Positions 1 to 64,000 of a stretch of DNA of 64,000 nt are shown here, one piece after another (the first letter of the stretch is position 1; every line of letters starts with the position of its first letter). The translations under genes and the position numbers were made by a program. Location of the stretch: NCBI GenBank assembly GCA_964526835.1, contig CAZGMK010000015.1, forward strand, positions 3,983-67,982, in the 5' to 3' direction. The notes under the pieces are model-generated. The model did no database searches. It had not been told where the DNA came from and worked only from the letters and a program-made list of their open reading frames with translations. The stretch comes from an uncultured Ignavibacteriales bacterium. GTDB lineage: Bacteria > Zixibacteria > MSB-5A5 > GN15 > FEB-12.

Positions 1-741
1 ATTAGAGAAGTGTACATTGTGAATCTCGATACTTCCAATGTCCCGGAACCAGACCGGTGGGCTTCCTGAGCTGCAGTTGAACCCGGAGAAGCTGCAATTC
101 GAAATCGAGACATCCCAGGCGCCTGTCCTGACTGAAAGAAACTCAATCCCCTGGACATTACTAGCACCAAGAAAAGTGCAGTTGTCGAGACGAAGGTGTC
201 CGGCCCGCATCGACAGCATGTCGTGGTCATTGTTGACGAACTGGCAGTGGGTCAGGTTGAAGACGGATTCCTGCAGTTCGGTGCTCGTCGGCCCACCCTG
301 AAATGTACTGGAGAAGCGTCCCTGGCCGGCGAAAATGACCGGGTCGCCCGGTCTACCGGTAGCGGCAATATTCCCGTTGACTATCAGTGCCGTCCCGTGG
401 TTGATCTGTATCACAAACGGGTCACCCCCGCCCCAGGAATTGTCAAGTGTCAATGTACCCCAGTTCAATACCGTTCCATCGCTGTTGTATTCATTCTCGA
501 TAGTGACACCCATCTCTATTACGAACGGTGGGCCGGGGGGATCGCCAACGCAGGAACCAAACTCATTTTGGTAACCCCGAGTTAGCATCAACCCCTCGCC
601 GGTAAGTACCAGAGGTTCGACTTTATAGGTGAGAGGATCGCACTCGAGAAGAACACGATTCAGGTACACAACGGTGTGGCCTGACTCAGAAGCCGCAAGC
701 AGGAAAATAGCGGCTGCAAAAGTGCAAAAGATACTGCGCAT
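1..741 (-). CDS. Secreted right-handed parallel beta-helix (pectin-lyase-like) protein, 3' end runs off the window
   Basis: Manual translation from ATG at 741 is open to base 1: MRSIFCTFAAAIFLLAASESG... (signal-peptide-like) then FNLTHCQFVNN, LRLDNCTFLG, VSISNCSFSGF, IEIHNVHFSN, which are typical beta-helix rungs. Absent from the ORF track because no stop lies in the window. Confidence 0.75.
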   Translation of the reverse strand, partial: MRSIFCTFAAAIFLLAASESGHTVVYLNRVLLECDPLTYKVEPLVLTGEGLMLTRGYQNEFGSCVGDPPGPPFVIEMGVTIENEYNSDGTVLNWGTLTLDNSWGGGDPFVIQINHGTALIVNGNIAATGRPGDPVIFAGQGRFSSTFQGGPTSTELQESVFNLTHCQFVNNDHDMLSMRAGHLRLDNCTFLGASNVQGIEFLSVRTGAWDVSISNCSFSGFNCSSGSPPVWFRDIGSIEIHNVHFSN

Positions 742-983
742 ATGAATTCGTCTCCTGCGGTAGTTGGGGCCGTGCGCGAGTCTCTCGTCACTGTCGCAGA
801 GGAGTTACCGGCGAAGGCAGGCGCTCCTGCATTACTCGATGGCAGATTCGAAGATTCCTGCAGCTGGCGGCCGCTGAATCGCTTTGTCCTAAATATAAGC
901 GCATGTACAGAATTGTCCACGTATTATAGACATAGCTTGGGGAATTCCCTAAAACATGTTAATGGCAGATCGTCTTCGCGGAG

Positions 984-1310
984 CTACATGCGATGATCGT
1001 CCGAATATCCTGCAGGGGGCGACAAGCACTGGAGAAGGCGACTCAGATCGGGCGATATCTGTTCATATACCGGACCACCAGATGTGGGCCTGGACGCTAT
1101 CTGGAGGGCACTTGCAGGCTTTTTCCCCGGGTGTCCTCGGCAATTGCCCAGGAATGCTTCGTCCATCGGTACTCGCGCTTTGTGGTTGGTGCAATTGGAG
1201 ATGATCTTGGGAATCACAGCCGTGATTACTGCGAGAATCACGCTGCCGGTGATCCCGGCGGAGAGACTCTCCGATGTCTGATCGTCGTTAAGTTGGCCAC
1301 GCTGGTGCAC
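984..1310 (-). CDS. Possible small protein with one hydrophobic segment
   Basis: 108-aa ORF co-oriented with neighbours; one hydrophobic stretch (AGITGSVILAVITAVIP); no recognisable family. Confidence 0.3.
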   Translation of the reverse strand: MHQRGQLNDDQTSESLSAGITGSVILAVITAVIPKIISNCTNHKARVPMDEAFLGNCRGHPGKKPASALQIASRPTSGGPVYEQISPDLSRLLQCLSPPAGYSDDHRM

Positions 1311-1402
1311 TGGGGTCGAGGTGAACTAGCGCAATGCTTCGAGCATGTCATTCTCAATTGGCTGAGGGTCGTGCCGCGCCCCAGGTGGTGTGAGCCGCGG
1401 AG

Positions 1403-1870
1403 CTAAGCAGCCACATCTATTGCCATGATGATATAGTCGTCGCGGACGCGTTCAAAGATGCGCCAGCCCAGGCGCTCGTAATACTCCGGAATGTCCGTGC
1501 CGAGGTACAGGCGCTTCACCCCGAGCCGACGTGCTCCAACGACGCATTCGTTTACGAGCTGCGAACCGATGCCGAGTTTGCGATACTCCGGCAGCACCAA
1601 AAGCGCCGCCAGCCAGGGGGACAGGTCGGAACGCTCGTCGTTGTCGCATGCGATCAGGTTGACTGTCCCGACTGGCTGACCGTCGACCAGAGCCAGCCAG
1701 GACATCGGGATCTCCGAATCGCTGATCGCCTCACGCAGTCGCGCTTCGAGCCACTCCGGCGAGGCTTCGGGCTTGTCGGTCCAAAACTCATCATAGATCC
1801 ACCGGGCGACGCGCTTGAAATGCTCGGGACGTTTGTGAAGGTGAGTGATGGTTCTCATGTGCTTGGTCAT
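1403..1870 (-). CDS. GNAT family N-acetyltransferase
   Basis: Acetyl-CoA motif LLVLPEYRKLGIGSQLV and C-terminal YYERLGW; 155 aa. Confidence 0.92.
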   Translation of the reverse strand: MTKHMRTITHLHKRPEHFKRVARWIYDEFWTDKPEASPEWLEARLREAISDSEIPMSWLALVDGQPVGTVNLIACDNDERSDLSPWLAALLVLPEYRKLGIGSQLVNECVVGARRLGVKRLYLGTDIPEYYERLGWRIFERVRDDYIIMAIDVAA

Positions 1871-1919
1871 TCAGGGCTGACGAGTTGAGGTCAAGTTTGC
1901 CGATATCCGTGAGTCCAGC

Positions 1920-2618
1920 TTAGAACGGCAACCCGTCGCGGTTGTCATCATCGGGCTTATAGGCCGAGTCCTTACCGAATCCGCCCGCAGCCCCGACCAC
2001 AAAACCAAAGTACCATTCATTGTCCTGCAGAACGACCGAAGGGCCTGCCACTATGCTGGTTCTCGACGACATGTCGAAGTAGCCCGTCACTGATATGGTG
2101 CCGAAAGTGACCTCTTCTGATCCCCTGCCACTGACGTTAGTCCCACTCTGCCCCACCCCGTAGGATAACCACAGTCGCGAGCCGCTGCCGAGTTCGACAC
2201 CGTGATGCAACAGCGCGTTGACACTGTATACCGTGATGTCACGGTCAACCGTCCAGAAAATATGGTCACCGTGCTGGCCGACATAGTAGGACTGCTCCTC
2301 TTCTGTGCTCGCCCAGCGATGCGATCCTCCTACTGTCAGTGCGACCGGACCGACCCGGCCGGATGGACGAATCAGATACAGATCGATCCCGAATCCCCAC
2401 GCATCGGGGCCCCCTTCGGTGTGGCTTATGATCGCATCAATGTCGGCACGCCCGAGCACCGAAGCGGAGGCACTCAGGCCGATACTCCAGATACCCTCGA
2501 CTCGGGTGTAGCCGCCGGCGAATCCTATCCCGCTCTGACCGTCATCAAGCGCCAGTGACTGCCCCAATGCAGCTCCCGCCAAACACAAGATGATCAACGT
2601 GATTGATGCGCACCGCAT
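1920..2618 (-). CDS. Secreted, probably outer-membrane beta-barrel protein
   Basis: Start moved to MRCASITLIILCLAGAALG (GGAG upstream); signal peptide; alternating Gly/aromatic beta-strands. Confidence 0.6.
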   Translation of the reverse strand: MRCASITLIILCLAGAALGQSLALDDGQSGIGFAGGYTRVEGIWSIGLSASASVLGRADIDAIISHTEGGPDAWGFGIDLYLIRPSGRVGPVALTVGGSHRWASTEEEQSYYVGQHGDHIFWTVDRDITVYSVNALLHHGVELGSGSRLWLSYGVGQSGTNVSGRGSEEVTFGTISVTGYFDMSSRTSIVAGPSVVLQDNEWYFGFVVGAAGGFGKDSAYKPDDDNRDGLPF

Positions 2619-2867
2619 ACTCGGTTCTCCTTCGCTGCAACCTAGTTTCCGCCCCATTATAGCCTAAGGCCCGAGAGACTCCTATAGATTTCTGCAACTC
2701 TCCCCTTGAGTACTTGGCAGGTGTCCCGTCTGCCGCCTCTCCTCCGCTAAGCCCTGCGTCGGCCTGGTACAGTGCTGATGTGCGCGCACATGTACAGGTG
2801 TAAGCAGGCCGCGAATCACAACATCGCCTCGTGGTCCCGTGGGCTTCGCGTGACAGCGGAATAGGAC

Positions 2868-3609
2868 CTAAATCAGATTAGTGTCAACTGTGTATCCCGC
2901 GGCCTTGAGTTCATTGGCCAACTGGTATTCCCATCCGGAGTCGTCGAGCGTGATGTACATGAGACCTGCGAGATCAGAGGGCTGCTCGAAGTCCTTTGGG
3001 GCTGGTTCTATGCGCCACACCTTGTTTCTTCCGAGTCTTCCTATGAAATATCCAAGTTCGAGTATTACGTTCTGTCTTGCCCTTGGCTTTAGTTGACAAC
3101 CCCCACCCGCAAGTCTACCTTCATCATCGGCACTTAATACGACCACCGCAAAGCCGCAGTTGCTAGACAGCTTCTCGAATTTCTCAATCAAGGTGTTTCC
3201 CTCGTTTGCGGACTCTTATCAGTATAACTGGCTTAAGTCCCAAGCGCGCGACTACAAGTTGAACCTGAGCTATGTTACCCTCATTCCGTCCGTGAACAAT
3301 GAAGACAGGGTCATCATTAGACAGCGAGCGAATTTCGCTTGTTCCAGAGCCGAACATGCTGATTTCCTTCTCTGATCTATCTTCATTCTCAGCGCTGGGG
3401 TTAAGTGTGAACGCTTGCTCGCTGATTGGTCCACGGTCGCGTCGGAATCGAGGAACTAATCCAGGTTTGGGTATGATGCGCCCTCCCTTAGCAAGAGCCT
3501 TCACAAAAGCTCGCAGATCGGCAGGCGAGCTGAAGAAGTTGTCCTCAAGGTCCGGAAGCCCCAAGTACTCATTCGGCCACTGAAGAAATAAATGGTAATA
3601 GAGCTCCAC
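2868..3609 (-). pseudogene. TIR-like nucleotide-binding domain protein (Cap12/Pycsar-effector-like TIR), split by a one-base frameshift
   Basis: ORF 3184-3609 ends ...PVFIVHGRN...LGLKPVIL. After one extra base near 3216-3219 the other frame reads ESANEGNTLIEKFEK...FAVVVLSADD...ARQNVILELGYFIGRLGR...PSDLAG, the continuous family pattern. Confidence 0.8.
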
Positions 3610-3985
3610 TATATCTTACACGCAACGACGGTCCGTCCGGATTCCAGGCCCCAGCCAATCTCTCGTAAGTCGCTCTTGTGCAAAGGAACTCGGATGCATG
3701 TGGACTGAGTCGTTTGGAGACTAACCCAAATCGAATCGAGCGGTTATGCGTATCGCTTGACAGTCCACCATCCTTGTCGTAGTCAGTCATCTCCTCTGAT
3801 GTCTTGACGATGAAGTCGAGCGATACAATCGCTATATCTACTATCATCAGAAAATCTGTAGACGACGGGGAAGCGTCCCGGGAGCGTTCGTGTGTCATCC
3901 ACTATCTCACTTGTCACCAGGAACCGTCGGGGCCGGCACCTCACCATGGTCACGGTCCGTTCGAAAAAGAGGTTTCTTCTCACCC

Positions 3986-6982
<2,997 letters not shown>

Positions 6983-7043
6983 AGTTTCTCTCTATGATGT
7001 TATTCACGTTCAGGATACGAAAATTCAAAACATTGCGCAATTC

Positions 7044-7073
7044 AGTATACTCCGGGCTTGGGATGTAGTTCAA
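7044..7073 (-). promoter_or_regulatory. Candidate sigma70 promoter for secA
   Basis: Minus strand TTGAAC-N18-TATACT, ~60 nt upstream of the start codon. Confidence 0.5.
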
Positions 7074-7127
7074 CCGCGAGTAGCGATGGTTGGAAGGCCG
7101 CCGGCCAGCGCGGCCGTGCGCCCCCGC

Positions 7128-7390
7128 GGCGAAATATCTTTCGCCCATGACGGCCATTACACATCAGCCTGAGCCTCTTCCCACGTCAGCTAGTAGGTCA
7201 GGACCCTTGCGGTCCTGACACTGGAAGTTAGCTTCCGCCCGGGCGCCGGGCTCAAATCTCTTTGGGCCCGACGTCCATCTCCTCGACCAGACCGTAGGGG
7301 CGAAAAATCTTTCGCCCATGACGGCCATTACACATCAGCCTGAGCCTCTTCCCACGTCAGCTAGTAGGTCAGGACCCTCGCGGTCCTGAC
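7128..7390. repeat. 92-bp direct repeat (7128-7219, 7299-7390) containing REP-like hairpins
   Basis: Copies differ at 2 of 92 positions; hairpins GGCGAAA-n4-TTTCGCC and GTAG-GTCAGGACC-n5-GGTCCTGAC. A second repeat CGCCCGGGCGCCGGG(C/T)TCAAA occurs at 7236-7256 and 7422-7442. Confidence 0.9.
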
Positions 7391-7498
7391 TCCGCACCAA
7401 CCTCCGCCCAGGTCATTCCCGCGCCCGGGCGCCGGGTTCAAACTCCGTCTGGGACCGACTCTCCTACCCCAGACGTAGTTTGCCGTGCTGTCCCTTCC

Positions 7499-10039
7499 TC
7501 AATCCCCAAGATCTTCTTTAGGCGTCACATTCTCAAATAGGGGCCGATATTCTTCGACACTCAGAACAGTATCATAGAGGCCAACATCTTCGCCTTCATG
7601 CTTATTGATCCCTGTATATCGCAGGCTCGAGTCCTCATAGCGCTTGAATTTGTAGACCGCATCGTTCATCAGCCCGCTATTGAACACATCCAAACTCACC
7701 AGTAGCTCGAAATCCTTGACGCTCAGCCCGGTGACCCTCTTGAATAACCCAGGCTCAAGCTGCGTAATGACATCCCGCAGGCACCTTTCTCGATAATCGG
7801 TGAGATACATGAAGACCGGAATCCGCGTGGCGAATTTGATGAGCTTCTCCTGGACCTGCTTGCGCTTACTCTTGTACTCCTTCTCCGCCTCGGTCAGCTT
7901 CTTCTTCTCGTCGGCGCTCAGGTCCTCGTCGTTCTTATCCTTCCGCATGCGCTTCACGGCTTCCGACTTGTTGATGATGGTCTCTATGTCCTGATTCAAC
8001 GATCGAAACCCCTCTATGCTCATCAACGCGTCCATGGCAGCCTCATTGGCCATCAGGCGCTGAAGCGTGCTGTTGTCGACGTTTACCAGAAGTGCGCTCT
8101 CCCATCGATTCGCCAACAGGGTAGCCGAAGTCCCACTCATCGCCATGTCGAGAACGCCGGCCGCATCAACCTGCTTCATTGAGCTGCCGTCATAGGCCAG
8201 CACGGGAAGGAACTTGATGAACTCCTCAACCTTCTTCTCCGGATTGGGCTCTTCGATGTTCAGACGGCAACTGTATTCAGCGATCTGACGCAAGGCCCGC
8301 TCGGGCGCAAAGTCGAACACATAGCATTCTCTCTTTATGATCTCTTCACGGTTGGGATCAGTATAGTCGGGGTTCACAACCGTCCAGGGAGACTGTACCC
8401 GAAACGCCGCCTGGAAGTATGTCTCCGGACTCGATGAATTCCGAAGCATGAAGATACCGGTCCATGGTCGAACAGTCACTCCTGTCGTCAACTTACCGCA
8501 AGAAAGAGTGATCGTCTTTGTCTTCAACGGATCGCCCATCGCCTCCAGAACTGGGGGCAGCGCTCTGGGACCTATTCCGGCCTCACTACCTGCTGCGACG
8601 ATCACCCGATAGTCATGATAGAACCGATTCTGTTTCTGACCCATCAGGTTGCGCATGGCGTAGCACGATGCGATGCTCGGAAAAAACCAGAAGGTATGTG
8701 ACAGCACGTTCAGAAGCCGCACATCCGAGAAGGGCATCGGCGGTTTCTTAGCGCCCAGTTTCAGATTGTCGACTGATGTCTCAAGAAATCCCCCTCGTAT
8801 TAGGTCAAGCCACTTCTGCACCTCTTCTTCATACTTGAACTTGGCGCCCTCGCCGTTTCCCTCGGCTGAGAAGAAGGTATTCAGGTCAAACTCCTCGAAC
8901 TCACCCTCCGATGCAATCTCGCGAATCGAATCTGGCAACTGGTACGTCATCAATACCATTCGAGGCAGCGGAGCGTATGGGTTTGGCTCGCCTTTCCACT
9001 CCTCCTTAGCCCTTTGCTCATCGGAGTAAGTCCAGTTGAAAATCTGCTCCTCGATGAACTCACCCGACGCGATGGCCCGGAACGGGGTGCCGGAGAGATA
9101 AAGATAGGCATCTGTCGTGATGGGTATGATATCCTCGTCGAAATGCTTAAGCCCCGCCCCTTCTCCAAACTCCCTTTCCTTACTCTCTTCCGCCTCGAAC
9201 AGCTCCTTGGCGGTTTCTCGCCAGGCGCCATAGTGGTATTCGTCAAATACGATGCAATCCCAGTTGATCGCATGAACCCACTCGTTCTTGACTTTGATGC
9301 CGCCCGTGCTCCGGTTCTTACCCAAATAATCCTGAAACGAACCAAAGCAGACAAACGGTCTGCTCTTATCGGCCTCTTCATACGATAGGCCGTCCGGGCA
9401 TATGAACTGCCATCCGTCAAAGTCAATGTGGCGCTTCAGATCATCACCCCAGGCGTGCTCCACCGCGGGCTTGAAGGTCAATACCAGCACCTTTCGCCAG
9501 CCCATCTCCCTGGCCAGTTGATAAGCCGCGAAAGTCTTGCCGAATCGCATCTTGGCATTCCAAAGGAAGTGCGGCGACTTGTCGGGGTTCTCTTCCTGCA
9601 TTACCCGTAAATACGACGCCGTCCTCGCGACAGCGGCCTTCTGCTCCGGCCGCATTTCAAAGTCGAGAGTACGATCTTGGTCGAGAATCCCTGCCCCGCC
9701 CTCGCGCACGGCCACGATGGCCGCCTTGACATCATCTGCCGTACATGCAAACCACTCGCCATCGGGATTATCAAACCCGCGAAGGCGCAGGCATCGATGG
9801 ACTTCATGATCCGTGAAAGAAGTTCCGTCTCGCCTCATCGCCGGCTCTTCTATTACTATCCGATACGGCAACTTGCCGGGTCGCTTGGTCGGATACTGCT
9901 GAGCGACACGTGCTCTAACATCGCCGGTAGTGTATCCTACCTTCAGCAGCCCGTCATACTGGGGATTGGTGTCCGCGTATGCGTAAATGGTCGGCTTCGT
10001 GTCGGGCCGTTGTGGGAAGAAGTCCTCAGCCAACTTCAC
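7499..10039 (-). CDS. GIY-YIG/T5orf172-like nuclease fused to an SF2 (type III Res-like) helicase
   Basis: N-terminal IYAY...LLKVGYT...GEWF; Walker A variant AKMRFGKT; FDEYH; YFQAAFRVQ. GTG start overlaps the upstream TAG (TAGTG). Confidence 0.88.
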   Translation of the reverse strand: MKLAEDFFPQRPDTKPTIYAYADTNPQYDGLLKVGYTTGDVRARVAQQYPTKRPGKLPYRIVIEEPAMRRDGTSFTDHEVHRCLRLRGFDNPDGEWFACTADDVKAAIVAVREGGAGILDQDRTLDFEMRPEQKAAVARTASYLRVMQEENPDKSPHFLWNAKMRFGKTFAAYQLAREMGWRKVLVLTFKPAVEHAWGDDLKRHIDFDGWQFICPDGLSYEEADKSRPFVCFGSFQDYLGKNRSTGGIKVKNEWVHAINWDCIVFDEYHYGAWRETAKELFEAEESKEREFGEGAGLKHFDEDIIPITTDAYLYLSGTPFRAIASGEFIEEQIFNWTYSDEQRAKEEWKGEPNPYAPLPRMVLMTYQLPDSIREIASEGEFEEFDLNTFFSAEGNGEGAKFKYEEEVQKWLDLIRGGFLETSVDNLKLGAKKPPMPFSDVRLLNVLSHTFWFFPSIASCYAMRNLMGQKQNRFYHDYRVIVAAGSEAGIGPRALPPVLEAMGDPLKTKTITLSCGKLTTGVTVRPWTGIFMLRNSSSPETYFQAAFRVQSPWTVVNPDYTDPNREEIIKRECYVFDFAPERALRQIAEYSCRLNIEEPNPEKKVEEFIKFLPVLAYDGSSMKQVDAAGVLDMAMSGTSATLLANRWESALLVNVDNSTLQRLMANEAAMDALMSIEGFRSLNQDIETIINKSEAVKRMRKDKNDEDLSADEKKKLTEAEKEYKSKRKQVQEKLIKFATRIPVFMYLTDYRERCLRDVITQLEPGLFKRVTGLSVKDFELLVSLDVFNSGLMNDAVYKFKRYEDSSLRYTGINKHEGEDVGLYDTVLSVEEYRPLFENVTPKEDLGD

Positions 10040-11535
10040 TACTCCATCGGGCGAATCTTGGATTCGATGAAAGCGATCTCTTCCTCAGTCAGCTCGTAGC
10101 GCTTGTAGAGCTCTTCATCGGTCCAGGTTCGGCTCATATCCAATATGGGCACGAACGAATAGGCTTCCTTGGTCAAATGATGAGAATACATGAACTGAGA
10201 CACCAAAAAGCGGAAGAAGCGCGTCTTCATATACTCCACGAGGTTCTGCGCCTGAACTTCGTCTTGGTAACTCCCGATTACGAGATAGGTTTCCGTGCAT
10301 ACAGTACCGGGCGGCAGTACATCGATCTTGGACAATACCCGCCTTCTACCATCCTTGCCCGGATTGCCGGCATGATCGTATCCAACATATGAAGTAATTA
10401 CCTTCCACTTGTCGATGATCTCCTCCCCTGCCGTGACGTCCTTTCGGCTCAAGGGTCCCTCACCCTTTTGCCAGCGAAGTGTTATGTCACCATTCTTCAC
10501 TGGTCTCACACTGGTCGCCAAGCCGAAGGGCTTTCTACTGGAAACCTGCGCACTCATGCGCTGCTCGTGCACTGCAAGTACCTTCCGGATGATGGGTACC
10601 GCCCGGCCGTGCCGAATAAAGGTCTCGAACTCGTTCAGCCGCCTGAGGGATGCGGATGTTGCGTCGGCATGTGCGTTTACTACTTCGCACGGCCCTTTCG
10701 AATCCCTCTCCCAAAGGAAGTAACAGATGCCACCTGCGATGTCCACACCCGGAAAACAGTCGTTTGCGTCTTCAAAGTCCACCATCTTTCTGATTCGCTC
10801 GTCATTCAGCATCTCTTCGCGAAATGCATTCAGCCCTTTACCGCCGCCAAACCAGCGGGCCGGGATAATCATGGTCAGGAATCTCGGGTTGAGCTTCTTT
10901 GCCTGTTGCACGAATCGATGGTAGATTGGGGTGGCGCTGCGGCCGAAGCCTCCGTCGCTGAGATGGTACGGTGGGTTACCTACTATCACGTCGAACTTCA
11001 TATCTATTATCGACTCCGGGTTTTCAGTGTGGATAAACTCGTACGCGTGAGTTTCCAGCTCTGTTCCGCGCTCGTAATTCGCCTCGCTGGCGCCGCAGAA
11101 CGCGCAACGGCCGTTCTCCCACGTGTGATCGATCCGCTCAAAGCGGATATTCCCATCGCTGTTATCAAATGAGTCGCAGACGGAGTACTTCCCATCAGCC
11201 GCCTTGGAACAATAGACACTCCTGCGAGACAGCAACCCTGTCAGTTCGGTAATCGCAATCCCGAACAACTGGTTCTTCAGGATATGGTCGACCCTCCTCT
11301 GCTTGTCCGGAATCTGCTGTTCCAGTCCGCGGTCCAACCGCTTGGCGGCTTCCCTTAGAAATACGCCCGTCTTGCACACGGGATCAAGGAAGGTGGTGTT
11401 CTTATCGTGCCAGATTTCTTCGGGCAGCAGGTCCAGGACCTTATTCGCCATCTGTGGCGGAGTGAATACTTCATCGCTGCTAAGATTGGCGAGACAACTC
11501 AGTACGTCTGGATTATGTTGAGTGCTATTCAGCAT
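10039..11535 (-). CDS. Eco57I-like amino-DNA methyltransferase with C-terminal target-recognition region
   Basis: DEVFTP, motif I FLDPVCKTGVFL, motif IV FDVIVGNPPY, FPGVDIAGGICYFLW. Confidence 0.9.
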   Translation of the reverse strand: MLNSTQHNPDVLSCLANLSSDEVFTPPQMANKVLDLLPEEIWHDKNTTFLDPVCKTGVFLREAAKRLDRGLEQQIPDKQRRVDHILKNQLFGIAITELTGLLSRRSVYCSKAADGKYSVCDSFDNSDGNIRFERIDHTWENGRCAFCGASEANYERGTELETHAYEFIHTENPESIIDMKFDVIVGNPPYHLSDGGFGRSATPIYHRFVQQAKKLNPRFLTMIIPARWFGGGKGLNAFREEMLNDERIRKMVDFEDANDCFPGVDIAGGICYFLWERDSKGPCEVVNAHADATSASLRRLNEFETFIRHGRAVPIIRKVLAVHEQRMSAQVSSRKPFGLATSVRPVKNGDITLRWQKGEGPLSRKDVTAGEEIIDKWKVITSYVGYDHAGNPGKDGRRRVLSKIDVLPPGTVCTETYLVIGSYQDEVQAQNLVEYMKTRFFRFLVSQFMYSHHLTKEAYSFVPILDMSRTWTDEELYKRYELTEEEIAFIESKIRPME

Positions 11536-12190
11536 CGGCCACCCTGAGGAAGTGAGTCAATGGATAAACCTTTTCCGGCGTCGGAATGAAGACATCGTCT
11601 CCCAGATCCGAGAACAACGGGAGTTCCCGCATTGATTCGTGGTCCAGCAGACCATGAAATGTATAATCTCTCCGTTTAAGCATGCTTCCATTAACTGCGG
11701 ACCACTCGGAGAACACAATCGGCTCCGGGTTCTCACCAACAGTCTTAAGGGTCAGGGCATCACCCCAGACAATATTCCGCCGCAAAATGAAGCGTACCGT
11801 GCGACGGCAGTCCTCTCGGTCTGCGCCGACGAACAGCCCCGTGTACTTCCGGTCGAAGATATTGAACAGTCGTTCACGGCATCGCTGCACATTGTCCTCA
11901 AGAATATCTATGCCATATATGCTGCATGCAGCCACCACGGCGTTGCGTTCGAAATCAAACTGGCTCTTGCGATATCTCTGCTCAACCACCCCGAGCTTTC
12001 TCGTGAGCACTTCTGCAAGGAAATTCCCGGTGCCACAGGCCGGCTCGAGGAATCGCGACTCTATTCGCTCAGTCTCTTGCTTGACCATATCGAGCATGGC
12101 CTTCACCTCGCGCTCCCGAGTGTACACCTCCCCGTGATCGGCAACCCTCTGCTTTGAAACTACATATCTATCCATTTGCTCCGAGTCCAT
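11525..12190 (-). CDS. Short methyltransferase-like subunit (SAM-binding half, no catalytic NPPY)
   Basis: GEVYT, FLEPACGTGNFL, IYGIDI, NIVWGDAL; no N/DPPY-type motif in 221 aa; overlaps the next gene by 11 nt. Confidence 0.82.
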   Translation of the reverse strand: MDSEQMDRYVVSKQRVADHGEVYTREREVKAMLDMVKQETERIESRFLEPACGTGNFLAEVLTRKLGVVEQRYRKSQFDFERNAVVAACSIYGIDILEDNVQRCRERLFNIFDRKYTGLFVGADREDCRRTVRFILRRNIVWGDALTLKTVGENPEPIVFSEWSAVNGSMLKRRDYTFHGLLDHESMRELPLFSDLGDDVFIPTPEKVYPLTHFLRVADAE

Positions 12191-12464
12191 CTATCCTCAA
12201 GGCCAGCATTCGTCTGCTTCCCACTCCACTGAAGCACTCATTATGTCCGCCGCCGCCGGCAAAACCGTCCTTCCACGGTCGCAAGGTCACTTGCTCCCAC
12301 CACATGATGTAGTTTCCGTGGCCGGAAATCAATCCCCAATTCCTTCACAGCCGGCAACGGGTGTGGATATGTGACCTTCAACGGGTGTTTCCGCCCCCCA
12401 CTTCCCCTACAAACCCCCTCCAAAATTCGTCCCCGCGCCCCTTTAGAAAAAGGAGCGCGCAACC

Positions 12465-13097
12465 ATGACCACCAAAAAGCAAACCGAAGCCAACCGCAAA
12501 AACGCCCTCAAGTCAACCGGCCCCAAGACCGAACAGGGCAAAGCAAACTCCAGCCGCAATGCCCTCATCCACGGCTTCTACTCCCGCGACGCCGTCATCA
12601 ACGCCCCCAAGTACAAAGAAGACCCCGACGAATACCGGCAACTCGTCACCTCCCTGATGAAGGAACTCAAGGCCAAAGGCGCCTTCCAGCAGAACCTCGT
12701 CCTCAAGATCGCCAACTGTCTCTGGCGCTACCGCCGCATCATCAGGTTCGAAACAGCCCGCATCAATCGCGACCTCGAATGGGCCTTTCGATCCCTGAAC
12801 ACTCCGATTTGCTACAACCACGGCGATGAGCAGTTCATCCAGACGGATGAGGCCCGGCGCCTGGCCAACGCCGTTCACACTCACGCTCTACCGAAGGAAC
12901 CAACTGCCAGGCTTCTGCTCTTCTACGAAATGCGTCTCGATCGCCACCTCTCCCGTGCTTACCGCCTTCTGCGCCACCTGCAACTCTTCGATAAGACAGA
13001 TTCACTGCAAGATCACTCCCCCGAACCCCAAAATCGAGGAAACGAACCCGATTCCGCGCAACCCTCAGACCTACTGTCGCTTGCGAGGACGCTTTAG
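12465..13097 (+). CDS. Hypothetical protein of the AN(R)xNAxKSTGPKT...NALxHG family
   Basis: N-terminus QTEANRKNALKSTGPKTEQGKANSSRNALIHG, IANCLWRYRR, C-terminal NEPDS; GGAG upstream; strongly C-ending codons. Confidence 0.8.
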   Translation: MTTKKQTEANRKNALKSTGPKTEQGKANSSRNALIHGFYSRDAVINAPKYKEDPDEYRQLVTSLMKELKAKGAFQQNLVLKIANCLWRYRRIIRFETARINRDLEWAFRSLNTPICYNHGDEQFIQTDEARRLANAVHTHALPKEPTARLLLFYEMRLDRHLSRAYRLLRHLQLFDKTDSLQDHSPEPQNRGNEPDSAQPSDLLSLARTL

Positions 13098-13201
13098 CGC
13101 CCGGCTGTATGTCGGCCTGGGTTCGTAGTCCCGCCGTAAGGCCGTCTTGATCGGCAGCCGGACGCCGGGCTCAACCCTGTCCGGGCCCCCGCCGAGAGGT
13201 C

Positions 13202-15235
13202 TCACCGGGTCCCCTCCGGTCTCAGCCGCCGTCGCCAGTCCGCCACCGCCTGTGATTTGCTGCGGCTGTTGGCCAGCCTGTCCGCCCGATCGAGCAACTG
13301 CAATGCCTGCGCCGTATCGCCTCCCGCCGCGGCCGCCTGAGCGGCCAGGATCTGCGCCCGGAAGTCATCGGGGGCCGCTTCGGCCGCGCGGCCCAGAACA
13401 GCACGGGCATCCGCGGTCTGTCCGGTGGCGAAAAGAAACTGGCCGTAAGTAGCCAGGATCGACGGGTCGCCGCTGTCCATGGCGTAGGCGGCCTCGAGGG
13501 CCTCCCTGGCGGCCTCGCGATTGCCCACCTGGGCCCAAAGGCTGCCGGTGTGCATCATGGCCCGCGCCCGGTCCGCGAAGAGATTATACAGGCGATAGGC
13601 CAGCGCGACCTTCTGCGCCGGCGTGCCGCCGCTGCTCCACATACGGGCCAGCAGGTCATAGAAGGCATAATCGTCACGGCCCACACCAAGCCGCGTTGTG
13701 AGACTGTCGATCAGGCTGTCGGGGTGTGTCACGTCATCGTAAGACTGCAGCAGGTAACCCAGAGCCTCGGCCGAGTCGACTGTTCGGTAAGGCGGCTGCC
13801 TCCATGCGGCCACGGCGAAATCATCCAGCCGGTCCGAAAGCTCGGGGTAACGCCGACAGTGGTCGCACAGGTTGGCGTATTCCTGGTACAGGTTCTTGAC
13901 CGGTCCGACTTCGATGACATCGGCGAAACGTTCGACCGACCGGCTCGCCGAGGCGTTGACTGCCACGAACGCGGCCGTTGTCACCAGCGACAGCCCGACA
14001 ATCGGGATAACAGGCCGGGGAAGAGGACCGCTGCGACGCACTGCCAGCCAGATGAGCGAGGCTGTCAGCATCACAACTCCCGCGACGGCGAACAAATCCC
14101 AGTCGCGCGGGCCGCCCAGGCGCGGCGCGAAGAACAGCATGAACAGCCCGGAAGAGAGCAGGGTCAGGCGGGCCAGGGCCAGGCGGGCGAGAGCTGCCCG
14201 ATCCGCCGGCGGCCGCCCGTGGCCGATCAGCAGCGCGGGCAGGACCAGCACCAGCGGCGCCGACAGCACCAGCCAGTTGAACAGGTTCAGAGCGTGATCG
14301 CCGCTCAGCAGACCATAGGTGAAGGTATCATCGGGCAGGAGCGGGATCAGCCAGTGACGGGCCCCGAGCAACCCCGCGGCGCGGGCCGCATAGGCCCCGA
14401 GGACAGCAATCAGGGCCGCCGCCGCCAGGATGGTCGCAGCCCGACGTATGGCGCGCAAATCCCCGGTCCTCCGGGCCACCAGCACTCCGGCCAGCGCCCC
14501 GGAGAGCAGAATCGCTCCGGCGAAGTGGACCAGCGCCGTCAGCAGGTACAGCCCGACAAACACCCCGAGACCCCTATTACTATCGGTCACCCGCAGCGCC
14601 GCCCAGAGGACCCACGGCAGCAAGGCCAGCAGGACCGCGTAGCTCTCGACATAACCGAAAAACTGCACCACCGCGCCGCTGGTCAGCAGGACCAGAAACC
14701 AGGCCGGCCAACGGGAAGGGTCCAGCCGGCGGGTGAAGAAGTAGCATCCGGCGACATACGGTATCGCCATCAGGGCCGCGATCAGGGCGTAGTTCTCCGC
14801 CGCGTTGAAACCGAGGGGGCCAAGGACGTATCTCTGCAGGATCGCATGGAGGAAAAAGTCGCCGATCTCGGTAGTCAGCAGCAGGCGGCCGGCATCGATC
14901 TGGTTCAGCCGGAGCGGGGCGTCGCCCAGCAGATACGTTTCGGCCGGAAACAACAGAGCCAGGGCGGCCAGGACGATCGCCGGCGGCAGCCATGCCCGGG
15001 GCGTCCGGCCGGGCGCTGTCCAGATCGCGATTGTCTCCATGGCCCGGCTGAAGCGAGCGGCGACGGGCGGCAGCCAGAGCAGCAGCATCACGATCGCAGC
15101 CGCCACCGCGTACCAGGCCGTCACGAACCAGCCGAAATGCAGCCCCCACAGCTCGGCCGGGCCGGTGAACACGGCGACTGCACCGCAGGCGATCAGAATC
15201 AGCGAGGCCATGTATCCGGCGGCATCGTGCTTCAT
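13202..15235 (-). CDS. Polytopic membrane protein with C-terminal TPR repeats (possibly GT-C-like glycosyltransferase)
   Basis: About a dozen hydrophobic segments, early loop YLLGD, QFFGYVESY, and C-terminal AREALEAAYAMD/ARAVLGRAAEAAPDD TPR-like helices. Confidence 0.7.
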   Translation of the reverse strand: MKHDAAGYMASLILIACGAVAVFTGPAELWGLHFGWFVTAWYAVAAAIVMLLLWLPPVAARFSRAMETIAIWTAPGRTPRAWLPPAIVLAALALLFPAETYLLGDAPLRLNQIDAGRLLLTTEIGDFFLHAILQRYVLGPLGFNAAENYALIAALMAIPYVAGCYFFTRRLDPSRWPAWFLVLLTSGAVVQFFGYVESYAVLLALLPWVLWAALRVTDSNRGLGVFVGLYLLTALVHFAGAILLSGALAGVLVARRTGDLRAIRRAATILAAAALIAVLGAYAARAAGLLGARHWLIPLLPDDTFTYGLLSGDHALNLFNWLVLSAPLVLVLPALLIGHGRPPADRAALARLALARLTLLSSGLFMLFFAPRLGGPRDWDLFAVAGVVMLTASLIWLAVRRSGPLPRPVIPIVGLSLVTTAAFVAVNASASRSVERFADVIEVGPVKNLYQEYANLCDHCRRYPELSDRLDDFAVAAWRQPPYRTVDSAEALGYLLQSYDDVTHPDSLIDSLTTRLGVGRDDYAFYDLLARMWSSGGTPAQKVALAYRLYNLFADRARAMMHTGSLWAQVGNREAAREALEAAYAMDSGDPSILATYGQFLFATGQTADARAVLGRAAEAAPDDFRAQILAAQAAAAGGDTAQALQLLDRADRLANSRSKSQAVADWRRRLRPEGTR

Positions 15236-15362
15236 TCTCTAATGGTTACACGAGAGCCTTCGGAAAGCAAGGGCGAACGGACCTTTGTTTGATGGGCCGC
15301 CGAATCGTGGCGGCCGGACGGCAGGCTCAGTGGTTCCCGCGCCCGCCGGAAGCGCCGTCCCG

Positions 15363-16829
15363 TCAGATCCCGGGGGCGCGGCGGAGGATCAGGCGCTCCA
15401 GGCAAAGCGACGCCTGGTTGCACAGCGCGTTGATAGAGCGCACCGTGTCGTCATTGAAAGGCCGGTCGCGCTTGGGGTAATCGGCGTAGACCACATATGG
15501 AACTTCATTGGCTATCCGCAGCGGTACGGCGACAAAGGCGTTGGCGTCGAGTGCGGCCACGCTCGGGGCGGATACCAGCAGGCCGTAGAGATTTTCATCC
15601 TTTTCGAGCACCGACAGCGGATGAGCGGTCTCGCGCAGTTGCTTGAAGAGGGGATCATCCTTCGAAAAGCTGAGGGCCTGGACCGATTTCTGGGATTCAA
15701 TACCAAAGCCCACCCTTCCCTCAAAGACGCCTTTGGCGGCCTCCAGGCCGAAGACGATGGTCCGGCCCATCCCCAGGCCCCGGAATATGGTCTCGGCCGT
15801 CACCTGGAGAATCTCTTCCTCGGTCGTCAGGTCCATCAGGGCGTTGGAGGCATTCTGCAGGAAGGCCAGCTGGATTTCCTTGTGCGACAGGCGTGCGTGC
15901 ATGTCGGTCAGGTCCACCGCGGGCGCCGAGTGGCGGGTGAACTCCGATTCGATATCAATCTCGAGATCGCGCGCGATCTCCGACATATGCTCTCGGCAGA
16001 CACTCAGCAGTTCGACCATAGCCGCCTCGCTGATGTCGATCAGGTGACGGGCCTGCTTGATCGCGTTCTGATAGGTCTTCGAATCGGGGGCGGTCCCGCG
16101 CATGACATGGGCGCAGAGCAGGTCGGACAGGTACACCAGGTCGACCAGGACATGGTCCGACCGAATCTTGGGGGAAATGCCCAGACGATGATGATTGGTG
16201 ATGGCCAGAGTCATCCCCTCCGGCAGGTTCCACTTGCGCGCCAGGACGCCGCCGGCCTGCATGTGATCGACATCCATCAGCGCCCGTTCCTGCAGGTACA
16301 CATCCGGCGACTCGGCCTCCTGTCGCGATATCTGCTCGTATTCGGATGGATAGACCCCGGCCAGAATGACCTGGCCGATGTCATGCATGAAGCCGGCGAT
16401 AAAGGCCGCTTCGATCAGTTCGGGCTGGTTAATCCGCGAGGCCAGATACTTGGCGATCACGCCACTGGCCACCGAACGTGTCCAGAAAGCGGTGACGTCG
16501 AAACTGGTCGACTTCGCCAGCTTGTTGACCATGCCGTAGACGGCCATCGAGATAGCCGTATTGCGCACCGCCCGAAACCCCATCAGGACAATCGCCTGGG
16601 TGATCGTGTAGACCTTGCCCGCGAAGTCGCCGTAGTATGACGAATTCGCCATGCGCAGGATGCGCGCGGTCAACTGGTGGTCGGACAGGATGCAGTTGGC
16701 CAGGTCGGCCACCGAGGCTTTCGGGTCCTCGGATATCTGCTTGATCCGCAGGACCACCTGAGGCACCGACGGCAACCCCGAGAACTTCTCCAATTTGCTG
16801 CGAACGTCTCTGGTGACGGTGCTGCTCAT
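15363..16829 (-). CDS. HDOD domain protein with C-terminal GAF-like domain
   Basis: LPSVPQVV...DHQLTARILRMANSSYYG...AIVLMG...GFMHDIGQ...LARKWNLP; C-terminal FVAVPL...VVYAD. Confidence 0.9.
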   Translation of the reverse strand: MSSTVTRDVRSKLEKFSGLPSVPQVVLRIKQISEDPKASVADLANCILSDHQLTARILRMANSSYYGDFAGKVYTITQAIVLMGFRAVRNTAISMAVYGMVNKLAKSTSFDVTAFWTRSVASGVIAKYLASRINQPELIEAAFIAGFMHDIGQVILAGVYPSEYEQISRQEAESPDVYLQERALMDVDHMQAGGVLARKWNLPEGMTLAITNHHRLGISPKIRSDHVLVDLVYLSDLLCAHVMRGTAPDSKTYQNAIKQARHLIDISEAAMVELLSVCREHMSEIARDLEIDIESEFTRHSAPAVDLTDMHARLSHKEIQLAFLQNASNALMDLTTEEEILQVTAETIFRGLGMGRTIVFGLEAAKGVFEGRVGFGIESQKSVQALSFSKDDPLFKQLRETAHPLSVLEKDENLYGLLVSAPSVAALDANAFVAVPLRIANEVPYVVYADYPKRDRPFNDDTVRSINALCNQASLCLERLILRRAPGI

Positions 16830-17695
16830 ACTTCTTCGAAAATCTTGACTTCGGTTTGGTAGTGCTCGGCGAAAGTCTGCTGGAGCTCGTCAAGGGAGTC
16901 CTCGTCGAACCCCAGTGCTCTGGCGGCGGGCAGGCTTGAAAGGCTCTCGATCCGGCGATCGCCGAAGCCCACTCCGAGGGTCTTGGACAGGTAATTCCCC
17001 AGGTTGATGATATACGCCATCGGCGGCGGGCCCACGTGTTCCGGGTCGGGCAGATCGTGGTGGTTGTAGATCGCTTTGATCAACGACTCGGGGAACGACC
17101 ATTTCTTGAGCAGGACCTGCGCGACATCACAATGGGTGAAACCCAGGCGCTCCCTTTCTACGACGTAGAAATCGCCGTGATCCTTCTCGACCCGCTGGAT
17201 AACCGCTCCGTAGGGCGACGGTAGCTTCTGCAACAGGACAAGCTTGCCGATGTCATGGAGCAAGGCGGCGATGAAGACCTCATCCTTCTCCGGATAGCGC
17301 AGCCAGGCCGCTACCTGGCGGGCCGCGATCGCGGCCGATAACGTGTGGCGCCACAACTTGCCCTGGGCCGCCTGCGATTCGCCCCCGTTGAACATGCGAT
17401 GCGTCGAGGTAGCGATCACCATCGAGCGAACCGTGAAGAATCCCAGGATAAGGATCGCCTCATGAAGGCTCTTGACCTCTTTGGAGCGGCCGTAGAACGA
17501 CGAATTGCTGAGTTTCAGCACCTTGGCCGTCAACGACTGGTCGGCCGCCAGGACACGCGAGATGTCGGTGACGTTCGCGTCCAGATCGGAGGTCATGCCC
17601 ATTACGGCGCTCACGATGGCCGGTGAGGCCGGCAACTCGCCGATGGTGGAGATGATCTTGTCAACGGTTGGGTTGACTCCGACTGAGTTTTGCAT
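16826..17695 (-). CDS. HDOD domain protein
   Basis: LPASP...DQSLTAKVLKLSNSSFYG...AILILG...ALLHDIGK...LLKKWSFP; 4-nt overlap with the downstream HDOD gene. Confidence 0.92.
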   Translation of the reverse strand: MQNSVGVNPTVDKIISTIGELPASPAIVSAVMGMTSDLDANVTDISRVLAADQSLTAKVLKLSNSSFYGRSKEVKSLHEAILILGFFTVRSMVIATSTHRMFNGGESQAAQGKLWRHTLSAAIAARQVAAWLRYPEKDEVFIAALLHDIGKLVLLQKLPSPYGAVIQRVEKDHGDFYVVERERLGFTHCDVAQVLLKKWSFPESLIKAIYNHHDLPDPEHVGPPPMAYIINLGNYLSKTLGVGFGDRRIESLSSLPAARALGFDEDSLDELQQTFAEHYQTEVKIFEEV

Positions 17696-18155
17696 GTGTC
17701 TTCCGAGATTATGGGTTGATCCTCTTGTCTACGGAGTCTATCGGTCGATTGGATTACACTATTGAGGACCAGAATAGAGGTCTTTTGGGCGAGGCGACGC
17801 ATTTAAGCCCGGTCTGGACAGGCCTTGTTCAAGAACCTCGATTCGCCAATTGACGCCCCCCGCGGCTGCGCGAGCAAGGCCGGCGGACGCCGGCGGCTTG
17901 CTGTTTGCTGTACTTGCTTTGTTATGAATAGCACGAATTCCAGACCGCTCCCCACCGGCCGGCGCTGCCGGCGGGATAAATTATGGGCATGGAGAGATTT
18001 GCGGGGTGCGCCGATAACTAGCCGAAAGCACACTTAAGATGCATACGAATGCTTACTTTGTGGCCCTTAGACGGAGGTTTCCGATAGTGCGAACGTCGCT
18101 CTAATGCATAGAACCTGAACAATTTGCGAACGGGAAATTAATTCCCAATTAGGTG

Positions 18156-18184
18156 TTGACAAGGTAACCCCTTAGCCATATATT
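18156..18184 (+). promoter_or_regulatory. Sigma70-type promoter upstream of the dockerin cluster
   Basis: TTGACA (18156-18161)-N17-TATATT (18179-18184) in an AT-rich intergenic region. Confidence 0.65.
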
Positions 18185-18503
18185 ATGCGCGGATGATAGG
18201 TGAGTTGACACAGCAACGACTCTGTGGGAGTCGAGAACCTTTCCGAAGCATAAGTTCCTATGTACTTCGTCTCCCGGTCGGGGCCTGATCCCGGTCTGGG
18301 GGTGTTACAAACAGGTTACTTGCAAGACTAAGCAGCACGGTCGCGACAAGGTTACGCAGCGCATTGAAAGGCCCCTTCAGGCTCCACACCGCGCTTGAGG
18401 GGTAAGTCCCTGTCGCCCGGGTTGTGAACAGGAGTTTGAGCTATCGGTTCGTGGCTAAGGGATTGGTTAACAGGAATTCGAAACTCTACTCAAGGAGGAA
18501 AGA

Positions 18504-19709
18504 ATGGCTCCTGACAACAAGTCCCGCAGATCGTGGCTTGCCACGATCACCATGGTTGTTGCCATAGCCATGCTTGCCGCCGCTTCTACAGCCGCTGAAC
18601 CGCTGCCCCAACTGGTTGTGCAGGTTGGTGATACTACCGCCCCGGTAGGCGCCACCGCCACCATTTCAGTCTTTCTGGACAACTACGCGGACACAATCGC
18701 CGGCTTTAACCTGTGGCTGCAACTGGATCGAAACGATATTATGGTCTATGAAACCAGCGTCGACACCCTGATCGACACCCTCCGCTTCTTCTGCGAGAAC
18801 TGGGAGGGCGACAGTTGCACCGATTCTCTGCTGGTGCTCGGCGACACCCTGTATTTCCAGTGCAATGAATGGGATGCGGGGTTCGAATACTGCCTGGATT
18901 CGAGCCTGGTTCCGCTCGACTCGATTATATATGCGGGCTGGAATTACGACTTCTTCTATGAGGCCGAGTGGGACTTCGCGCACATAGACACTGTCGAGCA
19001 GCTTATCGGCACCTTCGACACTACCAATACCCTGGTGTCCGGGTGGGAGTGGATCGACGCTCGATCTTTCTCCAGCGGCGGCTATGACCTCAATGTGGCC
19101 GGTATCGCCGACCTGCCCGGCGGCAGCATTACGACCGGTATCGCTCCCCAGCAGGGCGGCCTGCTGATAAAACTGCAGTCGCAGGTGCTGGAGGACATCC
19201 CCGACACCCTGGCCGATCGTACTGTCAATGTTATGATACAGTCGAATTTCCTGGGCCACTTCAATTTCTCCGATCCCCAGGGGAACTCCATCGGGCTTGA
19301 ATACATCGAAGTACCCGACACCAATTGCTATATATGCACCGCCTGGGCGGGCGATATCTGCCTGAACTGGAAGCGTGTCTCGCTGCCGCCGCCGGGTGGC
19401 TGCGACTCGACTCATGTAGGCGTCGACACCCTGACCCGACTGGATACATCCAAAGTCTGGCTTTACGATGGCTCCCTGACCGTGCTGGGCATGGCCTGCG
19501 GCGATGTTAACGGCGATGGTTCCGAAACTCCGGATATCTCCGACCTGGTTTACCTGGTGAGCTACATGTTCGCCGGCGGGCCCGAACCGGTGCAGATGTG
19601 GGCCGCCGATGTGGACTGCTCCGGCAGCGAGACCCCTGATATTTCCGATCTGGTTTACCTGGTGAGCTATATGTTCTCGGGCGGACCATGGTGCGGCTGT
19701 CAGCCGTAA
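18504..19709 (+). CDS. Secreted cohesin-like + C-terminal dockerin protein
   Basis: AAGGAGG RBS; signal peptide; cohesin-like start VQVGDTTAPVGATATISVFLDN...IAGFNLWL; duplicated GDVNGDG/ADVDCSG-SETPDISDLVYLVSYMFxGGP. Confidence 0.88.
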   Translation: MAPDNKSRRSWLATITMVVAIAMLAAASTAAEPLPQLVVQVGDTTAPVGATATISVFLDNYADTIAGFNLWLQLDRNDIMVYETSVDTLIDTLRFFCENWEGDSCTDSLLVLGDTLYFQCNEWDAGFEYCLDSSLVPLDSIIYAGWNYDFFYEAEWDFAHIDTVEQLIGTFDTTNTLVSGWEWIDARSFSSGGYDLNVAGIADLPGGSITTGIAPQQGGLLIKLQSQVLEDIPDTLADRTVNVMIQSNFLGHFNFSDPQGNSIGLEYIEVPDTNCYICTAWAGDICLNWKRVSLPPPGGCDSTHVGVDTLTRLDTSKVWLYDGSLTVLGMACGDVNGDGSETPDISDLVYLVSYMFAGGPEPVQMWAADVDCSGSETPDISDLVYLVSYMFSGGPWCGCQP

Positions 19710-20036
19710 GCGACTACTGCTACGACCGAAGAGATGACAAAGAAACCGAAGAATAGAGAATCGGCAGCCTTCCCGAGGTCGGGAAGGCCGCCGCAACCGT
19801 TAACCCTCAACGAACGGAAAGGAGGGCGATACACTCAAGAGGTTTCATGCACGCGCTCAAATGAAAGGACGACCAACCGAGTTTTTCAGCATCGTGAAAG
19901 GACCGACCGGGATTTGTGGCTCTCATCCCAAACGAGTTCCGCATCGCGATCTGAGGGGGAAACGAATGGCTGGGTTGTTCGTTGCATCTTCGATTACGAC
20001 AATTGATAATGAAGCATTTAGTTTTAGGAGACTAAA

Positions 20037-22583
20037 ATGAAACGCGTTCCATTGCTTATCGCTTTGGTCCTGACCTTTTCATTTGGGCTGACCTTTGCAC
20101 AAGGTGGGCATATCGAGCTGGACAACCTCAGTGAGGTGACTTTCGAAGACGGAGGCACCACCTACTGGTTTGCCGGTATGCCTCTCGAGTTTGATATGCG
20201 CCTCACCAACGGCCCGGATCCTACCTTGGGTATTACCAACGGTTTCGGGTTTGGTTCGTCAACCGGCGGTACCTACACGCCCGCTTCGATGGTTGAGGCC
20301 GTTGATCAAGGTACCCTGGATACCTGGTTTGACCTGACTCATGGCATCAACACGTTCAGTCTCACCGGCTCAGGCGTCGATACTGTCGCCTGGTACGGCT
20401 CGATCATGATGGGCCCCGGAATTCCGCCCGACTGGACCGGCATCTATGGCGTGATCTCGACCGGTGCTCTGGAAGTCGGCCATGAATACTGCCTCGACTC
20501 GAGCTACTTCCCGCCGTCAGGGACCTGGCTGTGGGCTCCGACCGGCGCCCCGACCTGGGGTGGCCCGTACTGTTTCGAGGCCGCTACTCCGCCGAACTTC
20601 CCGCCGGAGTTCACCACTTGTCCGCCTACCTACACCGGCAGCCACTGCAACACCATCTCACTGGACCTGGCCACGTTCGATGAAGAGGGCGATGCCGTCA
20701 GCTTCGACGTCACGACCGGCCCGGGTGCGGTGACCGACGTTTCGGGCAGTGGTCAGACGACTACCGCCAAGTACACCTTCGCGCCTTCGCTGGCCGATGT
20801 GGGTACCCACACGGTGGTTATCGAAGCCAGTGACCAGTTCGGCACCGGTGATCCCTGCACCTTCGACCTGAACCTCACCAACGAAGCTCCGGTGTGTGAC
20901 TTCGCCTCTGGTCCGTATCTGGTCGGCATGGGTAACACCTTCACCAAAACACTCACTTTCGATCAGGTCGACTGTGACCCGATTACCGATGTCAGTATCA
21001 CCGGCGTCACCCCGGCCCCGGTAGGCACCTACGACATCACCGGTAACGTCTTCACGTTCAACACGGTTGCCCCCGATGATGGCGACAATACTTTCGTGTT
21101 CGAGGTCACCGTCACTGATGGTGTCGGTGAATCCACATGCGAGTTGGTAGTTGAGGTCCTGTCGACTGAGCCTTTCGAGGTTCAGATCGAGAAGGTCCAC
21201 CACGCCATCCAGGGTATGCACCACATGGTTGACGTGACCGTCAACAAGGGTTCCGAGAAGCTCCAGGGCTTCGACATCCTGGTTGCCTACGACGCTTCCG
21301 CTCTGTATTTCGCCGAGGCTCTCCCGGGCGACGTCTACACCGAGTGCGGCTGGGAGTACTTCAACTACCGCTATGGCCCGAACGGCAACTGCGGCAGTGC
21401 CTGTCCGAGCGGCATGCTTCGTGTGGTCGGTATCGCCGAGACCAACAACGGCGCCAACCACCCGGCCTGCTACAACCCGGACCTGGAGTTCACCCTGTTC
21501 ACTCTGGACTTCCTGGTCACCGACGACCGCACTTTCGAGTGCATGTATGTGCCGATCCGGTTCTTCTGGATGGACTGCGGCGACAACTCGCTGGCTTACA
21601 GCACCCAGGACGATCCTGATGCTGTGATCCAGGGCGTGAGCCGCTTCATCTATGACTACGGTCTCGATCCGATGATGGAGATCAGCAACATGACCACCGG
21701 TTTCCCGACCTACACTGGTGTTCAGGAAGAGTGCTTTGACAACGAGCCCGGCAAGCCGTTGCCGATTCAGTTCGTTGACTTCATCAACGGTGGTATCGAC
21801 ATCGTCTGCGCCGACTCGATCGACGCTCGTGGCGACGTCAACCTCAACGGTGTTTCGAATGAAATCGCGGATGCCGTACTGTTCAGCAACTACTTCGTTT
21901 ATGGTCTGGGTGTCTTCACGGTCAATATGGCTGGTCAGATTGCCGCTACCGACGTCAACGCTGATGGTCTGACCCTCAGTGTTGGTGACCTGGTTTATCT
22001 GATCCGTCTGGTCGTTGGCGACGCTCTTCCGTACTCGAAGCTGAGCACGGTTGAAGCCAACTACACCGTGGACGGCGGCGTTGTTTCGATCGACGCGACC
22101 ATGGGTGCTGCGTATCTGGTTGCCTCCGGCAATGTCACTCCGACACTGCTGGCCGACAACATGGAGCTGAAGTACAACTTCGACGGTTCCAACACGCACA
22201 TTCTGGTTTACTCGATGGAGCAGGGCGAGACCTTCCAGGGCGAGTTCATAGAGGCCGGTAACATCATCAGCGCCGAGTTCGCGACCTACGAAGGTGCGCG
22301 CGTCGTCGCCAGTGAGATGCCGACCAACTATGGTCTGGCCCAGAACTACCCGAACCCGTTCAACCCGGTCACCAATATCAGCTTCCAGATGCCGAATAAT
22401 GGTGACTACACTCTGACCGTTTACAACGTGACCGGTCAGGTTGTTGAGACGTTTGCCGGCAATGCTCAGGCTGGTGTCACCACCATCACCTGGGATGCCT
22501 CCAACCAGGCTTCGGGTATCTATTTCTACAAGCTCGAGGTTAACAACTTCTCCGAGACCAAGAAGATGGTCCTGTTGAAGTAA
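20037..22583 (+). CDS. Secreted multidomain scaffold: novel N-terminal domain, Ig/cadherin-like repeats, cohesin-like domain, internal dockerin, degenerate cohesin, T9SS-A/FlgD-like CTD
   Basis: AGGAG RBS; signal peptide; LQGFDILVAYDASAL; RGDVNLNG...EIADAV and TDVNADG...SVGDLVYL; QNYPNPFNP...ASGIYFYKL...KKMVLLK. Confidence 0.9.
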   Translation: MKRVPLLIALVLTFSFGLTFAQGGHIELDNLSEVTFEDGGTTYWFAGMPLEFDMRLTNGPDPTLGITNGFGFGSSTGGTYTPASMVEAVDQGTLDTWFDLTHGINTFSLTGSGVDTVAWYGSIMMGPGIPPDWTGIYGVISTGALEVGHEYCLDSSYFPPSGTWLWAPTGAPTWGGPYCFEAATPPNFPPEFTTCPPTYTGSHCNTISLDLATFDEEGDAVSFDVTTGPGAVTDVSGSGQTTTAKYTFAPSLADVGTHTVVIEASDQFGTGDPCTFDLNLTNEAPVCDFASGPYLVGMGNTFTKTLTFDQVDCDPITDVSITGVTPAPVGTYDITGNVFTFNTVAPDDGDNTFVFEVTVTDGVGESTCELVVEVLSTEPFEVQIEKVHHAIQGMHHMVDVTVNKGSEKLQGFDILVAYDASALYFAEALPGDVYTECGWEYFNYRYGPNGNCGSACPSGMLRVVGIAETNNGANHPACYNPDLEFTLFTLDFLVTDDRTFECMYVPIRFFWMDCGDNSLAYSTQDDPDAVIQGVSRFIYDYGLDPMMEISNMTTGFPTYTGVQEECFDNEPGKPLPIQFVDFINGGIDIVCADSIDARGDVNLNGVSNEIADAVLFSNYFVYGLGVFTVNMAGQIAATDVNADGLTLSVGDLVYLIRLVVGDALPYSKLSTVEANYTVDGGVVSIDATMGAAYLVASGNVTPTLLADNMELKYNFDGSNTHILVYSMEQGETFQGEFIEAGNIISAEFATYEGARVVASEMPTNYGLAQNYPNPFNPVTNISFQMPNNGDYTLTVYNVTGQVVETFAGNAQAGVTTITWDASNQASGIYFYKLEVNNFSETKKMVLLK

Positions 22584-22624
22584 GTTTGCTTTAGGCTTAT
22601 AGTAATAGTAAACGTGACCACGCT

Positions 22625-22656
22625 CCCCGGAGAGGTTAATCCCTCTCCGGGGTTCT
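22625..22656 (+). terminator. Hairpin after 20037-22583
   Basis: CCCCGGAGAGG-loop-CCTCTCCGGGG followed by TTCT (short U-tract). Confidence 0.55.
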
Positions 22657-23128
22657 AAACCGAGACGCCAAGCCAAGGAGTGACGCCAAATCGGATTGCT
22701 AAAGACTTAGAACTGAACCAACAGAACGAAAGAGTTTTACGATGACGACCCCACCTCGGCGCCAGCCGAATCATCTTGCCAAACGGTCGTCTTTTTTTTA
22801 TCTTGACAGGGAAGTCTGGGCGGCCCGACCGTCGGCTGCGCAGAGTGTTGCAACATTGCATAACAGGAAAGATCGCTGCAGTTCAGATAGTACTCTTCAC
22901 CGCAAAGCGCGATTCCTTGGAATACTGCAAGGGGACAGCTATCGTCCGCCAACTAACTGTTTGATTTGCTCTTGGGGCCGATAAGGCCCTGCCGGACATA
23001 TCGTTAAACGGACCTGACGACTACGGCTTCGGCCACCACCGGATCGCCGGAAGGACAGGATGAGACCTTCCCGGCATGATCAGAAAAGAAGCCGTTGGGT
23101 AAGGAAATTGCTCCCAACGGATAGTGAT

Positions 23129-24559
23129 ATGAAGCCTTTGATTCGGAATATGTTGCGCCCGCTTCGCCGGGTCATGCTCGCAGCCGCGCCGGCGGTCATA
23201 CTGATGACCGGCCTTGCGGCCGCTCAGGCCGATTATGTGCTGAAACTGGACACTGTCAGCGGCCAGCCCGGCGCCGCTATCGATTACTATGTCAACCTGG
23301 AGAACGCCGACGAGGTGGGCGGCTTCAACCTGCTGGTGGGCTACGATCCGACCGCCCTGTGGCCGCAAATGATTACCCTCAACGACACCCGCGCCGAGGC
23401 CTTCGAGGAGTTCGAGTTCAGCCTCAACGAAGCCGGCATCCCGGGCAACCTGCGAATGGTCGGCCGGGCCGATGCGCCCGGCGGCGATATCGGGCAGCCC
23501 CTGCCCGCCGGTGATGGCCCCGTGATCCGGATTCGCTTCGGGATCATAAATGACATCCAGTTCGCCGGCATGTGGGTGCCGGTCTGGTTTGAGTTTTCCG
23601 ATCCGCTGACCCAGGATGACAACACGCTCACCAACGTCGTCGGCTCAAAGATCGGTCAGGATGAGATAGACTATTACGACGGCTGGGTCAACATCATGGA
23701 GATGGGCGAGGTATTGCTCGGCGACGTCAATCTCAACGGTTTTGCCTGGGAGGTCAGCGACTACGTCTACCTGACCAACTACTTCATGATGCCGAGCCTG
23801 TATGTCCTGAATGCCCTGCAACTGGCCAACTCCGACATGAATCAGGATCAGATCCCGGCCACCATCGCGGATCTGGTTTACCTGATCAACAGAATCGTCT
23901 CCGGCGCCAGGCTTAACGCCGCAGCGGGGGACCCTTCGCTGCCGGTTGCTGTTCGCCTCGACGAGGCGCCCGACCGCACCAGCATCAGTTATAACGCCGG
24001 GTTCACGGTGGGCGGTGTGCTGCTGGTGCTCAGGGTGTCGGACAACTTCGACGAGTCGGATCTGATCCTCCGTCAGCAGCAGATGAGCTTGGTCACTGAA
24101 CGCCGGGGCGACCGTGTCAGTGTGTTCGTGCACAGCCGCGACGGGCAGACGCTGCCGGCGGGGCACTGGCCGCTCCTTACGACGCCCGCGGGGTCATCGG
24201 TCGAACTGGAGCAGGTGGAACTGGCCAGCGCCGACGGCCGCACCGCGCGCGTAGTGCATAATGGCGGACGGTCGTTGCCGGAGGGTTTCGAACTGGGCCA
24301 GAACTACCCAAACCCGTTCAATCCCACCACGACTATCGAGTTCAGTGTACCCCGACCCGGCCGGGTCAACCTGACGGTATATGATTTGCTTGGACGAAGA
24401 GTGGCGGTGCTGATTGACGATCTCCTCGACGCCGGCCGTCATCGAGTGGTTTTCGATGCTTCGATGATCGGCGGCGAGGTGGCCGCCAGCGGCGTATACT
24501 TCTACCGCCTGCAAACCGACCGAGCCACAGTCACAAGGAAGATGGTACTTTTGAAATAG
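23129..24559 (+). CDS. Secreted cohesin + internal dockerin + degenerate cohesin + T9SS-like CTD protein
   Basis: Start moved to MKPLIRN; signal peptide ends AAAQA; VGGFNLLVGYDP...GDGPVIRIRF; GDVNLNG..EVSDY and SDMNQD..TIADLVYL; QNYPNPFNP...RKMVLLK. Confidence 0.88.
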   Translation: MKPLIRNMLRPLRRVMLAAAPAVILMTGLAAAQADYVLKLDTVSGQPGAAIDYYVNLENADEVGGFNLLVGYDPTALWPQMITLNDTRAEAFEEFEFSLNEAGIPGNLRMVGRADAPGGDIGQPLPAGDGPVIRIRFGIINDIQFAGMWVPVWFEFSDPLTQDDNTLTNVVGSKIGQDEIDYYDGWVNIMEMGEVLLGDVNLNGFAWEVSDYVYLTNYFMMPSLYVLNALQLANSDMNQDQIPATIADLVYLINRIVSGARLNAAAGDPSLPVAVRLDEAPDRTSISYNAGFTVGGVLLVLRVSDNFDESDLILRQQQMSLVTERRGDRVSVFVHSRDGQTLPAGHWPLLTTPAGSSVELEQVELASADGRTARVVHNGGRSLPEGFELGQNYPNPFNPTTTIEFSVPRPGRVNLTVYDLLGRRVAVLIDDLLDAGRHRVVFDASMIGGEVAASGVYFYRLQTDRATVTRKMVLLK

Positions 24560-24617
24560 GCGATTTGCCATGCTTAGCGACCAGAGAGACAGCAAGCAAG
24601 CCCCAGGAGGTTACAAT

Positions 24618-27383
24618 ATGGTGAAGATGATGAGAATCCCGCTCGCAGCGATGATGTTGCTTCTGATTGTCGGCGGCGGCGCATCGGCGCAGATTCCGCC
24701 GGGCATCGAGTGTACCAATGACTACCTTGATTGTGGTGATGTCTCGGAGTCATCGGTCGATACAGTTCGACTGGTCAGCTTCGACGGTCGCCCGGGCGAT
24801 ACCGTCTGGCTGCCGGTATATCTCAAGACAAAGGACGATACCGTGTCCGGTTTTTCGATGATCATCGAATACAGCGACACCTATCTTACGCCTGTCAAGG
24901 CCAGCACCAATCCCGCCGACTCGCTCTACATCAAGTATGAACTCATGGGCGGGCTCCTGGAGGCCCAGCAGCGTTACTGGGACAGTCACCCAAATGACAG
25001 CCCGGATGTTTTCACGGCTGCGATCTCGCAGAACCCTTTCGATGAGGGAGCCATAACCTGCGGCTTCAACCTGTCGACCTTCGACAAGCCGGAGCGGATT
25101 TTCCCCGGCGGTGAGATCATCTTCCGTCTGGCCTTCGAGGTCGATGAAGCTATGCAGGAAGGCCAGACAGCCCAATTCCGCTGGTGGGAGATTAACGAGT
25201 ATTCGATAATCGACACGGGCCAGATGATCGCATACTGCGCGGACTGCCGCCGCACCAACCTGTCGGTGGACAGGACCACGACCTTCCAGGTGTGTGTCGA
25301 TTCGTCTATCAATCGCATCGATACCATCGACACCGGCCCGCCGGTCATAACCGATACTATCTGGCAGTGTGATGAGTATGCGGACACTACCATAATTGTC
25401 AATCGCACACGCAACCCCACTACCCGCGACGGTCAGTTCACGGCCAACCTCTCACCGCCGCCGGTGATAGCGAGTTTCACCAGTTCGGACCCGGACGACT
25501 CGGTCGGCACCAACCAGGGGTTCGTGCTGCAATGGACAGTGGACAACACCGACTCGGTTGTCATTTACCAAGATGCGAATGTGCTTCACACTTCGGTTCA
25601 GAGCAACGGTTTCTTTGCTGCGACCTCGCCATCGACTGCGGGCACATACACCTACACGTTATGGGCGTTCAATCCTTACGACAGTGTTTCGAGATCGATC
25701 GATATACTGGTTCAGGATGGAGATGAACCGCCGCCGGATGAGCATGCGCCGGTTATCAATGTGAACACTTCCTTCAGCATTGATGTCGGCAACACCCTGA
25801 ACTTCACCGTTAACGCCACCGACGTTGACAATGACTTCCTGACCCTGACGGCCACGAATCTGCCCGCGGGAGCCACTTTCCCCAGCGCCCAGGGCACCGG
25901 CTCGGCGTCCTCGACATTCAGCTGGACTCCCGGTTTTAACCAGACAGGCAGTCACACGGCCACTTTCCGGGCCGAGGACGCCACTTCGCGTGTAACCACG
26001 GTGAATGTCACGATCAACGTCAATGAACCCGAATTCGATAAGCTGTTCACCTCCTCTGTCGAAGGCAGCGCCGCTGGCGGCCTGCCCGGCAAGACCAACA
26101 TAGATTTCCCCATCAACCTGGTTACCAGCCAGACTGTCTACGGTGTGCAGTTTGACTTCCTTTACAGCAGTCAGAACTTCACGGTAACCGGGGTTGACGT
26201 AACCGACAATACGGCCGAATACGTAGTATATGAGAACATCGGACAAACGCCCGGCGAGGTTCGATTCGTGACCTTCGGCATGGCCAATGAGCCGATTGGA
26301 ACCGACGGCACGGAGATTCTGCTCGTCAAGATGGCTGTCCGGTCCAACGCCTCTCCGGGCCTGTATCCGATCTACCTGGAGGATGCCTGGGAATCGATCA
26401 ACCCCGACCCGTCGATCCCCTCGCTGCCCCTGATGAGCGACAGCGGGATCATCATGGTCGATGCTTACGGCGACGTTAACCTCGATACCCGCATCGACGT
26501 GGCCGACCTGGTCAGCATTGTGGGGTATATCATCGGCGACTTTCCCCTCGACCCGCGCCGCTATGAGGTTGCGGACATGGTGGTCGATGGTGTCGTGGAT
26601 GTATTCGACCTGGTGGCGGTGATCAACTCCATCTACGGGGCGCCGATCGACGCAGCGCCGCCGCAGTTCATCGAGGACCGTTTCGCCAGTGTCGAGTTGG
26701 ACTACGCCGCCATGGCCGGCGGGCTGTCGGATGAATTGACGATCCGCTCGGAGATGCCTGTCGACATCGCCGGTGTTCAGCTCGAGATTCTCTATGATCC
26801 GGGCGTGGTCCAGTTGGGCGTGCCGGAGTTGACCGAGGATGTTCCGCATCTGGCCCTGCGCAGCCGGGATGACGGCAACGGGCGGATGACCATCCTCATG
26901 TACTCCTCCAATCCGTTCGCGGCCGATAAGATAATCCGGGCGGGCCGCAGCGACCTGGTCAACATACCGATCAGGACGATCCGTCGGCTTGATGTCGGCG
27001 ACCGGTCGCAACTGGTTCTTAACCAGGCCAAACTGGCCACGGAGAACGCTATGGCGGTCAAGGTGCACGGTATGGATGCACCCCTGCCGACCAGTTTTCA
27101 CCTGGCTCAAAATTACCCGAACCCGTTTAACCCGACCACCACTATCGAGTTTACCCTCGGCGCACCGGGACAGACCGGCGCCCAGCGGGTAGATCTGAAT
27201 GTCTACAACATACTTGGCCAACAGGTGAAAGAGCTGATCAGCGGCACCCTGCCCGCGGGCAACCATCAGGTTACCTGGGACGGAACCGATGGCGCCGGGA
27301 AACAGGTTGCTTCCGGAATCTACCTGTACAGGTTACAGGTCGGCGACGCCAGCCAGGCCAAGAAGATGCTGCTGCTCAAATAG
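24618..27383 (+). CDS. Secreted scaffold: two cohesin-like domains, Ig and cadherin-like domains, internal dockerin, degenerate cohesin, T9SS-like CTD
   Basis: AGGAGG RBS before MVKMMRIP; VSGFSMIIEY...GEIIFRLAF; VYGVQFDFLY; GDVNLDTRIDVADL and ADMVVDGVVDVFDL; QNYPNPFNP...KKMLLLK. Confidence 0.9.
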   Translation: MVKMMRIPLAAMMLLLIVGGGASAQIPPGIECTNDYLDCGDVSESSVDTVRLVSFDGRPGDTVWLPVYLKTKDDTVSGFSMIIEYSDTYLTPVKASTNPADSLYIKYELMGGLLEAQQRYWDSHPNDSPDVFTAAISQNPFDEGAITCGFNLSTFDKPERIFPGGEIIFRLAFEVDEAMQEGQTAQFRWWEINEYSIIDTGQMIAYCADCRRTNLSVDRTTTFQVCVDSSINRIDTIDTGPPVITDTIWQCDEYADTTIIVNRTRNPTTRDGQFTANLSPPPVIASFTSSDPDDSVGTNQGFVLQWTVDNTDSVVIYQDANVLHTSVQSNGFFAATSPSTAGTYTYTLWAFNPYDSVSRSIDILVQDGDEPPPDEHAPVINVNTSFSIDVGNTLNFTVNATDVDNDFLTLTATNLPAGATFPSAQGTGSASSTFSWTPGFNQTGSHTATFRAEDATSRVTTVNVTINVNEPEFDKLFTSSVEGSAAGGLPGKTNIDFPINLVTSQTVYGVQFDFLYSSQNFTVTGVDVTDNTAEYVVYENIGQTPGEVRFVTFGMANEPIGTDGTEILLVKMAVRSNASPGLYPIYLEDAWESINPDPSIPSLPLMSDSGIIMVDAYGDVNLDTRIDVADLVSIVGYIIGDFPLDPRRYEVADMVVDGVVDVFDLVAVINSIYGAPIDAAPPQFIEDRFASVELDYAAMAGGLSDELTIRSEMPVDIAGVQLEILYDPGVVQLGVPELTEDVPHLALRSRDDGNGRMTILMYSSNPFAADKIIRAGRSDLVNIPIRTIRRLDVGDRSQLVLNQAKLATENAMAVKVHGMDAPLPTSFHLAQNYPNPFNPTTTIEFTLGAPGQTGAQRVDLNVYNILGQQVKELISGTLPAGNHQVTWDGTDGAGKQVASGIYLYRLQVGDASQAKKMLLLK

Positions 27384-27406
27384 AGGTCAGGGAGGTCATA
27401 GGAACC

Positions 27407-30400
27407 ATGAAGACGATGAACAGAATACTGATCACAACGCTGCTTCTGGCGCTGACCGCTTCGGTCGCCCTGGCTCAGACCGCGCCACCGGTCCTGGACC
27501 CGATCGGCGCCCAGAGCACCGACGAGAATGTTAACCTCAGCTTCGCCGTCAGTGCCTCCGATGCCGACGGAACAACGCCGACGTTGACGACTTCGACGTT
27601 ACCGACCGGCGCTTCGTTTACGGACAACGGTGACGGGACCGGTAGTTTCTCCTGGACCCCCGACTACACCCAGGCGGGCAGCTACGACGTTACATTCTAC
27701 GCCAATGACGCCGTATCCGCCGATGTTGACTCGGAGCTTGTGGTAATTACAGTCAACAATGTCAACCAGGCCCCGGTGCTCGATCCTATCGGATCGCAGT
27801 CGGTGGCCGAGGGGGTGCTGCTTTCGTTTACGGTTACGGCCAGCGATCCCGACGGGACCATCCCGACGTTGAGCACCTCGGCTTTACCGACGGGCGCTTC
27901 GTTTACGGACAACGGTGACGGCACCGGTAGTTTCTCCTGGACCCCCGACTACACCCAGGCGGGCAGCTATGATATAACCTTCACCGCCAACGACGGCGAC
28001 CTGACCGACGATGAGCTGGTAACGGTTACGGTAACCAACACCAACCAGGCCCCGGTGCTCGATCCTATCGGTTCGCAGTCGGTGGCCGAGGGGGTGCTGC
28101 TGTCGTTTACGGTCACGGCCAGTGATCCCGACGGGACCATCCCGACGCTGACGACTTCGACATTACCGACCGGCGCTTCGTTTACGGACAACGGTGACGG
28201 CACCGGTAGTTTCTCGTGGACCCCCGACTACACCCAGGCGGGCAGCTATGATATAACCTTCACCGCCAACGACGGTGACCTGACCGACGATGAGCTGGTA
28301 ACGGTTACGGTGACCAACACCAACCAGGCCCCGGTGCTCGATCCTATCGGATCGCAGTCTGTGGCCGAGGGGGTGGTGCTTTCGTTTACGGTTACGGCCA
28401 GCGATCCCGACGGGACGATCCCGTCGCTGAGCACCTCGGCTTTACCGACCGGCGCTTCGTTTACGGACAACGGTGACGGCACCGGAAGTTTCTCCTGGAC
28501 GCCCGACTACACCCAGGCGGGCAGCTATGATATAACCTTCACCGCCAACGACGGTGACCTGACCGACGATGAGCTGGTAACGGTTACGGTGACCAACACC
28601 AACCAGGCCCCGGTGCTCGATCCTATCGGATCGCAGTCTGTGGCCGAGGGGGTGGTGCTTTCGTTTACGGTCACGGCCAGCGATCCCGACGGGACTATCC
28701 CGACGTTGAGCACCTCGGCTTTGCCGACCGGCGCTTCGTTTACGGACAATGGTGACGGCACCGGTAGTTTCTCGTGGACGCCTGACTACACGCAGTCGGG
28801 CAGCTATGATATAACCTTCACCGCCAACGACGGCGACCTGACCGACGATGAGCTGGTAACGGTCACGGTAACCGAAGCCGGCAATCAGGCGCCGATTCTT
28901 GATCCGATAGGCCCGCAATCTGTCACTGAGGGCAATTTACTGTCCTTCACGGTCACGGCCAGTGATCCCGACGGGACTATCCCGAATCTCTTTACTTCGG
29001 CCCTTCCCAGCGGCGCTTCGTTTACCGACAACGGTGACGGGACCGGTGACTTTTCCTGGACGCCTACCTATACTCAGGCCGGAACCTACAACGTCACGTT
29101 CTACGCCGATGATGGTGACATCGCCGATGTTGAGGCAGTCGAGATCGTGGTTGTCGAAGCGGGCAATCAGGCCCCGGTGCTTGATCCTATCGGCGATCAG
29201 TCGGTAACTGAGGGTATTCTACTTTCATTTGCGGTTACGGCCAGTGATCCCGACGGGACTATCCCGACGCTGAGCACCTCGGCTTTGCCGACCGGCGCAT
29301 CGTTTACGGACAACGGTGACGGCACCGGTAGTTTCTCGTGGACGCCCGACTACACGCAGGCGGGCAGCTATGATATAACCTTCACCGCCGGCGACGGTGA
29401 CTTGACCGACGATGAGCTGGTGACCATCACTGTTGCCGAGGCCGGCAACCAGGCCCCGATTCTGGACCCGATTGGTCCCCAGAGTACCACCGAGGATGTT
29501 CTGCTTACTTTCAGCGTCAGTGCGACCGATCCGGACGGCACTATTCCGTCGCTGAGCACCTCGACTTTGCCGGCCGGCGCTTCGTTTACGGACAACGGTG
29601 ACGGCACCGGTAGTTTCTCGTGGACGCCCGACTACACCCAGGCAGGCGTTTACGACATCACCTTCACGGCTGATGACGGGGCTGCCACCGACGACGAGAT
29701 CGTGACAATAACAGTCAATGACGCCGGTAACCAGACACCGGTACTGGATCCCATCGGCGACCAGAGCACAACCGAGGGGGTGCTCCTCAGCTTCTCCGTC
29801 AGTGCTTCTGATCCGGACGGTGTGCCGCCGGCCCTGCTCACCTCCACACTACCTGCCGGCGCGACTTTCATCGACAACGGTGACGGGACGGGCGACTTTG
29901 CGTGGACTCCGGACTACACCCAATCGGGTGTTTACGATATCACATTTACGGCCGATGACGGGTTGGCCACGGACGATGAAGTCGTCACGATCACCGTGAT
30001 TGAAGCAGGTAACCAGGCCCCGATCCTGGATCCGATAGGCCCACAGAGTACAACCGAGGGCGTTGAGCTCAGTTTCATCGTAACGGCTTACGACCCGGAT
30101 GGGACGATTCCCACTCTGAGCGCTGCGGACTTGCCCTCGGGCGCTTCATTTACCGACAACGGTGACGGTACCGGCGACTTTGCGTGGACTCCCGACTTCA
30201 CCCAGTCCGGTCTCTATGATGTCACGTTCTACGCCAATGACGGCGCCCTGGCCGACCTCGAGATTGTGACTATTACAGTTGCCGATGTCGGTAACCAGGC
30301 CCCTATCCTGGATCCGATTGGCCCGCAGAGCACTACCGAGGATGTCCTGCTGTCGTTCACCGTCAGCGCAACCGATCCCGACGGCACGATTCCATCGCTG

Positions 30401-33400
30401 AGTACGTCGGCTTTGCCGGACGGAGCTACGTTTGTCGACAACGGTGACGGTACGGGCGACTTCGCCTGGACCCCCGACTTCACCCAGGCGGGCCTTTACG
30501 ATATAACCTTCACGGCTTCCGACGGTACCCTGACCGATGAAGAGCTGGTGACTATTACAGTTGCCGATGCCGGCAACCAGGCGCCTGTTCTGGCGCCCAT
30601 CGGCCCGCAGAGCGGCGCCGAGGATGTCCTGCTTTCGTTCACCGTCAGCGCAACCGATCCGGACGGCACGATCCCGTCGCTGATCGCAACCGATTTGCCG
30701 GCCGGCGCCACATTCATCGACAACGGTGACGGTACCGGCGACTTCAACTGGACTCCGGACTTCACCCAGGCGGGTGTCTACGATGTGACCTTCACGGCCA
30801 GTGACGGCAGCCTCACCGACGACGAGATTGTAGAGATAACCATTGCCGATGCCGGTAACCAGGCCCCCATCCTGGCGCCCATTGGCGCTCAGAGCACTAC
30901 CGAGGGTATCCTGCTGTCATTTGCCGTCAGCGCAACCGATCCCGATGGGACCTTCCCTGCGCTCACGACTTCGACCTTGCCCGCCGGGGCGAGCTTCATT
31001 GACAATGGCGATGGTACTGGTGAGTTCTCGTGGACGCCCGACTATACGCAGTCGGGCAGCTACGATGTGACCTTCACTGCCTCCGATGGAACCTTGACCG
31101 ATGAAGAACTGGTGACTATCACTGTTGCCGAGGCGGGTAACCAGGCCCCGATCCTGGATCCGATAGGTCCGCAGAGCACGACCGAGGATGTCCTGCTGTC
31201 GTTCACTGTCAGTGCGACCGATCCGGACGGCACTATTCCGTCGTTGAGCACCTCGGCTTTGCCAACCGGCGCCACATTCGTCGACAACGGTGACGGTACC
31301 GGCTCCTTCAACTGGACGCCCGACTTCACCCAGTCGGGCATCTATGACGTCACCTTTTCGGCCAGTGATGGAGCTCTCACCGATGAGGAGATCGTCACGA
31401 TCACGGTCGTGGATGCAGGGAACAACGACCCGGTCCTGGCGGCGATCGACGATCAGGAGACCGATGAAAACGTACCGCTGAGTTTCAGCGTGAGTGCTAC
31501 CGATGCCGACGGAGTGACGCCGATTCTCTCAACGTCGCCCCTGCCCACTGGCGCGACATTCGTCGACAACGGCGACGGGACCGGAACCTTCGATTGGACG
31601 CCGACCTATGACGACTCGGGATCCTATCTGGTTACCTTCTACGCCACCGACGGCGATGTTCCGTCCTCGGTCGATTCCCAGCAGGTTACGATAACGGTCA
31701 ACAACGTGAACCGCGACGTCGTCCTGGCCGCCATTGGCGATCAGTCCGGAGCGGAGGGGACGCTGCTGAGCTTCACGGTCACCGCTTCCGATCCCGATGG
31801 TGATCCGCCGGTTCTGACCAGCTCCACCCTGCCCGGGACGGCTGCCTTTATCGACAATGGCGACGGTACCGGTGACTTCTCGTGGACCCCGACCTATGAC
31901 GATTCCGGTAGCTACGTAGTGACCTTTTACGCCACTGACGGCGCTTTCCCGTCGTCGGTCGATTCAGAGACAGTCACGATAACGATTGACAATACCAACC
32001 GTCTTCCCGAGCTCGCCACTATCGGTGCGCAGAGCGGGGAGGAGGAAGTCCCGTTGACGTTCGGCGTCAGCGCCACCGATCCGGACGGCGAGATCCCCAT
32101 CCTCTCGGCCTCGCCTCTGCCGGGTACGGCGACGTTTGTCGACAACGGTGACGGCACCGGGGTCTTTGACTGGACGCCCACGACGGCCGATTCAGGGACC
32201 TACCTGGTTACCTTCTATGCTGCCGATGCCGCCTATCCGACGGATGTGGACTCCGAGGTAGTGACCATCTACATCACCAACGCCAACCAGCCGCCGGTTT
32301 TGGCCGCTATCGGCGACCAGGAGACTACCGAGGGTGTTCTTCTCAGTGTGCCGGTGAGTGCTTCCGATCCGGACGGCGACTTCCCGATCCTGAGCACTTC
32401 GGCTCTGCCGGCCGAGGCGGTCTTTACCGACAACGGCGACGGCACGGGTTCGTTGGATTGGACTCCCGGATACACTCAGTCCGGCGTCTACGATGTGACC
32501 TTCTATGCCGAAGACGCCGCCTATCCCGGTGTTATCGATTCCGAAACAGTGGTCATTACGGTCAATGAGGCCGGCAATCAGCCTCCCGAGTTCGAGGGCA
32601 TGGCCACGCAGAACGTCGCCGAGGGCAGCGAGCTGAACGTGACCATTACCGCCAATGATCCTGACGGCGATATCCCGGCTCTCTCGTCCGGTCCGCTGCC
32701 CGAAGGGGCTACTTTCACGGACAACCTCGACGGCACCGGCGCCTTTGTCTGGACTCCCGACTACTGGCAGGCCGGTACCTATTCGATTACGATCTACGCC
32801 GATGACGGCGAGTTCATCGACAGTCTCATCTTCGATGTTGTCGTTGCGGATGCCGGCAACCAGCCTCCATCGGTTGATCCGATCGACCCGCAGACCGTCG
32901 TCGAGGGTGTCAACCTGAACTTCACGGTGACTGCTTCTGATCCTGATGCCGTGATACCCACCCTGACCTCCTCGACGCTACCGGCTGGAGCCGTCTTCAC
33001 CGACAACGTCGACGGCACCGGGACCTTCGACTGGACTCCCGATTTCACTCAAGCCGGAAGCTATGACATAACGTTCTATGCCGACGACGGCATCGCGGTC
33101 GACAGTCAGATCGCCAACATCACGGTAATCGACAATGTCGCGCCGCCGGTCCTGGCCGCCATCGATGATCAGTCCGGCTTCGAGGGTTCGGCCGTCAGCT
33201 TCGCGGTGAGCGCCACTGATCCCGACGGCCAGGTTCCGATCCTGTCGACTTCTGCGCTTCCGTCGGGAGCCTCCTTTGTCGACAATGGCGATGGCGCCGG
33301 CGCTTTCGACTGGGTGCCGAGTTTCGACCAGTCCGGCTCTTACGACATCACTTTCTATGCCACTGACGGTGAATTCACCGATTCCCAGCAAGTGGCGATT

Positions 33401-35995
33401 ATCATTAGCGAGGCCGGCAACCAGACTCCGGTCATCGATCCGATAGCCGATACGACCATCGAGGAGGGTACAACACTGGTGGTACCGATTGTCGCTTCGG
33501 ATCCTGACGGCACGCCGGTGGCTATCAGTGTCAGTACGACGATTCCGACCGCCCGCTACTCCTTCGTCGATAACGGCGATGGCACCGGCAGCTTTACCTA
33601 CACCGCCAGCTACTTCGACGCGGGTGTCGATACGGTCAGGATCTTCGCCTCCGAGATCGGAGGATCGCTGACCGGGACCGAGACCTTCGTGGTCACGACG
33701 ACTGATGTGAATCAGCCGCCGGTTTTCGAAGATCGCGGGCCCTACGCGATGATCATCTTCGATACCCTGGTGGTTAACCTGGTGGTGCACGATTCGACTG
33801 ATCCGGACAGCGAAGCGGTCGTCTTCCTGCCGACCGACGGCCTGCCGGAGAACGCTTCACTGGTTGACAACGGGGACAATACGGGAACCTTCACCTTCGC
33901 CCCGGTCTGGGGACAGGACGGCACTTACGACGTTACCTTCTGGGCCGTCGACCAGGGCAATCCGCCCATGTCGAGCAGTCTCACCATTACGATACAGGTC
34001 CAGAATGATAACCTGCCTCCGGAGATCACCCAGCCCGACGCGCAGTCGGTGCTCGAGGGCTCATCGCTGAGCTTCCTGATCACCGGCAGCGATCCCGACG
34101 GCGCCGTCCCGCCGAGTTTGCTGGTGAACGTCGAGATCGAGAACGCCACCTTTGTCGACAGCGGCAACGGCGTTGCCTCATACAGCTTCGCCCCGAGCTA
34201 CGTCCAGAGCGGCCTGTACCACGTCAAGTTCGCAGCAACCGACGGTATCGATACGACCTGGACCGACCCGGTCTTGATTCAGGTGATCGAAGCCGGCAAC
34301 CAGACCCCGTATTTCGACTCTCTGCCGCCTGACTCGGTGGTCGAGGGAGAGGTACTGACTGGTGTCATAACCGGTGGAGATCCCGACCTGGACGAGGTAA
34401 CCTTCGACCTCGATTCGGCCACCATTCCGAATAACTTCGTCCTGATCGACAGCGGCGGAGGTGTCGCCTCGTACGAATTCGCCCCCGACTTCGAGCAGTC
34501 CGGCTTCTACGAGATCGGTATCATAATCTCCGACGGCGAAGCGGCCGATACCGGCCTGCTGATTATCACGGTAATCGAAGCCGGTAATCAGTTGCCCGTC
34601 CTGGACCCGATCGACGACTACACCGTGGATGAGGCTGTCAACCTGAACTTCACCGTGACAGCCAGTGATATCGATGGCCCGCCGCCCCTTCTGAGCACCT
34701 CATCGCTGCCGGGAGCCGCTACTTTCACCGACAATGGCGACGGGACGGGGATATTCGACTGGACCCCGACTTACGACGATTCCGGCAGCTACAATATCAC
34801 CTTCTACGCCACGGATGTCGATTTCCCGACCGAAGTAGACTCACAGGTTGTCAACATCACGGTGAACGACATCAACCGCGCTCCCTGGTACCTGCTTCCG
34901 CCGTCGCAGGCGATCCAGGATACGGTCTCGGAGGGCGGGACGCTGACCCTGGAGATCACGGCCTGGGACGATGACGGATCAATCCCATTTATCGAGGCTT
35001 TCCTCGACGGCCAGGACACGCTGGCCACGAACATGAGCTTCACGACGATTGTCGACGGGACCAACAGAGTGGGCACCCTGTTGTTCAATCCCGACTTCAG
35101 TCAGGGCAACAACAACCCGACCTTCTACTACGTGAAGTTCCGGGTCGTCGACGAGTTCGACCCCACGCTGTTCCGGACTTCCGGAACCATAACGTTCCGC
35201 GTCTACCCGGTTAACCGCCCGCCGTACATCAACTTCTCCGATGGCCCCGGACCGTTTACAATCGCTGAAGGTGAGATGATCTCCTTCAACGTGCAGGCAC
35301 TGGATCCGGACGGCACGACCCCGACACTGCGCGCCGAAGGCCTGCCGGACAGCAACTACACCGCCAGCCAGCCGCAACAGAATGTGATCATGTTCAGCTT
35401 CAATCCTGACTTCAACCAGGCCGGCCAGTACCTGATCAGCTTCATTGCCGAGGATGACAGCCTCGCCGCCGACACCCAGGTGGTTGAGATCAACGTCACC
35501 GACGCCGGCAATCAGGCCCCGGTCTGGGACGAGATTCTGCCCGACACCATAACCGTCTATCAGGACCAGCTCTTCGACACCACGATTAGCGCTTATGATC
35601 CTGAGGGACAAGAGATTACGCTGACAGCCGAGGGAGTGCCGACCAACGCCTCCTTCAGCGCTACCGGCGGCGTCGGTGCCTTCAGCTTCTCGCCCGATGC
35701 CTCCCAGCTTGGCGACGTTTACGAAGTGCTCTTCATTGCCGCCGACCCCACACCTCTGGCCGATACCATGATCGTGAATTTCAGTGTATCCACTTTCCTG
35801 AGGGGCGATGTTGACGGAAGCGCCAGCTACACCATCAACGATATCGTCTTCATGGCCGCGTACATGTTCCGGGGTGGCCCCGCCCCGGTCCCGATCGATG
35901 CCGCCGACGCCGACGCCTCCGGGCAGGTGGATATCAGCGATCTGGCCTTCATGGTCAACTTCATGTACCATTCCGGCCCGCGTCCCCCGCAGTAA
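27407..35995 (+). CDS. Giant (2862 aa) secreted protein: 29 tandem cadherin-like Ig repeats + C-terminal dockerin
   Basis: Signal peptide; 29 units of ~93-100 aa counted (NQAPVLDPIG...DPDG...FTDNGDGTG.F.WTP); ends RGDVDGS..TINDI...ADADASGQVDISDL...GPRPPQ; no CTD. Confidence 0.95.
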   Translation: MKTMNRILITTLLLALTASVALAQTAPPVLDPIGAQSTDENVNLSFAVSASDADGTTPTLTTSTLPTGASFTDNGDGTGSFSWTPDYTQAGSYDVTFYANDAVSADVDSELVVITVNNVNQAPVLDPIGSQSVAEGVLLSFTVTASDPDGTIPTLSTSALPTGASFTDNGDGTGSFSWTPDYTQAGSYDITFTANDGDLTDDELVTVTVTNTNQAPVLDPIGSQSVAEGVLLSFTVTASDPDGTIPTLTTSTLPTGASFTDNGDGTGSFSWTPDYTQAGSYDITFTANDGDLTDDELVTVTVTNTNQAPVLDPIGSQSVAEGVVLSFTVTASDPDGTIPSLSTSALPTGASFTDNGDGTGSFSWTPDYTQAGSYDITFTANDGDLTDDELVTVTVTNTNQAPVLDPIGSQSVAEGVVLSFTVTASDPDGTIPTLSTSALPTGASFTDNGDGTGSFSWTPDYTQSGSYDITFTANDGDLTDDELVTVTVTEAGNQAPILDPIGPQSVTEGNLLSFTVTASDPDGTIPNLFTSALPSGASFTDNGDGTGDFSWTPTYTQAGTYNVTFYADDGDIADVEAVEIVVVEAGNQAPVLDPIGDQSVTEGILLSFAVTASDPDGTIPTLSTSALPTGASFTDNGDGTGSFSWTPDYTQAGSYDITFTAGDGDLTDDELVTITVAEAGNQAPILDPIGPQSTTEDVLLTFSVSATDPDGTIPSLSTSTLPAGASFTDNGDGTGSFSWTPDYTQAGVYDITFTADDGAATDDEIVTITVNDAGNQTPVLDPIGDQSTTEGVLLSFSVSASDPDGVPPALLTSTLPAGATFIDNGDGTGDFAWTPDYTQSGVYDITFTADDGLATDDEVVTITVIEAGNQAPILDPIGPQSTTEGVELSFIVTAYDPDGTIPTLSAADLPSGASFTDNGDGTGDFAWTPDFTQSGLYDVTFYANDGALADLEIVTITVADVGNQAPILDPIGPQSTTEDVLLSFTVSATDPDGTIPSLSTSALPDGATFVDNGDGTGDFAWTPDFTQAGLYDITFTASDGTLTDEELVTITVADAGNQAPVLAPIGPQSGAEDVLLSFTVSATDPDGTIPSLIATDLPAGATFIDNGDGTGDFNWTPDFTQAGVYDVTFTASDGSLTDDEIVEITIADAGNQAPILAPIGAQSTTEGILLSFAVSATDPDGTFPALTTSTLPAGASFIDNGDGTGEFSWTPDYTQSGSYDVTFTASDGTLTDEELVTITVAEAGNQAPILDPIGPQSTTEDVLLSFTVSATDPDGTIPSLSTSALPTGATFVDNGDGTGSFNWTPDFTQSGIYDVTFSASDGALTDEEIVTITVVDAGNNDPVLAAIDDQETDENVPLSFSVSATDADGVTPILSTSPLPTGATFVDNGDGTGTFDWTPTYDDSGSYLVTFYATDGDVPSSVDSQQVTITVNNVNRDVVLAAIGDQSGAEGTLLSFTVTASDPDGDPPVLTSSTLPGTAAFIDNGDGTGDFSWTPTYDDSGSYVVTFYATDGAFPSSVDSETVTITIDNTNRLPELATIGAQSGEEEVPLTFGVSATDPDGEIPILSASPLPGTATFVDNGDGTGVFDWTPTTADSGTYLVTFYAADAAYPTDVDSEVVTIYITNANQPPVLAAIGDQETTEGVLLSVPVSASDPDGDFPILSTSALPAEAVFTDNGDGTGSLDWTPGYTQSGVYDVTFYAEDAAYPGVIDSETVVITVNEAGNQPPEFEGMATQNVAEGSELNVTITANDPDGDIPALSSGPLPEGATFTDNLDGTGAFVWTPDYWQAGTYSITIYADDGEFIDSLIFDVVVADAGNQPPSVDPIDPQTVVEGVNLNFTVTASDPDAVIPTLTSSTLPAGAVFTDNVDGTGTFDWTPDFTQAGSYDITFYADDGIAVDSQIANITVIDNVAPPVLAAIDDQSGFEGSAVSFAVSATDPDGQVPILSTSALPSGASFVDNGDGAGAFDWVPSFDQSGSYDITFYATDGEFTDSQQVAIIISEAGNQTPVIDPIADTTIEEGTTLVVPIVASDPDGTPVAISVSTTIPTARYSFVDNGDGTGSFTYTASYFDAGVDTVRIFASEIGGSLTGTETFVVTTTDVNQPPVFEDRGPYAMIIFDTLVVNLVVHDSTDPDSEAVVFLPTDGLPENASLVDNGDNTGTFTFAPVWGQDGTYDVTFWAVDQGNPPMSSSLTITIQVQNDNLPPEITQPDAQSVLEGSSLSFLITGSDPDGAVPPSLLVNVEIENATFVDSGNGVASYSFAPSYVQSGLYHVKFAATDGIDTTWTDPVLIQVIEAGNQTPYFDSLPPDSVVEGEVLTGVITGGDPDLDEVTFDLDSATIPNNFVLIDSGGGVASYEFAPDFEQSGFYEIGIIISDGEAADTGLLIITVIEAGNQLPVLDPIDDYTVDEAVNLNFTVTASDIDGPPPLLSTSSLPGAATFTDNGDGTGIFDWTPTYDDSGSYNITFYATDVDFPTEVDSQVVNITVNDINRAPWYLLPPSQAIQDTVSEGGTLTLEITAWDDDGSIPFIEAFLDGQDTLATNMSFTTIVDGTNRVGTLLFNPDFSQGNNNPTFYYVKFRVVDEFDPTLFRTSGTITFRVYPVNRPPYINFSDGPGPFTIAEGEMISFNVQALDPDGTTPTLRAEGLPDSNYTASQPQQNVIMFSFNPDFNQAGQYLISFIAEDDSLAADTQVVEINVTDAGNQAPVWDEILPDTITVYQDQLFDTTISAYDPEGQEITLTAEGVPTNASFSATGGVGAFSFSPDASQLGDVYEVLFIAADPTPLADTMIVNFSVSTFLRGDVDGSASYTINDIVFMAAYMFRGGPAPVPIDAADADASGQVDISDLAFMVNFMYHSGPRPPQ
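27763..28878 (+). repeat. Four near-identical 279-bp tandem repeats (Ig units 2-5)
   Basis: CAACCAGGCCCCGGTGCTCGATCCTATCGG recurs at 27763, 28042, 28321 and 28600. Confidence 0.95.
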
Positions 35996-36017
35996 CTGCG
36001 CTGCCTTTCCCGATGAC

Positions 36018-36046
36018 AAAGGCCGCCCCACCGGGCGGCCTTTTTT
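36018..36046 (+). terminator. Rho-independent terminator
   Basis: AAAGGCCGCCC-CACC-GGGCGGCCTTT then a T run. Confidence 0.9.
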
Positions 36047-36119
36047 GGGGCTGGATCAAGCGGTTAGTACGGCCTCACGAGAAATGCGGAAATATCTGTA
36101 AGCCATTGTCCAAAAGGCC

Positions 36120-36148
36120 TTGACAAGGGTTTTGGCCAACATTATAAT
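36120..36148 (+). promoter_or_regulatory. Perfect consensus sigma70 promoter
   Basis: TTGACA (36120-36125)-N17-TATAAT (36143-36148). Confidence 0.85.
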
Positions 36149-36586
36149 GTTATTGCTATCGCCCTAGTGCGGTGGCATTGCAAAATGGCGTGGTCTCACG
36201 TAATTCTCGCTTGGTGATTGGGTTTTCACTCAAGCTCATAATGTATGGCTTCGGTAGAGATGCTGTACGTGAAGGTTGACGAAGAACGTTTCTAGGCAAT
36301 TGCTTTGATGTACGCAAGCTTTGTATTTCCATTGCTTCAGAACGCGAAACTACTCAACCCTGAGGGCTGGCGTATATGATGCGCCCGGCGCTCGATTCGG
36401 ACGTAAGGAGGTGTACCCCGCAGCAGAGTAATTGAAACAAACTGACGGTTGCATTTTGATGAAAAGGGTATCCCGCCCGAGACCGCATATAAGGACGAAC
36501 CTTTCACTCGGTCGAAGGATGATGCCCGGACACGAAAGCATTTTCTTGTTGGGAACTTGTTAACTTCTTATCAAAAGGAGCGATTG

Positions 36587-39500
36587 ATGACCAGGAGAAT
36601 TTCTACTCTGATGATTCTCTCCTTACTGGTAGTCGCCCTCATGGCTATGTCGGTTTCCGCCGCCAAGGCCCCCCAGAGCACGCGCATAATCAGCCCGGAC
36701 GCAAAGAGGGTTATGCAGTATGCGCTGCCGATGGCGGGCGCCGAGACGGCGACCTTTGGCTCTTCGAGCAAGGGCCAGACCGAACAGGCCCTGGGCATGG
36801 CCAACCCGCCGAATTCCGGTTCGCCCGGTATGGCCGTTGGCCTGACCACCTACGACTATCAGCACAACGGCCGTATGCCCCGCATGGTCGACTGGGGCTA
36901 CGATGCCACCCAGGGATTCGCCATTCACTTCCTGTGGATGTGGATGGAGGGTTCGACCATTGCGAACCGCAAATACGCCTATAACGCCTGGAAAGACAAC
37001 GCCAGCGATCTGGCCTTCCCTTACACCGGGGCATCTGAAGTCCAGGACGATGGTGGTATGGCCGGTTACGTGGCGCTTGATGTCACCGACACCGACTACG
37101 GTGACGGCATCAACCTGCCGAACCTTGCCGTGCCTTCAGGCCACGAACACACCGGCGATGGTGTGTATCGTGTTACGACCTACTGGGATTTCACACCGGT
37201 CATGGGTTTCTTCAACACGAGCTCAGCGGTTTCGGATGCGGTTTGGCAGTATGCCTTGCAGCCGGATGGCGAGTATGTCATCTGGCCGTCGATGGCCTAT
37301 CAGGACATTCCGGGCAATGACCCGGTGCTGCACGTTTTCGCGCAGGAATCCAAGCCTGATGCGGCCGATCCGCAGTCGATCTACTACTTCCGTAAGGTTG
37401 GTTATCAGGATGCCGGTACCTGGGATTTCCCGCCTTACGTTGTCGACACCGTCTTTGACATCGCTCAGGATGTCACCGCTTCCAAGACCAATGGCAAGGT
37501 TGCGTTGGTGTGGGTGGCCAACCTGCCGGCTCCCGGCGACTGCGACACCTGCTCCGACAACACGGGCAACCACGCCGAGGTCAGTGTCCAGTTGGACAAT
37601 GATATGTACTATCAGATATCGAACGACTTCGGTGCGACTTTCCAGCCTCGTGTCAACCTGACGCAGAACCAGAGAGGCGTGGACGGTTATCGTCCGTATA
37701 CCGACCTGCAGTCTCTGATCACCTCCGACAACAACCTGCACATAATCTGGACCGGCCGTGTCTGGGAAGGCTCGGCTGAGCCGACCACGGCTTACACCTG
37801 GCGCTGCCGTGTTTTCCACTGGAGCGAGCTGGTTACCTGCGGTCCGCGTACCGTGGCTGATCTGGAATGGGATCAGACGACTTGTGACGGTGGTTCCTGG
37901 AACCAGTTGAACGCCGCCAAGCCGGGCCTCGGTGAATGTAACGGCCGTCTGTATGCCACCTGGACGCAGTTCAACAACACGCCGGAAGGCGACACTGCCG
38001 ACTGCGCCCAGCGCGGTCTTGACGGCAGCGATTTTGTTGGTGCGGCCAACGGTGAGCTGTGGGTTTCGGTGTCTGAGGACCTCGTTGGTGTGCTTTGGGA
38101 CAAGCCCCGTAACATGACCAACTCCCCGAGCCCGGGCTGCGATCCTGAGGGCGGCAGCGATCCCTGTGATTCCGATCACTGGTCGTCGATAGCCCGTGAG
38201 GGTTACGGCTACGGCGCTTCGACCGGCTACGGCGCGAATGTTCCGGACTCGGCCAAGGTGGACGTTTCCGGTTCTTACACCGGCGACGCCTACATTCCGA
38301 TGCAGTACATCCACGACATCGATGCCGGTGGTATCGTACAGGATGAGGGTACCTGGCAGGAAAACCACGTAGTGTGGTTCTCGCTTGCCTGTGTCGACCC
38401 GGTTGAGACCAAGTTGTTGTCGGTCAGCCCGTCAGAGGTCGGCTACCCGGCCTGGACCGATACCGACGTGAGCAACACCGGCGACACCACCCTGGTACTT
38501 GAGAATACCGGTAACGCCCAGTTCACGGCCAACTACTCGATCACCATGAGCACCGACGGCAGCATTACGCCGAGCTCAGGTAACGTGACGATCCCGGCCG
38601 GCTGCAACAACACGACCACCCTGCCGATCACGTTCACTCAGGGCAGCGGTACCAGTGTGGCTGGTGAACTGACCTTCACGGGTTCGTTCGACAACTCGCC
38701 GCGGGTGGTCCCGCTCGAGTGGTTCTTCGTTGATACCCTTATCCCGCCGAAGTGGGATACTGTTTATGTGGACGACGGTACCAAGGCCGCGGCTCTGGCT
38801 CTTATCGTTGCCAACAATGGTAACAAGGGTAATCAGGGCAGAGGCCACGTGAACCTCGACTACTTCGACTACGGTGACTGCGACGTCTATCCTGAAGGCG
38901 GCGATGATCTGTATCCGGGCGATGCCTCGATCTATCTGTACGATGGTTCGAAGATCATCTGCTGGGATGACGCCGGTACTCCGGTCTGCGACGCCTCTAT
39001 CTTCGATCGTAACTGGATCCAGGGTGGCTTCGTGCCCGGCGCCTACAGCAGCGCCGACGTTGTTCCGGCCTGGGTGCCCACCCCGGGCGGTACGCCGGTT
39101 GGTGACTTCTTCACCGCCACCTACTACAACCGCGACACCACTATCCAGATCGACGAGCTGACCTTTGGTCCGGACAGCCCGACCAACCCGAACTGGATGA
39201 TTCAGGTCGCCAAGTTCAGCAACCTGACCGGCAGCGATATCAGCGGTCTGGCTATTGGTGAAGGCATCGACTGGGATGTCCCGTCCGACTCCGCTTCCTG
39301 GAACAACTCGGGCTTCGACGCTACGCGTCGCCTGATGTATCAGGTTGGTTCCGAGTTTGGTCAGGACGATCAGTGTCAGCCCAACGACGACCGCTACGGT
39401 GGTCTGGCTGTGGCCGCCCAGTATGACGGCACCAACTGGACCGAAGCCACTTACGGCCTGTACACCCTCGACAACTCGACCCAGGTGTATCCGTTTGGCG

Positions 39501-39982
39501 GTTTCGACGATGACTCGTTGTGGAAGTACATGGAGCAGAACAGCGGTTTCTCGATTTCCGATGCGACCGACGATGACCTGCACATGATGGCCACGTACCA
39601 GTGGAACTACACGCTGACCGCTTCCGGTGAGCTGGTGGTTTACACCTGTCTGGTGACCGAGAAGGCCGGTGAGGCCGCCTTCCTGGCCGCCTGTGATGAG
39701 TGTCTGGCTTACGTGGACAGTGAGTTCAAGCCGGGCGGCGGCGAGACCTGCTGCAACCTGCGCGGCGACATCGACCACAGTGGCGCCGGTCCGGACATCT
39801 CCGACTTGGTCTACCTGGTGAGCTATATGTTCTCCGGTGGCACGCCTCCTCCGTGTGAAGAAGGCGGCGTTTACCTTGAGGCCGACGTCGACGGTAGTGG
39901 CGCCGGTCCGGACATCTCCGACCTGGTTTACCTGGTGAGCTACATGTTCTCCGGTGGCCCGGCCCCGGTTCCGTGTCCGTAA
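36587..39982 (+). CDS. Large Cys-rich secreted protein (probable propeller-like region, Ig-like and beta-sandwich regions) with C-terminal dockerin
   Basis: AAGGAG RBS before MTRRISTL; signal peptide; VGLTTYDYQHNG; LSVSPSEV...LVLENTGNA; two copies of GAGPDISDLVYLVSYMFSGG framed by Cys; no CTD. Confidence 0.9.
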   Translation: MTRRISTLMILSLLVVALMAMSVSAAKAPQSTRIISPDAKRVMQYALPMAGAETATFGSSSKGQTEQALGMANPPNSGSPGMAVGLTTYDYQHNGRMPRMVDWGYDATQGFAIHFLWMWMEGSTIANRKYAYNAWKDNASDLAFPYTGASEVQDDGGMAGYVALDVTDTDYGDGINLPNLAVPSGHEHTGDGVYRVTTYWDFTPVMGFFNTSSAVSDAVWQYALQPDGEYVIWPSMAYQDIPGNDPVLHVFAQESKPDAADPQSIYYFRKVGYQDAGTWDFPPYVVDTVFDIAQDVTASKTNGKVALVWVANLPAPGDCDTCSDNTGNHAEVSVQLDNDMYYQISNDFGATFQPRVNLTQNQRGVDGYRPYTDLQSLITSDNNLHIIWTGRVWEGSAEPTTAYTWRCRVFHWSELVTCGPRTVADLEWDQTTCDGGSWNQLNAAKPGLGECNGRLYATWTQFNNTPEGDTADCAQRGLDGSDFVGAANGELWVSVSEDLVGVLWDKPRNMTNSPSPGCDPEGGSDPCDSDHWSSIAREGYGYGASTGYGANVPDSAKVDVSGSYTGDAYIPMQYIHDIDAGGIVQDEGTWQENHVVWFSLACVDPVETKLLSVSPSEVGYPAWTDTDVSNTGDTTLVLENTGNAQFTANYSITMSTDGSITPSSGNVTIPAGCNNTTTLPITFTQGSGTSVAGELTFTGSFDNSPRVVPLEWFFVDTLIPPKWDTVYVDDGTKAAALALIVANNGNKGNQGRGHVNLDYFDYGDCDVYPEGGDDLYPGDASIYLYDGSKIICWDDAGTPVCDASIFDRNWIQGGFVPGAYSSADVVPAWVPTPGGTPVGDFFTATYYNRDTTIQIDELTFGPDSPTNPNWMIQVAKFSNLTGSDISGLAIGEGIDWDVPSDSASWNNSGFDATRRLMYQVGSEFGQDDQCQPNDDRYGGLAVAAQYDGTNWTEATYGLYTLDNSTQVYPFGGFDDDSLWKYMEQNSGFSISDATDDDLHMMATYQWNYTLTASGELVVYTCLVTEKAGEAAFLAACDECLAYVDSEFKPGGGETCCNLRGDIDHSGAGPDISDLVYLVSYMFSGGTPPPCEEGGVYLEADVDGSGAGPDISDLVYLVSYMFSGGPAPVPCP

Positions 39983-40037
39983 TTTAGCTGACTGATTCGG
40001 GATCACATTTGTAGTGATTCCATCCGAATACAGCACC

Positions 40038-40071
40038 GCCATCCCCGCCTTCGGGCGGGGATGGCCTTTTT
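40038..40071 (+). terminator. Rho-independent terminator with cUUCGg loop
   Basis: GCCATCCCCGCC-TTCG-GGCGGGGATGGC-CTTTTT. Confidence 0.92.
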
Positions 40072-40349
40072 ATGTCTTGGAGAACCGCGGAACGTGGCTA
40101 TATTTAGGCGTCTGCATGCTCAATACCTGCATGAGCGTGACCGGGCATCCCGGCAAGCGTCGCCGGGTGTGGCCATCGAATCACGCATGAACCTAACCGG
40201 TCCATCATGTGTTGTATTCGTATAACTATGGGCAATTCGGCTGTGGTGGAACGCCCGCCCGAAACTGCTGCCAGAGGTAAATGATCGCAGGAAAAGTGTC
40301 GTCAATAGATAACAGCAACAATAGCCTTTCTAACTCAGCGGAGCATTTC

Positions 40350-42740
40350 ATGAACTCACAGCGAACAATACCGACGCAACTGCTGGCCATTGTCGGGGCG
40401 GCGGCGCTGGTGCTGGCGCTAGGGCTGCCGGCGCAGGCGGAGTACAAGTCCGACAGGCCCCCACCGAGACCGTATATTATCGAGGGAGTAGTGACGGTGG
40501 TCTTCGCCGATCATGCCAATCTCTCCAACTACAACGATGGCTTCAAGAGGGCGAACTTCGCCCTGCCGACCCTGGATGCGGTGCTCGAGCAGTTCGAGGC
40601 CGAGTCGGCCAGAAGGCTGTTCCCCTGGGAGAAACAGCGCCCCGACAAGTCATCGAGTATGCCCGACTACACGCGCTACTGGGAAGTGAAGTTCCCCGCC
40701 AAATACGACGTAGCCGAGTTGATCGAGGCCCTGGAGCGGAATCCGAATGTCCGCCAAGCCGAGCCGGTATGGGCCCTGCCGCTGGCAGCCACGCCCAACG
40801 ACCCGAGTTTCAACAGCCAGTGGCACTGGAACAACGGCGGCCTGGATATGGAGGGCGGGTGGGATTACGAGACAGGTAGCGAGTCGATCGTGGTGGCTAT
40901 CATCGATTCCGGCGTCAACCACAATCACCCCGACATCAGGCGGCACCTCTGGATCAATCCTGGCGAGGATATCGACGGCGATATGGAGCCCTTCGATGTG
41001 GACGACCTGAATGGTGTCGACGATGACGACAATGGTGTTGTCGACGACCTCAACGGGTATGATTTCTTCACCGGGATCAGCAATCCGCACCCGGGGGAGG
41101 ATGCCGGCACGCCCGACCCGGACTACAATGACTTCAACGGCCACGGCACCGGCTGCGCCGGAATCGTCTCCGCCATCACCAACAACAGCAGCTACGTGGC
41201 CGGTATGGCCGGCGGCTGGACCGAGGGACAGCGCTTCTACCGTGGGGTGAGCATTATGGCCCTGAGAGTGGGCGCCACCGCCTCCGACGGCAACGGCTAT
41301 GTGAACTCCAATAACTGCGGCACGGCCATTCAGTACGCCGCCCGCAACGGCGCGCATGTCATAAACTGCTCCTGGGGGGCGACCAGCACCGCCACCATGA
41401 ATGCGGGTATGGTCTTGGTTGACTCGGCGGGTGTTACGATTACCCACGCGGCGGGTAACGACAACGCCAACGACCCTGATTACCTGGACGCAGACCCCGG
41501 TGGCGTGCAGGTCCTGTCGGTCGCCTCGGTGACCGGAAGCGATGTCAAGTCGTCGTTCTCCAACTACGGTTTCTGGGTTGACGTGAGCGCCTACGGCGAT
41601 GCCATTCTGATGCCCTGGTCGAACCAGTACAGCCCCACGACCAGCACCTCGTGGGGAACCTCGTTCGCGGCTCCGATGGTGGCCGGGCTGGCGGCCCTGA
41701 TTCGCTCCGCCATGCCGTCGCTCACCAAGGAGCAGGTCGACTCGATCATCATTAACACCGCCGATGACGTCAACGGCGTCAACCCTTCGTACTTCGGCAT
41801 GCTCGGCTCAGGCCGGATCAGCGCCAGCGCAGCGCTCGGCGGCCTGGCCAATGCGAAGTTCGTGGCGGATGTCTACGAGGGCCCGGCCCCCCTCACAGTG
41901 CAGTTCACCGATCAGTCGCCCTACTTGCCGACCGCCTGGACCTGGAGCTTCGGCACCGGCGACAGCGCCGGTGTGCAGAATCCCCAGTATACGTACAACG
42001 ATCCGGGCATCTACGATGTCTCGCTGATAGTCGACGATAGCGTTAGCCTTGGTCCGGGCGAAGAGCATTTGAGAAACCTGATCTGGGTGACCGCCGATAC
42101 CCTCAAGATGGACTCGGTCATTATCGAGCGCGGGGGAACAGCGGTAGTTGGGGTTCGCGTTTCCAATACCTCGCTTCTGGCGGAGCTTCAGTTCGCCTTT
42201 GATTTCACCAACGACGACGGCATCGCGCTGGACAGCTTCACGGTTACAGGTACGCGCACCGATTATTTCTACGATGTCAGTTTGAACGGGCTCTCGGGCC
42301 AGAAGCAGTCCATCAGGTTCCGCCCGGACGACCCCGCGAGCGGCTCCTCGAATTATCTGCCGGCCGACACCGGCGCTATTCTGAACCTGTGGTTCTCGGC
42401 GGCCTCTTACGCACCGCCCGCGGCGGTGGTCGTGATCGACACCACCCACATCGGCACCAAGACAACCAAACTGACCTCGATCTGGGGTGAGCTGGTTCCG
42501 GTGATCGTGCCCGGAAAGGTGGTCGTTAACGCCTGCGGACGCGGCGATGTCGATTGCAGCGGCGCCATCGATATCCAGGATCTGGTTATTCTTGTCGCCT
42601 TCATGTTCCAGGGCGGCCCGCCGCCGGATCCCTGGTATACCGGCGATGTGAACGGCGATGGAGCCGGCCCGTCGATCGACGACCTGGTCTACCTGGTGTC
42701 TTACATGTTCAGTGGCGGCCCGCCCCCTCCGCCGATGTGA
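40350..42740 (+). CDS. Secreted S8 subtilase + PKD + cohesin-like domain + C-terminal dockerin
   Basis: Start moved to MNSQRTIP; triad VAIIDSG, NGHGTGCAG, GTSFAAP; PKD (PLTVQFTDQS...WTWSFG...YTYNDPGIYDVSL); cohesin-like LAELQFAF...GAILNLWF; dockerin GDVDCSG..DIQDL and GDVNGDG..SIDDLVYLVSYMFSGGP. Confidence 0.95.
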   Translation: MNSQRTIPTQLLAIVGAAALVLALGLPAQAEYKSDRPPPRPYIIEGVVTVVFADHANLSNYNDGFKRANFALPTLDAVLEQFEAESARRLFPWEKQRPDKSSSMPDYTRYWEVKFPAKYDVAELIEALERNPNVRQAEPVWALPLAATPNDPSFNSQWHWNNGGLDMEGGWDYETGSESIVVAIIDSGVNHNHPDIRRHLWINPGEDIDGDMEPFDVDDLNGVDDDDNGVVDDLNGYDFFTGISNPHPGEDAGTPDPDYNDFNGHGTGCAGIVSAITNNSSYVAGMAGGWTEGQRFYRGVSIMALRVGATASDGNGYVNSNNCGTAIQYAARNGAHVINCSWGATSTATMNAGMVLVDSAGVTITHAAGNDNANDPDYLDADPGGVQVLSVASVTGSDVKSSFSNYGFWVDVSAYGDAILMPWSNQYSPTTSTSWGTSFAAPMVAGLAALIRSAMPSLTKEQVDSIIINTADDVNGVNPSYFGMLGSGRISASAALGGLANAKFVADVYEGPAPLTVQFTDQSPYLPTAWTWSFGTGDSAGVQNPQYTYNDPGIYDVSLIVDDSVSLGPGEEHLRNLIWVTADTLKMDSVIIERGGTAVVGVRVSNTSLLAELQFAFDFTNDDGIALDSFTVTGTRTDYFYDVSLNGLSGQKQSIRFRPDDPASGSSNYLPADTGAILNLWFSAASYAPPAAVVVIDTTHIGTKTTKLTSIWGELVPVIVPGKVVVNACGRGDVDCSGAIDIQDLVILVAFMFQGGPPPDPWYTGDVNGDGAGPSIDDLVYLVSYMFSGGPPPPPM

Positions 42741-42807
42741 GGTGACACCTCGCCGCTTCAAGTGAACTTCTCGCGGGCAGATGTATATCATCCGCCCGCA
42801 GTAACTG

Positions 42808-42844
42808 CGCCCGGTGAACATATAACTGTCACCGGGCGTTTTTT
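42808..42844 (+). terminator. Rho-independent terminator
   Basis: CGCCCGGTGA...TCACCGGGCG followed by TTTTTT. Confidence 0.8.
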
Positions 42845-42847
42845 CTA

Positions 42848-42876
42848 TTGACGCCTTGCTTGCCGGGCAGTATCAT
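42848..42876 (+). promoter_or_regulatory. Sigma70-type promoter
   Basis: TTGACG-N17-TATCAT upstream of 43062. Confidence 0.6.
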
Positions 42877-43061
42877 TTGCCGCATAAGGTGAGTCATGCG
42901 GTGTGAAAATGCATGCGGGCCTGCCCCTTTTGCAAGGAGGTGACGCCTGATCAAAAAGCGTTAACTGATTTTACCTTGTTTGACTCGTTAATTGCCATAC
43001 GTTGACAGATAGATTGAAGAGAATGGTAGTGTTTAGATAGACGCATGGAGGCTATGCAAGT

Positions 43062-43946
43062 ATGAAGACAAAGTTATTGACAGTTCTGGCGGTTTTGACT
43101 CTGGGCGCCTGCGGCCTGGCGTGGGGGCAGAGTGTATCTGTGGACCATGTTGACGGCACGCTCATCGGCTCCGATACCCTGATGCAAGACAGCACGTACA
43201 CTTTCTATCTTCGTTGGCAAGGTCCTGCTGATCGTAACGTGGACGGGGTCACTACGGGCTGGCGGGTACACTCGCCTGATGGCGGCACTTGGACTACGAC
43301 TGTCATTGACACAACCGGTACCCTGGGAGGAGCCCAATTCGATTTGGTCTGGCAGCTTCAGCCAGCCGGGTGGGAAGGTAATGTTACCGGCTCTGGTGCT
43401 GATACGATCGGTGTAGGCGGCGCCAAGATGTTTGGTCCGGGCATGCCGGCAGGCTTTGACGATATCGTCAACACCATCACCATCGGCCCGATCGGCCAGG
43501 ATGACGGTAAGCAGATTTGTCTGGACTCTTCGTACTACCCACCGTCCGGTCTGTGGAAGTGGGCTGCAGAGGGTAGCGTTGACTATTTCCCTGTCTGGGA
43601 CGGTCCGCATTGCTATACCATTGAAGTTGCAAGCGACGTTTCCGCCCGTCCCTCCGATGGCCTGCCCACCCGGTGGATGATGAGCCAGAACTACCCGAAC
43701 CCGTTCAACCCGACCACCGAGATCGCTTTCGACGTCCCCTCGCGCTCTCATGTCACCCTGAATGTGTACAACGTTCTCGGCCAGCAGGTGGCGACCCTTG
43801 TCGACCAGGAGCTGGCCCGCGGGAGCTACACGGCCGACTGGGACGGTACCAGCACCTCCGGGACCGCCGCGGCCAGCGGGGTTTACTTCTACCGTCTGGA
43901 AGCCGACCAATACATCGACACCAAGAAAATGGTGCTGATGAAGTAG
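43062..43946 (+). CDS. Small secreted protein: one novel Cys-containing domain + T9SS-like CTD
   Basis: GGAGG RBS; signal peptide; domain homologous to the N-terminus of 20037 (TGSGADT, GPGMP, CLDSSYYPPSGLWKWA, WDGPHC); QNYPNPFNP...KKMVLMK. Confidence 0.9.
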   Translation: MKTKLLTVLAVLTLGACGLAWGQSVSVDHVDGTLIGSDTLMQDSTYTFYLRWQGPADRNVDGVTTGWRVHSPDGGTWTTTVIDTTGTLGGAQFDLVWQLQPAGWEGNVTGSGADTIGVGGAKMFGPGMPAGFDDIVNTITIGPIGQDDGKQICLDSSYYPPSGLWKWAAEGSVDYFPVWDGPHCYTIEVASDVSARPSDGLPTRWMMSQNYPNPFNPTTEIAFDVPSRSHVTLNVYNVLGQQVATLVDQELARGSYTADWDGTSTSGTAAASGVYFYRLEADQYIDTKKMVLMK

Positions 43947-43972
43947 CCGGTCCGACAAAGTTGATTTTCATG

Positions 43973-44003
43973 GCCCCCGTCGCCCTGGCGGGGGCTTTTC
44001 TTT
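43973..44003 (+). terminator. Rho-independent terminator
   Basis: GCCCCCGTC-GCCCT-GGCGGGGGC followed by TTTTCTTT. Confidence 0.75.
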
Positions 44004-44218
44004 GAGGCGTCCCGGCAGTTCGAGGCCGACACGGCGGGCTTGTTGACAGACCTCGGTTTGCCCAATGACACCGCGGAGACAAGCCCCGGGGACTGCGCGG
44101 TAAGGGCCCCTGCAAATGGCCCAGGAGCGAAGCTCCGCGGCACCCGTGGGGTGGTTTGTCGGCCGGAATTGTTGGCGGGTTGTAATATGTTGCAACACAA
44201 TAGCTTGAGTGAATGTAG

Positions 44219-44247
44219 TTGACTTGCACCGACGATTTCCCTATTAT
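44219..44247 (+). promoter_or_regulatory. Sigma70-type promoter
   Basis: TTGACT-N17-TATTAT, ~55 nt before the GH35-like start. Confidence 0.6.
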
Positions 44248-44303
44248 GGTAATCTGAATGAGACGGGGATAATTGTTAAGTTGTTGAAGCATAAGGCGTT
44301 AGA

Positions 44304-46490
44304 ATGCTAGGAATCATCGGTAATCGCTTCTCCATCGGCCGGGAGACTTATCCGCCGTTTTCCGCCGAGATGCACTATTTTCGTATTGAGAAACGCTACT
44401 GGTCGATCTGCTTCGAGCGTATCAAGCGCGCAGGGTTCAAGATCATTGCCTCGGCTGTTCCGTGGAATGTCCATCAGACTCCCGACAAGCACTTCGACTT
44501 CGCCGGCCTGACCGACCCGAAAAAGGACTTGATTGTCTTCCTTGAGCTCGCCCGTGAGTTTGGCTTCAAGGTCATTCTCCGGCCGGGTCCCTGGGTGGCC
44601 GGGCAGATCAAGTACGGCGGTTTGCCCAGGCACATCTTCTCGGACCTGAAGTTCTTTGCCCGCGATGCCTCCGGGCAGGAGCTCGAGTTGCCGGATGATT
44701 GCGGGGTCGAGGGCGGTTACCTCCCCAGCTACATGCACAAGAATTTCCAGTTTCACATGCGGAATTACTTCAAGACCCTCATCGAGGTTACCAAGAACTA
44801 TGTGCACCCGCGGGGTCCTGTCTTCATGGTGGAGCTGGACTACGAAACTTCCTACGGCCGCCAACTCCACCCGGGCAGCGCCGATTACAACCCCGATGTG
44901 GTTCGCGAATTCTATCCGCCTTTCCTTGAGGAGCGATACGAGGAGATCAAGAAGCTCAACCAGGCCTACAAGGAAAAGAATGCCGATTTCGCCTCGGTCG
45001 AGCCGCCGCGCAAGTTCGAGGATCTGGATATCAAGGAATATCCGAAGGCGCTCGACTGGATGCGGTTCCGCCAGCACATGCTTCGCGAGTACCTTGAGAT
45101 AGTTGAGGAGATTTTCAAGTCGTATACGGTAGAACCGCTTATTGTGCGGTCGCTCTACTTCCGGCCGGGCGATATCCTGCCGGCTTTCGATCTGGTTCCG
45201 GAGGATCGCCAGCCCTTCCTGGGGACCAATGTGTTCCCGCATCACGGCAACTACTTCGATCTGACGGTCAAGGCCCGCTACCTGCTGGCCGAGCACGGCT
45301 TCGCCTTTGCCAGCTCGTTCGTCAGCGGCGCCGCGGCTACTGATCCCAGGCGCGAAGAAGCCATCAGCCCGGTGCGCAACAACGCCCGGCGCTTCTACCT
45401 TTCGGCCAGCATATCGGCCGGGTTCGGCGGCCTGAACCACTACATGTTCGTGGATCGTGACCACTGGTACGGAGCGCCGCTGCACAGCGACGGCACTGTA
45501 TCCGACGGTTACGAGATTGTCAGCCGGTTCAATCAGCGTATCACTGAGATCGGCCTGGAGCAGATGGAATTCAAGAATGACATCGCCGTGGTCGGCAACC
45601 GCTTCTACTACTGGCTGGCTGAGCTGGAAGGCGGCAAGAACTTCGCCTACGTCAACCGCCTGCTGGATGATTCCGTGGTTGGTTTCTGCCGCGATCTGAT
45701 GCGTCTCAAACTCAACTTTGGCGTTCGTGAGAATCGTACGTGGCAGAATATGAATGACTATAAGCTGCTGTTCATTCCCACGACAGAAGTCATGTCTGAA
45801 ACCGACCAGGAGGCCATCATCGAACTGGTCAAGGACGGGGCCAATGTGATTCTGTGCGGCCTGATGCCTCGATACGACGAGAACCTCAAGGATTGCTCAG
45901 TGCTGGCCAACCACTTCCGCATTCGCACCACTGTCGACTACCATATCGATACGGTGAGTCACAAGGACGGAGCCTTCCCGTGTTATGTCTACGGCTCCAT
46001 CCGGACTACCGACGATTCCAAGACCCGCAGGGTATGTAAGAGCGGCGCCAAAACCGTCGGTATCTGCTCGTCCCGCTTCAAGGGTTCGCTCCACTTGTTC
46101 TCGTTTGACGTTGCTTCCGGCGGCAATCACAAGAAACTGGCCTTCATGGAGTCCATCCTTGACAGCCTCAAGGTCAGCAGCTGCTTCTACTGCAGCGACC
46201 CGTCGGTCGACATCTCTTTCAAGCATGACGGCAAGCGCGGCCTGCTTTTCGTGGTAGCTCCCCCGGCCGGTGAGTTGTCGGACAGCTTCGAGTCCAGACA
46301 GAAGGAAGTAATCATTAAGGCGGATCTTCGCGCTTCCGGATACAAGGGGGCGAGGTTCAAGTTGACCGATCTATTCGCCGATCCGGAGACGGTCAGGCCG
46401 ATCAAGACCACCGCCAAGGAGCTAAGAGATGGGCTGGCGCTGGACATCAACTTCCCTGACGGGCACATGTACCTGGTGCAGAAACGATAG
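44304..46490 (+). CDS. GH35-like beta-galactosidase-fold protein with degenerate active-site motifs
   Basis: SAEMHYFR, VPWNVH, VILRPGP...GGLP, GPVFMV, GLNHYMF; GH42-type trimerisation-like region; no signal peptide. Confidence 0.85.
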   Translation: MLGIIGNRFSIGRETYPPFSAEMHYFRIEKRYWSICFERIKRAGFKIIASAVPWNVHQTPDKHFDFAGLTDPKKDLIVFLELAREFGFKVILRPGPWVAGQIKYGGLPRHIFSDLKFFARDASGQELELPDDCGVEGGYLPSYMHKNFQFHMRNYFKTLIEVTKNYVHPRGPVFMVELDYETSYGRQLHPGSADYNPDVVREFYPPFLEERYEEIKKLNQAYKEKNADFASVEPPRKFEDLDIKEYPKALDWMRFRQHMLREYLEIVEEIFKSYTVEPLIVRSLYFRPGDILPAFDLVPEDRQPFLGTNVFPHHGNYFDLTVKARYLLAEHGFAFASSFVSGAAATDPRREEAISPVRNNARRFYLSASISAGFGGLNHYMFVDRDHWYGAPLHSDGTVSDGYEIVSRFNQRITEIGLEQMEFKNDIAVVGNRFYYWLAELEGGKNFAYVNRLLDDSVVGFCRDLMRLKLNFGVRENRTWQNMNDYKLLFIPTTEVMSETDQEAIIELVKDGANVILCGLMPRYDENLKDCSVLANHFRIRTTVDYHIDTVSHKDGAFPCYVYGSIRTTDDSKTRRVCKSGAKTVGICSSRFKGSLHLFSFDVASGGNHKKLAFMESILDSLKVSSCFYCSDPSVDISFKHDGKRGLLFVVAPPAGELSDSFESRQKEVIIKADLRASGYKGARFKLTDLFADPETVRPIKTTAKELRDGLALDINFPDGHMYLVQKR

Positions 46491-46512
46491 CTCAATAGAG
46501 GGATACAAATTC

Positions 46513-48240
46513 ATGTCATTCTCCCGGTTCGGCCGCTGCCTGCTGCAGGCGGTGCTGGCTTTATGTCTGCTGCTACCGTCGTGCGACAAAGTTGAAACCA
46601 CCAAATTCTACCGCGACGGAATGGTGGTCAGCGCCTCGGAGATCGCGGGCGAGATCGGCGCCGATATTATCGGCAAGCAGAAGGGGAACGCCTTCGACGC
46701 CGCCGTGGCGGTGGCCTTTGCCCTGGCTGTAGTCCATCCTGAGGCCGGCAATATCGGTGGCGGTGGTTTTGCGTTGACGTATCACGCCGACTCGGCTCTG
46801 GTTCGGGCCCTCGACTTTCGCGAGACCGCACCGGCAGCCGCAACCGCAACGATGTACCTGGATTCGGCGGGAGAGGTGATCGAGAACGCCTCCACCTACG
46901 GCGCGATGGCAGTAGGAGTTCCCGGGGCCGTGGCGGGCCTCTATGAACTGCATCGCGCTTACGGCAGCCTTCCCTGGGGCCGATTGCTGGAGCCGGCTAT
47001 CGCCCTCGCCAGGTCCGGTTTCGTCGTCGATGAGTACCTCCACGAGTCCCTCAAGAAGCATCAACAGAGATTATCCGGGTTCGAGCCTACGGCCAGGGTG
47101 TTTCTGCCGGGCGGGTCGGTCCCCGCAGAGGGCGATCTGCTCGTTATCGATGATTTGGCCATCACGCTGCAGGCCATCGCCGACAACGGACCGAGTGCCT
47201 TCTACGATGGGGAGATTGCCGAGAAGATCGTCCGAGCAATGGAAGAGCATGGTGGTCTGATCAGTCGGGATGACCTGGCCGCATATCAAGCGGAATGGCT
47301 GTCCCCGCTGCGTTTCAGGTTCGACTCCTGCGTGGTTTACTCGATGCCGCCGCCGTCATCCGGAGGTGTCTGCATCGCCCAGATCCTGAAGATGCTGGAG
47401 CCGTGGTCACTCGAGCGGCTGACTCCCTCATCGCCCCAGTACATGCACTTGTTTGCTGAGGCATCGCGCCTGGCCTTTGCCGATCGTTCGGAGTACCTGG
47501 GGGATCCCCGTTTCGTCTCGACTCCGACCGCAGAGCTTTACAGCGACAGCTACCTCGAGACCAGGCGCAAGCTGATCGATCCCGGTCACGCCACCCCCTC
47601 GGAGCACATTCTCCCCGGCGAGCCGCTCGGTACCGAGCCGGATCAAACCACCCACTTCTGTGTCGCCGACGGCGCCGGCAACCTTGTGTCGCTTACCTAT
47701 ACTCTCAACACCGCCTATGGCTCGAAGCTGGTGGTCGATGGCGCCGGGTTCCTGCTGAACAACGAAATGGACGATTTCTCGATCAAGCCGGGGCATGCCA
47801 ATGTCTATGGCCTGGTCGGAGGCGAAGCCAACAGGATTGAACCCGGCAAACGCATGCTCAGCTCGATGTCGCCGACGATTGTCTTTGAGACCCGGCAGGG
47901 CGAGGAGTTCCCGTACATGGTGCTCGGGAGTCCCGGCGGCTCGAAGATCATAACCACTGTGGCACAAGCAATACTGGGCGTGATCCGATTCGGATTGGAC
48001 GCTGAGGAAGTTGTCGCTCAGCCACGTTTCCATCATCAGTGGAAGCCTGACCTGCTCTATCTGGAGCAGGGCGCCTACGATATCAACATCACCCAGGAGT
48101 TGATTCGCCTCGGTCACACCGTTCGTGAACGCGAGCCCTACGGCGATCTTCAGCTTATTCTGTTGCAGTCCGAGATTGGGCTGATGAGCGGCGCTTCCGA
48201 TCCGCGCGGAAACGGCGTTGTCGTCGGCGTGGGGTACTGA
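46513..48240 (+). CDS. ggt: Gamma-glutamyltransferase, probable lipoprotein
   Basis: GNAFDAAVA, HPEAGNIGGGGF, LDFRETAP, autoprocessing QTTHF, LNNEMDDFS, RMLSSMSPT, GSPGGSKI, SDPR; lipobox LLPSC. Confidence 0.97.
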   Translation: MSFSRFGRCLLQAVLALCLLLPSCDKVETTKFYRDGMVVSASEIAGEIGADIIGKQKGNAFDAAVAVAFALAVVHPEAGNIGGGGFALTYHADSALVRALDFRETAPAAATATMYLDSAGEVIENASTYGAMAVGVPGAVAGLYELHRAYGSLPWGRLLEPAIALARSGFVVDEYLHESLKKHQQRLSGFEPTARVFLPGGSVPAEGDLLVIDDLAITLQAIADNGPSAFYDGEIAEKIVRAMEEHGGLISRDDLAAYQAEWLSPLRFRFDSCVVYSMPPPSSGGVCIAQILKMLEPWSLERLTPSSPQYMHLFAEASRLAFADRSEYLGDPRFVSTPTAELYSDSYLETRRKLIDPGHATPSEHILPGEPLGTEPDQTTHFCVADGAGNLVSLTYTLNTAYGSKLVVDGAGFLLNNEMDDFSIKPGHANVYGLVGGEANRIEPGKRMLSSMSPTIVFETRQGEEFPYMVLGSPGGSKIITTVAQAILGVIRFGLDAEEVVAQPRFHHQWKPDLLYLEQGAYDINITQELIRLGHTVREREPYGDLQLILLQSEIGLMSGASDPRGNGVVVGVGY

Positions 48241-48285
48241 TTCTCCGCAATTCGGCGGGATATCGAGTGGGTTGCTGGATTCGGT

Positions 48286-49608
48286 TCACGAACGCAGCGA
48301 CGGCGGCGGGCTGACCGGTGGCGGCGCAGGATTGCTCGATCCCATCGGCCTCGATGCCCCCGGGCCGGGCCGGCAGTTCCGAATACCCAGGACAATCGCG
48401 CCGGCTCCTATGATGGCGGCCAGTATCCCCAGGACCGAGCCGACCCAGGGAATCCAGAACACCAGCGTGAGCACGATGAGGCCGAGAAACAGCTGGGTCT
48501 TGCTGAGGTCCGCCGGATGCGACTTGATGAGCCGGACCAGTCCATAGCCGACCAGCATAGCGATCGTGACTTTGCCGGTGTACAGTACAATTGCACCACT
48601 GATGGTTGCGAAGCCTGTAACCGGAAGCATGGTAACCGAGAAGATTACCAGGAGCGCACCCAGGAATGAGCTTTCGCCGCCGACCATCAACACACCAATC
48701 GCCAGGAAGGTCAGAGAAAGCGCCAGGATGACGATGCTTACCAGGCACACGAGTACGGTCAGCAGTCCGGCGGCCAGGGAGACTGTCGGACGGCCGCGCA
48801 GTTCCAGGCAGGTCTGCCGGGCGTAGCGACCGAAAACGTGAATCAGGATGACACCGAAGAGAAAGGCGGCCAGCATCTTCGAGGTCGTGATGACGACCGA
48901 CCGAAAAACCTGCCGGGACTCATCCTGCGCTATCTCTTCCGACTCAGGTTCCAGTATGCTGACCGAGCCCAGAATGGTTACGCCGCCCGCTGAGTCTATC
49001 TCAACCATCTTCGCATCGGACTGATAGGTGACGTTCCCCTTGATCACTGCCGGAGGAACAATCGAGATCTGCTCGCAGTCCAGGTGAACGTCGCCGTCGA
49101 TCTGTCCCGATATGTCGATGCTACCGCCCCTGAAGGCAAGGTCGCCCATTACGGTGCCGGCGAGGTGGGCCCGGTTGCCCAGAGCATAGACGTCGCGTCG
49201 AATAGCAGCTCTCGGGCCAACGCGAATCTCGCTGCCGATGGCCATGAGCGAACGGCCGACGAAGCCATCCACCAGAACTCTCATGCCCCCGGCTCGCAAA
49301 GAACCCGCGGTTTTGCCGCGGTGGTGGAAACTCTCCGCCCAAACATTGGCTGAACCGCCGATCTCTCCGTCGCACGTGAAATCCTGACCCAGTGCAAACA
49401 GGTCACCCCCCACATAGCCGTCGATGATTATCGTCCCGCCAAGGGCGTAGAAATCATCCTGGAGGCGATGCAGGTTGGATATCTCGACTCGCTTGCCTCG
49501 GTCGAAAGTCACCGCCTCGGTAGAGACAGACGTACTCAGAAGCAGGGACGCGACCAAGAGAGAAAACAGTGATCCGGACAGTGTTGATCTGGCAGCAGAC
49601 AGCAACAT
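48286..49608 (-). CDS. Membrane protein with bactofilin-like (polymer-forming) beta-helical repeats and C-terminal TM helices
   Basis: Signal peptide; repeats IIIDGYVGGDL, GEIGGSA, GTVMGDL, ISGQIDGDV, IKGNV; five to six hydrophobic segments. Confidence 0.8.
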   Translation of the reverse strand: MLLSAARSTLSGSLFSLLVASLLLSTSVSTEAVTFDRGKRVEISNLHRLQDDFYALGGTIIIDGYVGGDLFALGQDFTCDGEIGGSANVWAESFHHRGKTAGSLRAGGMRVLVDGFVGRSLMAIGSEIRVGPRAAIRRDVYALGNRAHLAGTVMGDLAFRGGSIDISGQIDGDVHLDCEQISIVPPAVIKGNVTYQSDAKMVEIDSAGGVTILGSVSILEPESEEIAQDESRQVFRSVVITTSKMLAAFLFGVILIHVFGRYARQTCLELRGRPTVSLAAGLLTVLVCLVSIVILALSLTFLAIGVLMVGGESSFLGALLVIFSVTMLPVTGFATISGAIVLYTGKVTIAMLVGYGLVRLIKSHPADLSKTQLFLGLIVLTLVFWIPWVGSVLGILAAIIGAGAIVLGIRNCRPGPGASRPMGSSNPAPPPVSPPPSLRS

Positions 49609-49920
49609 ATGACTGATTTACGCTTTCCAAACCTAAGTGGTTGCCACCAATATTACCGGCTCTGGGTATGACTGCCAAGCAAAAAACCGGAGGCAACAGA
49701 CGCGGCGAATTCCTTGCACGTTGATCCCGGTCCGCGCGGTATCCGTCGCATCGGCTATGGTGTTGCTGCTCTGCGGCTTCCGTGGCGGTCGTCGGCCTCT
49801 GGCGCATTCTTTGGTCTGCAGGCCCGGGCAATAAGTCGATTGTCAGGGCGTAAATCCTTTGATCACAATAAATAAGTATGCAATCCCGCCGATATTAGCC
49901 AGAGAGGCTGGATAGCGCTG

Positions 49921-51480
49921 ATGAAGCTGTTTCTGGACCGAAATAAGACCCTACTGCCGCGTATCGACACAATCTATCTACTGACCCGGATGATGATTCT
50001 GGTCGGGGTGGCCTGGTTTGTTCTCCTGGGCGACTACCCTGATTCCGCCCGGCCGCTCATGTGGGGAGTCGGGGTTACGTTTGTCCTTCATCTGGCCGTC
50101 CTGGCTCTGGCCGTAGCCGGGCGGTTTGATATCAAGCTGGCCTACTTCTCAGCCATCCTCTACGACCTCATATTGATACCGATCATGATTCTCCATACCG
50201 GCGGCATGGAGTCCTCATACTATCTGCTCTACTACCTGACTGCGGCTGTAGCGGCCTATGTGCTTACCTTCTGGTTTGCTTCGGCGGTTGCCCTCATATG
50301 CATCCTGGGTTACGTAGTGGCTATAGGCCCGGGAATCACGTCGGACAACCTGTACGATGTCGCTTTGAGGGCGGGCTTCGTGGTCGTTTGTTTCCTTGCG
50401 GTAAGTTACTCATCCGAGTATCTGCGCCGTTCGGAGAAGCGTATCCTGAACCTGTTCAACACCCTCAACCAGCGCACTTCCGAGCTGGAAAAGTCACAGG
50501 CGCAGTTGCAGATGATCTATGAGAACACTCGCATCCTGGCCGCGATCCTGGACACCGACGGGATTGTCCGTGAGGTCGTAAGGCTGCTTAAGGAACTGCT
50601 GCAATTGCGGAACTACTCGGTGATATTCCGTGACAAGTCCGGCAGCTACTTCTTCCGCGCCCGCGTGTCTGACGGAGAGCCGGCTTACCAGCACGACCCG
50701 GTCGATACAGACCGCCTGGCCCTGGTCGCCAAGGTCTGTGATCTGGAGGAGCCTATCCGGATCAAGGACATCACCAGCCGCGATGATTACGAACCACTCA
50801 GTGCCCGCGCCCACTCGGTCATGTTAGTGCCGCTTGTCTCGCGCGGCATCGCCCGCGGCGCCTTGACCGCGGAATCGTCCGAGCCGGATCACTTCAAGGA
50901 GCGCGACCTGCAGATGTTTTCGATTGTAGCTCGCTCAGCCGCCCTGGCCCTCGATAATGCCGAACTGCACAAGAAGACCGAGGAACTCACGATTTTCGAT
51001 GAACTTACGCAGACTTACAATTACCGTTACTTCTCGCGAAAGCTCGATGAAGAGAAGCGCCGCGCCTTCCGCTATAACATGCCGCTGTCTTTGGTGATGG
51101 TGGACATTGACTATTTCAAGAAATTGAACGATACCTACGGACATGAAAATGGTAACCGGGTGTTGCGACAGCTATCCAGTATCATCAAGAGCTGTATCCG
51201 GGACGTCGATATCTTCGCCCGTTACGGGGGGGAGGAATTCGCCATCATCCTCCCCCAGACGAACAAGGAGGAGGCCGGGTATATAGGCGAACGGATTCGC
51301 AGCCGCGTGGATGAGACCGAGTTTCTTCTGGAAGGCGTACCTCCGGTACGAGTGACGGTTTCGGTTGGAATATCGTGCTTCCCGGAAAATGGCAGGAGTC
51401 CGCAGCAACTCGTTAAGATTGCCGATCAGGCGCTGTATAAGGCGAAAGGCGATGGACGAAACCTGGTAAGATCAATGTAG
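49921..51480 (+). CDS. Membrane-bound GAF-GGDEF diguanylate cyclase
   Basis: N-terminal TM helices; GAF (VMLVPL...LTAES); DIDYFKKLNDTYGH, I-site RDVD, ARYGGEEF, ADQALYKAK. Confidence 0.96.
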   Translation: MKLFLDRNKTLLPRIDTIYLLTRMMILVGVAWFVLLGDYPDSARPLMWGVGVTFVLHLAVLALAVAGRFDIKLAYFSAILYDLILIPIMILHTGGMESSYYLLYYLTAAVAAYVLTFWFASAVALICILGYVVAIGPGITSDNLYDVALRAGFVVVCFLAVSYSSEYLRRSEKRILNLFNTLNQRTSELEKSQAQLQMIYENTRILAAILDTDGIVREVVRLLKELLQLRNYSVIFRDKSGSYFFRARVSDGEPAYQHDPVDTDRLALVAKVCDLEEPIRIKDITSRDDYEPLSARAHSVMLVPLVSRGIARGALTAESSEPDHFKERDLQMFSIVARSAALALDNAELHKKTEELTIFDELTQTYNYRYFSRKLDEEKRRAFRYNMPLSLVMVDIDYFKKLNDTYGHENGNRVLRQLSSIIKSCIRDVDIFARYGGEEFAIILPQTNKEEAGYIGERIRSRVDETEFLLEGVPPVRVTVSVGISCFPENGRSPQQLVKIADQALYKAKGDGRNLVRSM

Positions 51481-51522
51481 AGGTCACGGACAGACCTGAC
51501 CGCTCGACAGGATGTTGACTGA

Positions 51523-52524
51523 ATGAGTACCCTGCCAGAACAAATAGCCGAATTACTGATTGTATCCTATCGCGGGGATCATCCACCCAGGGAGTTTCTC
51601 CAGTTCCTGGAACGATATCAGATCGGTGGAGTCATCTTCTTCGCCGATAATGCGCCTAGCCCGGAACAGTTATCGTCCTCTCTCGATGCCATCCGGGCCA
51701 TGTATGAATCCGATCATCCACCGATCCTGGCCATCGATCAGGAGGGTGGGCGAGTCAGTCGCCTCACCGATGAAGCATATCAACTCAGATCGGCCTTCGA
51801 ATACGGCTCGGAAGCCAACAACGATGCTTTCAATGCGGACTATGGGCGCGTGGCGGCCAATCTGGCCGACCTGGGGCTGAACCTGAACTTTGCACCGGTG
51901 GCCGACCTTGCGGTCAATCCGAACAACGAATGCCTGCAGGGGCGTTGTTTCTCCGATGACCCGGAGCGAGCCGCAGAACTGGTGGCAGCTTCGGTGCAGA
52001 TTGCCCATCGGTCCGGGCTGCTGTGTTGTCTGAAGCACTTCCCGGGTCTGGGTGCGGCGGATGTCGATCCGCATCACCAGGCCACATCCGCCGACTACGA
52101 TCGGGGGATTTGGCGCGAGCGGGAGAGAATCCCCTTCGCTGCCGGCCTGGCGGCCGGGGGGGATTTGGTGATGACGACTCATCTGACAGTGTCGCCGCTC
52201 GACCCCGAAATGGCCACCGCCTCGGCACGCATCGTGGGAGAGCTGCTTCGCGACGATCTCGAATACGACGGCCCGGTGATAACTGATGACCTGACCATGA
52301 GCGGGGCGTCAGCCTTGGGTGACTATGGGGCACGCTCGGTCGCGGCCCTGAAGGCCGGCCATGACCTGCTCCTGTTCGGACAGGACCACGCCGCGCCGGG
52401 CCAGGCGCTGCAGGCGATCGAACAGGCAGTGCGAAGCGGCGAGCTGGAGCGTAACCGTATCGAGCAGGCCCGGCGGCGAGTAAAAAAACTGAAGCGTCAC
52501 CTATGGCGGCGACTGGTTAGCTGA
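51523..52524 (+). CDS. nagZ: Beta-N-acetylhexosaminidase (GH3 NagZ)
   Basis: AIDQEGGRV, NFAPVAD, KHFPGLGAADVDPH, ITDDLTM. Confidence 0.92.
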   Translation: MSTLPEQIAELLIVSYRGDHPPREFLQFLERYQIGGVIFFADNAPSPEQLSSSLDAIRAMYESDHPPILAIDQEGGRVSRLTDEAYQLRSAFEYGSEANNDAFNADYGRVAANLADLGLNLNFAPVADLAVNPNNECLQGRCFSDDPERAAELVAASVQIAHRSGLLCCLKHFPGLGAADVDPHHQATSADYDRGIWRERERIPFAAGLAAGGDLVMTTHLTVSPLDPEMATASARIVGELLRDDLEYDGPVITDDLTMSGASALGDYGARSVAALKAGHDLLLFGQDHAAPGQALQAIEQAVRSGELERNRIEQARRRVKKLKRHLWRRLVS

Positions 52525-52534
52525 ACACAGGGAC

Positions 52535-53734
52535 GTGAAAGTGCTCGCAAGACTCCTGAAGAGAAAGAAGCTCACTGTCGTAGGACTGAACTCCGGCACT
52601 TCCATGGATGGTGTGGATGCCGCGGCCATTCAGATCAGGCGGGATCGCGGCAGACTGAGGATTACGTATCTCGACGGACTGACCAGGAAGTACCCGGCAA
52701 GACTCCGGGCCGGCGTTCGCGCCGCGGCCGATTGGGATAGAGTCGCGCCCGATGAACTGGTGTTGCTCGATGCGGCCCTCGGAAGATTCTTCGGAAAGAC
52801 CGCACAGGCTCTTCTGAAGCGCCTGAGCGCCGACAACACGAGGGTGGATCTCGTTGCCTCGCACGGCCAGACAGTCCGGCATCTGCCGTCGCCGGTCGAA
52901 TACGCCGGGGCCAGGCTGAGCGGTACGCTGCAGCTCGCCTCGGCCGAGCGCATTGCCGCCGCTACCGGCACGGTTGTCGTGGCGGATTTCCGTCAGGCAG
53001 ATGTCGCGGCCGGGGGAGAGGGAGCGCCGGTTACCGCCGGCGCCATCGAGCGCCTGGTGGCTTCGTCGGGACGATCGCGCCTGCTAGTCAATATCGGCGG
53101 CATGGCCAACTATTTCTATTTCCCGGTTTCGAGCTGTCGGGCGAAACCCAGGGCGGCCGATTGTGGGCCGGGCAACAGCCTTTCCGACCTGCTTGCCGAA
53201 CGCCTGTTTGACAGGTCATTCGATCGTGGCGGACGTCTGGCCGCGCGCGGGCGGATTTCCGAACGGCTGCTGTCGCTCCTCTTGGCCGATCCGTTCTTTA
53301 TGGGCAAGTGCGTTTCGACCGGGCGTGAGACTTTCGGCGCCCGCATGGCCCGGAGCATTATGGATTTCGGCAGGGACAATCTGCTGGGTTCCCATGACCT
53401 GATGCGCACCGCCGCCGAACTAACCACCCGGAGCATCGCGATGGCCGTGTGGCCGATCGTGCGCCGTGACACCGGTCTGGATAAATTGTATTTGACCGGA
53501 GGCGGACGACACAACAGCTTCTTCGTCGGACGTCTGCGCCATCATCTACCCGACCTCGACATTGTCCCGGTCGAGGAATTGGGCTATGACGGCGATTACC
53601 TGGAGGCGGTGTCTTTTGCCGTGTTGGGCGAGGCTGCTCTGCACGGTGAGGCATTGCCGACCTATTCACCGCGTCCGCGCGGCAAAGCCGGGGTGCTAGG
53701 ACGAATCGTCCAGCCACCGGTAGACAGCAAGTAG
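52535..53734 (+). CDS. anmK: Anhydro-N-acetylmuramic acid kinase
   Basis: GLNSGTSMDGVD, SHGQTVRH, DFRQADVAAGGEGAP, VNIGGMAN, DCGPGN, TGGG, EAVSFA. Confidence 0.97.
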   Translation: MKVLARLLKRKKLTVVGLNSGTSMDGVDAAAIQIRRDRGRLRITYLDGLTRKYPARLRAGVRAAADWDRVAPDELVLLDAALGRFFGKTAQALLKRLSADNTRVDLVASHGQTVRHLPSPVEYAGARLSGTLQLASAERIAAATGTVVVADFRQADVAAGGEGAPVTAGAIERLVASSGRSRLLVNIGGMANYFYFPVSSCRAKPRAADCGPGNSLSDLLAERLFDRSFDRGGRLAARGRISERLLSLLLADPFFMGKCVSTGRETFGARMARSIMDFGRDNLLGSHDLMRTAAELTTRSIAMAVWPIVRRDTGLDKLYLTGGGRHNSFFVGRLRHHLPDLDIVPVEELGYDGDYLEAVSFAVLGEAALHGEALPTYSPRPRGKAGVLGRIVQPPVDSK

Positions 53735-53741
53735 GATCACA

Positions 53742-55052
53742 ATGCTCAATCGCGGCCGACATGAGAAAAGCACCTGGCCGGCAGTCACGCCGCTGCGCAA
53801 GTTAGTGCGCCTGACCGCCCGGGTCGGGACGGCCATACTGCTGGTGGTACTCGTCTATAGTTGCGCCACCGTGCCCGGGCTGCGCGAGGAAGCCTCCTCG
53901 ACGTATATCCGAGTGCCGTTTGTGCGGGTGCTGCTTGATGAGGGCCAGGACAGCATAACCGTGGCGGCCGATCACCTGTACGCTCTTGAGTGTCTGTCGG
54001 CAGGCAATCAGGAAGTCTTCTACACTTCGCGCCCCAGTAGCGTCGTCAATTTCCAGGGCCGCCTTGATGTGCTGGCCAATGACGGGCGCCCGCTGGCCCG
54101 CAATCTTGACGAAGTCAACGTTATCCCCCGCGGCAATGACAATTTCCTGGCGCTGCAGGATAAGCGCTACCGCGGCCTGTTTAAGTTGCTGCCGAACGGT
54201 GTCAACGTGCAAATAATCAATGTAGTTTACATGGAAGACTATCTACAGGGCGTGGTACCGCCTGAGATTGGCCAGCGGACCGAGGATGAGCTCGAGGCCG
54301 TGAAGGCCCAGGCAATTGCCGCCAGGACTTACGCCATATCGCACCTGCAGCAGTATGATGGCGTTCCCTACGACATGAAGTCCTCGATCATCGATCAGCT
54401 ATACCACGGTGTTCAGGTGGAGAACCGCGTAGTGAACCGCGCGATCGCAGAGACGGCCGGCCTGGTGGCGATGTACAACGACAATTTCATCCAGGCGTAC
54501 TACCACTCGACCTGCGGCGGAATGACCGACGACATCGCCTCGGTCTGGGATCGTCTCGATGTGCCGTATCTGAGGCCCGTCTCCGACAGCGGGGCCTGCT
54601 CTTGGTCCAAATACTATACATGGATCGAGCATTTCAGCGAAGCCCAGTTGCGAGGCCGGATAGAGCAGTATCTTTCGGCCGACCGCGGCCGCGACTTGCG
54701 TATTGGACGCATTCGGAATGTCCTGATCCAGGATCGCACCCCGGGGGGACGTGTGGAGCAGATGCATATCAGCACCGATAACGATGTCTACAGGTTTTAC
54801 AAGGATCGTATCCGTTGGGTGGTTGGTCGAACCTCGAACCCCGATCTGATACTCCCCTCGGACCGGTTCGATATCGAAGTGACCCGCACCTACGACAACT
54901 ACGTCGAGGCGGTCAGCTTCAAGGGACGGGGATACGGGCATGGGGTGGGCATGTGCCAATGCGGGGCCATAGGCCTGGCGCGGCAGGGATGGAGTTTCGA
55001 TCGCATTCTCAAGCACTACTACACCGGCATCGAATTGCGCAAGATGTACTGA
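53742..55052 (+). CDS. SpoIID/LytB-domain lytic transglycosylase, probable lipoprotein
   Basis: YRG, EDYLQGVVPPE, EAVKAQAIAARTYA, DQLYHG, YYHSTCGG, GYGHGVGMCQCGA; lipobox VYSC. Confidence 0.95.
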   Translation: MLNRGRHEKSTWPAVTPLRKLVRLTARVGTAILLVVLVYSCATVPGLREEASSTYIRVPFVRVLLDEGQDSITVAADHLYALECLSAGNQEVFYTSRPSSVVNFQGRLDVLANDGRPLARNLDEVNVIPRGNDNFLALQDKRYRGLFKLLPNGVNVQIINVVYMEDYLQGVVPPEIGQRTEDELEAVKAQAIAARTYAISHLQQYDGVPYDMKSSIIDQLYHGVQVENRVVNRAIAETAGLVAMYNDNFIQAYYHSTCGGMTDDIASVWDRLDVPYLRPVSDSGACSWSKYYTWIEHFSEAQLRGRIEQYLSADRGRDLRIGRIRNVLIQDRTPGGRVEQMHISTDNDVYRFYKDRIRWVVGRTSNPDLILPSDRFDIEVTRTYDNYVEAVSFKGRGYGHGVGMCQCGAIGLARQGWSFDRILKHYYTGIELRKMY

Positions 55053-55099
55053 GACTTTTTTGTTTGATTTCCCGGTGCGTCGGTGTCACCATGCAGTAG

Positions 55100-56542
55100 A
55101 TGTGTCGCCCAATTCTCACAGCAATTCTGAGCCTGATCCCCCTTCTGGTTGCTCAGGCCGAAGAACCGCGCTTCAGCATTGAGGCCCGTGGCGGCGTGGC
55201 TCGTCTGTACGGTGGTGAGGATGCCTTCGTCCCGTTTCAGAAGGCTTGGGGCGCCCGCTTCGGTTTCCGCCTGGCGGAACGCTATACGCTGGGTTTCGAC
55301 ATCGGCAGATATCAGCTTTACAATGATACTACCGGCGGTTCCGCCTTCGACCTGGGGAACACCGAGAGCGACGCCACGTGGCGATTCAACGGAACTCGCC
55401 TCGGTGTAACTGTTGATCGAGAATTACTCTCGCCCGCCCATGGCCTGCGCTGGTCGATCGGTGCGGGAGGCGGATTGATGCTGTGGGAGATCACCGATCC
55501 GGCTGCGGATACGGCGCTCAAGGTGGACGGCTCGCGCGGGCAGACAATGGACTACTCGGCCGATGAGCTTGTCCTGTCCGGGCAGACCCTGATCGGACTG
55601 GCGCTTTCGTCTCACTGGACCGTCGGGCTTCATGTCCGAGCCGATTACCTGACCGGTCTCGGGACAGACTTTGCTGATACCGTGTCGGACCGGCGCCATG
55701 ACCTGCTGGTCGAGGGAATGCTGGCTGTTCGGTTCAATTGGGGCAAGACTCACTATGGCTGGAAATCGGAGCGGTCGTGGGTGACCCAGCCGGCTACTAG
55801 AGAGCAGGTTTATCAACGCCAGGGTGACGGCGACAACGACGGCGTAGCGGACGCCGATGATCGCTGTCCCAACACCAGGCCCGGCGTTGTCGTGGATAGA
55901 TACGGATGTGCTATTGACTCCGATCATGATGGTGTCCCCGATGGTCTTGACGATTGCCCCGGTACCCCCGCGCGAGCAAGGGGCCGGGTCGATGTCAGCG
56001 GATGTCCGGTTGACAGCGACTTTGATGGTATCCCCGATTATCGCGATGCTTGTCCGGACAGTCCGATCGCTGGAGCGGTGGACTCGGTCGGATGTTCCAT
56101 TGACAGCGACGGCGATGGTGTCCCCGACGGCCTGGATGATTGCCCCAACACTCTTGTCGGAGTGGATGTAGACGTTCATGGCTGCATCGACCTGTCGATG
56201 CTGGCTGAGCCTATGGTGCTGAATATCGACTATGTCAGCGGCTCATTCGAGGTCGATCCGAAGACCAAGGAACGGTTGAAGAGCCTGGCGCGAATCCTCG
56301 TCTTCGTGGAAGAAGTGAAAGTAGAAATCAATGGTTACACCGATAATATCGGCTTGGCAACCGCCAATAAAAAGCTGTCGGAAAAGCGAGCCGGGAGAGT
56401 GCGCGATTTCCTGGTCAGCCAGGGAGTCGCGGCTGAGAGAATGAAGGTATTCGGGCGGGGTGAAACGAATTTCGTAGCCTCCAACGATACGGCCGCCGGT
56501 CGCGCCAAGAACCGCCGAGTTGAATTGATCTTCTATTTCTGA
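55100..56542 (+). CDS. OmpA family protein: beta-barrel + thrombospondin type-3 repeats + peptidoglycan-binding domain
   Basis: Four DxDxDGVxDxxDxCP units; GYTDNIG...NKKLSEKRA...GRGE...NRRVE. Confidence 0.95.
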   Translation: MCRPILTAILSLIPLLVAQAEEPRFSIEARGGVARLYGGEDAFVPFQKAWGARFGFRLAERYTLGFDIGRYQLYNDTTGGSAFDLGNTESDATWRFNGTRLGVTVDRELLSPAHGLRWSIGAGGGLMLWEITDPAADTALKVDGSRGQTMDYSADELVLSGQTLIGLALSSHWTVGLHVRADYLTGLGTDFADTVSDRRHDLLVEGMLAVRFNWGKTHYGWKSERSWVTQPATREQVYQRQGDGDNDGVADADDRCPNTRPGVVVDRYGCAIDSDHDGVPDGLDDCPGTPARARGRVDVSGCPVDSDFDGIPDYRDACPDSPIAGAVDSVGCSIDSDGDGVPDGLDDCPNTLVGVDVDVHGCIDLSMLAEPMVLNIDYVSGSFEVDPKTKERLKSLARILVFVEEVKVEINGYTDNIGLATANKKLSEKRAGRVRDFLVSQGVAAERMKVFGRGETNFVASNDTAAGRAKNRRVELIFYF

Positions 56543-56560
56543 CGATACTATACGTAGCCT

Positions 56561-57130
56561 ATGGAATTCGGTTATGTCATGGACCATATCGGCGAACGGC
56601 GCCACGATCGATTCGCCGTTGTGATATTTCTGCCGCCGCCACTAGAGCAGATAATCATGCCGCTGAGGGAGCGATACGACCCTATCTACAATCTGGTCGG
56701 CGCTCACGTAAGCCTTGTCTTTCCCTTCGACGCCCGCATGGGTATGGACGAACTGATGGCGGCGATCGGGGCCGAGACCGAGCACCGCAAGGCCTTCAAG
56801 ATAGAGCTGTCGTCCATCGGTGACTTCTACCCCAATGACCCGGTCATTTACTGGGAGGCCAGGAACAGTTCACACCTGACCGATCTGCATTTCAATCTGC
56901 ATATCCGCCTCGGTCTGGCGGTGCCGCACAAAGTCTTCAAACCTCATGTAACAGTGGCACGTGAAATTTCGCATCATCGGGTCACGCTGGTGAAAGAGAA
57001 GATCGCCCCGTGGCTTGCTGATGAGCACTTCATAGCGGATAAGATCGACCTGATCACACCTGTGACCGGGAACAAGTGGGTCTCGGTGAGAACCTTCCGG
57101 CTCAAGGATAACCCCGACGCCATCCTGTAG
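56561..57130 (+). CDS. 2H phosphoesterase (2'-5' RNA ligase family)
   Basis: Two HxS/T motifs: AHVSLVFPF and PHVTVA. Confidence 0.88.
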   Translation: MEFGYVMDHIGERRHDRFAVVIFLPPPLEQIIMPLRERYDPIYNLVGAHVSLVFPFDARMGMDELMAAIGAETEHRKAFKIELSSIGDFYPNDPVIYWEARNSSHLTDLHFNLHIRLGLAVPHKVFKPHVTVAREISHHRVTLVKEKIAPWLADEHFIADKIDLITPVTGNKWVSVRTFRLKDNPDAIL

Positions 57131-57251
57131 TTTGGTTGAGAGGTCGCCGCAGGCATCTTGAACCCTGGTCAGCCGAAGCAGGCAAAACAAACGGCGATCC
57201 CGAATGGCGGACCGCCGCAAACATACTCGTGATTCTTGAGTTGGCTTGAGG

Positions 57252-57836
57252 CTATTTGCCTTCCTCAACCTCTTCCGCCTTCTCGGCGCTCATGGTGTGT
57301 ACCTTCGACTTCATCTTTGAGAAGTCAAACGGCTTGAAATGGGGATTGCCTTCCTTCTTGTGGCAATTGACACACACTTCCTCGGTCGGGTAGATCAACC
57401 CCGCCTCAACCGCCATCTTTTCATATTCCTCGGGATTGGCCGCCCACTTCTTCTTATTCATAATCTTGGGTGACTTATATTCGCTGCCGGGACCGTGGCA
57501 TGCCTCGCATTCAACGCCGGTTATGATCTCGCCCTTGTCGTCGTGACCGGTCACATGGCAGGTGGCGCACTTCTGCTGTTTCTGCTCCTCTTCGCTCAGA
57601 GAGGCCCAGGCCTTGGCGTGACTGGTCTTCTCCCACGAGTCATACTGATCCTTGTGGCAGAACTTGCATTTCTTGGCGCCCACATAGTCGAATTCGCTAT
57701 CGATCTGCTCCGTGGCGCCGGTAATGTCGAACTTCGACTCCGCCTTCTTTTCGGCCTTTTCCTCGGCCAGGAGGGCCACGCTTACCATCATTAGCAGGGC
57801 CGCCAGTGTCAGTCCGATAATCGCCAGTCTTCTCAC
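57252..57836 (-). CDS. Periplasmic tetraheme cytochrome c (c554-like)
   Basis: Signal peptide; CKFCH, CATCH, CEACHGPGS, CVNCH. Confidence 0.93.
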   Translation of the reverse strand: MRRLAIIGLTLAALLMMVSVALLAEEKAEKKAESKFDITGATEQIDSEFDYVGAKKCKFCHKDQYDSWEKTSHAKAWASLSEEEQKQQKCATCHVTGHDDKGEIITGVECEACHGPGSEYKSPKIMNKKKWAANPEEYEKMAVEAGLIYPTEEVCVNCHKKEGNPHFKPFDFSKMKSKVHTMSAEKAEEVEEGK

Positions 57837-58025
57837 AGTCTCCTCACTTCCAATTGCGGTCTTGTGTATTCAGTGCTTTCTCTGTCACTATTCTGTCATA
57901 CCAAGATAGTCAGCGGTCTATACTCAGTCAAGCCGAGACCGGGGCAATCGGTCCCGTAAGTGATACGACCGGGAGAAATCGCTTGATTAATATTTCGATA
58001 AGAGATACCTTGCGTGCGGTTTGGT

Positions 58026-59240
58026 ATGAATATACTTATCATTACCCAACACTTCCCGCCGGAGCGCGGCGCAGTACGGCGGTTGTATGAATTCGCGCGT
58101 TACTTTGTGCACCGCGGGGATAAAGTTTCGGTGATGACCGCTATCCCGAACTATCCCGACGGTATCGTGCCGGCCGAGTATAAGGGCAAATTCTTCTGCC
58201 GCGAGGAGATGGACGGAATCCAGGTCTATCGAAGCTGGGTTCTCCCGGCGGCCAATAGCGAGCCGACCAAGCGAATGGTCGGGTTCATCACCTTCCTTAT
58301 CTCCACGCTGGTCAATTCTTTCCGCGTCAGGGGCCGTTTCGACATCGTGCTGGCCTCGACCCCACCGGTCACTTCTCCGGTCGTGGGCTGGCTGATCAGC
58401 CGAATCCGAAAGACTCGCTTCGTTATTGAGGTGCGCGATCTGCAGCCTGAATCCGGTGAAGATTTCGGTAATCTCAAGCAGTCGCTCTTCACTCGTGCGG
58501 TCCGGCGGATCATGCACGGGCTGTACGCCAGGGCCGATCGTATCGTCTCGGTCACCGATGGTATCTCCAAGTATATGGAGGCCATCGGGGTTCCGCGTCG
58601 GCGTATCGCCACGATCAAGTCAGGGGTGGGCAGGGAGTTCATCGACAGCAGCTCCAACGGCATCCGCCAGAGGTTCGGTTGGGACGAGAAATTCCTGGTT
58701 CTGTATGCCGGTACCCTGGGCTGGGTGCGACCATTGGAAACCGTCGTCGAGGCGGCGCGCCGTTTGGTCGACGAGCCGAATGTGCACTTTGCGCTGATCG
58801 GCGATGGTCAGAAGCGCGAGGCGCTGGAAACCATGGTGAAAGAGTACGGCTTGAAGAACGTCTCCATTGTCGGGCTTCAGCCGCTGGATACGATCCCCTA
58901 CTTCCTGAAGGCCGCCGACGTGCTTCTGGAGAGCCTGAAGGAAGTGACGGTTGCCAAGATGGCCTTCCCTTCCAAGATGTTCGAGTATATGGCTTCCGGC
59001 CGTCCGGTTGTCTTTGGGTCCCGCATGGGTGAGGCCATCGACGAGCTTCGCCTGGCCGGCGGCGCTCTGACTTATCCTTCCGATTCTCCGGAGGAGCTCG
59101 CTGACCTGGTGCGAAAGTTGTACCGCGGTGAAATCGATTCCAAACTGCTGGGCAGCAAGTACCGGGATCACATCATCAAGCACCATACCCGCGAATCCTG
59201 GGCCGAGCAGTATCACAACTTCCTTAAGACAATCGAATAG
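58026..59240 (+). CDS. Glycosyltransferase family 4
   Basis: ILIITQHFPPE, VLYAGTLG, IGDGQ, FPSKMFEYMASGRPV. Confidence 0.95.
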   Translation: MNILIITQHFPPERGAVRRLYEFARYFVHRGDKVSVMTAIPNYPDGIVPAEYKGKFFCREEMDGIQVYRSWVLPAANSEPTKRMVGFITFLISTLVNSFRVRGRFDIVLASTPPVTSPVVGWLISRIRKTRFVIEVRDLQPESGEDFGNLKQSLFTRAVRRIMHGLYARADRIVSVTDGISKYMEAIGVPRRRIATIKSGVGREFIDSSSNGIRQRFGWDEKFLVLYAGTLGWVRPLETVVEAARRLVDEPNVHFALIGDGQKREALETMVKEYGLKNVSIVGLQPLDTIPYFLKAADVLLESLKEVTVAKMAFPSKMFEYMASGRPVVFGSRMGEAIDELRLAGGALTYPSDSPEELADLVRKLYRGEIDSKLLGSKYRDHIIKHHTRESWAEQYHNFLKTIE

Positions 59241-59745
59241 AGGCGGGCGCGAAGCCCCCATCCGAGGTTCCTTGTCTCCGGTACTGATCTGTGACAATGA
59301 TAGACACGACGCCGTGATCGGCCTGTACCGCCGATATGGGATGGCGGTCGCTTTGGCTATTCATCCAGTCCGGGCGCGATTTTCGGCTTGCATCCGCCAT
59401 TGAGCGGCTGTTTATTACCGATAGCACATACACCTTACCGCAACAGACATCCATTTGCGCTGCAGTAGATCGGTAACCCCCGAAGATCTCTGGCAGGAGC
59501 AGACGGCAATTCAAATAGCAATCGATAAAGAGAACCGGTTTCGCCGGTCGGCGACTAATGGTTCTGAGATACTCCGGATCGTTGAGTCTTCCCGGCCATC
59601 ACGGGCATGGTGGTCCGGCGGACCAACGATTGGCAAGAGAGTGGCCGCAGGGCTGCCGACACAGAAAGGAGGGACACCTGGATTAGCAACTGACTGCTCT
59701 TAATGTTCCACGCAAGCATCCAATAACCTTATGGAGGTAACAATC

Positions 59746-62700
59746 ATGCGAAGATTGCTATTGCTGCCGATTATAGCAGCTATTGTGCTGGCTGCATCTG
59801 GAACCACCTGGTCCTCGCCCGCCGATGCAGTGCCACACTCGTTCCAGCAACCGGATGGGAGCGAGATCATAATCATCGGTTTCGGCGACGAGTTCTACAA
59901 CTATCACGAGACTCCCGATGGCTATACGGCTGTGCGGGCCGATGACGGTTGGTGGCACTATGCCGCCCTAAGCGAGGAAGCGAGGTTTGAGCCGTCGGGG
60001 TACCGCGTTGGTCTTGATTCTCCGGGGGCGATGAGCGTAGGTAAGCACTTACGCGAGCTGCCAGCGGTGGTAAGTGAGCATCGCCAGCAATCCGGCTACC
60101 TTGAATTCAAGGCGGGGCTGGCCCCAGCCGCACCGCCGGCCAACAAGGATGTGCCGGTGCTGCTGATCGAGTTTCCGGATCATGCCGCCACGGAGACTGT
60201 GCAATCGTTTGATGATATGATGAACATGCCGAACTACGATGGTACCGGCAGCTTCAAAGAGTACTACATGGAGATATCCTATGGTGCTCACAATGTGACA
60301 GGTTACGTAACCGGCTGGTATACTGCTGCGGAGAATCGTAACTACTATCGTCACGACGGCGCCGACCATTCGGAGCGCTCTAACGAACTGGTGCGAAACG
60401 CGGTTGATCAGGCCGAGGCGGCAGGCGTCGACTTCAGCGCTTTCGATACTGATGGTGACGGCCGCTGCGACGGAGTGTTCGTTGTTCACCAGGGCCCGGG
60501 CGCCGAGGAGGGCGGCAACACGCAATACATTTGGTCCCACCGCTCTCGTCTGAGCAACTTCGGCCTGGAAGTAACTTACGACAATGTCCTGATTGACGAT
60601 TACATCATGATGCCCGAGTTGCAGGGCGGTTCGCATTGTGACATCGGCGTGTTCGCGCATGAATACGGTCACAATCTGGGGCTTCCCGATCTATACGACA
60701 CGGACGATTCCAACGGCGAATCCGCGGGCATTGGCCACTGGGGTATTATGGGCTCCGGCAGCTGGAACACCACGGCCAGTCCGGCGCACATGTGTTGCTT
60801 CCACAAGACCTTACTGGGCTGGCTGACGCCGACCGTGGTCTCCGGCTGGTCCCCGAGTATGGTCATTCCGCAGATCGAGACAACGCCGTTCGCCCTTAAG
60901 GTCTGGACCAACGGCGCACCCGGCAGCGAGTACTTCATGATTTCCAACCGTCAGCCCGTCGGCTTCGACCTGCACCTGCACGGCTGCGGACTGGTTATCT
61001 GGCACATCGACGAGTCGGTATCGGGAAACCAGGATGAGAACCACAAGCGCGTTGATGTCGAGGAGGCCGACGGCCTTACTCAGATGGACGACAACGTCAA
61101 CCGCGGTGATAATGGCGATCCGTGGCCCGGGGTCACGAACAACCGCAATTTCCTGTACAACACGAATCCAAACAGCCGAAGTTACAGCGGCGCGAACACG
61201 CATGTGGAGGTCAGAGACATCTCCGACTGCGGCGCGTTCATGATGGCCGATGTGGATGTGGCGCCGTACCCTGCATCAGCGCCGATATGGGGGGTGATGT
61301 CGCGCGCCGGCGACGCCATGGTCGGCAAGACAGTACGCCTGCTAAACTCGTCTTACGGTTTTGTGATGAGCACGGTCACCGACCTGTCCGGGCAGTACTT
61401 CTTTCCGGTAGTCAGTAACGGTGACTATTTCATCGAACCGGTGCTAAGCCCGGGCTGGGTCTCACTGAATGGAAAGCAGATCCCGTTGACGGTTCACGGT
61501 CATGCCGAAGTTGTCAATATCCCGGTCGCGCAGATCAGGTTTGACAACTTCCAACCGCCTCACCTGGCCACTGTCGACGATTACCTTCCTTTGGTTAGTG
61601 CCCATATATCGGTGCTCGGTGGCACGCCGACTGTCTTCGAGCCGGCTTCGATCGAGATGGTCTTCAATGGCTCTGCAGTGGATCATAGTTATGATCCGGG
61701 ATCACAGGTTGCATCGTATCAGGTCACAGACACGTTACCCAACGGTTCGTACACTGCACACCTAGATGTCGATGATATGTATGGGGATCCCGGGCCGCAC
61801 GCTTCATGGACCTTTGAAGTACTGGTACCCTACGGAAATGTCCAGGGATACGTGACCTGCGGCGGCGCCGGCGTGGGCGACGTCAACGTCCACCTCTACA
61901 ATGCCGGTGGCTGGGTTGCGACGACAACCACGGCTCCGGACGGATTCTATCGATACGACCACATGAACGTCGGCAACGGCGATTACCACGTGAGGATCCA
62001 GGTCCCCGATTGCTATGGCCCTGCTTCCGACACTATCGTCGACGTGACAGTCTTCGGCTGGCCCGATGCCGAGGCCGACTTCGAACTGCTCCGCATATAC
62101 GCCTCTGATCTTGCCCCGGCCCCGGGTACAACTGTTGATACCTGCCAGACCACGATCAGCGCACAGCTCAACGTCTTGGGTGGCACGCTGGCCGATGTCG
62201 ACCCGGCCAGCATTGTCATGATGCTCAATGGCGGCGTCGTGCCTCACAGCTACAATCTGGCCACCGGGTTGATTAGCTATTTCACCGATCCACCCCTGCC
62301 GAACGATGACTACACTGTAACCATCGATGTCGACGACATGCTGGGCTACTCGGCCTGCCGGACCGACTGGCAGTTCGACGTACTTCAGCCATACGGAGAC
62401 GTCGCGGGCACGGTCACGGATAACGGTAACGGTGGAGCAGGCCTGCTCGGCGTTCCCATTGCCCTGGTCAATCCGGCCGGTGACACCCTGGCCAAGACTG
62501 TTACGGAAGCTGACGGTTCGTTCTTCTTCGGGCATATCGACAACGGCGGGTATATCGTCGCGATCTGGCAGATGCCGCTGGGCTATCTGCCGGAATTCTC
62601 AGCCTCGTTGCCCGTCACTGTCTTCGGCTGGCCTTCCGCTGAGGCGCACTTCCCGCTCAATCGCGATGCCAGCCCGCCCGGATGCGATGGTCGCAGCAAC

Positions 62701-63432
62701 TTCTTCTGGGCCTGGGAAGTCTGGGGAGCAATACAGAACTATCAGGGTCTGAGATACACCCGCGACGACATCATCTGTTTCCGCGAGAAGGTCCATGCCC
62801 ATTTCGATCCATGGATACCGCACTTCGTGGAGGTTGAAACGCTTCGGGATATGTTCTGCACCCTCTTCCGCTTCTGGAATTCCACCTGCCGCCAGGAGGC
62901 TATGTCCCACTACTATGCCCTGTTGCTCAACCTGGCCTCCGGCCGCATCAATACATATGACCTGGTATCTGAGGATGGGGTCACGGCTGCGCAGGCAGTC
63001 CTGTACATATCACAGTTGCTGGAGACGGGCGATCCAGATGATACCAAGCTGGCCCTCGGCCTGGCCCGGGCGGTCAACTGGGAGTGGTGCATACTGCCCC
63101 CCGGCTGGATTCCGCTCACTACCCCCAACATTGCCTTCAAGGATGGTGGCGAGGTGTCCGCACTGCCGACAGAGTTTGAGTTGAGCCAGAACTACCCGAA
63201 CCCCTTCAACCCGACCACCGACATCCGACTCGCTCTTCCGAGGTCCTGCGAGATCCGTCTGGATGTCTTTAACGTGCTGGGTCAGAGGGTAACTACTCTG
63301 GTCGATGGCGCCCTGCCCGCCGGGTACCACACGATCACCTGGGACGCCACCGGAAGTGCGACCGGTGTCTACTTCTACCGGGTGGTAACCGACGAATTTG
63401 TTACCAGCCGCAAGATGGTCTTGGTCAAGTAA
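59746..63432 (+). CDS. Secreted M6 (immune inhibitor A-like) metalloprotease + CnaB/Ig repeats + T9SS-like CTD
   Basis: GGAGG RBS before MRRLL; GDEF propeptide; FAHEYGHNLGLPDLYD, WGIMGSGSW; three CnaB-like and two Ig-like repeats; QNYPNPFNP...RKMVLVK. Confidence 0.95.
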   Translation: MRRLLLLPIIAAIVLAASGTTWSSPADAVPHSFQQPDGSEIIIIGFGDEFYNYHETPDGYTAVRADDGWWHYAALSEEARFEPSGYRVGLDSPGAMSVGKHLRELPAVVSEHRQQSGYLEFKAGLAPAAPPANKDVPVLLIEFPDHAATETVQSFDDMMNMPNYDGTGSFKEYYMEISYGAHNVTGYVTGWYTAAENRNYYRHDGADHSERSNELVRNAVDQAEAAGVDFSAFDTDGDGRCDGVFVVHQGPGAEEGGNTQYIWSHRSRLSNFGLEVTYDNVLIDDYIMMPELQGGSHCDIGVFAHEYGHNLGLPDLYDTDDSNGESAGIGHWGIMGSGSWNTTASPAHMCCFHKTLLGWLTPTVVSGWSPSMVIPQIETTPFALKVWTNGAPGSEYFMISNRQPVGFDLHLHGCGLVIWHIDESVSGNQDENHKRVDVEEADGLTQMDDNVNRGDNGDPWPGVTNNRNFLYNTNPNSRSYSGANTHVEVRDISDCGAFMMADVDVAPYPASAPIWGVMSRAGDAMVGKTVRLLNSSYGFVMSTVTDLSGQYFFPVVSNGDYFIEPVLSPGWVSLNGKQIPLTVHGHAEVVNIPVAQIRFDNFQPPHLATVDDYLPLVSAHISVLGGTPTVFEPASIEMVFNGSAVDHSYDPGSQVASYQVTDTLPNGSYTAHLDVDDMYGDPGPHASWTFEVLVPYGNVQGYVTCGGAGVGDVNVHLYNAGGWVATTTTAPDGFYRYDHMNVGNGDYHVRIQVPDCYGPASDTIVDVTVFGWPDAEADFELLRIYASDLAPAPGTTVDTCQTTISAQLNVLGGTLADVDPASIVMMLNGGVVPHSYNLATGLISYFTDPPLPNDDYTVTIDVDDMLGYSACRTDWQFDVLQPYGDVAGTVTDNGNGGAGLLGVPIALVNPAGDTLAKTVTEADGSFFFGHIDNGGYIVAIWQMPLGYLPEFSASLPVTVFGWPSAEAHFPLNRDASPPGCDGRSNFFWAWEVWGAIQNYQGLRYTRDDIICFREKVHAHFDPWIPHFVEVETLRDMFCTLFRFWNSTCRQEAMSHYYALLLNLASGRINTYDLVSEDGVTAAQAVLYISQLLETGDPDDTKLALGLARAVNWEWCILPPGWIPLTTPNIAFKDGGEVSALPTEFELSQNYPNPFNPTTDIRLALPRSCEIRLDVFNVLGQRVTTLVDGALPAGYHTITWDATGSATGVYFYRVVTDEFVTSRKMVLVK

Positions 63433-63547
63433 TCGACCGGGCCCTGACTCTTCCCCAGGGGCAGCTCATCCCAAGCTGCCCCGTTTTATCAGGTACGTCG
63501 CAATCCGGCATCGCGGTCGCGTCAAACCGAAGGTGGCCAGCTCGGGC

Positions 63548-64000
63548 CTATCCAGTGTCGCCCTCTCCGCCCCTCTTCTCCTCATCGTGTTTCATCAAGG
63601 CGCGGCGGGCCGCATCATCGACCTCGATCGCCTCGAAGCGACGCACCTTCAACGGGCAGCCCTCTTCCTCCACATTCGCGTGAGCGGATTCCCAGATGCC
63701 ACTCATGGCCCGCTCGACATTACGATACAAGTTGTTCTCGCCGATCTTCGCCACCAGCCCCGTGCGCCTCAGTACATCGAGAACATGGTCATTGCACCCG
63801 CTCATCGCAAAACGGATACCCTGGCCGTGCAGGCGATCGATCAGCACCGAGAGGGCATCGACCCCCGACGAGTCGATCTCGTTGATGCCATTGCCGACGA
63901 TCAGCACGTAGCGCAGCTTGGGAAGCTTTCGCACGCAGTCGAGAACCTGGGATTCGAGGTAGTCGACGTTGGAGAATATCAGTGATCCGCCATACCGGAT
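63548..64000 (-). CDS. C-terminal STAS domain of a SulP-family anion transporter (5' part outside the window)
   Basis: Frame open to the window edge: IRYGGSLIFSNVDYL...INEIDSSGVDAL...VLDVLRRTGL. Confidence 0.85.
   Translation of the reverse strand: MRYGGSLIFSNVDYLESQVLDCVRKLPKLRYVLIVGNGINEIDSSGVDALSVLIDRLHGQGIRFAMSGCNDHVLDVLRRTGLVAKIGENNLYRNVERAMSGIWESAHANVEEEGCPLKVRRFEAIEVDDAARRALMKHDEEKRGGEGDTG

Follow-up and report, generated by a model that had tools for sequence, protein, structure and literature searches.

A conserved Zixibacteria gene cluster with the predicted components of a cellulosome-like, non-cellulolytic cell-surface assembly

Do eight neighbouring genes in a Zixibacteria MAG encode a cohesin-dockerin assembly that is held on the cell surface by T9SS-type sorting tails? 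The question is raised by positions 18504-43946 of the window, by which we mean the whole 64-kb stretch of DNA that was analysed, where the original prediction had placed eight consecutive plus-strand genes for secreted proteins, seven of them with dockerins, at least five with cohesin-like domains and four with NYPNPFNP CTDs. All eight ORFs (p1 to p8) were confirmed, and a signal-peptide-like hydrophobic N-terminus can be seen by eye in each of the proteins. Judged from the sequences, and with a probability that we put at about 55%, the genes form a conserved Zixibacteria cluster for a cellulosome-like, non-cellulolytic cell-surface assembly. The genes and modules are laid out as follows (nucleotide positions in the window; + denotes the plus strand).

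18156-18184 (+): sigma-70-type promoter match, 11/12, upstream of p1 (consensus match only)
18504-19709 (+): p1, 401 aa
18606-19487 (+): p1 divergent cohesin with large insertions, aa 35-328 (predicted structure and profile)
19494-19688 (+): p1 class-A dockerin, aa 331-395 (HMM link)
20037-22583 (+): p2, 848 aa
20100-20576 (+): p2 N-domain, unnamed, common to p8 (BLAST, p2 65-180 against p8 62-185)
20622-21188 (+): p2 two Ig-like modules
21189-21806 (+): p2 cohesin (p3-orthologue HMM)
21831-22019 (+): p2 class-B dockerin (HMM)
22029-22331 (+): p2 module X
22347-22580 (+): p2 type-A CTD
23060-24559 (+): p3, 499 aa
23222-23704 (+): p3 cohesin (Pfam)
23705-23911 (+): p3 class-B dockerin (local HMM)
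23927-24283 (+): p3 module X
24305-24556 (+): p3 type-A CTD
24570-27383 (+): p4, scaffoldin-like, 937 aa
24771-25172 (+): p4 cohesin a (Pfam on fragment)
25743-26024 (+): p4 Ig/He_PIG module
26097-26459 (+): p4 cohesin b (Pfam on fragment)
26466-26636 (+): p4 class-B dockerin (Pfam on fragment)
26682-27089 (+): p4 probable cohesin c (weaker profile support)
27114-27380 (+): p4 type-A CTD
27407-35995 (+): p5, 2862 aa
27479-35788 (+): p5 29 tandem He_PIG/Big_9 Ig-like repeats (He_PIG E 6e-166, Big_9 E 3e-152)
35798-35986 (+): p5 class-A dockerin, divergent (Pfam on fragment)
36120-36148 (+): sigma-70-type promoter match, perfect, TTGACA-17-TATAAT, upstream of p6 (consensus match only)
36449-39982 (+): p6, 1177 aa from TTG, or 1131 aa from ATG at nt 36587
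about 36821-39733 (+): p6 Asp-box beta-propeller and beta-sandwich domains (AlphaFold/Foldseek)
39764-39964 (+): p6 class-A dockerin (family profile)
40038-40065 (+): strong terminator-like hairpin after p6
40281-42740 (+): p7, 819 aa
40884-41777 (+): p7 S8 subtilase, preceded by a pro-domain (Pfam)
41877-42047 (+): p7 PKD (PKD_4 match)
42099-42530 (+): p7 cohesin (hhalign to p3 cohesin)
42543-42725 (+): p7 class-A dockerin (Pfam on fragment)
43062-43946 (+): p8, 294 aa
43125-43631 (+): p8 unnamed domain, C(L/I)DS..YPPSGxWxW
43692-43943 (+): p8 type-A CTD
43972-43996: terminator-like hairpin after p8, similar to that after p6

Later ATG starts are probable for p3, p6 and p7, the likely ones being M24 at nt 23129 for p3 and M24 at nt 40350 for p7, and the database copy of p6 begins at M47. 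Genes p3, p4 and p5 are closely spaced, with gaps of 11 and 24 nt, and the promoter matches and terminator-like hairpins within the cluster suggest that it is read as several transcription units and not as one operon. Downstream of the cluster lie a GH35/42-like gene and a gamma-glutamyltranspeptidase gene in conserved order; the GH35-like neighbour was considered as a member of the secreted set and discarded, as its product has no signal peptide.

Cohesin modules were located in p1, p2, p3, p4 and p7 through Pfam, profile or structural support, in agreement with the predicted minimum of five proteins. Pfam Cohesin (PF00963; cut-off 24.1 bits) is exceeded by p3 (26.0 bits) and by p4 fragments a and b (24.4 and 30.7 bits). 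The p2 module lies below this cut-off at 13.6 bits and is matched by an HMM of p3-orthologue cohesins (E 4e-14), while the p7 module, which gives no Pfam Cohesin match, aligns with the p3 cohesin over 101 columns in hhalign (probability 92%, E 7e-7). For module c of p4, the orthologue profile reaches the type-II cohesin 5g5d_A at E 0.026 and the hhalign comparison with the p3 cohesin gives a probability of 44% (E 2.4e-4); module X of p3 matches p4 module c at E 1e-3 and does not match the p3 cohesin (hhalign). Single-sequence PDB searches of p1 and p4 returned nothing informative. The p1 domain has no Pfam match and is about twice the usual cohesin length owing to insertions. Its AlphaFold model (pLDDT 85), the one cohesin for which the fold was modelled, contains the cohesin beta-sandwich that the original prediction asked structure prediction to reveal: the top 50 Foldseek matches in the PDB are all cohesins, for example 6kgc_A (E 6e-7), with TM-target values up to the 0.81 of this match, and hhalign aligns the module with the p3 cohesin at a probability of 75% (E 2.5e-5). 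The N-domain common to p2 and p8 was also considered as a hidden cohesin and rejected (hhalign probability about 1%; PDB profile search without support).

The dockerin architecture, two tandem segments each made of an EF-hand-like Ca loop and a helix, is visible in every protein from p1 to p7, and local HMMs interlink all seven, matching the number first proposed. Run on isolated fragments, Pfam Dockerin_1 (PF00404; cut-off 22.9 bits) scores above its cut-off in p4 (30.9 bits), p5 and p7 (23.7 bits each), below it in p1 (14.7 bits) and p2 (15.7 bits), and gives no match in p3 or p6. The p2 dockerin is matched by an HMM at E 3e-18, the profile of the p6 family reaches dockerins of solved structure (4fl4_A, E 4.5e-6), and the expected dockerin helices appear at 345-392 of the p1 model.

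Sorting tails divide these proteins cleanly. The NYPNPFNP motif is present in p2, p3, p4 and p8, the four CTDs predicted, and each places a TIGR04183 domain (cut-off 23 bits) at its extreme C-terminus, with scores of 53.3, 40.3, 32.3 and 39.7 bits, respectively; Por_Secre_tail gives 48, 28 and 30 bits for p2, p3 and p8. Class-A dockerins are C-terminal and occur only in proteins that have no CTD (p1, p5, p6 and p7), whereas class-B dockerins are divergent, internal, follow a cohesin and occur only in CTD proteins (p2, p3 and p4). p8 has a signal peptide and a CTD, and neither a dockerin nor a cohesin. The recognition helix DLVYLVSYMFSGGP is near-identical among class-A modules, in both segments of p1 and p6 and in the second of p7, and the motif is kept in the p1 and p6 family consensus across the phylum; we read this likeness as the kind that a shared partner would produce. 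In the p6 family, the CTD motif occurs in 0 of 120 listed homologues and a dockerin-like C-terminal segment in about 70 of the 120, as counted by a crude motif search. The division originally drawn between CTD-bearing anchors and dockerin-only cargo is real as a split of dockerin classes by CTD, but too simple in its labels, since the anchors have dockerins of their own and the putative cargo proteins p1 and p7 have cohesins. No T9SS machinery (SprA/Sov, PorV, PorU, PorK-N/GldK-N) was found in the 64-kb window or in the flanks of related loci. Our literature search returned nothing that links Zixibacteria with dockerin, cohesin, T9SS or type IX secretion, and neither the 2015 Latescibacteria paper nor the Caldithrix genome paper mentions dockerin, cohesin or T9SS.

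The cluster is conserved. Among 25 related species-representative loci or genomes, scanned with an alignment of the closer p1 homologues, p1 and p2 are neighbours in 21, and the order p1-p2-(p3)-p4-p5, or the portion of it that the contig retains, is found in 18, including the complete chromosome OY760907.1, with p1 identity down to 37%. Three further contigs have the right half, p6-p7-p8; GCA_043819515.1 keeps the entire order from p1 to p8, and two more contigs keep p5 to p8. The p1 family is conserved in Zixibacteria MAGs, p6 is part of a large family that occurs in Zixibacteria, and a search with p3 stripped of its CTD yielded 18 orthologues, for many of which PF00963 and PF18962 matches were already on record. 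Because a six-frame scan of the whole window confines dockerin and cohesin matches to the p1-p7 genes, and because gene order is kept in many genomes, the module pattern is not due to chance.

From these features we infer mutual binding, partner choice, handling of the CTDs by a T9SS, final location and a physiological role along the following lines. p2, p3 and p4 would be exported by means of their CTDs and would stay attached to the outer membrane, displaying four to five cohesins there, two or three of them on p4 alone. The four proteins without a CTD would be exported by Sec: p1 as a cohesin adaptor, p5 as a stalk of 29 Ig-like repeats, p6 as an Asp-box beta-propeller protein to which no activity is assigned, and p7 as an active-looking subtilase with a cohesin, each ending in a predicted Ca-binding dockerin. 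Owing to their near-identical recognition helices, p1, p6 and p7 could plug interchangeably into the anchored cohesins. The complex would also be able to branch, because p1 and p7 have cohesins and the anchors have dockerins of a second class that diverges from the first. Its likely role would be attachment to particles or other cells, together with cell-surface proteolysis. For specificity mapping, the cluster provides a compact collection of modules, about seven cohesins and seven dockerins.

Several observations count against such an assembly, namely the absence of T9SS component genes from the window, the want of a CTD in p1, p5, p6 and p7, the adjacency of cohesin and dockerin, the odd Ca loops, the several probable transcription units and the arrangement of p5 in relatives. 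In p2, p3 and p4 the dockerin abuts the cohesin with almost no linker, so that the two could be one rigid structural unit, in which the dockerin is not free to act as a plug. At 14 residues, the Ca loops in p1, p6 and p7 exceed the canonical length of 12 by two, and the Ca loop in the second segment of class-B dockerins, as in p3 and p4, is degenerate. As for p5, an iterated repeat HMM gives exactly the 29 units of the predicted stalk, but the counterpart of its C-terminal 500 aa in relatives lies in another gene. There, the p5 orthologue ends with a module that is not a dockerin, and it is the second stalk gene that bears the dockerin; p5 may thus consist of two genes, separate elsewhere, that have been fused or were joined as a chimera. 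The abutting modules, the unusual loops and the likely transcription units, as well as the scores of several modules below Pfam cut-offs, would also suit a set of co-located secreted proteins that form no joint complex, with dockerins as Ca-dependent stabilisers or intramolecular partners and cohesins as generic beta-sandwich spacers. Peer et al. are said to have reported in 2009 that modules of both kinds are common beyond cellulosomes, mostly without demonstrated function, which speaks for the same explanation. However, the clean partition of dockerin classes by CTD presence, the close identity of recognition helices between unrelated cargo proteins and the phylum-wide gene order would each be difficult to account for if the proteins had no partner in common, and we consider independent action of the proteins unlikely.

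The cargo of the proposed assembly bears on what it would do. p7 carries the predicted subtilase, with a Peptidase_S8 (PF00082) score of 141 bits and intact D/H/S motifs (IDSGV, HGTGCAG and GTSFAAP). No Pfam GH or CBM model matches any of the eight proteins, as had been claimed, but the claim holds for sequence models only, given the sialidase/integrin-like fold modelled for p6. Assignment of p6 to a named family failed, with no Pfam or NCBIfam match even at E 10; its AlphaFold model (pLDDT 79) matches integrin alpha, bacterial sialidases and VPS10 propellers in Foldseek, all with low TM-scores, and the family profile weakly matches sialidase Asp-boxes. The N-domain of p8 has no Pfam, PDB or cohesin link. 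In its family, with 932 cluster representatives, aromatic residues are conserved, and large secreted proteins bear the domain in tandem; this family and the p6 propeller family are two sizeable uncharacterised families that the locus brings to notice.

It is improbable, in our estimate, that the assembly is real and serves to degrade glycans or glycoproteins, with p6 as a sialidase-fold glycosidase and the p2/p8 N-domain as a CBM-like substrate binder. The propeller model and Asp-box profile of p6, with matches that include bacterial sialidases and other propeller glycosidases, point that way, as do the invariant Arg, His, Tyr and Asp residues of the p6 family, the aromatics and tandem copies of the p8 domain, and the GH35/42-like and gamma-glutamyltranspeptidase genes that follow the cluster. 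Set against them are the absence of a single GH or CBM match among sequence models, Foldseek scores at which the non-enzymes integrin and VPS10 do as well as sialidases, and the missing signal peptide of the GH35-like protein.

A model of anchored proteins and docked cargo leaves unexplained how p1, p5, p6 and p7, which have no CTD, cross the outer membrane of a diderm, and the locus thereby raises the wider question of how dockerin-tagged proteins do so without a sorting domain. One answer would be that the dockerin acts as an export tag in trans, with the cargo binding the cohesin of a CTD carrier in the periplasm and the pair crossing through the T9SS. Proteins pass through the T9SS in folded form, Ca is present in the periplasm, and the cargo families never carry a CTD whereas the cohesin carriers do. 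We know of no precedent for such piggy-back export through the T9SS, however, and a type II secretion system or vesicle release could export the cargo instead; we consider this route quite unlikely. Equally slim is the chance that the dockerin of Zixibacteria has taken over from the T9SS CTD as a general label for secreted surface proteins, with cargo that lacks a CTD crossing the outer membrane only when bound to a carrier, and with the cohesin-dockerin pair as both export adaptor and surface tether.

The favoured reading, an assembly anchored by CTD proteins, may be placed beside the cellulosomes of clostridia and ruminococci, with which the cluster shares the cohesin fold, dockerins of duplicated segments, multi-cohesin scaffoldins, adaptors that carry both modules, and near-identical dockerins across cargo. 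Those cellulosomes differ in their monoderm hosts, SLH or sortase anchoring, GH cargo and scaffoldin CBM. Here, none of the seven dockerin proteins has a GH family match in Pfam, p4 with its two or three cohesins has no CBM match, and SLH or LPXTG-type anchoring signals are without a match in the eight proteins, which have T9SS CTDs in their place. If the modules bind as predicted, the cluster would encode a compact, genetically linked cohesin-dockerin assembly on a diderm outer membrane, with cargo unrelated to plant cell-wall breakdown, and a Gram-positive design principle would reach an uncultured phylum that is common in sediments, groundwater and digesters.

Organisms that are not cellulolytic also have cohesin and dockerin modules, in some cases with the two in a single protein, and the Archaeoglobus fulgidus cohesin 2xdh, from such an organism, ranks eighth among the matches of the p1 model. 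To our knowledge, the genes in other non-cellulosomal cases are scattered singly, their products lack a sorting domain, and no conserved cluster of several genes is involved. Bacteroidota T9SS cargo, such as the gingipains of Porphyromonas gingivalis, resembles the Zixibacteria set in having type-A CTDs at the C-terminus of secreted surface proteins that include proteases. In Bacteroidota, as far as is known, each cargo protein has its own CTD, whereas in Zixibacteria most of the putative cargo has a dockerin instead. Within the FCB superphylum, a 2026 Chlorobiota preprint describes the neighbouring Chlorobium chlorochromatii genes Cag_2037 and Cag_2038, whose products, one combining 18 Ig-like folds with a dockerin at the C-terminus and the other with an N-terminal cohesin, interact in an AlphaFold 3 model (bioRxiv 10.64898/2026.03.19.712371). 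This too is a non-cellulosomal pair with an Ig stalk, but it consists of two genes, its cohesin protein is an RTX-type T1SS substrate, and it has no T9SS CTD anchor.

A close counterpart is the system that Williams et al. (2021; PMC8542988) proposed in silico, likewise from MAGs only, for the Cloacimonadota 'Ca. Stygibacter', also an FCB-superphylum diderm, in which a CTD-anchored scaffoldin with tandem cohesins would be served by dockerin-bearing enzymes that include an S8 peptidase. There, a single scaffoldin of 3,755 aa carries CBM2/CBM3 and the cargo includes GH18 and GH57, whereas the Zixibacteria have three smaller CTD anchors, each with a cohesin and an internal dockerin, cohesins on two cargo proteins, no CBM or GH by sequence, and one gene cluster conserved across the phylum. 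The novelty originally claimed for the architecture is accordingly narrower, a CTD-anchored scaffoldin with dockerin peptidases having been put forward before (PMC8542988); what is new is the phylum-wide conserved cluster, the anchors that combine cohesin with dockerin, and two unnamed families, the dockerin-terminated propeller protein and the widespread N-terminal domain.

Eight plus-strand ORFs, p1 to p8, occupy 18504–43946, and all eight products begin, by sequence, with a hydrophobic, signal-peptide-like segment. Dockerin and cohesin matches fall only in this cluster in a search of the 64-kb window, G+C content is uniform over the whole window, and the flanks are ordinary chromosome. Upstream lie SecA, a restriction-modification/defence patch and two HDOD genes; downstream are a GH35/42-like gene, gamma-glutamyltranspeptidase (GGT), a bactofilin-like gene, GGDEF, NagZ, AnmK, SpoIID, OmpA and an M6 peptidase. 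The p3–p4 and p4–p5 gaps are 11 and 24 nt and the remaining genes are 300 to 600 nt apart. With consensus-like promoters ahead of p1 and of p6, and terminator-like hairpins after p6 and p8, p1–p8 is read as a cluster of several predicted transcription units, not one operon.

18156–18184, before p1: sigma-70 consensus match, 11/12
19762–19793, after p1: hairpin with a 14-bp stem, lacking a plus-strand T-tail
36120–36148, before p6: sigma-70 consensus match, 12/12
40038–40065, after p6: GC-rich terminator-like hairpin
43972–43996, after p8: GC-rich terminator-like hairpin

The defence-like patch spans 2868–12190 on the minus strand. Elsewhere in the window are an OmpA-family protein with thrombospondin type-3 (TSP3) repeats (55100–56542) and a small multihaem cytochrome c (57252–57836, minus strand).

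2868–3191, minus: ORF with a TIR domain of CAP12/Pycsar effector type, the match covering part of the model only
7499–10039, minus: T5orf172-ResIII helicase-like protein
10039–11535 and 11525–12190, minus: Eco57I-type methyltransferase, split over two ORFs

A module of duplicated segments is present in all seven of p1 to p7. In searches with isolated fragments, Pfam Dockerin_1 scores above cut-off for p4, p5 and p7, stays under it for p1 and p2, and does not match p3 or p6. A profile of 43 p6 homologues reaches solved dockerins (4fl4_A, E 4.5e-6), the predicted p1 model contains the helices expected of a dockerin, and HMMs made from window or orthologue dockerins interlink all seven. Two classes can be told apart by position and by the C-terminal type-A T9SS sorting domain (CTD). 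Class A sits at the extreme C-terminus of p1, p5, p6 and p7, which have no CTD; class B directly follows a cohesin in p2, p3 and p4, which have one, and its second segment is more degenerate. A class-A helix, 'DLVYLVSYMFSGGP', is nearly identical in p1, p6 and p7, occurring in both segments of p1 and p6 and in the second segment of p7, and the Ca loop of these three dockerins is two residues longer than usual. The p5 dockerin is a divergent member of class A.

Pfam recognizes the p3 cohesin and two p4 modules above cut-off, and the p2 cohesin is found by an HMM of p3-orthologue cohesins (E 4e-14). In p7, the module that follows PKD aligns with the p3 cohesin (hhalign probability 92%, E 7e-7, 101 columns), other comparisons being weaker. 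p1 has no Pfam match; the top 50 PDB matches of its AlphaFold model, built from 40 homologues (pLDDT 85), are exclusively cohesins (TM-target up to 0.81), the non-cellulosomal Archaeoglobus cohesin 2xdh among them; large insertions bring this cohesin to ~300 residues. The third p4 module (aa 705–840) is probably a cohesin as judged by profile comparison (5g5d_A, E 0.026; hhalign 44%), and its counterpart in p2 and p3 is the unassigned module X, which follows the dockerin.

All four NYPNPFNP-type C-terminal domains (p2, p3, p4 and p8) match PF18962, and with TIGR04183, the model for type-A T9SS sorting domains, they reach 32 to 53 bits (cut-off 23 bits). A fifth copy in the window belongs to the M6-family metalloprotease at 59731–63432, a 1,233-aa protein that also has SdrD-B and CarboxypepD_reg repeats. 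This further protease with a CTD is encoded outside the cluster and carries neither dockerin nor cohesin.

The CTD-less proteins differ in what precedes the dockerin. p7 is a subtilase of family S8 whose catalytic motifs are intact, and it has a PKD domain. p6 (36449–39982), whose start is ATG at 36587 in the database copy versus TTG at 36449, contains no named domain in Pfam and NCBIfam searches; in its predicted model (pLDDT 79) beta-sandwich domains come after a beta-propeller, and the model resembles integrin alpha, bacterial sialidases and VPS10. The protein is one of a large family of ~1,100-aa members found in Zixibacteria MAGs, where a genome has several paralogues. Many Cys, Arg, His, Tyr and Asp positions are invariant in the family, and the family profile weakly matches Asp-boxes; the architecture is Asp-box beta-propeller, beta-sandwich domains, dockerin, with TSP3 repeats ahead of the dockerin in some members. 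p5 (27407–35995) carries 29 He_PIG/Big_9 repeats. Relatives have two stalk genes (L002 1–9398, L032 1–9428, L033 1–9402, loci in related genomes): a first of 2,901 to 6,480 aa, ending in L002, the one locus checked, in a non-dockerin duplicated module, and a second of 1,650 to 2,322 aa with its own signal peptide, ending in a dockerin (L002). In the window, p5 combines the N-terminal part of the first stalk with the last 500 aa of the second (61% identity), and its DNA repeats are 77–83% identical. This join may be genuine, through fusion or through deletion between repeats, or else reflect a chimeric assembly.

p8 (43125–43631) and the p2 N-terminus (20100–20576) have in common a domain of ~170 residues with the invariant motif C-x-D-S...P-P-x-x-x-W-x-W. 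Profile comparisons found no Pfam, PDB or cohesin relative, and the domain represents a large unnamed extracellular family (932 cluster representatives at E<=1e-3). A single protein has as many as five copies in tandem, and the domain is seen together with T9SS CTDs, dockerins, cohesins, TSP3 and PKD.

Where homologues of p1, p3 and p6 have a named source, it is a MAG of candidate division Zixibacteria. With each GTDB species represented by one genome, a scan gave 25 loci with a p1 relative, labelled Zixibacteria/Zixiibacteriota (10), 'uncultured Ignavibacteriales' (8), 'bacterium' only (6) and Omnitrophota (1, a 1.6-kb contig, L025). The Ignavibacteriales and Omnitrophota titles probably do not name true hosts but are placeholders or come from binning errors; p2 adjoins p1 in seven of the eight Ignavibacteriales loci (L008, L010, L013, L014, L020, L024, L028, L031). 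Overall, p2 follows p1 in 21/25 loci, and the order p1-p2-(p3)-p4-p5, or what the contig retains of it, is kept in 18, complete chromosome OY760907.1 included, with p1 identity down to 37%. Complete chromosome CP070824.1 has p1 and p2 only, within the flank retrieved. GCA_043819515.1 preserves the entire p1 to p8 order followed by GH35-like and GGT genes, and two more contigs contain the right half. Upstream genes vary from genome to genome; p3 is absent in one genome and carries additional Ig repeats in distant ones. Another Zixibacteria genome has three tandem p1 paralogues (L005 7894–11050; 212, 344 and 349 aa) away from any p2–p8 genes, so members of the p1 cohesin-dockerin family are also dispersed. 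The GH35/42-like protein (without signal peptide), GGT and bactofilin-like genes keep the same order 3′ of the cluster in several genomes (window 44304–49608; L002 17774–21698; L032 17474–22633), reflecting either functional linkage or plain synteny.

This anatomy is consistent with a scaffold-and-cargo system in which CTD proteins would display cohesins and the CTD-less proteins would have one interchangeable dockerin in common; p1 and p7 may contribute further cohesins as cargo, and the second dockerin class, on the anchors, could cross-link. Unrelated cargo proteins share the class-A helix, which is also conserved throughout the phylum, and the CTD motif occurs in 0/120 p6-family members among the matches listed, both of which argue for a common partner. 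The putative cohesin–dockerin interactions, the T9SS itself and the surface location are predictions from sequence. There is a topological gap: Sec export in a diderm leaves p1, p5, p6 and p7 in the periplasm, and the model therefore needs a different exporter, vesicles or co-export with a CTD carrier.

Judged by defining features, the cluster is not a cellulosome, because sequence models find no GH cargo, CBM, SLH or sortase anchor in p1–p8. The nearest published proposal was derived from MAGs of 'Ca. Stygibacter' (Cloacimonadota) and combines a scaffoldin bearing tandem cohesins and a T9SS CTD with dockerin-tagged GH18, GH57, S8 and C25 enzymes (PMC8542988). A 2026 preprint on Chlorobiota (bioRxiv 10.64898/2026.03.19.712371) modelled a cohesin–dockerin pair encoded side by side, with Ig stalks. 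Our literature search found no paper on cohesins, dockerins or T9SS in Zixibacteria. The p1–p8 cluster is thus real and conserved, with some parts unexplained, and would encode a putative assembly whose central concept has already been published.

Follow-up and report, generated by a model that had tools for sequence, protein, structure and literature searches.

The window, by which we mean the whole 64,000-nucleotide stretch of DNA that was analysed, contains between 18.5 and 44 kb a conserved operon of a Zixibacteria-type diderm bacterium (FCB group). The gene order of the operon recurs in the MAG JBDRES01 (loci L002 and L068) and is also present in the Zixibacteria MAG GCA_029860345.1. In metagenomes, 146 loci orthologous to gene g20037 were confirmed, and the best 80 of these were used to analyse the architecture of its product. 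All genes described below lie on the + strand. Seven of them encode a dockerin, recognised by two tandem F-hand segments in which a calcium-binding loop (D-x-[DN]-x-[DNS]-G ... D) precedes a helix; this duplicated loop-helix pattern was seen in 7/7 modules of the window, which fall into two classes, A and B.

Four of the proteins end in a class A dockerin. The first gene of the operon, g18504 (18504..19709), specifies a small adaptor with a signal peptide, a cohesin-like region (residues ~34-330) and a C-terminal dockerin (nucleotides 19494-19706, residues 331-401; 113 bits with the class A HMM) whose stop codon is 6 residues away. This protein lacks any Pfam match; it represents a conserved family, the Zixibacteria ortholog in GCA_029860345.1 also terminates in a class A dockerin, and weak links to the cohesins of g23060 and g24570, found by iterated profile, suggest that it probably carries a cohesin. 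Gene g27407 (27407..35995) encodes a giant adhesin of 2862 residues with more than 20 He_PIG/Big_9/cadherin-like repeats (Pfam He_PIG, 540 bits over 20 stretches), for which orthologs were found at two loci (L068 and L152); its last 68 residues (35789-35992) are a class A dockerin (116.5 bits) with 0 residues before the stop. The product of g36449 (start 36587; 36587..39982) has a signal peptide, about 1050 residues without known function and no family match in Pfam or NCBIfam, and a terminal dockerin with four cysteines (39746-39979, last 78 residues; 121.5 bits, stop 2 residues away) whose repeats are identical at 27/33 aligned positions. Finally, g40281 (start 40350; 40350..42740) combines a signal peptide, an S8 subtilase (40884-41777; Peptidase_S8, 141 bits), a PKD domain (41877-42047, also matched by Pfam), a cohesin (42096-42515) and a terminal dockerin (42528-42737, residues 750-819). 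The class A cargo of the window thus comprises an S8 protease, an Ig-repeat adhesin, a protein without known function (1130 residues) and a cohesin-like adaptor.

These four dockerins share a symmetric signature of the "DISDLVYLVSYMFxGGPxP" type. The initial annotation had described them as C-terminal modules with MFxGGPxP-like tails, often framed by cysteines and with IS, IN, IQ or ID at F-hand positions 10/11, and each of these features was recovered: the tails are present in all four, the cysteine frame in 3/4 (g27407 lacks it), and the residue pairs are IS/IS in g18504, IN/IS in g27407, IS/IS in g36449 and IQ/ID in g40281. None of the four contains a type IX secretion system (T9SS) C-terminal domain (CTD) detectable with Pfam or TIGR04183.

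Between the first and second of these genes lie three genes for proteins that we call scaffoldins 1 to 3, each with a signal peptide, at least one cohesin, an internal class B dockerin and a type A CTD at the C terminus. Scaffoldin 1 (g20037; 20037..22583) consists of an N20 module (nucleotides ~20184-20579), an Ig-like region, a cohesin (~21198-21806), the dockerin (21804-22031; 104.9 bits with the class B HMM versus 25.2 with that of class A), a beta-sandwich X (22074-22337) and the CTD (22347-22580; Pfam 48.4 bits, TIGR04183 53.3 bits). Scaffoldin 2 (g23060, start 23129; 23129..24559) has a cohesin (23234-23722), the dockerin (23708-23926), a beta-sandwich X (23927-24262) and a CTD (24305-24556) matched by Pfam Por_Secre_tail and by TIGR04183 (40.3 bits); PF18962 was found in 17/17 full-length orthologs. 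Scaffoldin 3 (g24570, start 24618; 24618..27383) carries two cohesins (24732-25253 and 26034-26453) separated by an Ig domain (25743-26024), then the dockerin (26442-26666), a beta-rich X region (26691-27098) and the CTD (27114-27380; TIGR04183 32.3 bits), with Pfam matches to FlgD_ig and Por_Secre_tail. A cellulosome in the strict sense has cargo made up mainly of plant-cell-wall glycoside hydrolases and a scaffoldin with a cellulose-binding CBM; no CBM was found by Pfam in any of the three.

As the initial annotation had stated, the class B dockerins are internal, lack the GGP tail and carry IA, VG, VS, VA or VF at positions 10/11 (IA/VG in g20037, VS/IA in g23060, VA/VF in g24570); they are of an asymmetric "GDVNLNG" type and are followed by a beta-sandwich and the type A CTD. 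The type II X-Doc of clostridial scaffoldins has its X module immediately before the dockerin, where it contributes to binding. In all three scaffoldins the dockerin instead comes directly after a cohesin, and the extra beta-sandwich lies behind it. Class B is therefore a scaffoldin-tier-like dockerin, but not an X-Doc.

Two further genes had been reported to encode a CTD and no dockerin, and both do. The product of g43062 (43062..43946) consists of a signal peptide, an N20 module (43197-43622; 163 bits by the N20 profile), which it has in common with the N terminus of g20037, and a type A CTD (43692-43943; TIGR04183 39.7 bits). Gene g59731 (start 59746; 59746..63432), outside the operon, encodes an M6 metalloprotease (Peptidase_M6 102 bits; TIGR03296, M6 domain, 211 bits) with a type A CTD (63193-63429; TIGR04183 37.7 bits), a predicted T9SS cargo that would be anchored directly. 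Five proteins of the window exceed the curated TIGR04183 cut-off of 23 bits. SprA, PorV, PorU and GldKLMN were not found among the genes of the 64-kb window, and our literature searches returned nothing relevant on Zixibacteria together with dockerins, or on the T9SS in Zixibacteria.

The cohesins, which the initial annotation did not identify in these proteins, are the key context for these dockerins, and they occur in all three class B proteins. Against a Pfam Cohesin (PF00963) cut-off of 24.1 bits, g23060 reaches 26.0 bits and g24570 53.5 bits over two stretches, its N-terminal cohesin alone giving 25.6 bits. The g20037 cohesin is weak in Pfam (13.6 bits) and is identified by an iterated profile (E 2e-21). 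In an AlphaFold2 model of g23060 (pLDDT 73), the predicted N-terminal domain resembles type I cohesins (TM ~0.8, rmsd 2.4 A), while the dockerin part is of low confidence (pLDDT ~40-65). Among the window cohesins, phmmer retrieved orthologs only, and an iterated profile was required to link them to one another. The same approach points to a cohesin in the S8 protease g40281 (iterated profile, E 3e-23), which hhalign aligned to the g23060 cohesin family with a probability of 96.8%. In Foldseek, the first 42 matches of its model were all cohesins (TM up to 0.73), and the Archaeoglobus fulgidus cohesin (PDB 2xdh) was among the structural matches. This model is of low confidence (pLDDT 51) because the homology search gave only three full-length relatives of the cohesin-dockerin cassette; it places two helices, the putative class A dockerin, behind a beta domain. 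A profile of the cargo cohesins had no match at significant E among solved structures, and Pfam Cohesin matched 1/18 of them, so that their identity as cohesins is suggested by hhalign and by Foldseek with a poor model. A cohesin stands immediately upstream of the dockerin in ~16% of class A proteins, including the window S8 protease, and across the proteins compared the cohesin subtype tracks the dockerin class of the same protein.

Current models recognise few of these dockerins. With Pfam Dockerin_1 (PF00404, cut-off 22.9 bits), g24570 scored above the cut-off (24.1 bits), g40281 (19.7 bits) and g27407 (17.8 bits) scored below it, and g18504, g36449, g20037 and g23060 gave no match at E<0.01; at E<=1e-3, only 19/121 class A relatives were matched. 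By contrast, a class A profile matches 34,630 protein clusters at E<=1e-3. This shortfall and this abundance, far above that of the cohesins seen here, would fit a reading in which class A is not a cohesin ligand but a calcium-dependent binder of a surface glycan, lipopolysaccharide or peptidoglycan, or a stabiliser of the C terminus. Dockerin-like modules lacking known cohesin partners are common beyond cellulosomes, according to what is cited from Peer et al. 2009 in PMC8542988. Such a function is nevertheless very improbable, as solved cohesin-binding dockerins are retrieved by the class A profile at E 4e-6 (class B, 1e-3), genes for class A proteins lie among those for cohesin proteins in a conserved operon, and a cohesin adjoins the dockerin in the ~16% of class A proteins noted above.

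To compare the two classes we collected about 250 related modules, taken from 150 loci. In a UPGMA clustering of 257 modules, 152 of class A and 103 of class B fell into separate, unmixed groups, and the clostridial references were joined first by class B. Identity is 48% within class A and 57% within class B, and 26% between them; internal repeat symmetry is 65% in class A versus 37% in class B. Class A is further marked by its cysteine frame, with an N-terminal cysteine in 91% and a tail cysteine in 93%, and the stop codon falls 9-11 residues past helix 2 in 78/113 modules. The class A loop often has 13 residues. The proposal of two dockerin classes thus holds well beyond the window, although one of the characters used to define them does not: positions 10/11 are ruled out as class markers, since IA, the most frequent pair in class A, is found in class B too, and VA is likewise shared.

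The overlap at positions 10/11 fits a reading with a single tier, in which the classes differ structurally, one being a disulfide-clamped C-terminal cap and the other an internal linker, yet bind the same cohesins, and in which the distribution of CTDs reflects merely that a C terminus accommodates one domain only. A CTD must be C-terminal, making a terminal dockerin and a CTD trivially exclusive, and the cargo dockerins of clostridial cellulosomes are likewise mostly C-terminal. We regard this reading as unlikely. Position in the chain is ruled out as the determinant of class by internal class A modules (loci L021, L040 and L061), which occupy the place of class B in scaffoldins and retain both the GGPxP tail and the cysteine frame. 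Moreover, both classes occur within one chain at L021 and L031, the 26% identity and the sharply different repeat symmetry separate them, and the cohesin subtypes follow the dockerin class.

We then asked how strictly dockerin class and CTD are partitioned. In the window, the initial annotation had four class A proteins without and three class B proteins with a CTD, and this 4-versus-3 split, which our searches reproduce (TIGR04183 53.3, 40.3 and 32.3 bits for the three), has a chance probability of 1/35 = 0.029. In the larger sample, class A was terminal in 119/138 modules, and Pfam Por_Secre_tail was found in 3/121 class A proteins; a CTD was present in 85/88 class B proteins, an association that represents few independent events because class B is limited to three or four families of orthologous scaffoldins. 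The metagenome scan used an alignment of the g20037 type, one of mixed class B sequences having proved too diverse, so the metagenome statistics mainly describe orthologs of the three scaffoldins. The C termini had been proposed to be mutually exclusive. What stands is a strong bias with exceptions: one chain has both class A dockerin and CTD at L021, L040 and L061 and in 8 of the 149 best global matches scored, of 150 returned. Of the class A proteins, 2.5-5% have a CTD as well, and the two tags are therefore compatible in one chain.

The two classes also differ in their range. Dozens of unrelated passengers are joined to class A dockerins, and one genome has 40 loci with this class but three or four scaffoldins of class B, counts that fit a division into a cargo and a scaffold tier. 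In 121 relatives, in which only the last 400 residues were scanned so that N-terminal catalytic domains may be missed, the passenger families include PKD, TSP_3, peptidases C10, S8, C25 and M4, and beta-propellers. A large homology search with the class A alignment itself returned only fragments of <140 residues, which pointed to Zixibacteria as the taxon but were useless for architectures. The global matches also include class A-like modules arranged in tandem, placed ahead of a C-terminal S8 domain or combined with a transmembrane anchor at the C terminus, and the module is thus not tied to one architecture. They are also seen in MAGs labelled as other phyla, some of these labels probably being binning errors.

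That the class A dockerin could take the place of the CTD, as the initial annotation suggested, is supported for attachment by comparison of homologous proteins. In 12 proteins the N20 module is combined with a C-terminal class A dockerin and in 5 with a CTD alone, and a scaffoldin-like protein at L031 ends in a class A dockerin in the place of the CTD of its relatives. From their sequences, the two appear to behave as alternative C-terminal attachment modules. New here are this pairing of one and the same passenger module with a class A dockerin in some proteins and a CTD in others, and the cohesin directly ahead of a class A dockerin in cargo.

How class A proteins leave the cell is a separate question. 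Signal peptides of the signal-peptidase-I type were predicted in 85/111 class A proteins. Convincing lipoboxes were absent from all 111; five were flagged, each with its cysteine inside the hydrophobic core, ruling out lipoprotein export of class A cargo. A substitution for the CTD in export as well would mean that class A cargo binds cohesin-CTD scaffoldins in the periplasm and that the folded, non-covalent complex exits through the T9SS, the dockerin serving both to anchor the cargo and, indirectly, as its secretion signal. Class A proteins are expected to be extracellular (proteases and adhesins) yet carry only a Sec/signal-peptidase-I signal, with neither CTD nor lipobox; all CTD-anchored cohesin proteins sampled share an operon with class A cargo; and the four-cysteine frame implies that dockerin folding takes place in an oxidising compartment such as the periplasm. 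The T9SS is also known to translocate folded proteins, very large ones included (PMC9251779). The same review, however, describes such joint transport for the Tat and peroxisomal systems only, and no report of hitchhiker secretion through the T9SS was found in the literature searched. Each of the many cargos of a genome, among them proteins of 2862 and 5339 residues, would need a scaffoldin for its export; the proteins with both class A dockerin and CTD argue against the dockerin being a plain substitute for the signal; class A-like modules are found alongside transmembrane anchors as well as in the variously labelled, and in part probably misbinned, MAGs of other phyla; and a candidate type II secretion route is a simpler alternative. 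We therefore consider joint export quite improbable.

Given the domain identities, the two classes and their positions, the co-occurrence statistics and the operon conservation, all established from the data, our preferred explanation (probability roughly 0.7) is that the operon encodes a T9SS-anchored, two-tier, cellulosome-like system of cohesin-dockerin surface display, with proteases and adhesins among its cargo. Its binding partners, its surface anchoring and the export route of class A proteins we infer. The three scaffoldins, each with a Sec signal peptide, one or two cohesins, a class B dockerin, a beta-sandwich spacer and a type A CTD, would be carried over the outer membrane by the CTD, which would then be swapped for a covalent surface link, as in characterised T9SS cargo. 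Sec-dependent class A proteins would be tethered non-covalently to the cohesins through their symmetric, disulfide-clamped dockerins. A passenger could thus be fixed to the surface indirectly, by a class A dockerin, or directly, by a CTD; as alternative tags, each C-terminal, the two would rarely occur together. Class B would form a separate specificity group confined to scaffoldins, and likely links the scaffoldins to one another or to the cohesins beside the class A dockerins of cargo.

Cohesin-dockerin assembly is textbook biology of Gram-positive cellulose degraders; here an uncultured diderm phylum has it in the form of a conserved operon, combined with predicted anchoring by type IX secretion. 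The analysis also defines a very large dockerin subfamily, mostly missed by current Pfam models, whose signature is symmetric repeats, GGPxP tails and a four-cysteine clamp. It raises the testable question of how proteins with a Sec signal and a dockerin reach a diderm surface, for which the homologous pairs of dockerin-ended and CTD-ended passengers are natural constructs. Orthogonal dockerin classes could serve as surface-display parts in T9SS hosts.

In Clostridium thermocellum, type I dockerins of enzymes bind the cohesins of CipA, whose own type II X-dockerin binds type II cohesins anchored by SLH domains. Similar to the clostridial cellulosome, the system described here has cohesin and dockerin folds, scaffoldins that would be fixed to the surface, adaptors with both cohesin and dockerin, and many symmetric C-terminal cargo dockerins versus few divergent scaffoldin dockerins. 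In contrast to it, the host is diderm, predicted anchoring is by a T9SS type A CTD and not by SLH repeats or sortase, each anchored scaffoldin has its own dockerin with the X module behind rather than before it, and the cargo so far consists of proteases and adhesins, not cellulases. Further differences are the four-cysteine frame, GGPxP tails and often 13-residue loop of the class A modules, and the many cargos with a cohesin of their own. Cohesin and dockerin likewise share one polypeptide in ScaB of Acetivibrio cellulolyticus and ScaA of Ruminococcus flavefaciens, where, as here, cohesin subtype and dockerin type differ in kind within the protein and hierarchical assembly is possible; in the present operon, the pair is also found on catalytic cargo (S8-PKD-cohesin-dockerin), not only on non-catalytic adaptors.

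As predicted T9SS cargo, the scaffoldins resemble the gingipains of Porphyromonas gingivalis (TIGR04183/PF18962) in their beta-sandwich CTD with the NYPNPFNP motif, in the Ig-like or beta-sandwich domain ahead of it and in the N-terminal Sec signal peptide, but their passengers are cohesin-dockerin scaffolds, not enzymes. Cohesins and dockerins in proteins unrelated to cellulose breakdown have precedents in A. fulgidus (2xdh) and in Peer et al. 2009; such modules are mostly scattered singly, unlike the organised operon, anchors and many cargos seen here. A further close parallel is Candidatus Stygibacter (Cloacimonadota), for which Williams et al. 2021 predicted a cellulosome-like complex (PMC8542988), and the general concept of T9SS-anchored cohesin-dockerin display is thus already predicted for Cloacimonadota. 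Stygibacter too is an FCB-group diderm, with signal-peptide enzymes that bear C-terminal dockerins, including S8 and C25 peptidases, and with a cohesin scaffoldin that has a T9SS CTD for attachment to its own surface (PMC8542988). That system has one giant scaffoldin of 3755 residues with tandem cohesins and CBM2/CBM3 modules, and neither a second dockerin class, nor a cohesin-dockerin cassette, nor dockerin-versus-CTD statistics are reported for it (PMC8542988); the operon described here, conserved in gene order, instead encodes three scaffoldins that are small and each bear a class B dockerin.

The 18.5-44 kb region contains a run of eight plus-strand genes in head-to-tail order, each with a product that begins with a Sec-type signal peptide. 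The type IX secretion (T9SS) type A sorting domain, here CTD, was detected with TIGR04183 (cut-off 23 bits) in g20037 (53.3 bits), g23060 (40.3), g24570 (32.3), g43062 (39.7) and g59731 (37.7). Pfam Cohesin matches g23060 and g24570, and Dockerin_1 matches g24570, g27407 and g40281 at or near threshold. The observed feature, a symmetric, mostly C-terminal dockerin class (A) and an asymmetric, internal one (B) in proteins with different endings, is real, and we estimate a probability of roughly 0.7 that it represents a T9SS-anchored, two-tier cohesin-dockerin display system.

The gene order g18504, g20037, g23060, g24570, g27407 is repeated on every contig long enough to show it. JBDRES01, a metagenome-assembled genome (MAG) with the same operon, has the whole set through g43062, together with the next gene, GH35, on one contig. 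In the named Zixibacteria MAG GCA_029860345.1, a TPR protein is followed by a 443-aa cohesin-like protein ending in class A, then by CTD proteins of 855, 480 and 911 aa (the 480- and 911-aa proteins with cohesin matches) and a 5339-aa Ig-repeat giant.

The 64-kb window itself is chromosomal DNA of ~58% G+C that also encodes SecA, peptidoglycan-recycling genes, an OmpA-family protein and regulators. A minus-strand restriction-modification-like block (7499-12190), flanked by SecA on one side and the regulators on the other, comprises a T5orf172/ResIII helicase-nuclease (846 aa), an Eco57I-type methylase (498 aa) and an MmeI-like methyltransferase fragment (221 aa). Directly upstream of the operon is a pair of neighbouring HDOD-domain proteins, one of them with GAF (15363-17695, minus strand), and downstream is a GAF-GGDEF diguanylate cyclase (49921-51480, plus strand); together they may provide c-di-GMP-linked control of the surface system. 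The OmpA-family protein (55100-56542) contains thrombospondin type 3 (calcium-binding) repeats, a repeat type shared by 19 of 121 class A dockerin proteins. Four of nine signal peptides (g20037, g24570, g27407 and g43062) have an apparent cleavage site just before Gln (TFA/Q, ASA/Q, ALA/Q and AWG/Q), reminiscent of the Bacteroidetes Q-rule, which is stated in a passage of its source not to be valid for the entire FCB group (PMC5837995).

The class B dockerins of g20037, g23060 and g24570 are of GDVNLNG type, lie 180-240 residues ahead of the C-terminus and have IA/VG, VS/IA and VA/VF, respectively, at positions 10/11; as initially annotated, they are internal and have no GGP tail. The class B profile matches solved clostridial dockerins (E 1e-3). 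An AlphaFold model of g23060 based on 17 orthologs (pLDDT 73) superimposes its N-terminal domain on type I cohesins (TM ~0.8, rmsd 2.4 A), beyond which lie helices, a second beta-sandwich and the CTD. Two Pfam-supported cohesins are present in g24570 and one, by iterated profile, in g20037; therefore, all three class B proteins are scaffoldins, arranged as signal peptide, cohesin(s), class B dockerin, beta-sandwich and CTD. These cohesins were overlooked in the initial annotation, as was the cohesin on cargo described below. PF18962 was found in all 17 full-length g23060 orthologs. Scanning metagenomes for the g20037-type dockerin gave 146 confirmed loci, and the best 80 of these contain 88 complete class B reading frames, of which 85 end in a CTD and the remaining three are apparently truncated. 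The 13 class A dockerins in the same 80 loci are all terminal, none with a CTD. Few independent events underlie the association of class B with the CTD, because class B came up in no proteins other than the three scaffoldin families and a handful of variants.

Translation bore out the initial annotation of the window throughout, including the terminal placement of class A in g18504, g27407, g36449 and g40281, where the stop falls 0-6 residues past the duplicated F-hand module. The helices of this module read DLVYLVSYMF and are followed by GGPxP, and three of the four modules have Cys on both sides. A class A scan limited to one genome per species yielded 70 loci (L002-L071) from JBDRES01 (40 loci), named Zixibacteria, Ignavibacteriales and Calditrichaeota MAGs, and a few contigs from MAGs labelled as other phyla. 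Window-built HMMs identified 138 class A modules in 124 proteins, 119 of them within 25 residues of the stop; for 78 of 113 modules, 9-11 residues separate the second helix from the end of the chain. Cysteine is found N-terminally in 91% (as CC in 56%), after the first GGPxP in 61% and in the tail in 93%. SPI-type signal peptides were predicted for 85 of 111 class A proteins, a set with no convincing lipoboxes. Curated Pfam models, applied to 121 non-redundant class A proteins over their last 400 residues, matched Dockerin_1 in 19 and revealed passengers with PKD domains, C10, S8, C25 and M4 peptidases, beta-propellers and beta-helices. The class A profile matches solved clostridial dockerins (E 4e-6). 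Run without filters against 1.84 billion representative proteins, it picks up 34,630 clusters at E<=1e-3, of which 10,674 pass E<=1e-10.

The passenger of g36449 (36587-39745) is a conserved region of ~1050 aa with BNR-like motifs such as SNDFGATF, for which we found no Pfam or NCBIfam family; its paralogs are common among JBDRES01 class A cargo. Tandem arrays of 4-12 class A-like modules, each Cys-framed (for example, CIDEDDIYYLVDYFFHDGPPPVECTC), occur at L033:8666-10204, L047:229-1767 and L065:6358-7407 and in entries P0159-P0170; in the global search, some arrays lie upstream of a C-terminal S8 domain or transmembrane anchor. Such arrays could act as multivalent cross-linkers. Class A contigs also appear in MAGs labelled Patescibacteria, Thermoplasmatota, Planctomycetales and Terriglobales (L003, L039, L059 and L066). 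An identical 301-aa protein is shared by L059, labelled Patescibacteria, and L061 from JBDRES01, so L059 is probably mis-binned, and faulty binning probably accounts for some of the odd phylum labels.

When 257 modules were clustered by average linkage together with three solved dockerins, 152 class A and 103 class B modules fell into separate groups without intermixing, consistent with the two classes originally proposed; class B joined the clostridial references earlier than class A. Mean identity is 48% within class A, 57% within class B and 26% between them. Identity between the paired repeats of a module is 65% for class A (over 29 residues) and 37% for class B (over 21 residues). In cellulosomes, internal symmetry is associated with dual-binding-mode cargo dockerins and asymmetry with single-mode structural dockerins. 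The class A residues read at positions 10/11 in the window (IS, IN, IQ and ID) are correct, but their use as a class marker failed among relatives, where IA, the commonest class A pair, also occupies the first repeat of g20037-type class B, and VA occurs in both; we rejected the marker because IA and VA are common to the two classes.

In the window, a CTD is present in none of the four class A proteins versus all three class B proteins, a split expected by chance, from the window alone, with probability 1/35. The mutual exclusion suggested by the initial annotation survives as a bias, with Por_Secre_tail in the last 400 residues of only 3 of 121 class A proteins, but not as a rule. Proteins in L021 (1460 aa), L040 (2194 aa) and L061 (819 aa) have class A at the site held by class B in scaffoldins, followed by ~210 residues of beta-sandwich and CTD; in L021:6455-10834, a class B-like module lies just upstream of class A. 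Among 149 scored of the best 150 global class A matches, 101 end in a dockerin, 8 in a CTD and 40 in something else (tandem arrays of up to 11 modules, or 12 stretches in the profile search, C-terminal S8 or a transmembrane anchor). These exceptions and global matches indicate that class A and CTD are compatible in one chain, and that class is not set by position. The best support for the two as alternative C-terminal attachment devices, as first suggested, comes from swaps. A scaffoldin-like protein (L031:8045-10231) has two cohesins, class B, a spacer and a terminal class A in place of the CTD, thus joining both dockerin classes in one polypeptide, as in L021. Likewise, an N-terminal module of ~140 aa (CLDSSYxPPSGxWxW...GPxC) without a Pfam match, present in g20037 (20184-20579), g43062 (43197-43622) and 52 ORFs in the loci, heads proteins that end in class A (12), CTD alone (5) or class B plus CTD (24).

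An iterated cohesin profile placed a cohesin-like domain directly upstream of class A in 19 non-redundant cargo proteins of ~121, including the g40281 S8 protease (aa 606-745). The resulting cohesin-class A cassette (42096-42737, g40281 aa 606-819; also L005:7874-10207, L012, L018, L022, L070 and others) recurs at the C-terminus of catalytic cargo, for example as S8-PKD-cohesin-dockerin. Cargo cohesins share the motifs ADT[LM] and GCRT[DE]YF and align with the g23060 cohesin family at an hhalign probability of 96.8%; Pfam Cohesin matches 1 of 18 aligned members. A low-confidence model of the g40281 domain (pLDDT 51) has cohesins as its first 42 structural matches. In g18504 and several small proteins, a signal peptide, a cohesin-like domain and a class A dockerin make up the whole chain. 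Cohesins group by accompanying dockerin class, with cargo, g18504-type and scaffoldin cohesins forming separate groups. A cohesin on cargo opens arrangements beyond a plain scaffold-cargo star: cargo might form chains, or be held at two points, with class A on a scaffoldin cohesin and class B on the cargo's cohesin.

In this system, the scaffoldins would be exported and fixed by their CTDs, by analogy with characterised T9SS cargo. Diverse Sec-exported cargo would be tethered to cohesins through class A, and class B would supply a separate specificity organising the scaffold layer. Piggy-back export, as first suggested, might carry class A cargo over the outer membrane; T9SS does move folded proteins, and one review lists hitchhiking only for the Tat and peroxisomal systems. 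We consider this route improbable.

The general concept of such a display system has already been proposed for Cloacimonadota MAGs, where enzymes with C-terminal dockerins, S8 and C25 peptidases among them, were paired with a cohesin scaffoldin bearing a T9SS CTD (PMC8542988). Our literature search on Zixibacteria with dockerin or T9SS found nothing relevant. The display system proposed here probably falls outside the strict definition of a cellulosome, and class B does not belong to the X-Doc type II dockerins. What appears to be new is the existence of two dockerin classes with their statistics, the class A signature and family size, the three-scaffoldin operon, the cohesin-dockerin cassette carried by cargo, and the exchange of dockerin and CTD on homologous passengers.

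Follow-up and report, generated by a model that had tools for sequence, protein, structure and literature searches.

A conserved secreted domain of Zixibacteria with a predicted cohesin-like fold is a candidate dockerin socket

What is the role of a ~160-aa secreted domain that occurs both in a large multidomain protein and in a protein that consists of little else? In the window (the whole 64,000-nt stretch of DNA analysed; all features given here lie on the + strand), this domain is common to genes 20037 (aa 25-182) and 43062 (aa 24-188), and tblastn found copies in these two genes only. BLASTP aligned the two proteins in one block within the domain (E 3e-17, 79 aa, 44% identity) and in a separate block at their T9SS tails (E 2e-24). 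Our family HMM matched the 20037 copy at E 2.8e-38 over its full 158 aa (profile positions 2-161), so the whole domain is shared, the C-terminal half together with the rest; global identity between the two copies was 35%. The motifs that the earlier note had placed in these segments (TGSGxDT, GPGxP, CLDSSY(F/Y)PPSGxWxWA, and PxWxGPxC(F/Y)) were all present in both genes, as the pairs TGSGVDT/TGSGADT, GPGIP/GPGMP, CLDSSYFPPSGTWLWA/CLDSSYYPPSGLWKWA, and PTWGGPYCF/PVWDGPHCY. The two conserved Cys that it had reported were likewise found in each copy. Among the unique domain copies in which the two positions could be aligned, 373 have both Cys, 16 have neither, and 4 have a single one; this co-variation fits a disulfide. 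Over 441 copies, ten positions were >95% conserved, and these included a polar/aromatic set (D92, T93, D133, S134, and the three Trp W143, W145, and W157) that is also kept among paralogs of one genome. Searches of Pfam and NCBIfam returned no model matching the domain, in agreement with the earlier view that it could not be assigned to a named family.

Gene 43062 (43062..43946; 294 aa), read from its ORF and translation, is the minimal family member. As had been claimed, it consists of a signal peptide, the domain, and a C-terminal sorting domain, and nothing else. The signal peptide (aa 1-22; 43062..43127) was read from the sequence, and signal peptidase I would probably cleave it at AWG↓QS. 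It is followed by the domain (43131..43625), placed by the family HMM and predicted by AlphaFold2 (AF2) and Foldseek to have a cohesin-like fold, and by a T9SS type A sorting domain (aa 211-291; 43692..43934; PF18962 E 5.4e-7; TIGR04183 E 3.4e-10, 39.7 bits vs. a cutoff of 23). Cys17 of this protein resembles a lipobox Cys; the orthologs P0019 and P0023 lack the Cys but keep the A-x-G↓Q site. The suggestion that 43062 has its own promoter and terminator held at the level of consensus matches only, i.e., a promoter-like site (TTGACG-17-TATCAT, 10/12 matches; 42848..42876) and a terminator-like hairpin (11 pairs and a T-run, 26 nt past the stop; 43972..43996) flank the gene. Several Zixibacteria MAGs carry an ortholog (45-57% identity) in the syntenic position.

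The product of gene 20037 (20037..22583; 848 aa) is more elaborate. Its ORF, analysed with Pfam, NCBIfam, HMMs, and a motif scan, reads in order as a signal peptide, the shared domain directly after it (20109..20582; family HMM and BLASTP to 43062), an unassigned beta-rich region, a canonical cohesin-like module (aa 388-518; 21198..21590), a class B dockerin whose two segments begin at aa 600 and 639 (motif scan; 21834..22052), a beta-sandwich, and a T9SS type A sorting domain (aa 771-845; 22347..22571; PF18962 E 1.2e-12; TIGR04183 E 2.1e-14). An iterated HMM started from the cohesins of genes 23060 and 24570, both confirmed by Pfam, matched the cohesin-like module at E 1.2e-45; Pfam's own Cohesin model gave 20037 no match at E 0.01 or better. 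Amino acids 599-770 of 20037 align to aa 221-415 of 23060 (E 1e-11), and 24570 and 20037 share the same C-terminal cassette, with a canonical cohesin-like module at the N-terminal tip of the former and the shared domain at that of the latter. A T9SS-anchored cohesin scaffoldin and a dockerin-bearing S8 peptidase have been inferred for the Cloacimonadota 'Ca. Stygibacter' (PMC8542988). Genes 23060, 24570, and 20037 fit such an FCB-group system of T9SS-tail scaffoldins and dockerin enzymes, although the cohesins of the 'Ca. Stygibacter' scaffoldin are recognisable by Pfam and the shared domain forms a separate sequence family.

Bacteria assemble surface protein complexes by plugging dockerins into cohesins, which act as the receptors of this 'plug and socket' pair. 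We modelled the 43062 domain and a 47%-identical paralog (a domain-dockerin fusion) with AF2 and searched both models against the PDB with Foldseek. The scores were pLDDT 90.2 and pTM 0.87 for the 43062 domain and pLDDT 91.1 and pTM 0.76 for the paralog (with its 22-aa signal peptide included), and nearly all top matches of each model were cohesins of types I, II, and III. The best match of the first model was 4uyp_C (E 5.8e-5), with the highest target TM of 0.71 for 5nrm_A; for the second, the top 37 matches were all cohesins, led by 5nrm_A (E 4.5e-6). The comparison with cohesins that the earlier note had proposed thus came out as cohesin-dominated, and the domain is predicted from these models to be all-beta and to adopt the cohesin jelly-roll fold, the match being moderate (query TM 0.5-0.6, ~10% identity). 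The note had named an unrelated fold, e.g., a CBM, as evidence against the idea; none emerged, and the top 50 matches of either model contained no CBM. Sequence comparisons gave a different picture: Pfam Cohesin had no match at E<=10 in 71 family members, and hhalign gave the domain a probability of <=5% against the window's canonical cohesin-like modules and 1% against a 27-sequence cohesin profile. Since the profile comparison with the window's own canonical cohesins found nothing, the resemblance is one of fold only; of the earlier term 'divergent cohesin', the fold was supported by both models and the sequence homology was not. The predicted jelly-roll beta-sandwich is that of the cellulosomal scaffoldin cohesins (PF00963; e.g., Ruminococcus flavefaciens ScaC, 4UYP, and cohesin 6 of A. 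cellulolyticus ScaB, 5NRM; target TM <=0.71). The domain differs from cohesins in its length (~20 aa more), in an additional hairpin between its final strands, in the putative conserved disulfide, and in the ten near-invariant residues. Such conservation is probably atypical of cohesins.

Non-cohesin proteins with cohesin-like folds and other functions also appeared among the Foldseek matches (YcnI, TTHA1873, CLIPPER, and AgI/II domains). It is conceivable, but in our view very unlikely, that the domain is not a receptor and serves as a structural or metal-binding beta-sandwich, either a rigid spacer packed, in the manner of an X-module, against the dockerin that follows it or a metal binder resembling the copper-binding YcnI (DUF1775). 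The presence of YcnI and TTHA1873 among the matches would agree with this, as would the short linker (0-8 aa) wherever a dockerin follows the domain and the pTM of the fusion model, which despite the signal peptide suggests, as judged from pTM rather than coordinates, a fixed domain-dockerin orientation. However, YcnI, TTHA1873, and CLIPPER matched at E ~1e-4, ranking below the cohesins with lower TM, and the domain had no Pfam match to these families, DUF1775 included. The mature N-terminus of the family reads S/A-[IV]-[ST]-L-D-H with a His that is only ~50% conserved, and the N-terminal His brace is absent. Moreover, most family members lack a dockerin, and both 43062 and the minimal lipoproteins (signal peptide, domain, and anchor; ~200 aa) would carry no payload.

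The domain belongs to a large and previously unnamed family. At 50% identity its members fall into 1282 clusters, nearly all of them from MAGs of the uncultured phylum Zixibacteria, with at least 5-7 paralogs per genome. The domain usually comes first after the signal peptide of non-catalytic proteins, as one copy or as a tandem array of up to 5, and a T9SS tail, a lipid anchor (lipobox), or a dockerin provides the attachment; these three routes of putative display at the outer surface are probably interchangeable. Partner domains among 77 representatives comprised 21 T9SS tails, 19 TSP_3, 13 dockerins, and Ig-like stalks. An enzyme domain was found in only ~3% of members (2 of the 77 representatives), and 2/99 locus ORFs had a catalytic or likely catalytic domain. 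These counts bear on a CBM-like role, in which the domain would target enzymes to their substrate in a classical enzyme-CBM-dockerin layout. Two members, L068 (S8, domain, and dockerin) and L080 (beta-helix, TSP3, domain, and dockerin), agree with it, and the three invariant Trp with the Asp, Ser, and Thr might resemble a sugar-binding site. CBMs are mostly attached to enzymes, and the rarity of catalytic domains as well as the lack of CBMs among the top 50 Foldseek matches of either model make this role unlikely. An enzyme-cohesin-dockerin layout also has precedent in R. bromii Amy4 (GH13, cohesin, and dockerin), whose cohesin binds its own dockerin (PMC4611034); the two modules can thus pair from within one chain and bring about multimerisation. 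The Amy4 layout matches L068 and the widespread domain-dockerin dyads of Zixibacteria; the Amy4 cohesin is canonical, whereas self-association of the dyads is a hypothesis.

The architectures of the family reproduce every scaffoldin class: anchor-only proteins, adaptor-like domain-dockerin proteins, and arrays. Arrays with a T9SS tail or dockerin have 2-5 copies (five in L016/P0071, two in P0099), joined by linkers of 6-10 aa without a stalk, and P0075 has 3+1 copies with a dockerin. Cohesins, like the domain, occur in non-catalytic proteins of dockerin-rich genomes, singly with an anchor, with a dockerin, or in tandem; they are anchored by SLH domains or sortase, and the domain by a T9SS tail or lipid, presumably in a diderm host. 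Large members place the domain before a stalk (BACON_2, Big_9, He_PIG, cadherin-like, PKD, or HYR) and a C-terminal anchor, and this raises the main rival, a possible reading of the domain as a tip module that has a cohesin-like fold and serves in adhesion or ligand binding. Instead of a dockerin, it would then bind, e.g., a conserved component of the envelope, a polymer from outside, or the surface of a mineral or a cell; Ig-like stalks would present it in the manner of a fibrillar adhesin tip, and 43062 would be a stalk-less mini-adhesin. The almost invariable position of the domain after the signal peptide agrees with this, as does the lack of a sequence link to cohesins; the residue set invariant over 441 copies and within-genome paralogs is as expected for one non-protein ligand, and lipoprotein, T9SS, and dockerin forms could be three ways of displaying one payload. 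Adhesin tip domains tend to vary and to be shared across phyla, unlike this highly conserved and lineage-restricted domain. In addition, for neither model did an adhesin or lectin fold rank as high in Foldseek as the dockerin-binding cohesins, and the stalk-less arrays with short linkers fit a scaffoldin better. The defining layout of fibrillar adhesins, with a module at the N-terminus, an anchor at the C-terminus, and an Ig-like stalk between them (PMC8286594), is seen in 20037 and many relatives of 800-1800 aa; 43062 and the lipoprotein forms depart from it in having no stalk.

The genes upstream of 43062 provide further evidence. Three genes end in a class A dockerin and lack a T9SS tail, and 43062 is next downstream: 27407 (27407..35995; Pfam and motif scan), a giant He_PIG/Big_9 repeat protein with a single dockerin segment (nt 35906-35992); 36587 (36587..39982), a secreted protein of 1131 aa with a signal peptide, dockerin segments at its end (nt 39767-39979), no Pfam match, and a counterpart of ~1112 aa in L001/L002; and 40281 (40281..42740), an S8 subtilase (Pfam S8 E 4.8e-41) with PKD, a weakly cohesin-like module, and a dockerin (Dockerin_1; nt 42546-42737; segments at aa 756 and 789). 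The pre-dockerin module of 40281 matched the cohesin profile at an hhalign probability of 30%, and L068 carries the shared domain at this place. Gene 18504 (18504..19709) combines a cohesin-like N-terminus with a class A dockerin (HMM and motif scan; nt 19503-19706); it also has a short EYCLDSS motif. The class A dockerin is Cys-flanked and near-invariant, its helix motif being conserved to a degree similar to the domain motifs. Six syntenic loci from at least 5 MAGs retain the pair of an S8 gene with a class A dockerin and, directly downstream, a gene for the domain with a T9SS tail (L059, L001/L002, L060, L013, and L058 have the 40281/43062-type pair), with 45-57% domain identity. The conserved place after three dockerin-bearing genes fits a scaffoldin better than a tip module, for which the S8 link would mean capture of substrate or target near the protease. 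A second conserved S8/domain pair (L037, L018), in which the S8 protein has a T9SS tail and no dockerin, would suit the tip module.

Taken together, we favour, at a probability of roughly 45%, the reading of the domain as a divergent cohesin and of 43062 as a monovalent anchor: the fold is supported, and architecture and gene context fit a candidate dockerin socket. We infer surface exposure, dockerin binding, and the class of dockerin bound; gene context and family layouts are consistent with a class A dockerin as the best candidate ligand. 43062 would then hold the class A dockerin proteins of the genes just upstream at the cell surface as their T9SS-anchored receptor, with the S8 protease 40281 as its main cargo. 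In 20037 the same socket may form the far end of a protein whose anchor is the cohesin-dockerin-T9SS cassette, the multi-copy relatives would be scaffoldins, and the domain-dockerin relatives adaptors or self-associating units. The same logic of one receptor module and one anchor is found in the monovalent anchoring scaffoldins Sca2 and ScaE (R. flavefaciens), the former, from R. bromii, consisting of a cell-wall anchor and a single cohesin to which the dockerins of amylases and peptidases bind (PMC4611034). These are Gram-positive, sortase-attached canonical cohesins with experimentally shown binding, whereas 43062 has a T9SS tail and is a putative dockerin binder.

Several observations count against the socket. 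In about 1/3 of the family, the domain is immediately followed in the same chain by a class A dockerin, so such proteins would be self-binding. The canonical cohesins of the window could serve the dockerins without the domain, even in the same chains (a canonical cohesin accompanies the domain in 20037, L012, and L028), and the S8 protein of the L037/L018 pair has no dockerin. The near-invariant positions would be just as compatible with a binding site for a small ligand, a glycan, or a metal, and homology to cohesins is undetectable in sequence, with a moderate fold match. If the socket reading is true, this family would represent a new kind of dockerin receptor.

Two secreted proteins of the window share a domain of about 160 aa. 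Gene 20037 (20037..22583, + strand; 848 aa) carries it at aa 25-182 and gene 43062 (43062..43946, + strand; 294 aa) at aa 24-188, as delimited by a family HMM (E 2.8e-38 for the 20037 copy). Since this HMM spans both intervals, the entire ~160-aa unit is shared; the two copies are 35% identical globally, and their best-matching block (E 3e-17) shows 44% identity over 79 aa. Separately from this domain match, the two proteins have a T9SS type A C-terminal sorting domain in common (E 2e-24). The block described in an earlier note on this DNA, with TGSGxDT, GPGxP, CLDSSY[FY]PPSGxWxWA, PxWxGPxC[FY] and two Cys, is present in both proteins, and the positions given for it (20100-20585 and 43130-43625) were right to within a few bases. 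The same note could name no family for it, and our Pfam and NCBIfam scans of both window proteins and of 71 family members likewise placed no model on the domain. A tblastn search of the whole window found no third copy; apart from the two, only gene 18504 shows a trace, the short motif EYCLDSS.

Gene 43062 is indeed as minimal as had been proposed from the sequence: in our sequence and Pfam/NCBIfam analyses it consists of a signal peptide (aa 1-22), the domain, a 20-aa linker and the T9SS tail. A promoter-like site upstream (42848-42876) and a strong hairpin with T-run downstream (43972-43996) agree with the promoter and terminator ascribed to it, both being pattern matches only. Signal peptides are visible in 43062 and 20037, and with TIGR04183/PF18962 above cutoff (TIGR04183 at 39.7 and 53.3 bits, respectively; cutoff 23) both are predicted to be T9SS type A cargo. 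We considered 43062 as a lipoprotein and rejected this, as Cys17 is not kept among orthologs. Elsewhere in the window, a 1233-aa M6 (immune inhibitor A-like) peptidase with SdrD_B and CarboxypepD_reg repeats (59731-63432) is, by its T9SS tail, probably a further T9SS-exported protease, and a T5orf172/MUG113 plus ResIII helicase protein adjoins an Eco57I-type N6 methylase (7499-11535, - strand) in what looks like a restriction-modification or defence-like pair.

The domain belongs to a large family. A search with the 43062 copy returned 70 proteins (E down to 4e-46) whose annotation goes no further than hypothetical or "T9SS type A sorting domain-containing", the named ones coming from candidate division Zixibacteria. 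A profile was run exhaustively against 1.84 billion representatives of clusters at 50% identity; 1282 proteins reached E<=1e-3, and 532 of these reached E<=1e-30. When one genome per GTDB species was scanned with 10 query sequences, 153 encoded relatives were found, nearly all in Zixibacteria MAGs and a few labelled Ignavibacteriales, Calditrichaeota or GN15. The window itself is syntenic with a named MAG of Zixibacteria, which indicates that it too derives from this phylum. Among the best 80 of the 153 loci, paralogs reached at least 5-7 per MAG (JBDRES01, 7; JAGLXI01, 7; JAJRTA01, 6). Four successive genes at one locus (L082:1077-4481) each encode a signal peptide, the domain and a dockerin in 258-274 aa, and two successive lipoprotein-form genes occur at another (L061); both runs are local tandem amplifications of the family.

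Ten positions are conserved in more than 95% of 441 aligned copies: G88, D92, T/S93, D133, S/T134, W143, W145, P155, W157 and G159 (43062 residue number minus 22). Cohesins bind dockerins in a Ca2+-dependent way through their 8-3-6-5 sheet face; indirect support for such binding here comes from conserved residues that follow predicted strands 3, 6 and 8 and may lie on an exposed face. Among unique copies, 373 have both Cys, 16 have neither and 4 have one only, a co-occurrence that reads as the signature of a probable disulfide. In a subfamily outside the window (P0113, P0146 and P0148), a Cys-rich or aromatic-rich insertion of 40-60 aa separates the N- and C-terminal halves, so that HMMER reports the C-terminal half only. 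Apparent "half-domain" repeats among the representatives were rejected as such; they are full domains with long insertions.

An AlphaFold2 model of the 43062 domain, built from an alignment of 71 sequences, is all-beta with high confidence (pLDDT 90.2, pTM 0.87). Foldseek against the PDB gave 30 matches at E<=1e-3, most of them cohesins of types I, II and III (best match 4uyp_C, E 5.8e-5; target-normalised TM up to 0.71 for 5nrm_A; ~10% identity). Interspersed among these were domains of TTHA1873, YcnI, CLIPPER and AgI/II, which have cohesin-like folds and other functions. A second model, of a 47%-identical paralog consisting of signal peptide, domain and dockerin (P0029; pLDDT 91.1, pTM 0.76), matched cohesins in all of its top 37 hits (best E 4.5e-6). 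The nine-stranded jelly-roll beta-sandwich that characterizes cohesins is thus present in the predicted structures, and the comparison recommended in the earlier note, AlphaFold followed by Foldseek, turned up mainly cohesins for both models. A purely structural or metal-binding role is the least probable explanation that we weighed: the N-terminal His brace of the copper-binding, cohesin-like YcnI/DUF1775 is absent, the mature N-terminus reading S/A-[IV]-[ST]-L-D-H-V-D-G with an internal His that is ~50% conserved, and there is no Pfam match to that family.

Sequence comparison gave a different picture. Pfam Cohesin (PF00963) matched 0 of 71 members at E<=10, and a profile search of PDB sequences with the domain returned noise only (E 0.3 or worse). 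With hhalign, the family profile aligned to six cohesin-like modules of the window at a probability of <=5% and to an iterated 27-sequence cohesin profile at 1%. Two in-register hints were seen with hhalign, neither significant: a beta2-beta3 pattern, and a 20-column match at EYCLDSS of 18504 (E 0.009). The 27-sequence profile does pick up 23060, 24570, 18504 and, in 20037, aa 388-518, without ever reaching into the domain; 20037 therefore has a canonical cohesin-like module as well as the new domain. The 18504 protein, whose N-terminus matches this canonical profile, contains FEYCLDSSLVPLDS (~aa 124-137; window 18873-18914), resembling HEYCLDSSYFPPSG of the domain; this likeness may be chance or a remnant.

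Our results indicated, then, a predicted cohesin-like fold in a separate sequence family. Half of what would define a cohesin is present: the fold and the architectural context, in which non-catalytic scaffoldin-type proteins (arrays, anchors, adaptor forms) lie beside genes for dockerin-bearing proteins, agree with cohesin-family membership, whereas the sequence profiles do not. The observation made in the earlier note thus stands, and its interpretation as a divergent cohesin holds in part, for two predicted structures and for architecture but not for sequence or profile similarity.

Three attachment forms were read among the 70 first-found homologs. The first has an N-terminal lipobox Cys, an acidic linker and the domain, ends 5 aa later and totals ~200 aa; the second is the domain with a T9SS tail, as in 43062 (~290 aa); and in the third (~260 aa) a Cys-flanked two-segment class A dockerin follows the domain after 0-8 aa, sometimes with TSP3 repeats between. 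Such minimal proteins, with little besides signal peptide, domain and anchor, imply that the domain itself is the payload, acting at the cell envelope with no catalytic domain in the same chain. From what is known of T9SS tails, the forms bearing them are likely exposed at the surface; the same is likely for the lipoprotein forms, whose acidic stretch after the lipobox Cys we take to resemble the Bacteroidota signal for surface-lipoprotein export. When operon partners were looked for, the lipoprotein and dockerin forms stood alone amid housekeeping genes; the link with S8 proteases described below is the only one that recurs.

In 843 kb of locus sequence, a local HMM search identified 99 ORFs with the domain, 83 with one copy, 12 with two, 2 with three, 1 (a partial ORF) with four and 1 with five. 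The five-copy ORF (L016) has a layout identical to that of the homolog P0071, with copies of 38-60% mutual identity joined by 6-10-aa linkers. In almost all of the 99 ORFs no other module stands between the signal peptide and the domain; in large members an Ig-like stalk (BACON_2, Big_9, He_PIG, cadherin-like, PKD, HYR) comes next, and the chain ends in a T9SS tail or dockerin. In two loci (L012 and L028), a Pfam-recognised cohesin and the domain share one chain. A Pfam census of 77 mid-sized representatives counted 21 T9SS tails, 19 TSP_3, 13 dockerins and various Ig-like domains.

These partners bear on whether the domain could be an enzyme-targeting unit like a carbohydrate-binding module (CBM), which we consider unlikely. 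Such a unit would be expected beside catalytic domains, but enzyme-type domains occur in just 2 of the 77 representatives (one S8, one beta-helix), and catalytic or likely catalytic fusions in 2 of the 99 locus ORFs, namely S8, domain and dockerin in L068 and beta-helix, TSP3, domain and dockerin in L080. A match to an unrelated fold such as a CBM, which the earlier note had named as evidence against its interpretation, was looked for, and no entry described as a CBM appeared in the Foldseek top 50 of either model; Pfam gave no CBM match either. The spread of partner domains is as expected for a scaffoldin or adhesin module, not for a CBM.

The window encodes two sequence classes of dockerin. 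Class A dockerins are Cys-flanked, carry the helix motif DISDLVYLVSYMFSGGPxP and end four proteins: 18504, the He_PIG giant 27407 (as a single segment), 36587 (1131 aa) and the S8 protease 40281. All four have a signal peptide and none has a T9SS tail. No outer-membrane export signal is recognisable in these genes (18504-19709, 27407-35995, 36587-39982 and 40281-42740), the host being presumably diderm. The signal peptide of 18504 (aa 1-32; window 18504-18600) contains SRRSWL, which resembles a twin-arginine (Tat) motif that the other secreted proteins of the island lack. The 36587 protein, encoded upstream of the S8 gene, is a conserved secreted protein of ~1100 aa with a counterpart of ~1112 aa in L001/L002, and outside its class A dockerin it gives no match to Pfam. 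A search for the taxonomic spread of class A dockerins was uninformative: it returned just 46 short proteins, many of which look like truncated ORF calls, and the few named ones are Zixibacteria.

Class B dockerins occur in 20037, 23060 and 24570, in every case together with a canonical cohesin and a T9SS tail. These three proteins (window 20037-27383) share a C-terminal cassette in which cohesin, dockerin, beta-sandwich and T9SS tail succeed one another, and the cassette recurs 3' of the L016 five-copy array (L016:4435-8283). The pairing of cohesin and dockerin in one anchored chain suggests mutual binding among these surface proteins, in chains or in a lattice.

Gene order links the domain to class A dockerins. 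Three class A dockerin proteins (27407, 36587 and 40281) are followed by the T9SS-anchored domain copy of 43062. The pair of an S8 protease with a class A dockerin and a T9SS-tailed domain protein recurs in L059, L001/L002, L060, L013 and L058, on the same strand, with a gap of 256-410 bp and 45-57% domain identity. Because the downstream GH35-like and GGT genes are also conserved, these loci are one orthologous block and count as one deep conservation, not six independent events. In a second block (L037 and L018), larger S8 proteases with T9SS tails and without a dockerin are paired with large domain proteins, and in L068 the S8 domain is fused to the domain itself. Altogether 10 of 11 S8 ORFs in the sampled loci adjoin or are fused with a family gene, a figure that represents enrichment within a biased sample as the loci were chosen for containing the domain. 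The S8 protease 40281 may carry a cohesin-like module of its own, considering that the region between its PKD and dockerin (~aa 590-750; 42050-42530) matches the canonical cohesin profile weakly, though in register (hhalign probability 30%, E 5.5e-4).

Our preferred reading, to which we would give a probability of about 45%, is that the domain works like a cohesin, as a socket for a protein module, the best candidate ligand being the class A dockerin. It draws on the predicted cohesin-like fold, on scaffoldin-like layouts (anchor-only, adaptor-like, and multivalent with anchor or dockerin), on the non-catalytic nature of the partner domains and on the conserved place after genes for class A dockerin proteins. 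Positions are also swapped with cohesin-like modules: the tip of 24570 corresponds in this way to that of 20037, and in L068 the domain takes the place that a weakly cohesin-like module occupies before the dockerin of 40281. Lastly, a near-invariant receptor surface would be paired with a near-invariant dockerin motif.

It is also possible, with somewhat lower probability, that the domain is a tip module for some other ligand, as in fibrillar adhesins, which are laid out as a distal tip, a stalk of Ig-like repeats and a surface anchor (PMC8286594). This would account for its N-terminal place on Ig-like stalks, its invariant Asp, Ser, Thr and Trp residues and its lack of sequence similarity to cohesins; the dockerins could already be served by the canonical cohesins that some of these chains contain, and the S8 proteases paired with the domain in L037/L018 have no dockerin. 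Such a layout fits many large relatives (BACON_2, Big_9, He_PIG, PKD or HYR stalk with a T9SS tail) and fits 20037 loosely, but it is absent in 43062, in the ~200-aa lipoproteins and in the linker-only arrays.

For the socket reading, published precedents would by analogy cover the awkward cases. The single anchored cohesin Sca2 of R. bromii binds dockerins of both amylase and peptidase, and in Amy4 of the same organism (enzyme-cohesin-dockerin) the cohesin binds the protein's own dockerin (PMC4611034). In Cloacimonadota, a T9SS-anchored cohesin scaffoldin has been inferred to serve a dockerin-bearing S8 peptidase (PMC8542988). An argument against a receptor role, namely that cohesin and dockerin of a single chain never fit each other, was dropped in view of Amy4 self-recognition and of how routine the cassettes are in this lineage.

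An extension of the socket reading, which we regard as very unlikely in its full form, is that the domain is a fourth, sequence-unrelated cohesin type for the near-invariant, Cys-flanked class A dockerin of Zixibacteria, with 43062-like carriers exporting folded cargo through the T9SS and dyads forming chains. Given that the four class A dockerin proteins of the window have a signal peptide and no outer-membrane export signal, carriers of domain and T9SS tail might bind them in the periplasm. By such "hitch-hiking", a 43062-type carrier would take folded dockerin-bearing cargo out through the T9SS, and proteins with domain and dockerin could chain head to tail into extended surface assemblies.

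Cohesin-dockerin assembly is best known from Gram-positive cellulosomes, and dockerin-like modules are common in uncultured phyla, where their receptors are mostly unknown. Our literature search found no paper joining Zixibacteria with dockerin, cohesin or type IX secretion. We class as new a sequence family with a predicted cohesin-like fold in what appears to be a cohesin-dockerin-type surface system using T9SS tails and lipid anchors. It is a large family (1282 clusters) without a name and with a confident predicted structure, and its fold, domain layouts and gene neighbourhood together favour a role as a socket. If that role is true, the family would be a lineage-specific receptor class in Zixibacteria, attached via T9SS tails or lipid anchors. 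The retention of dockerin-bearing proteases and giant adhesin-like proteins on the cell surface would then be accounted for, and protein-scaffold engineering would gain an orthogonal binding pair. If the ligand is instead another one, the domain would still be a major surface module in a phylum abundant in sediment and groundwater, and would merit definition as a family.
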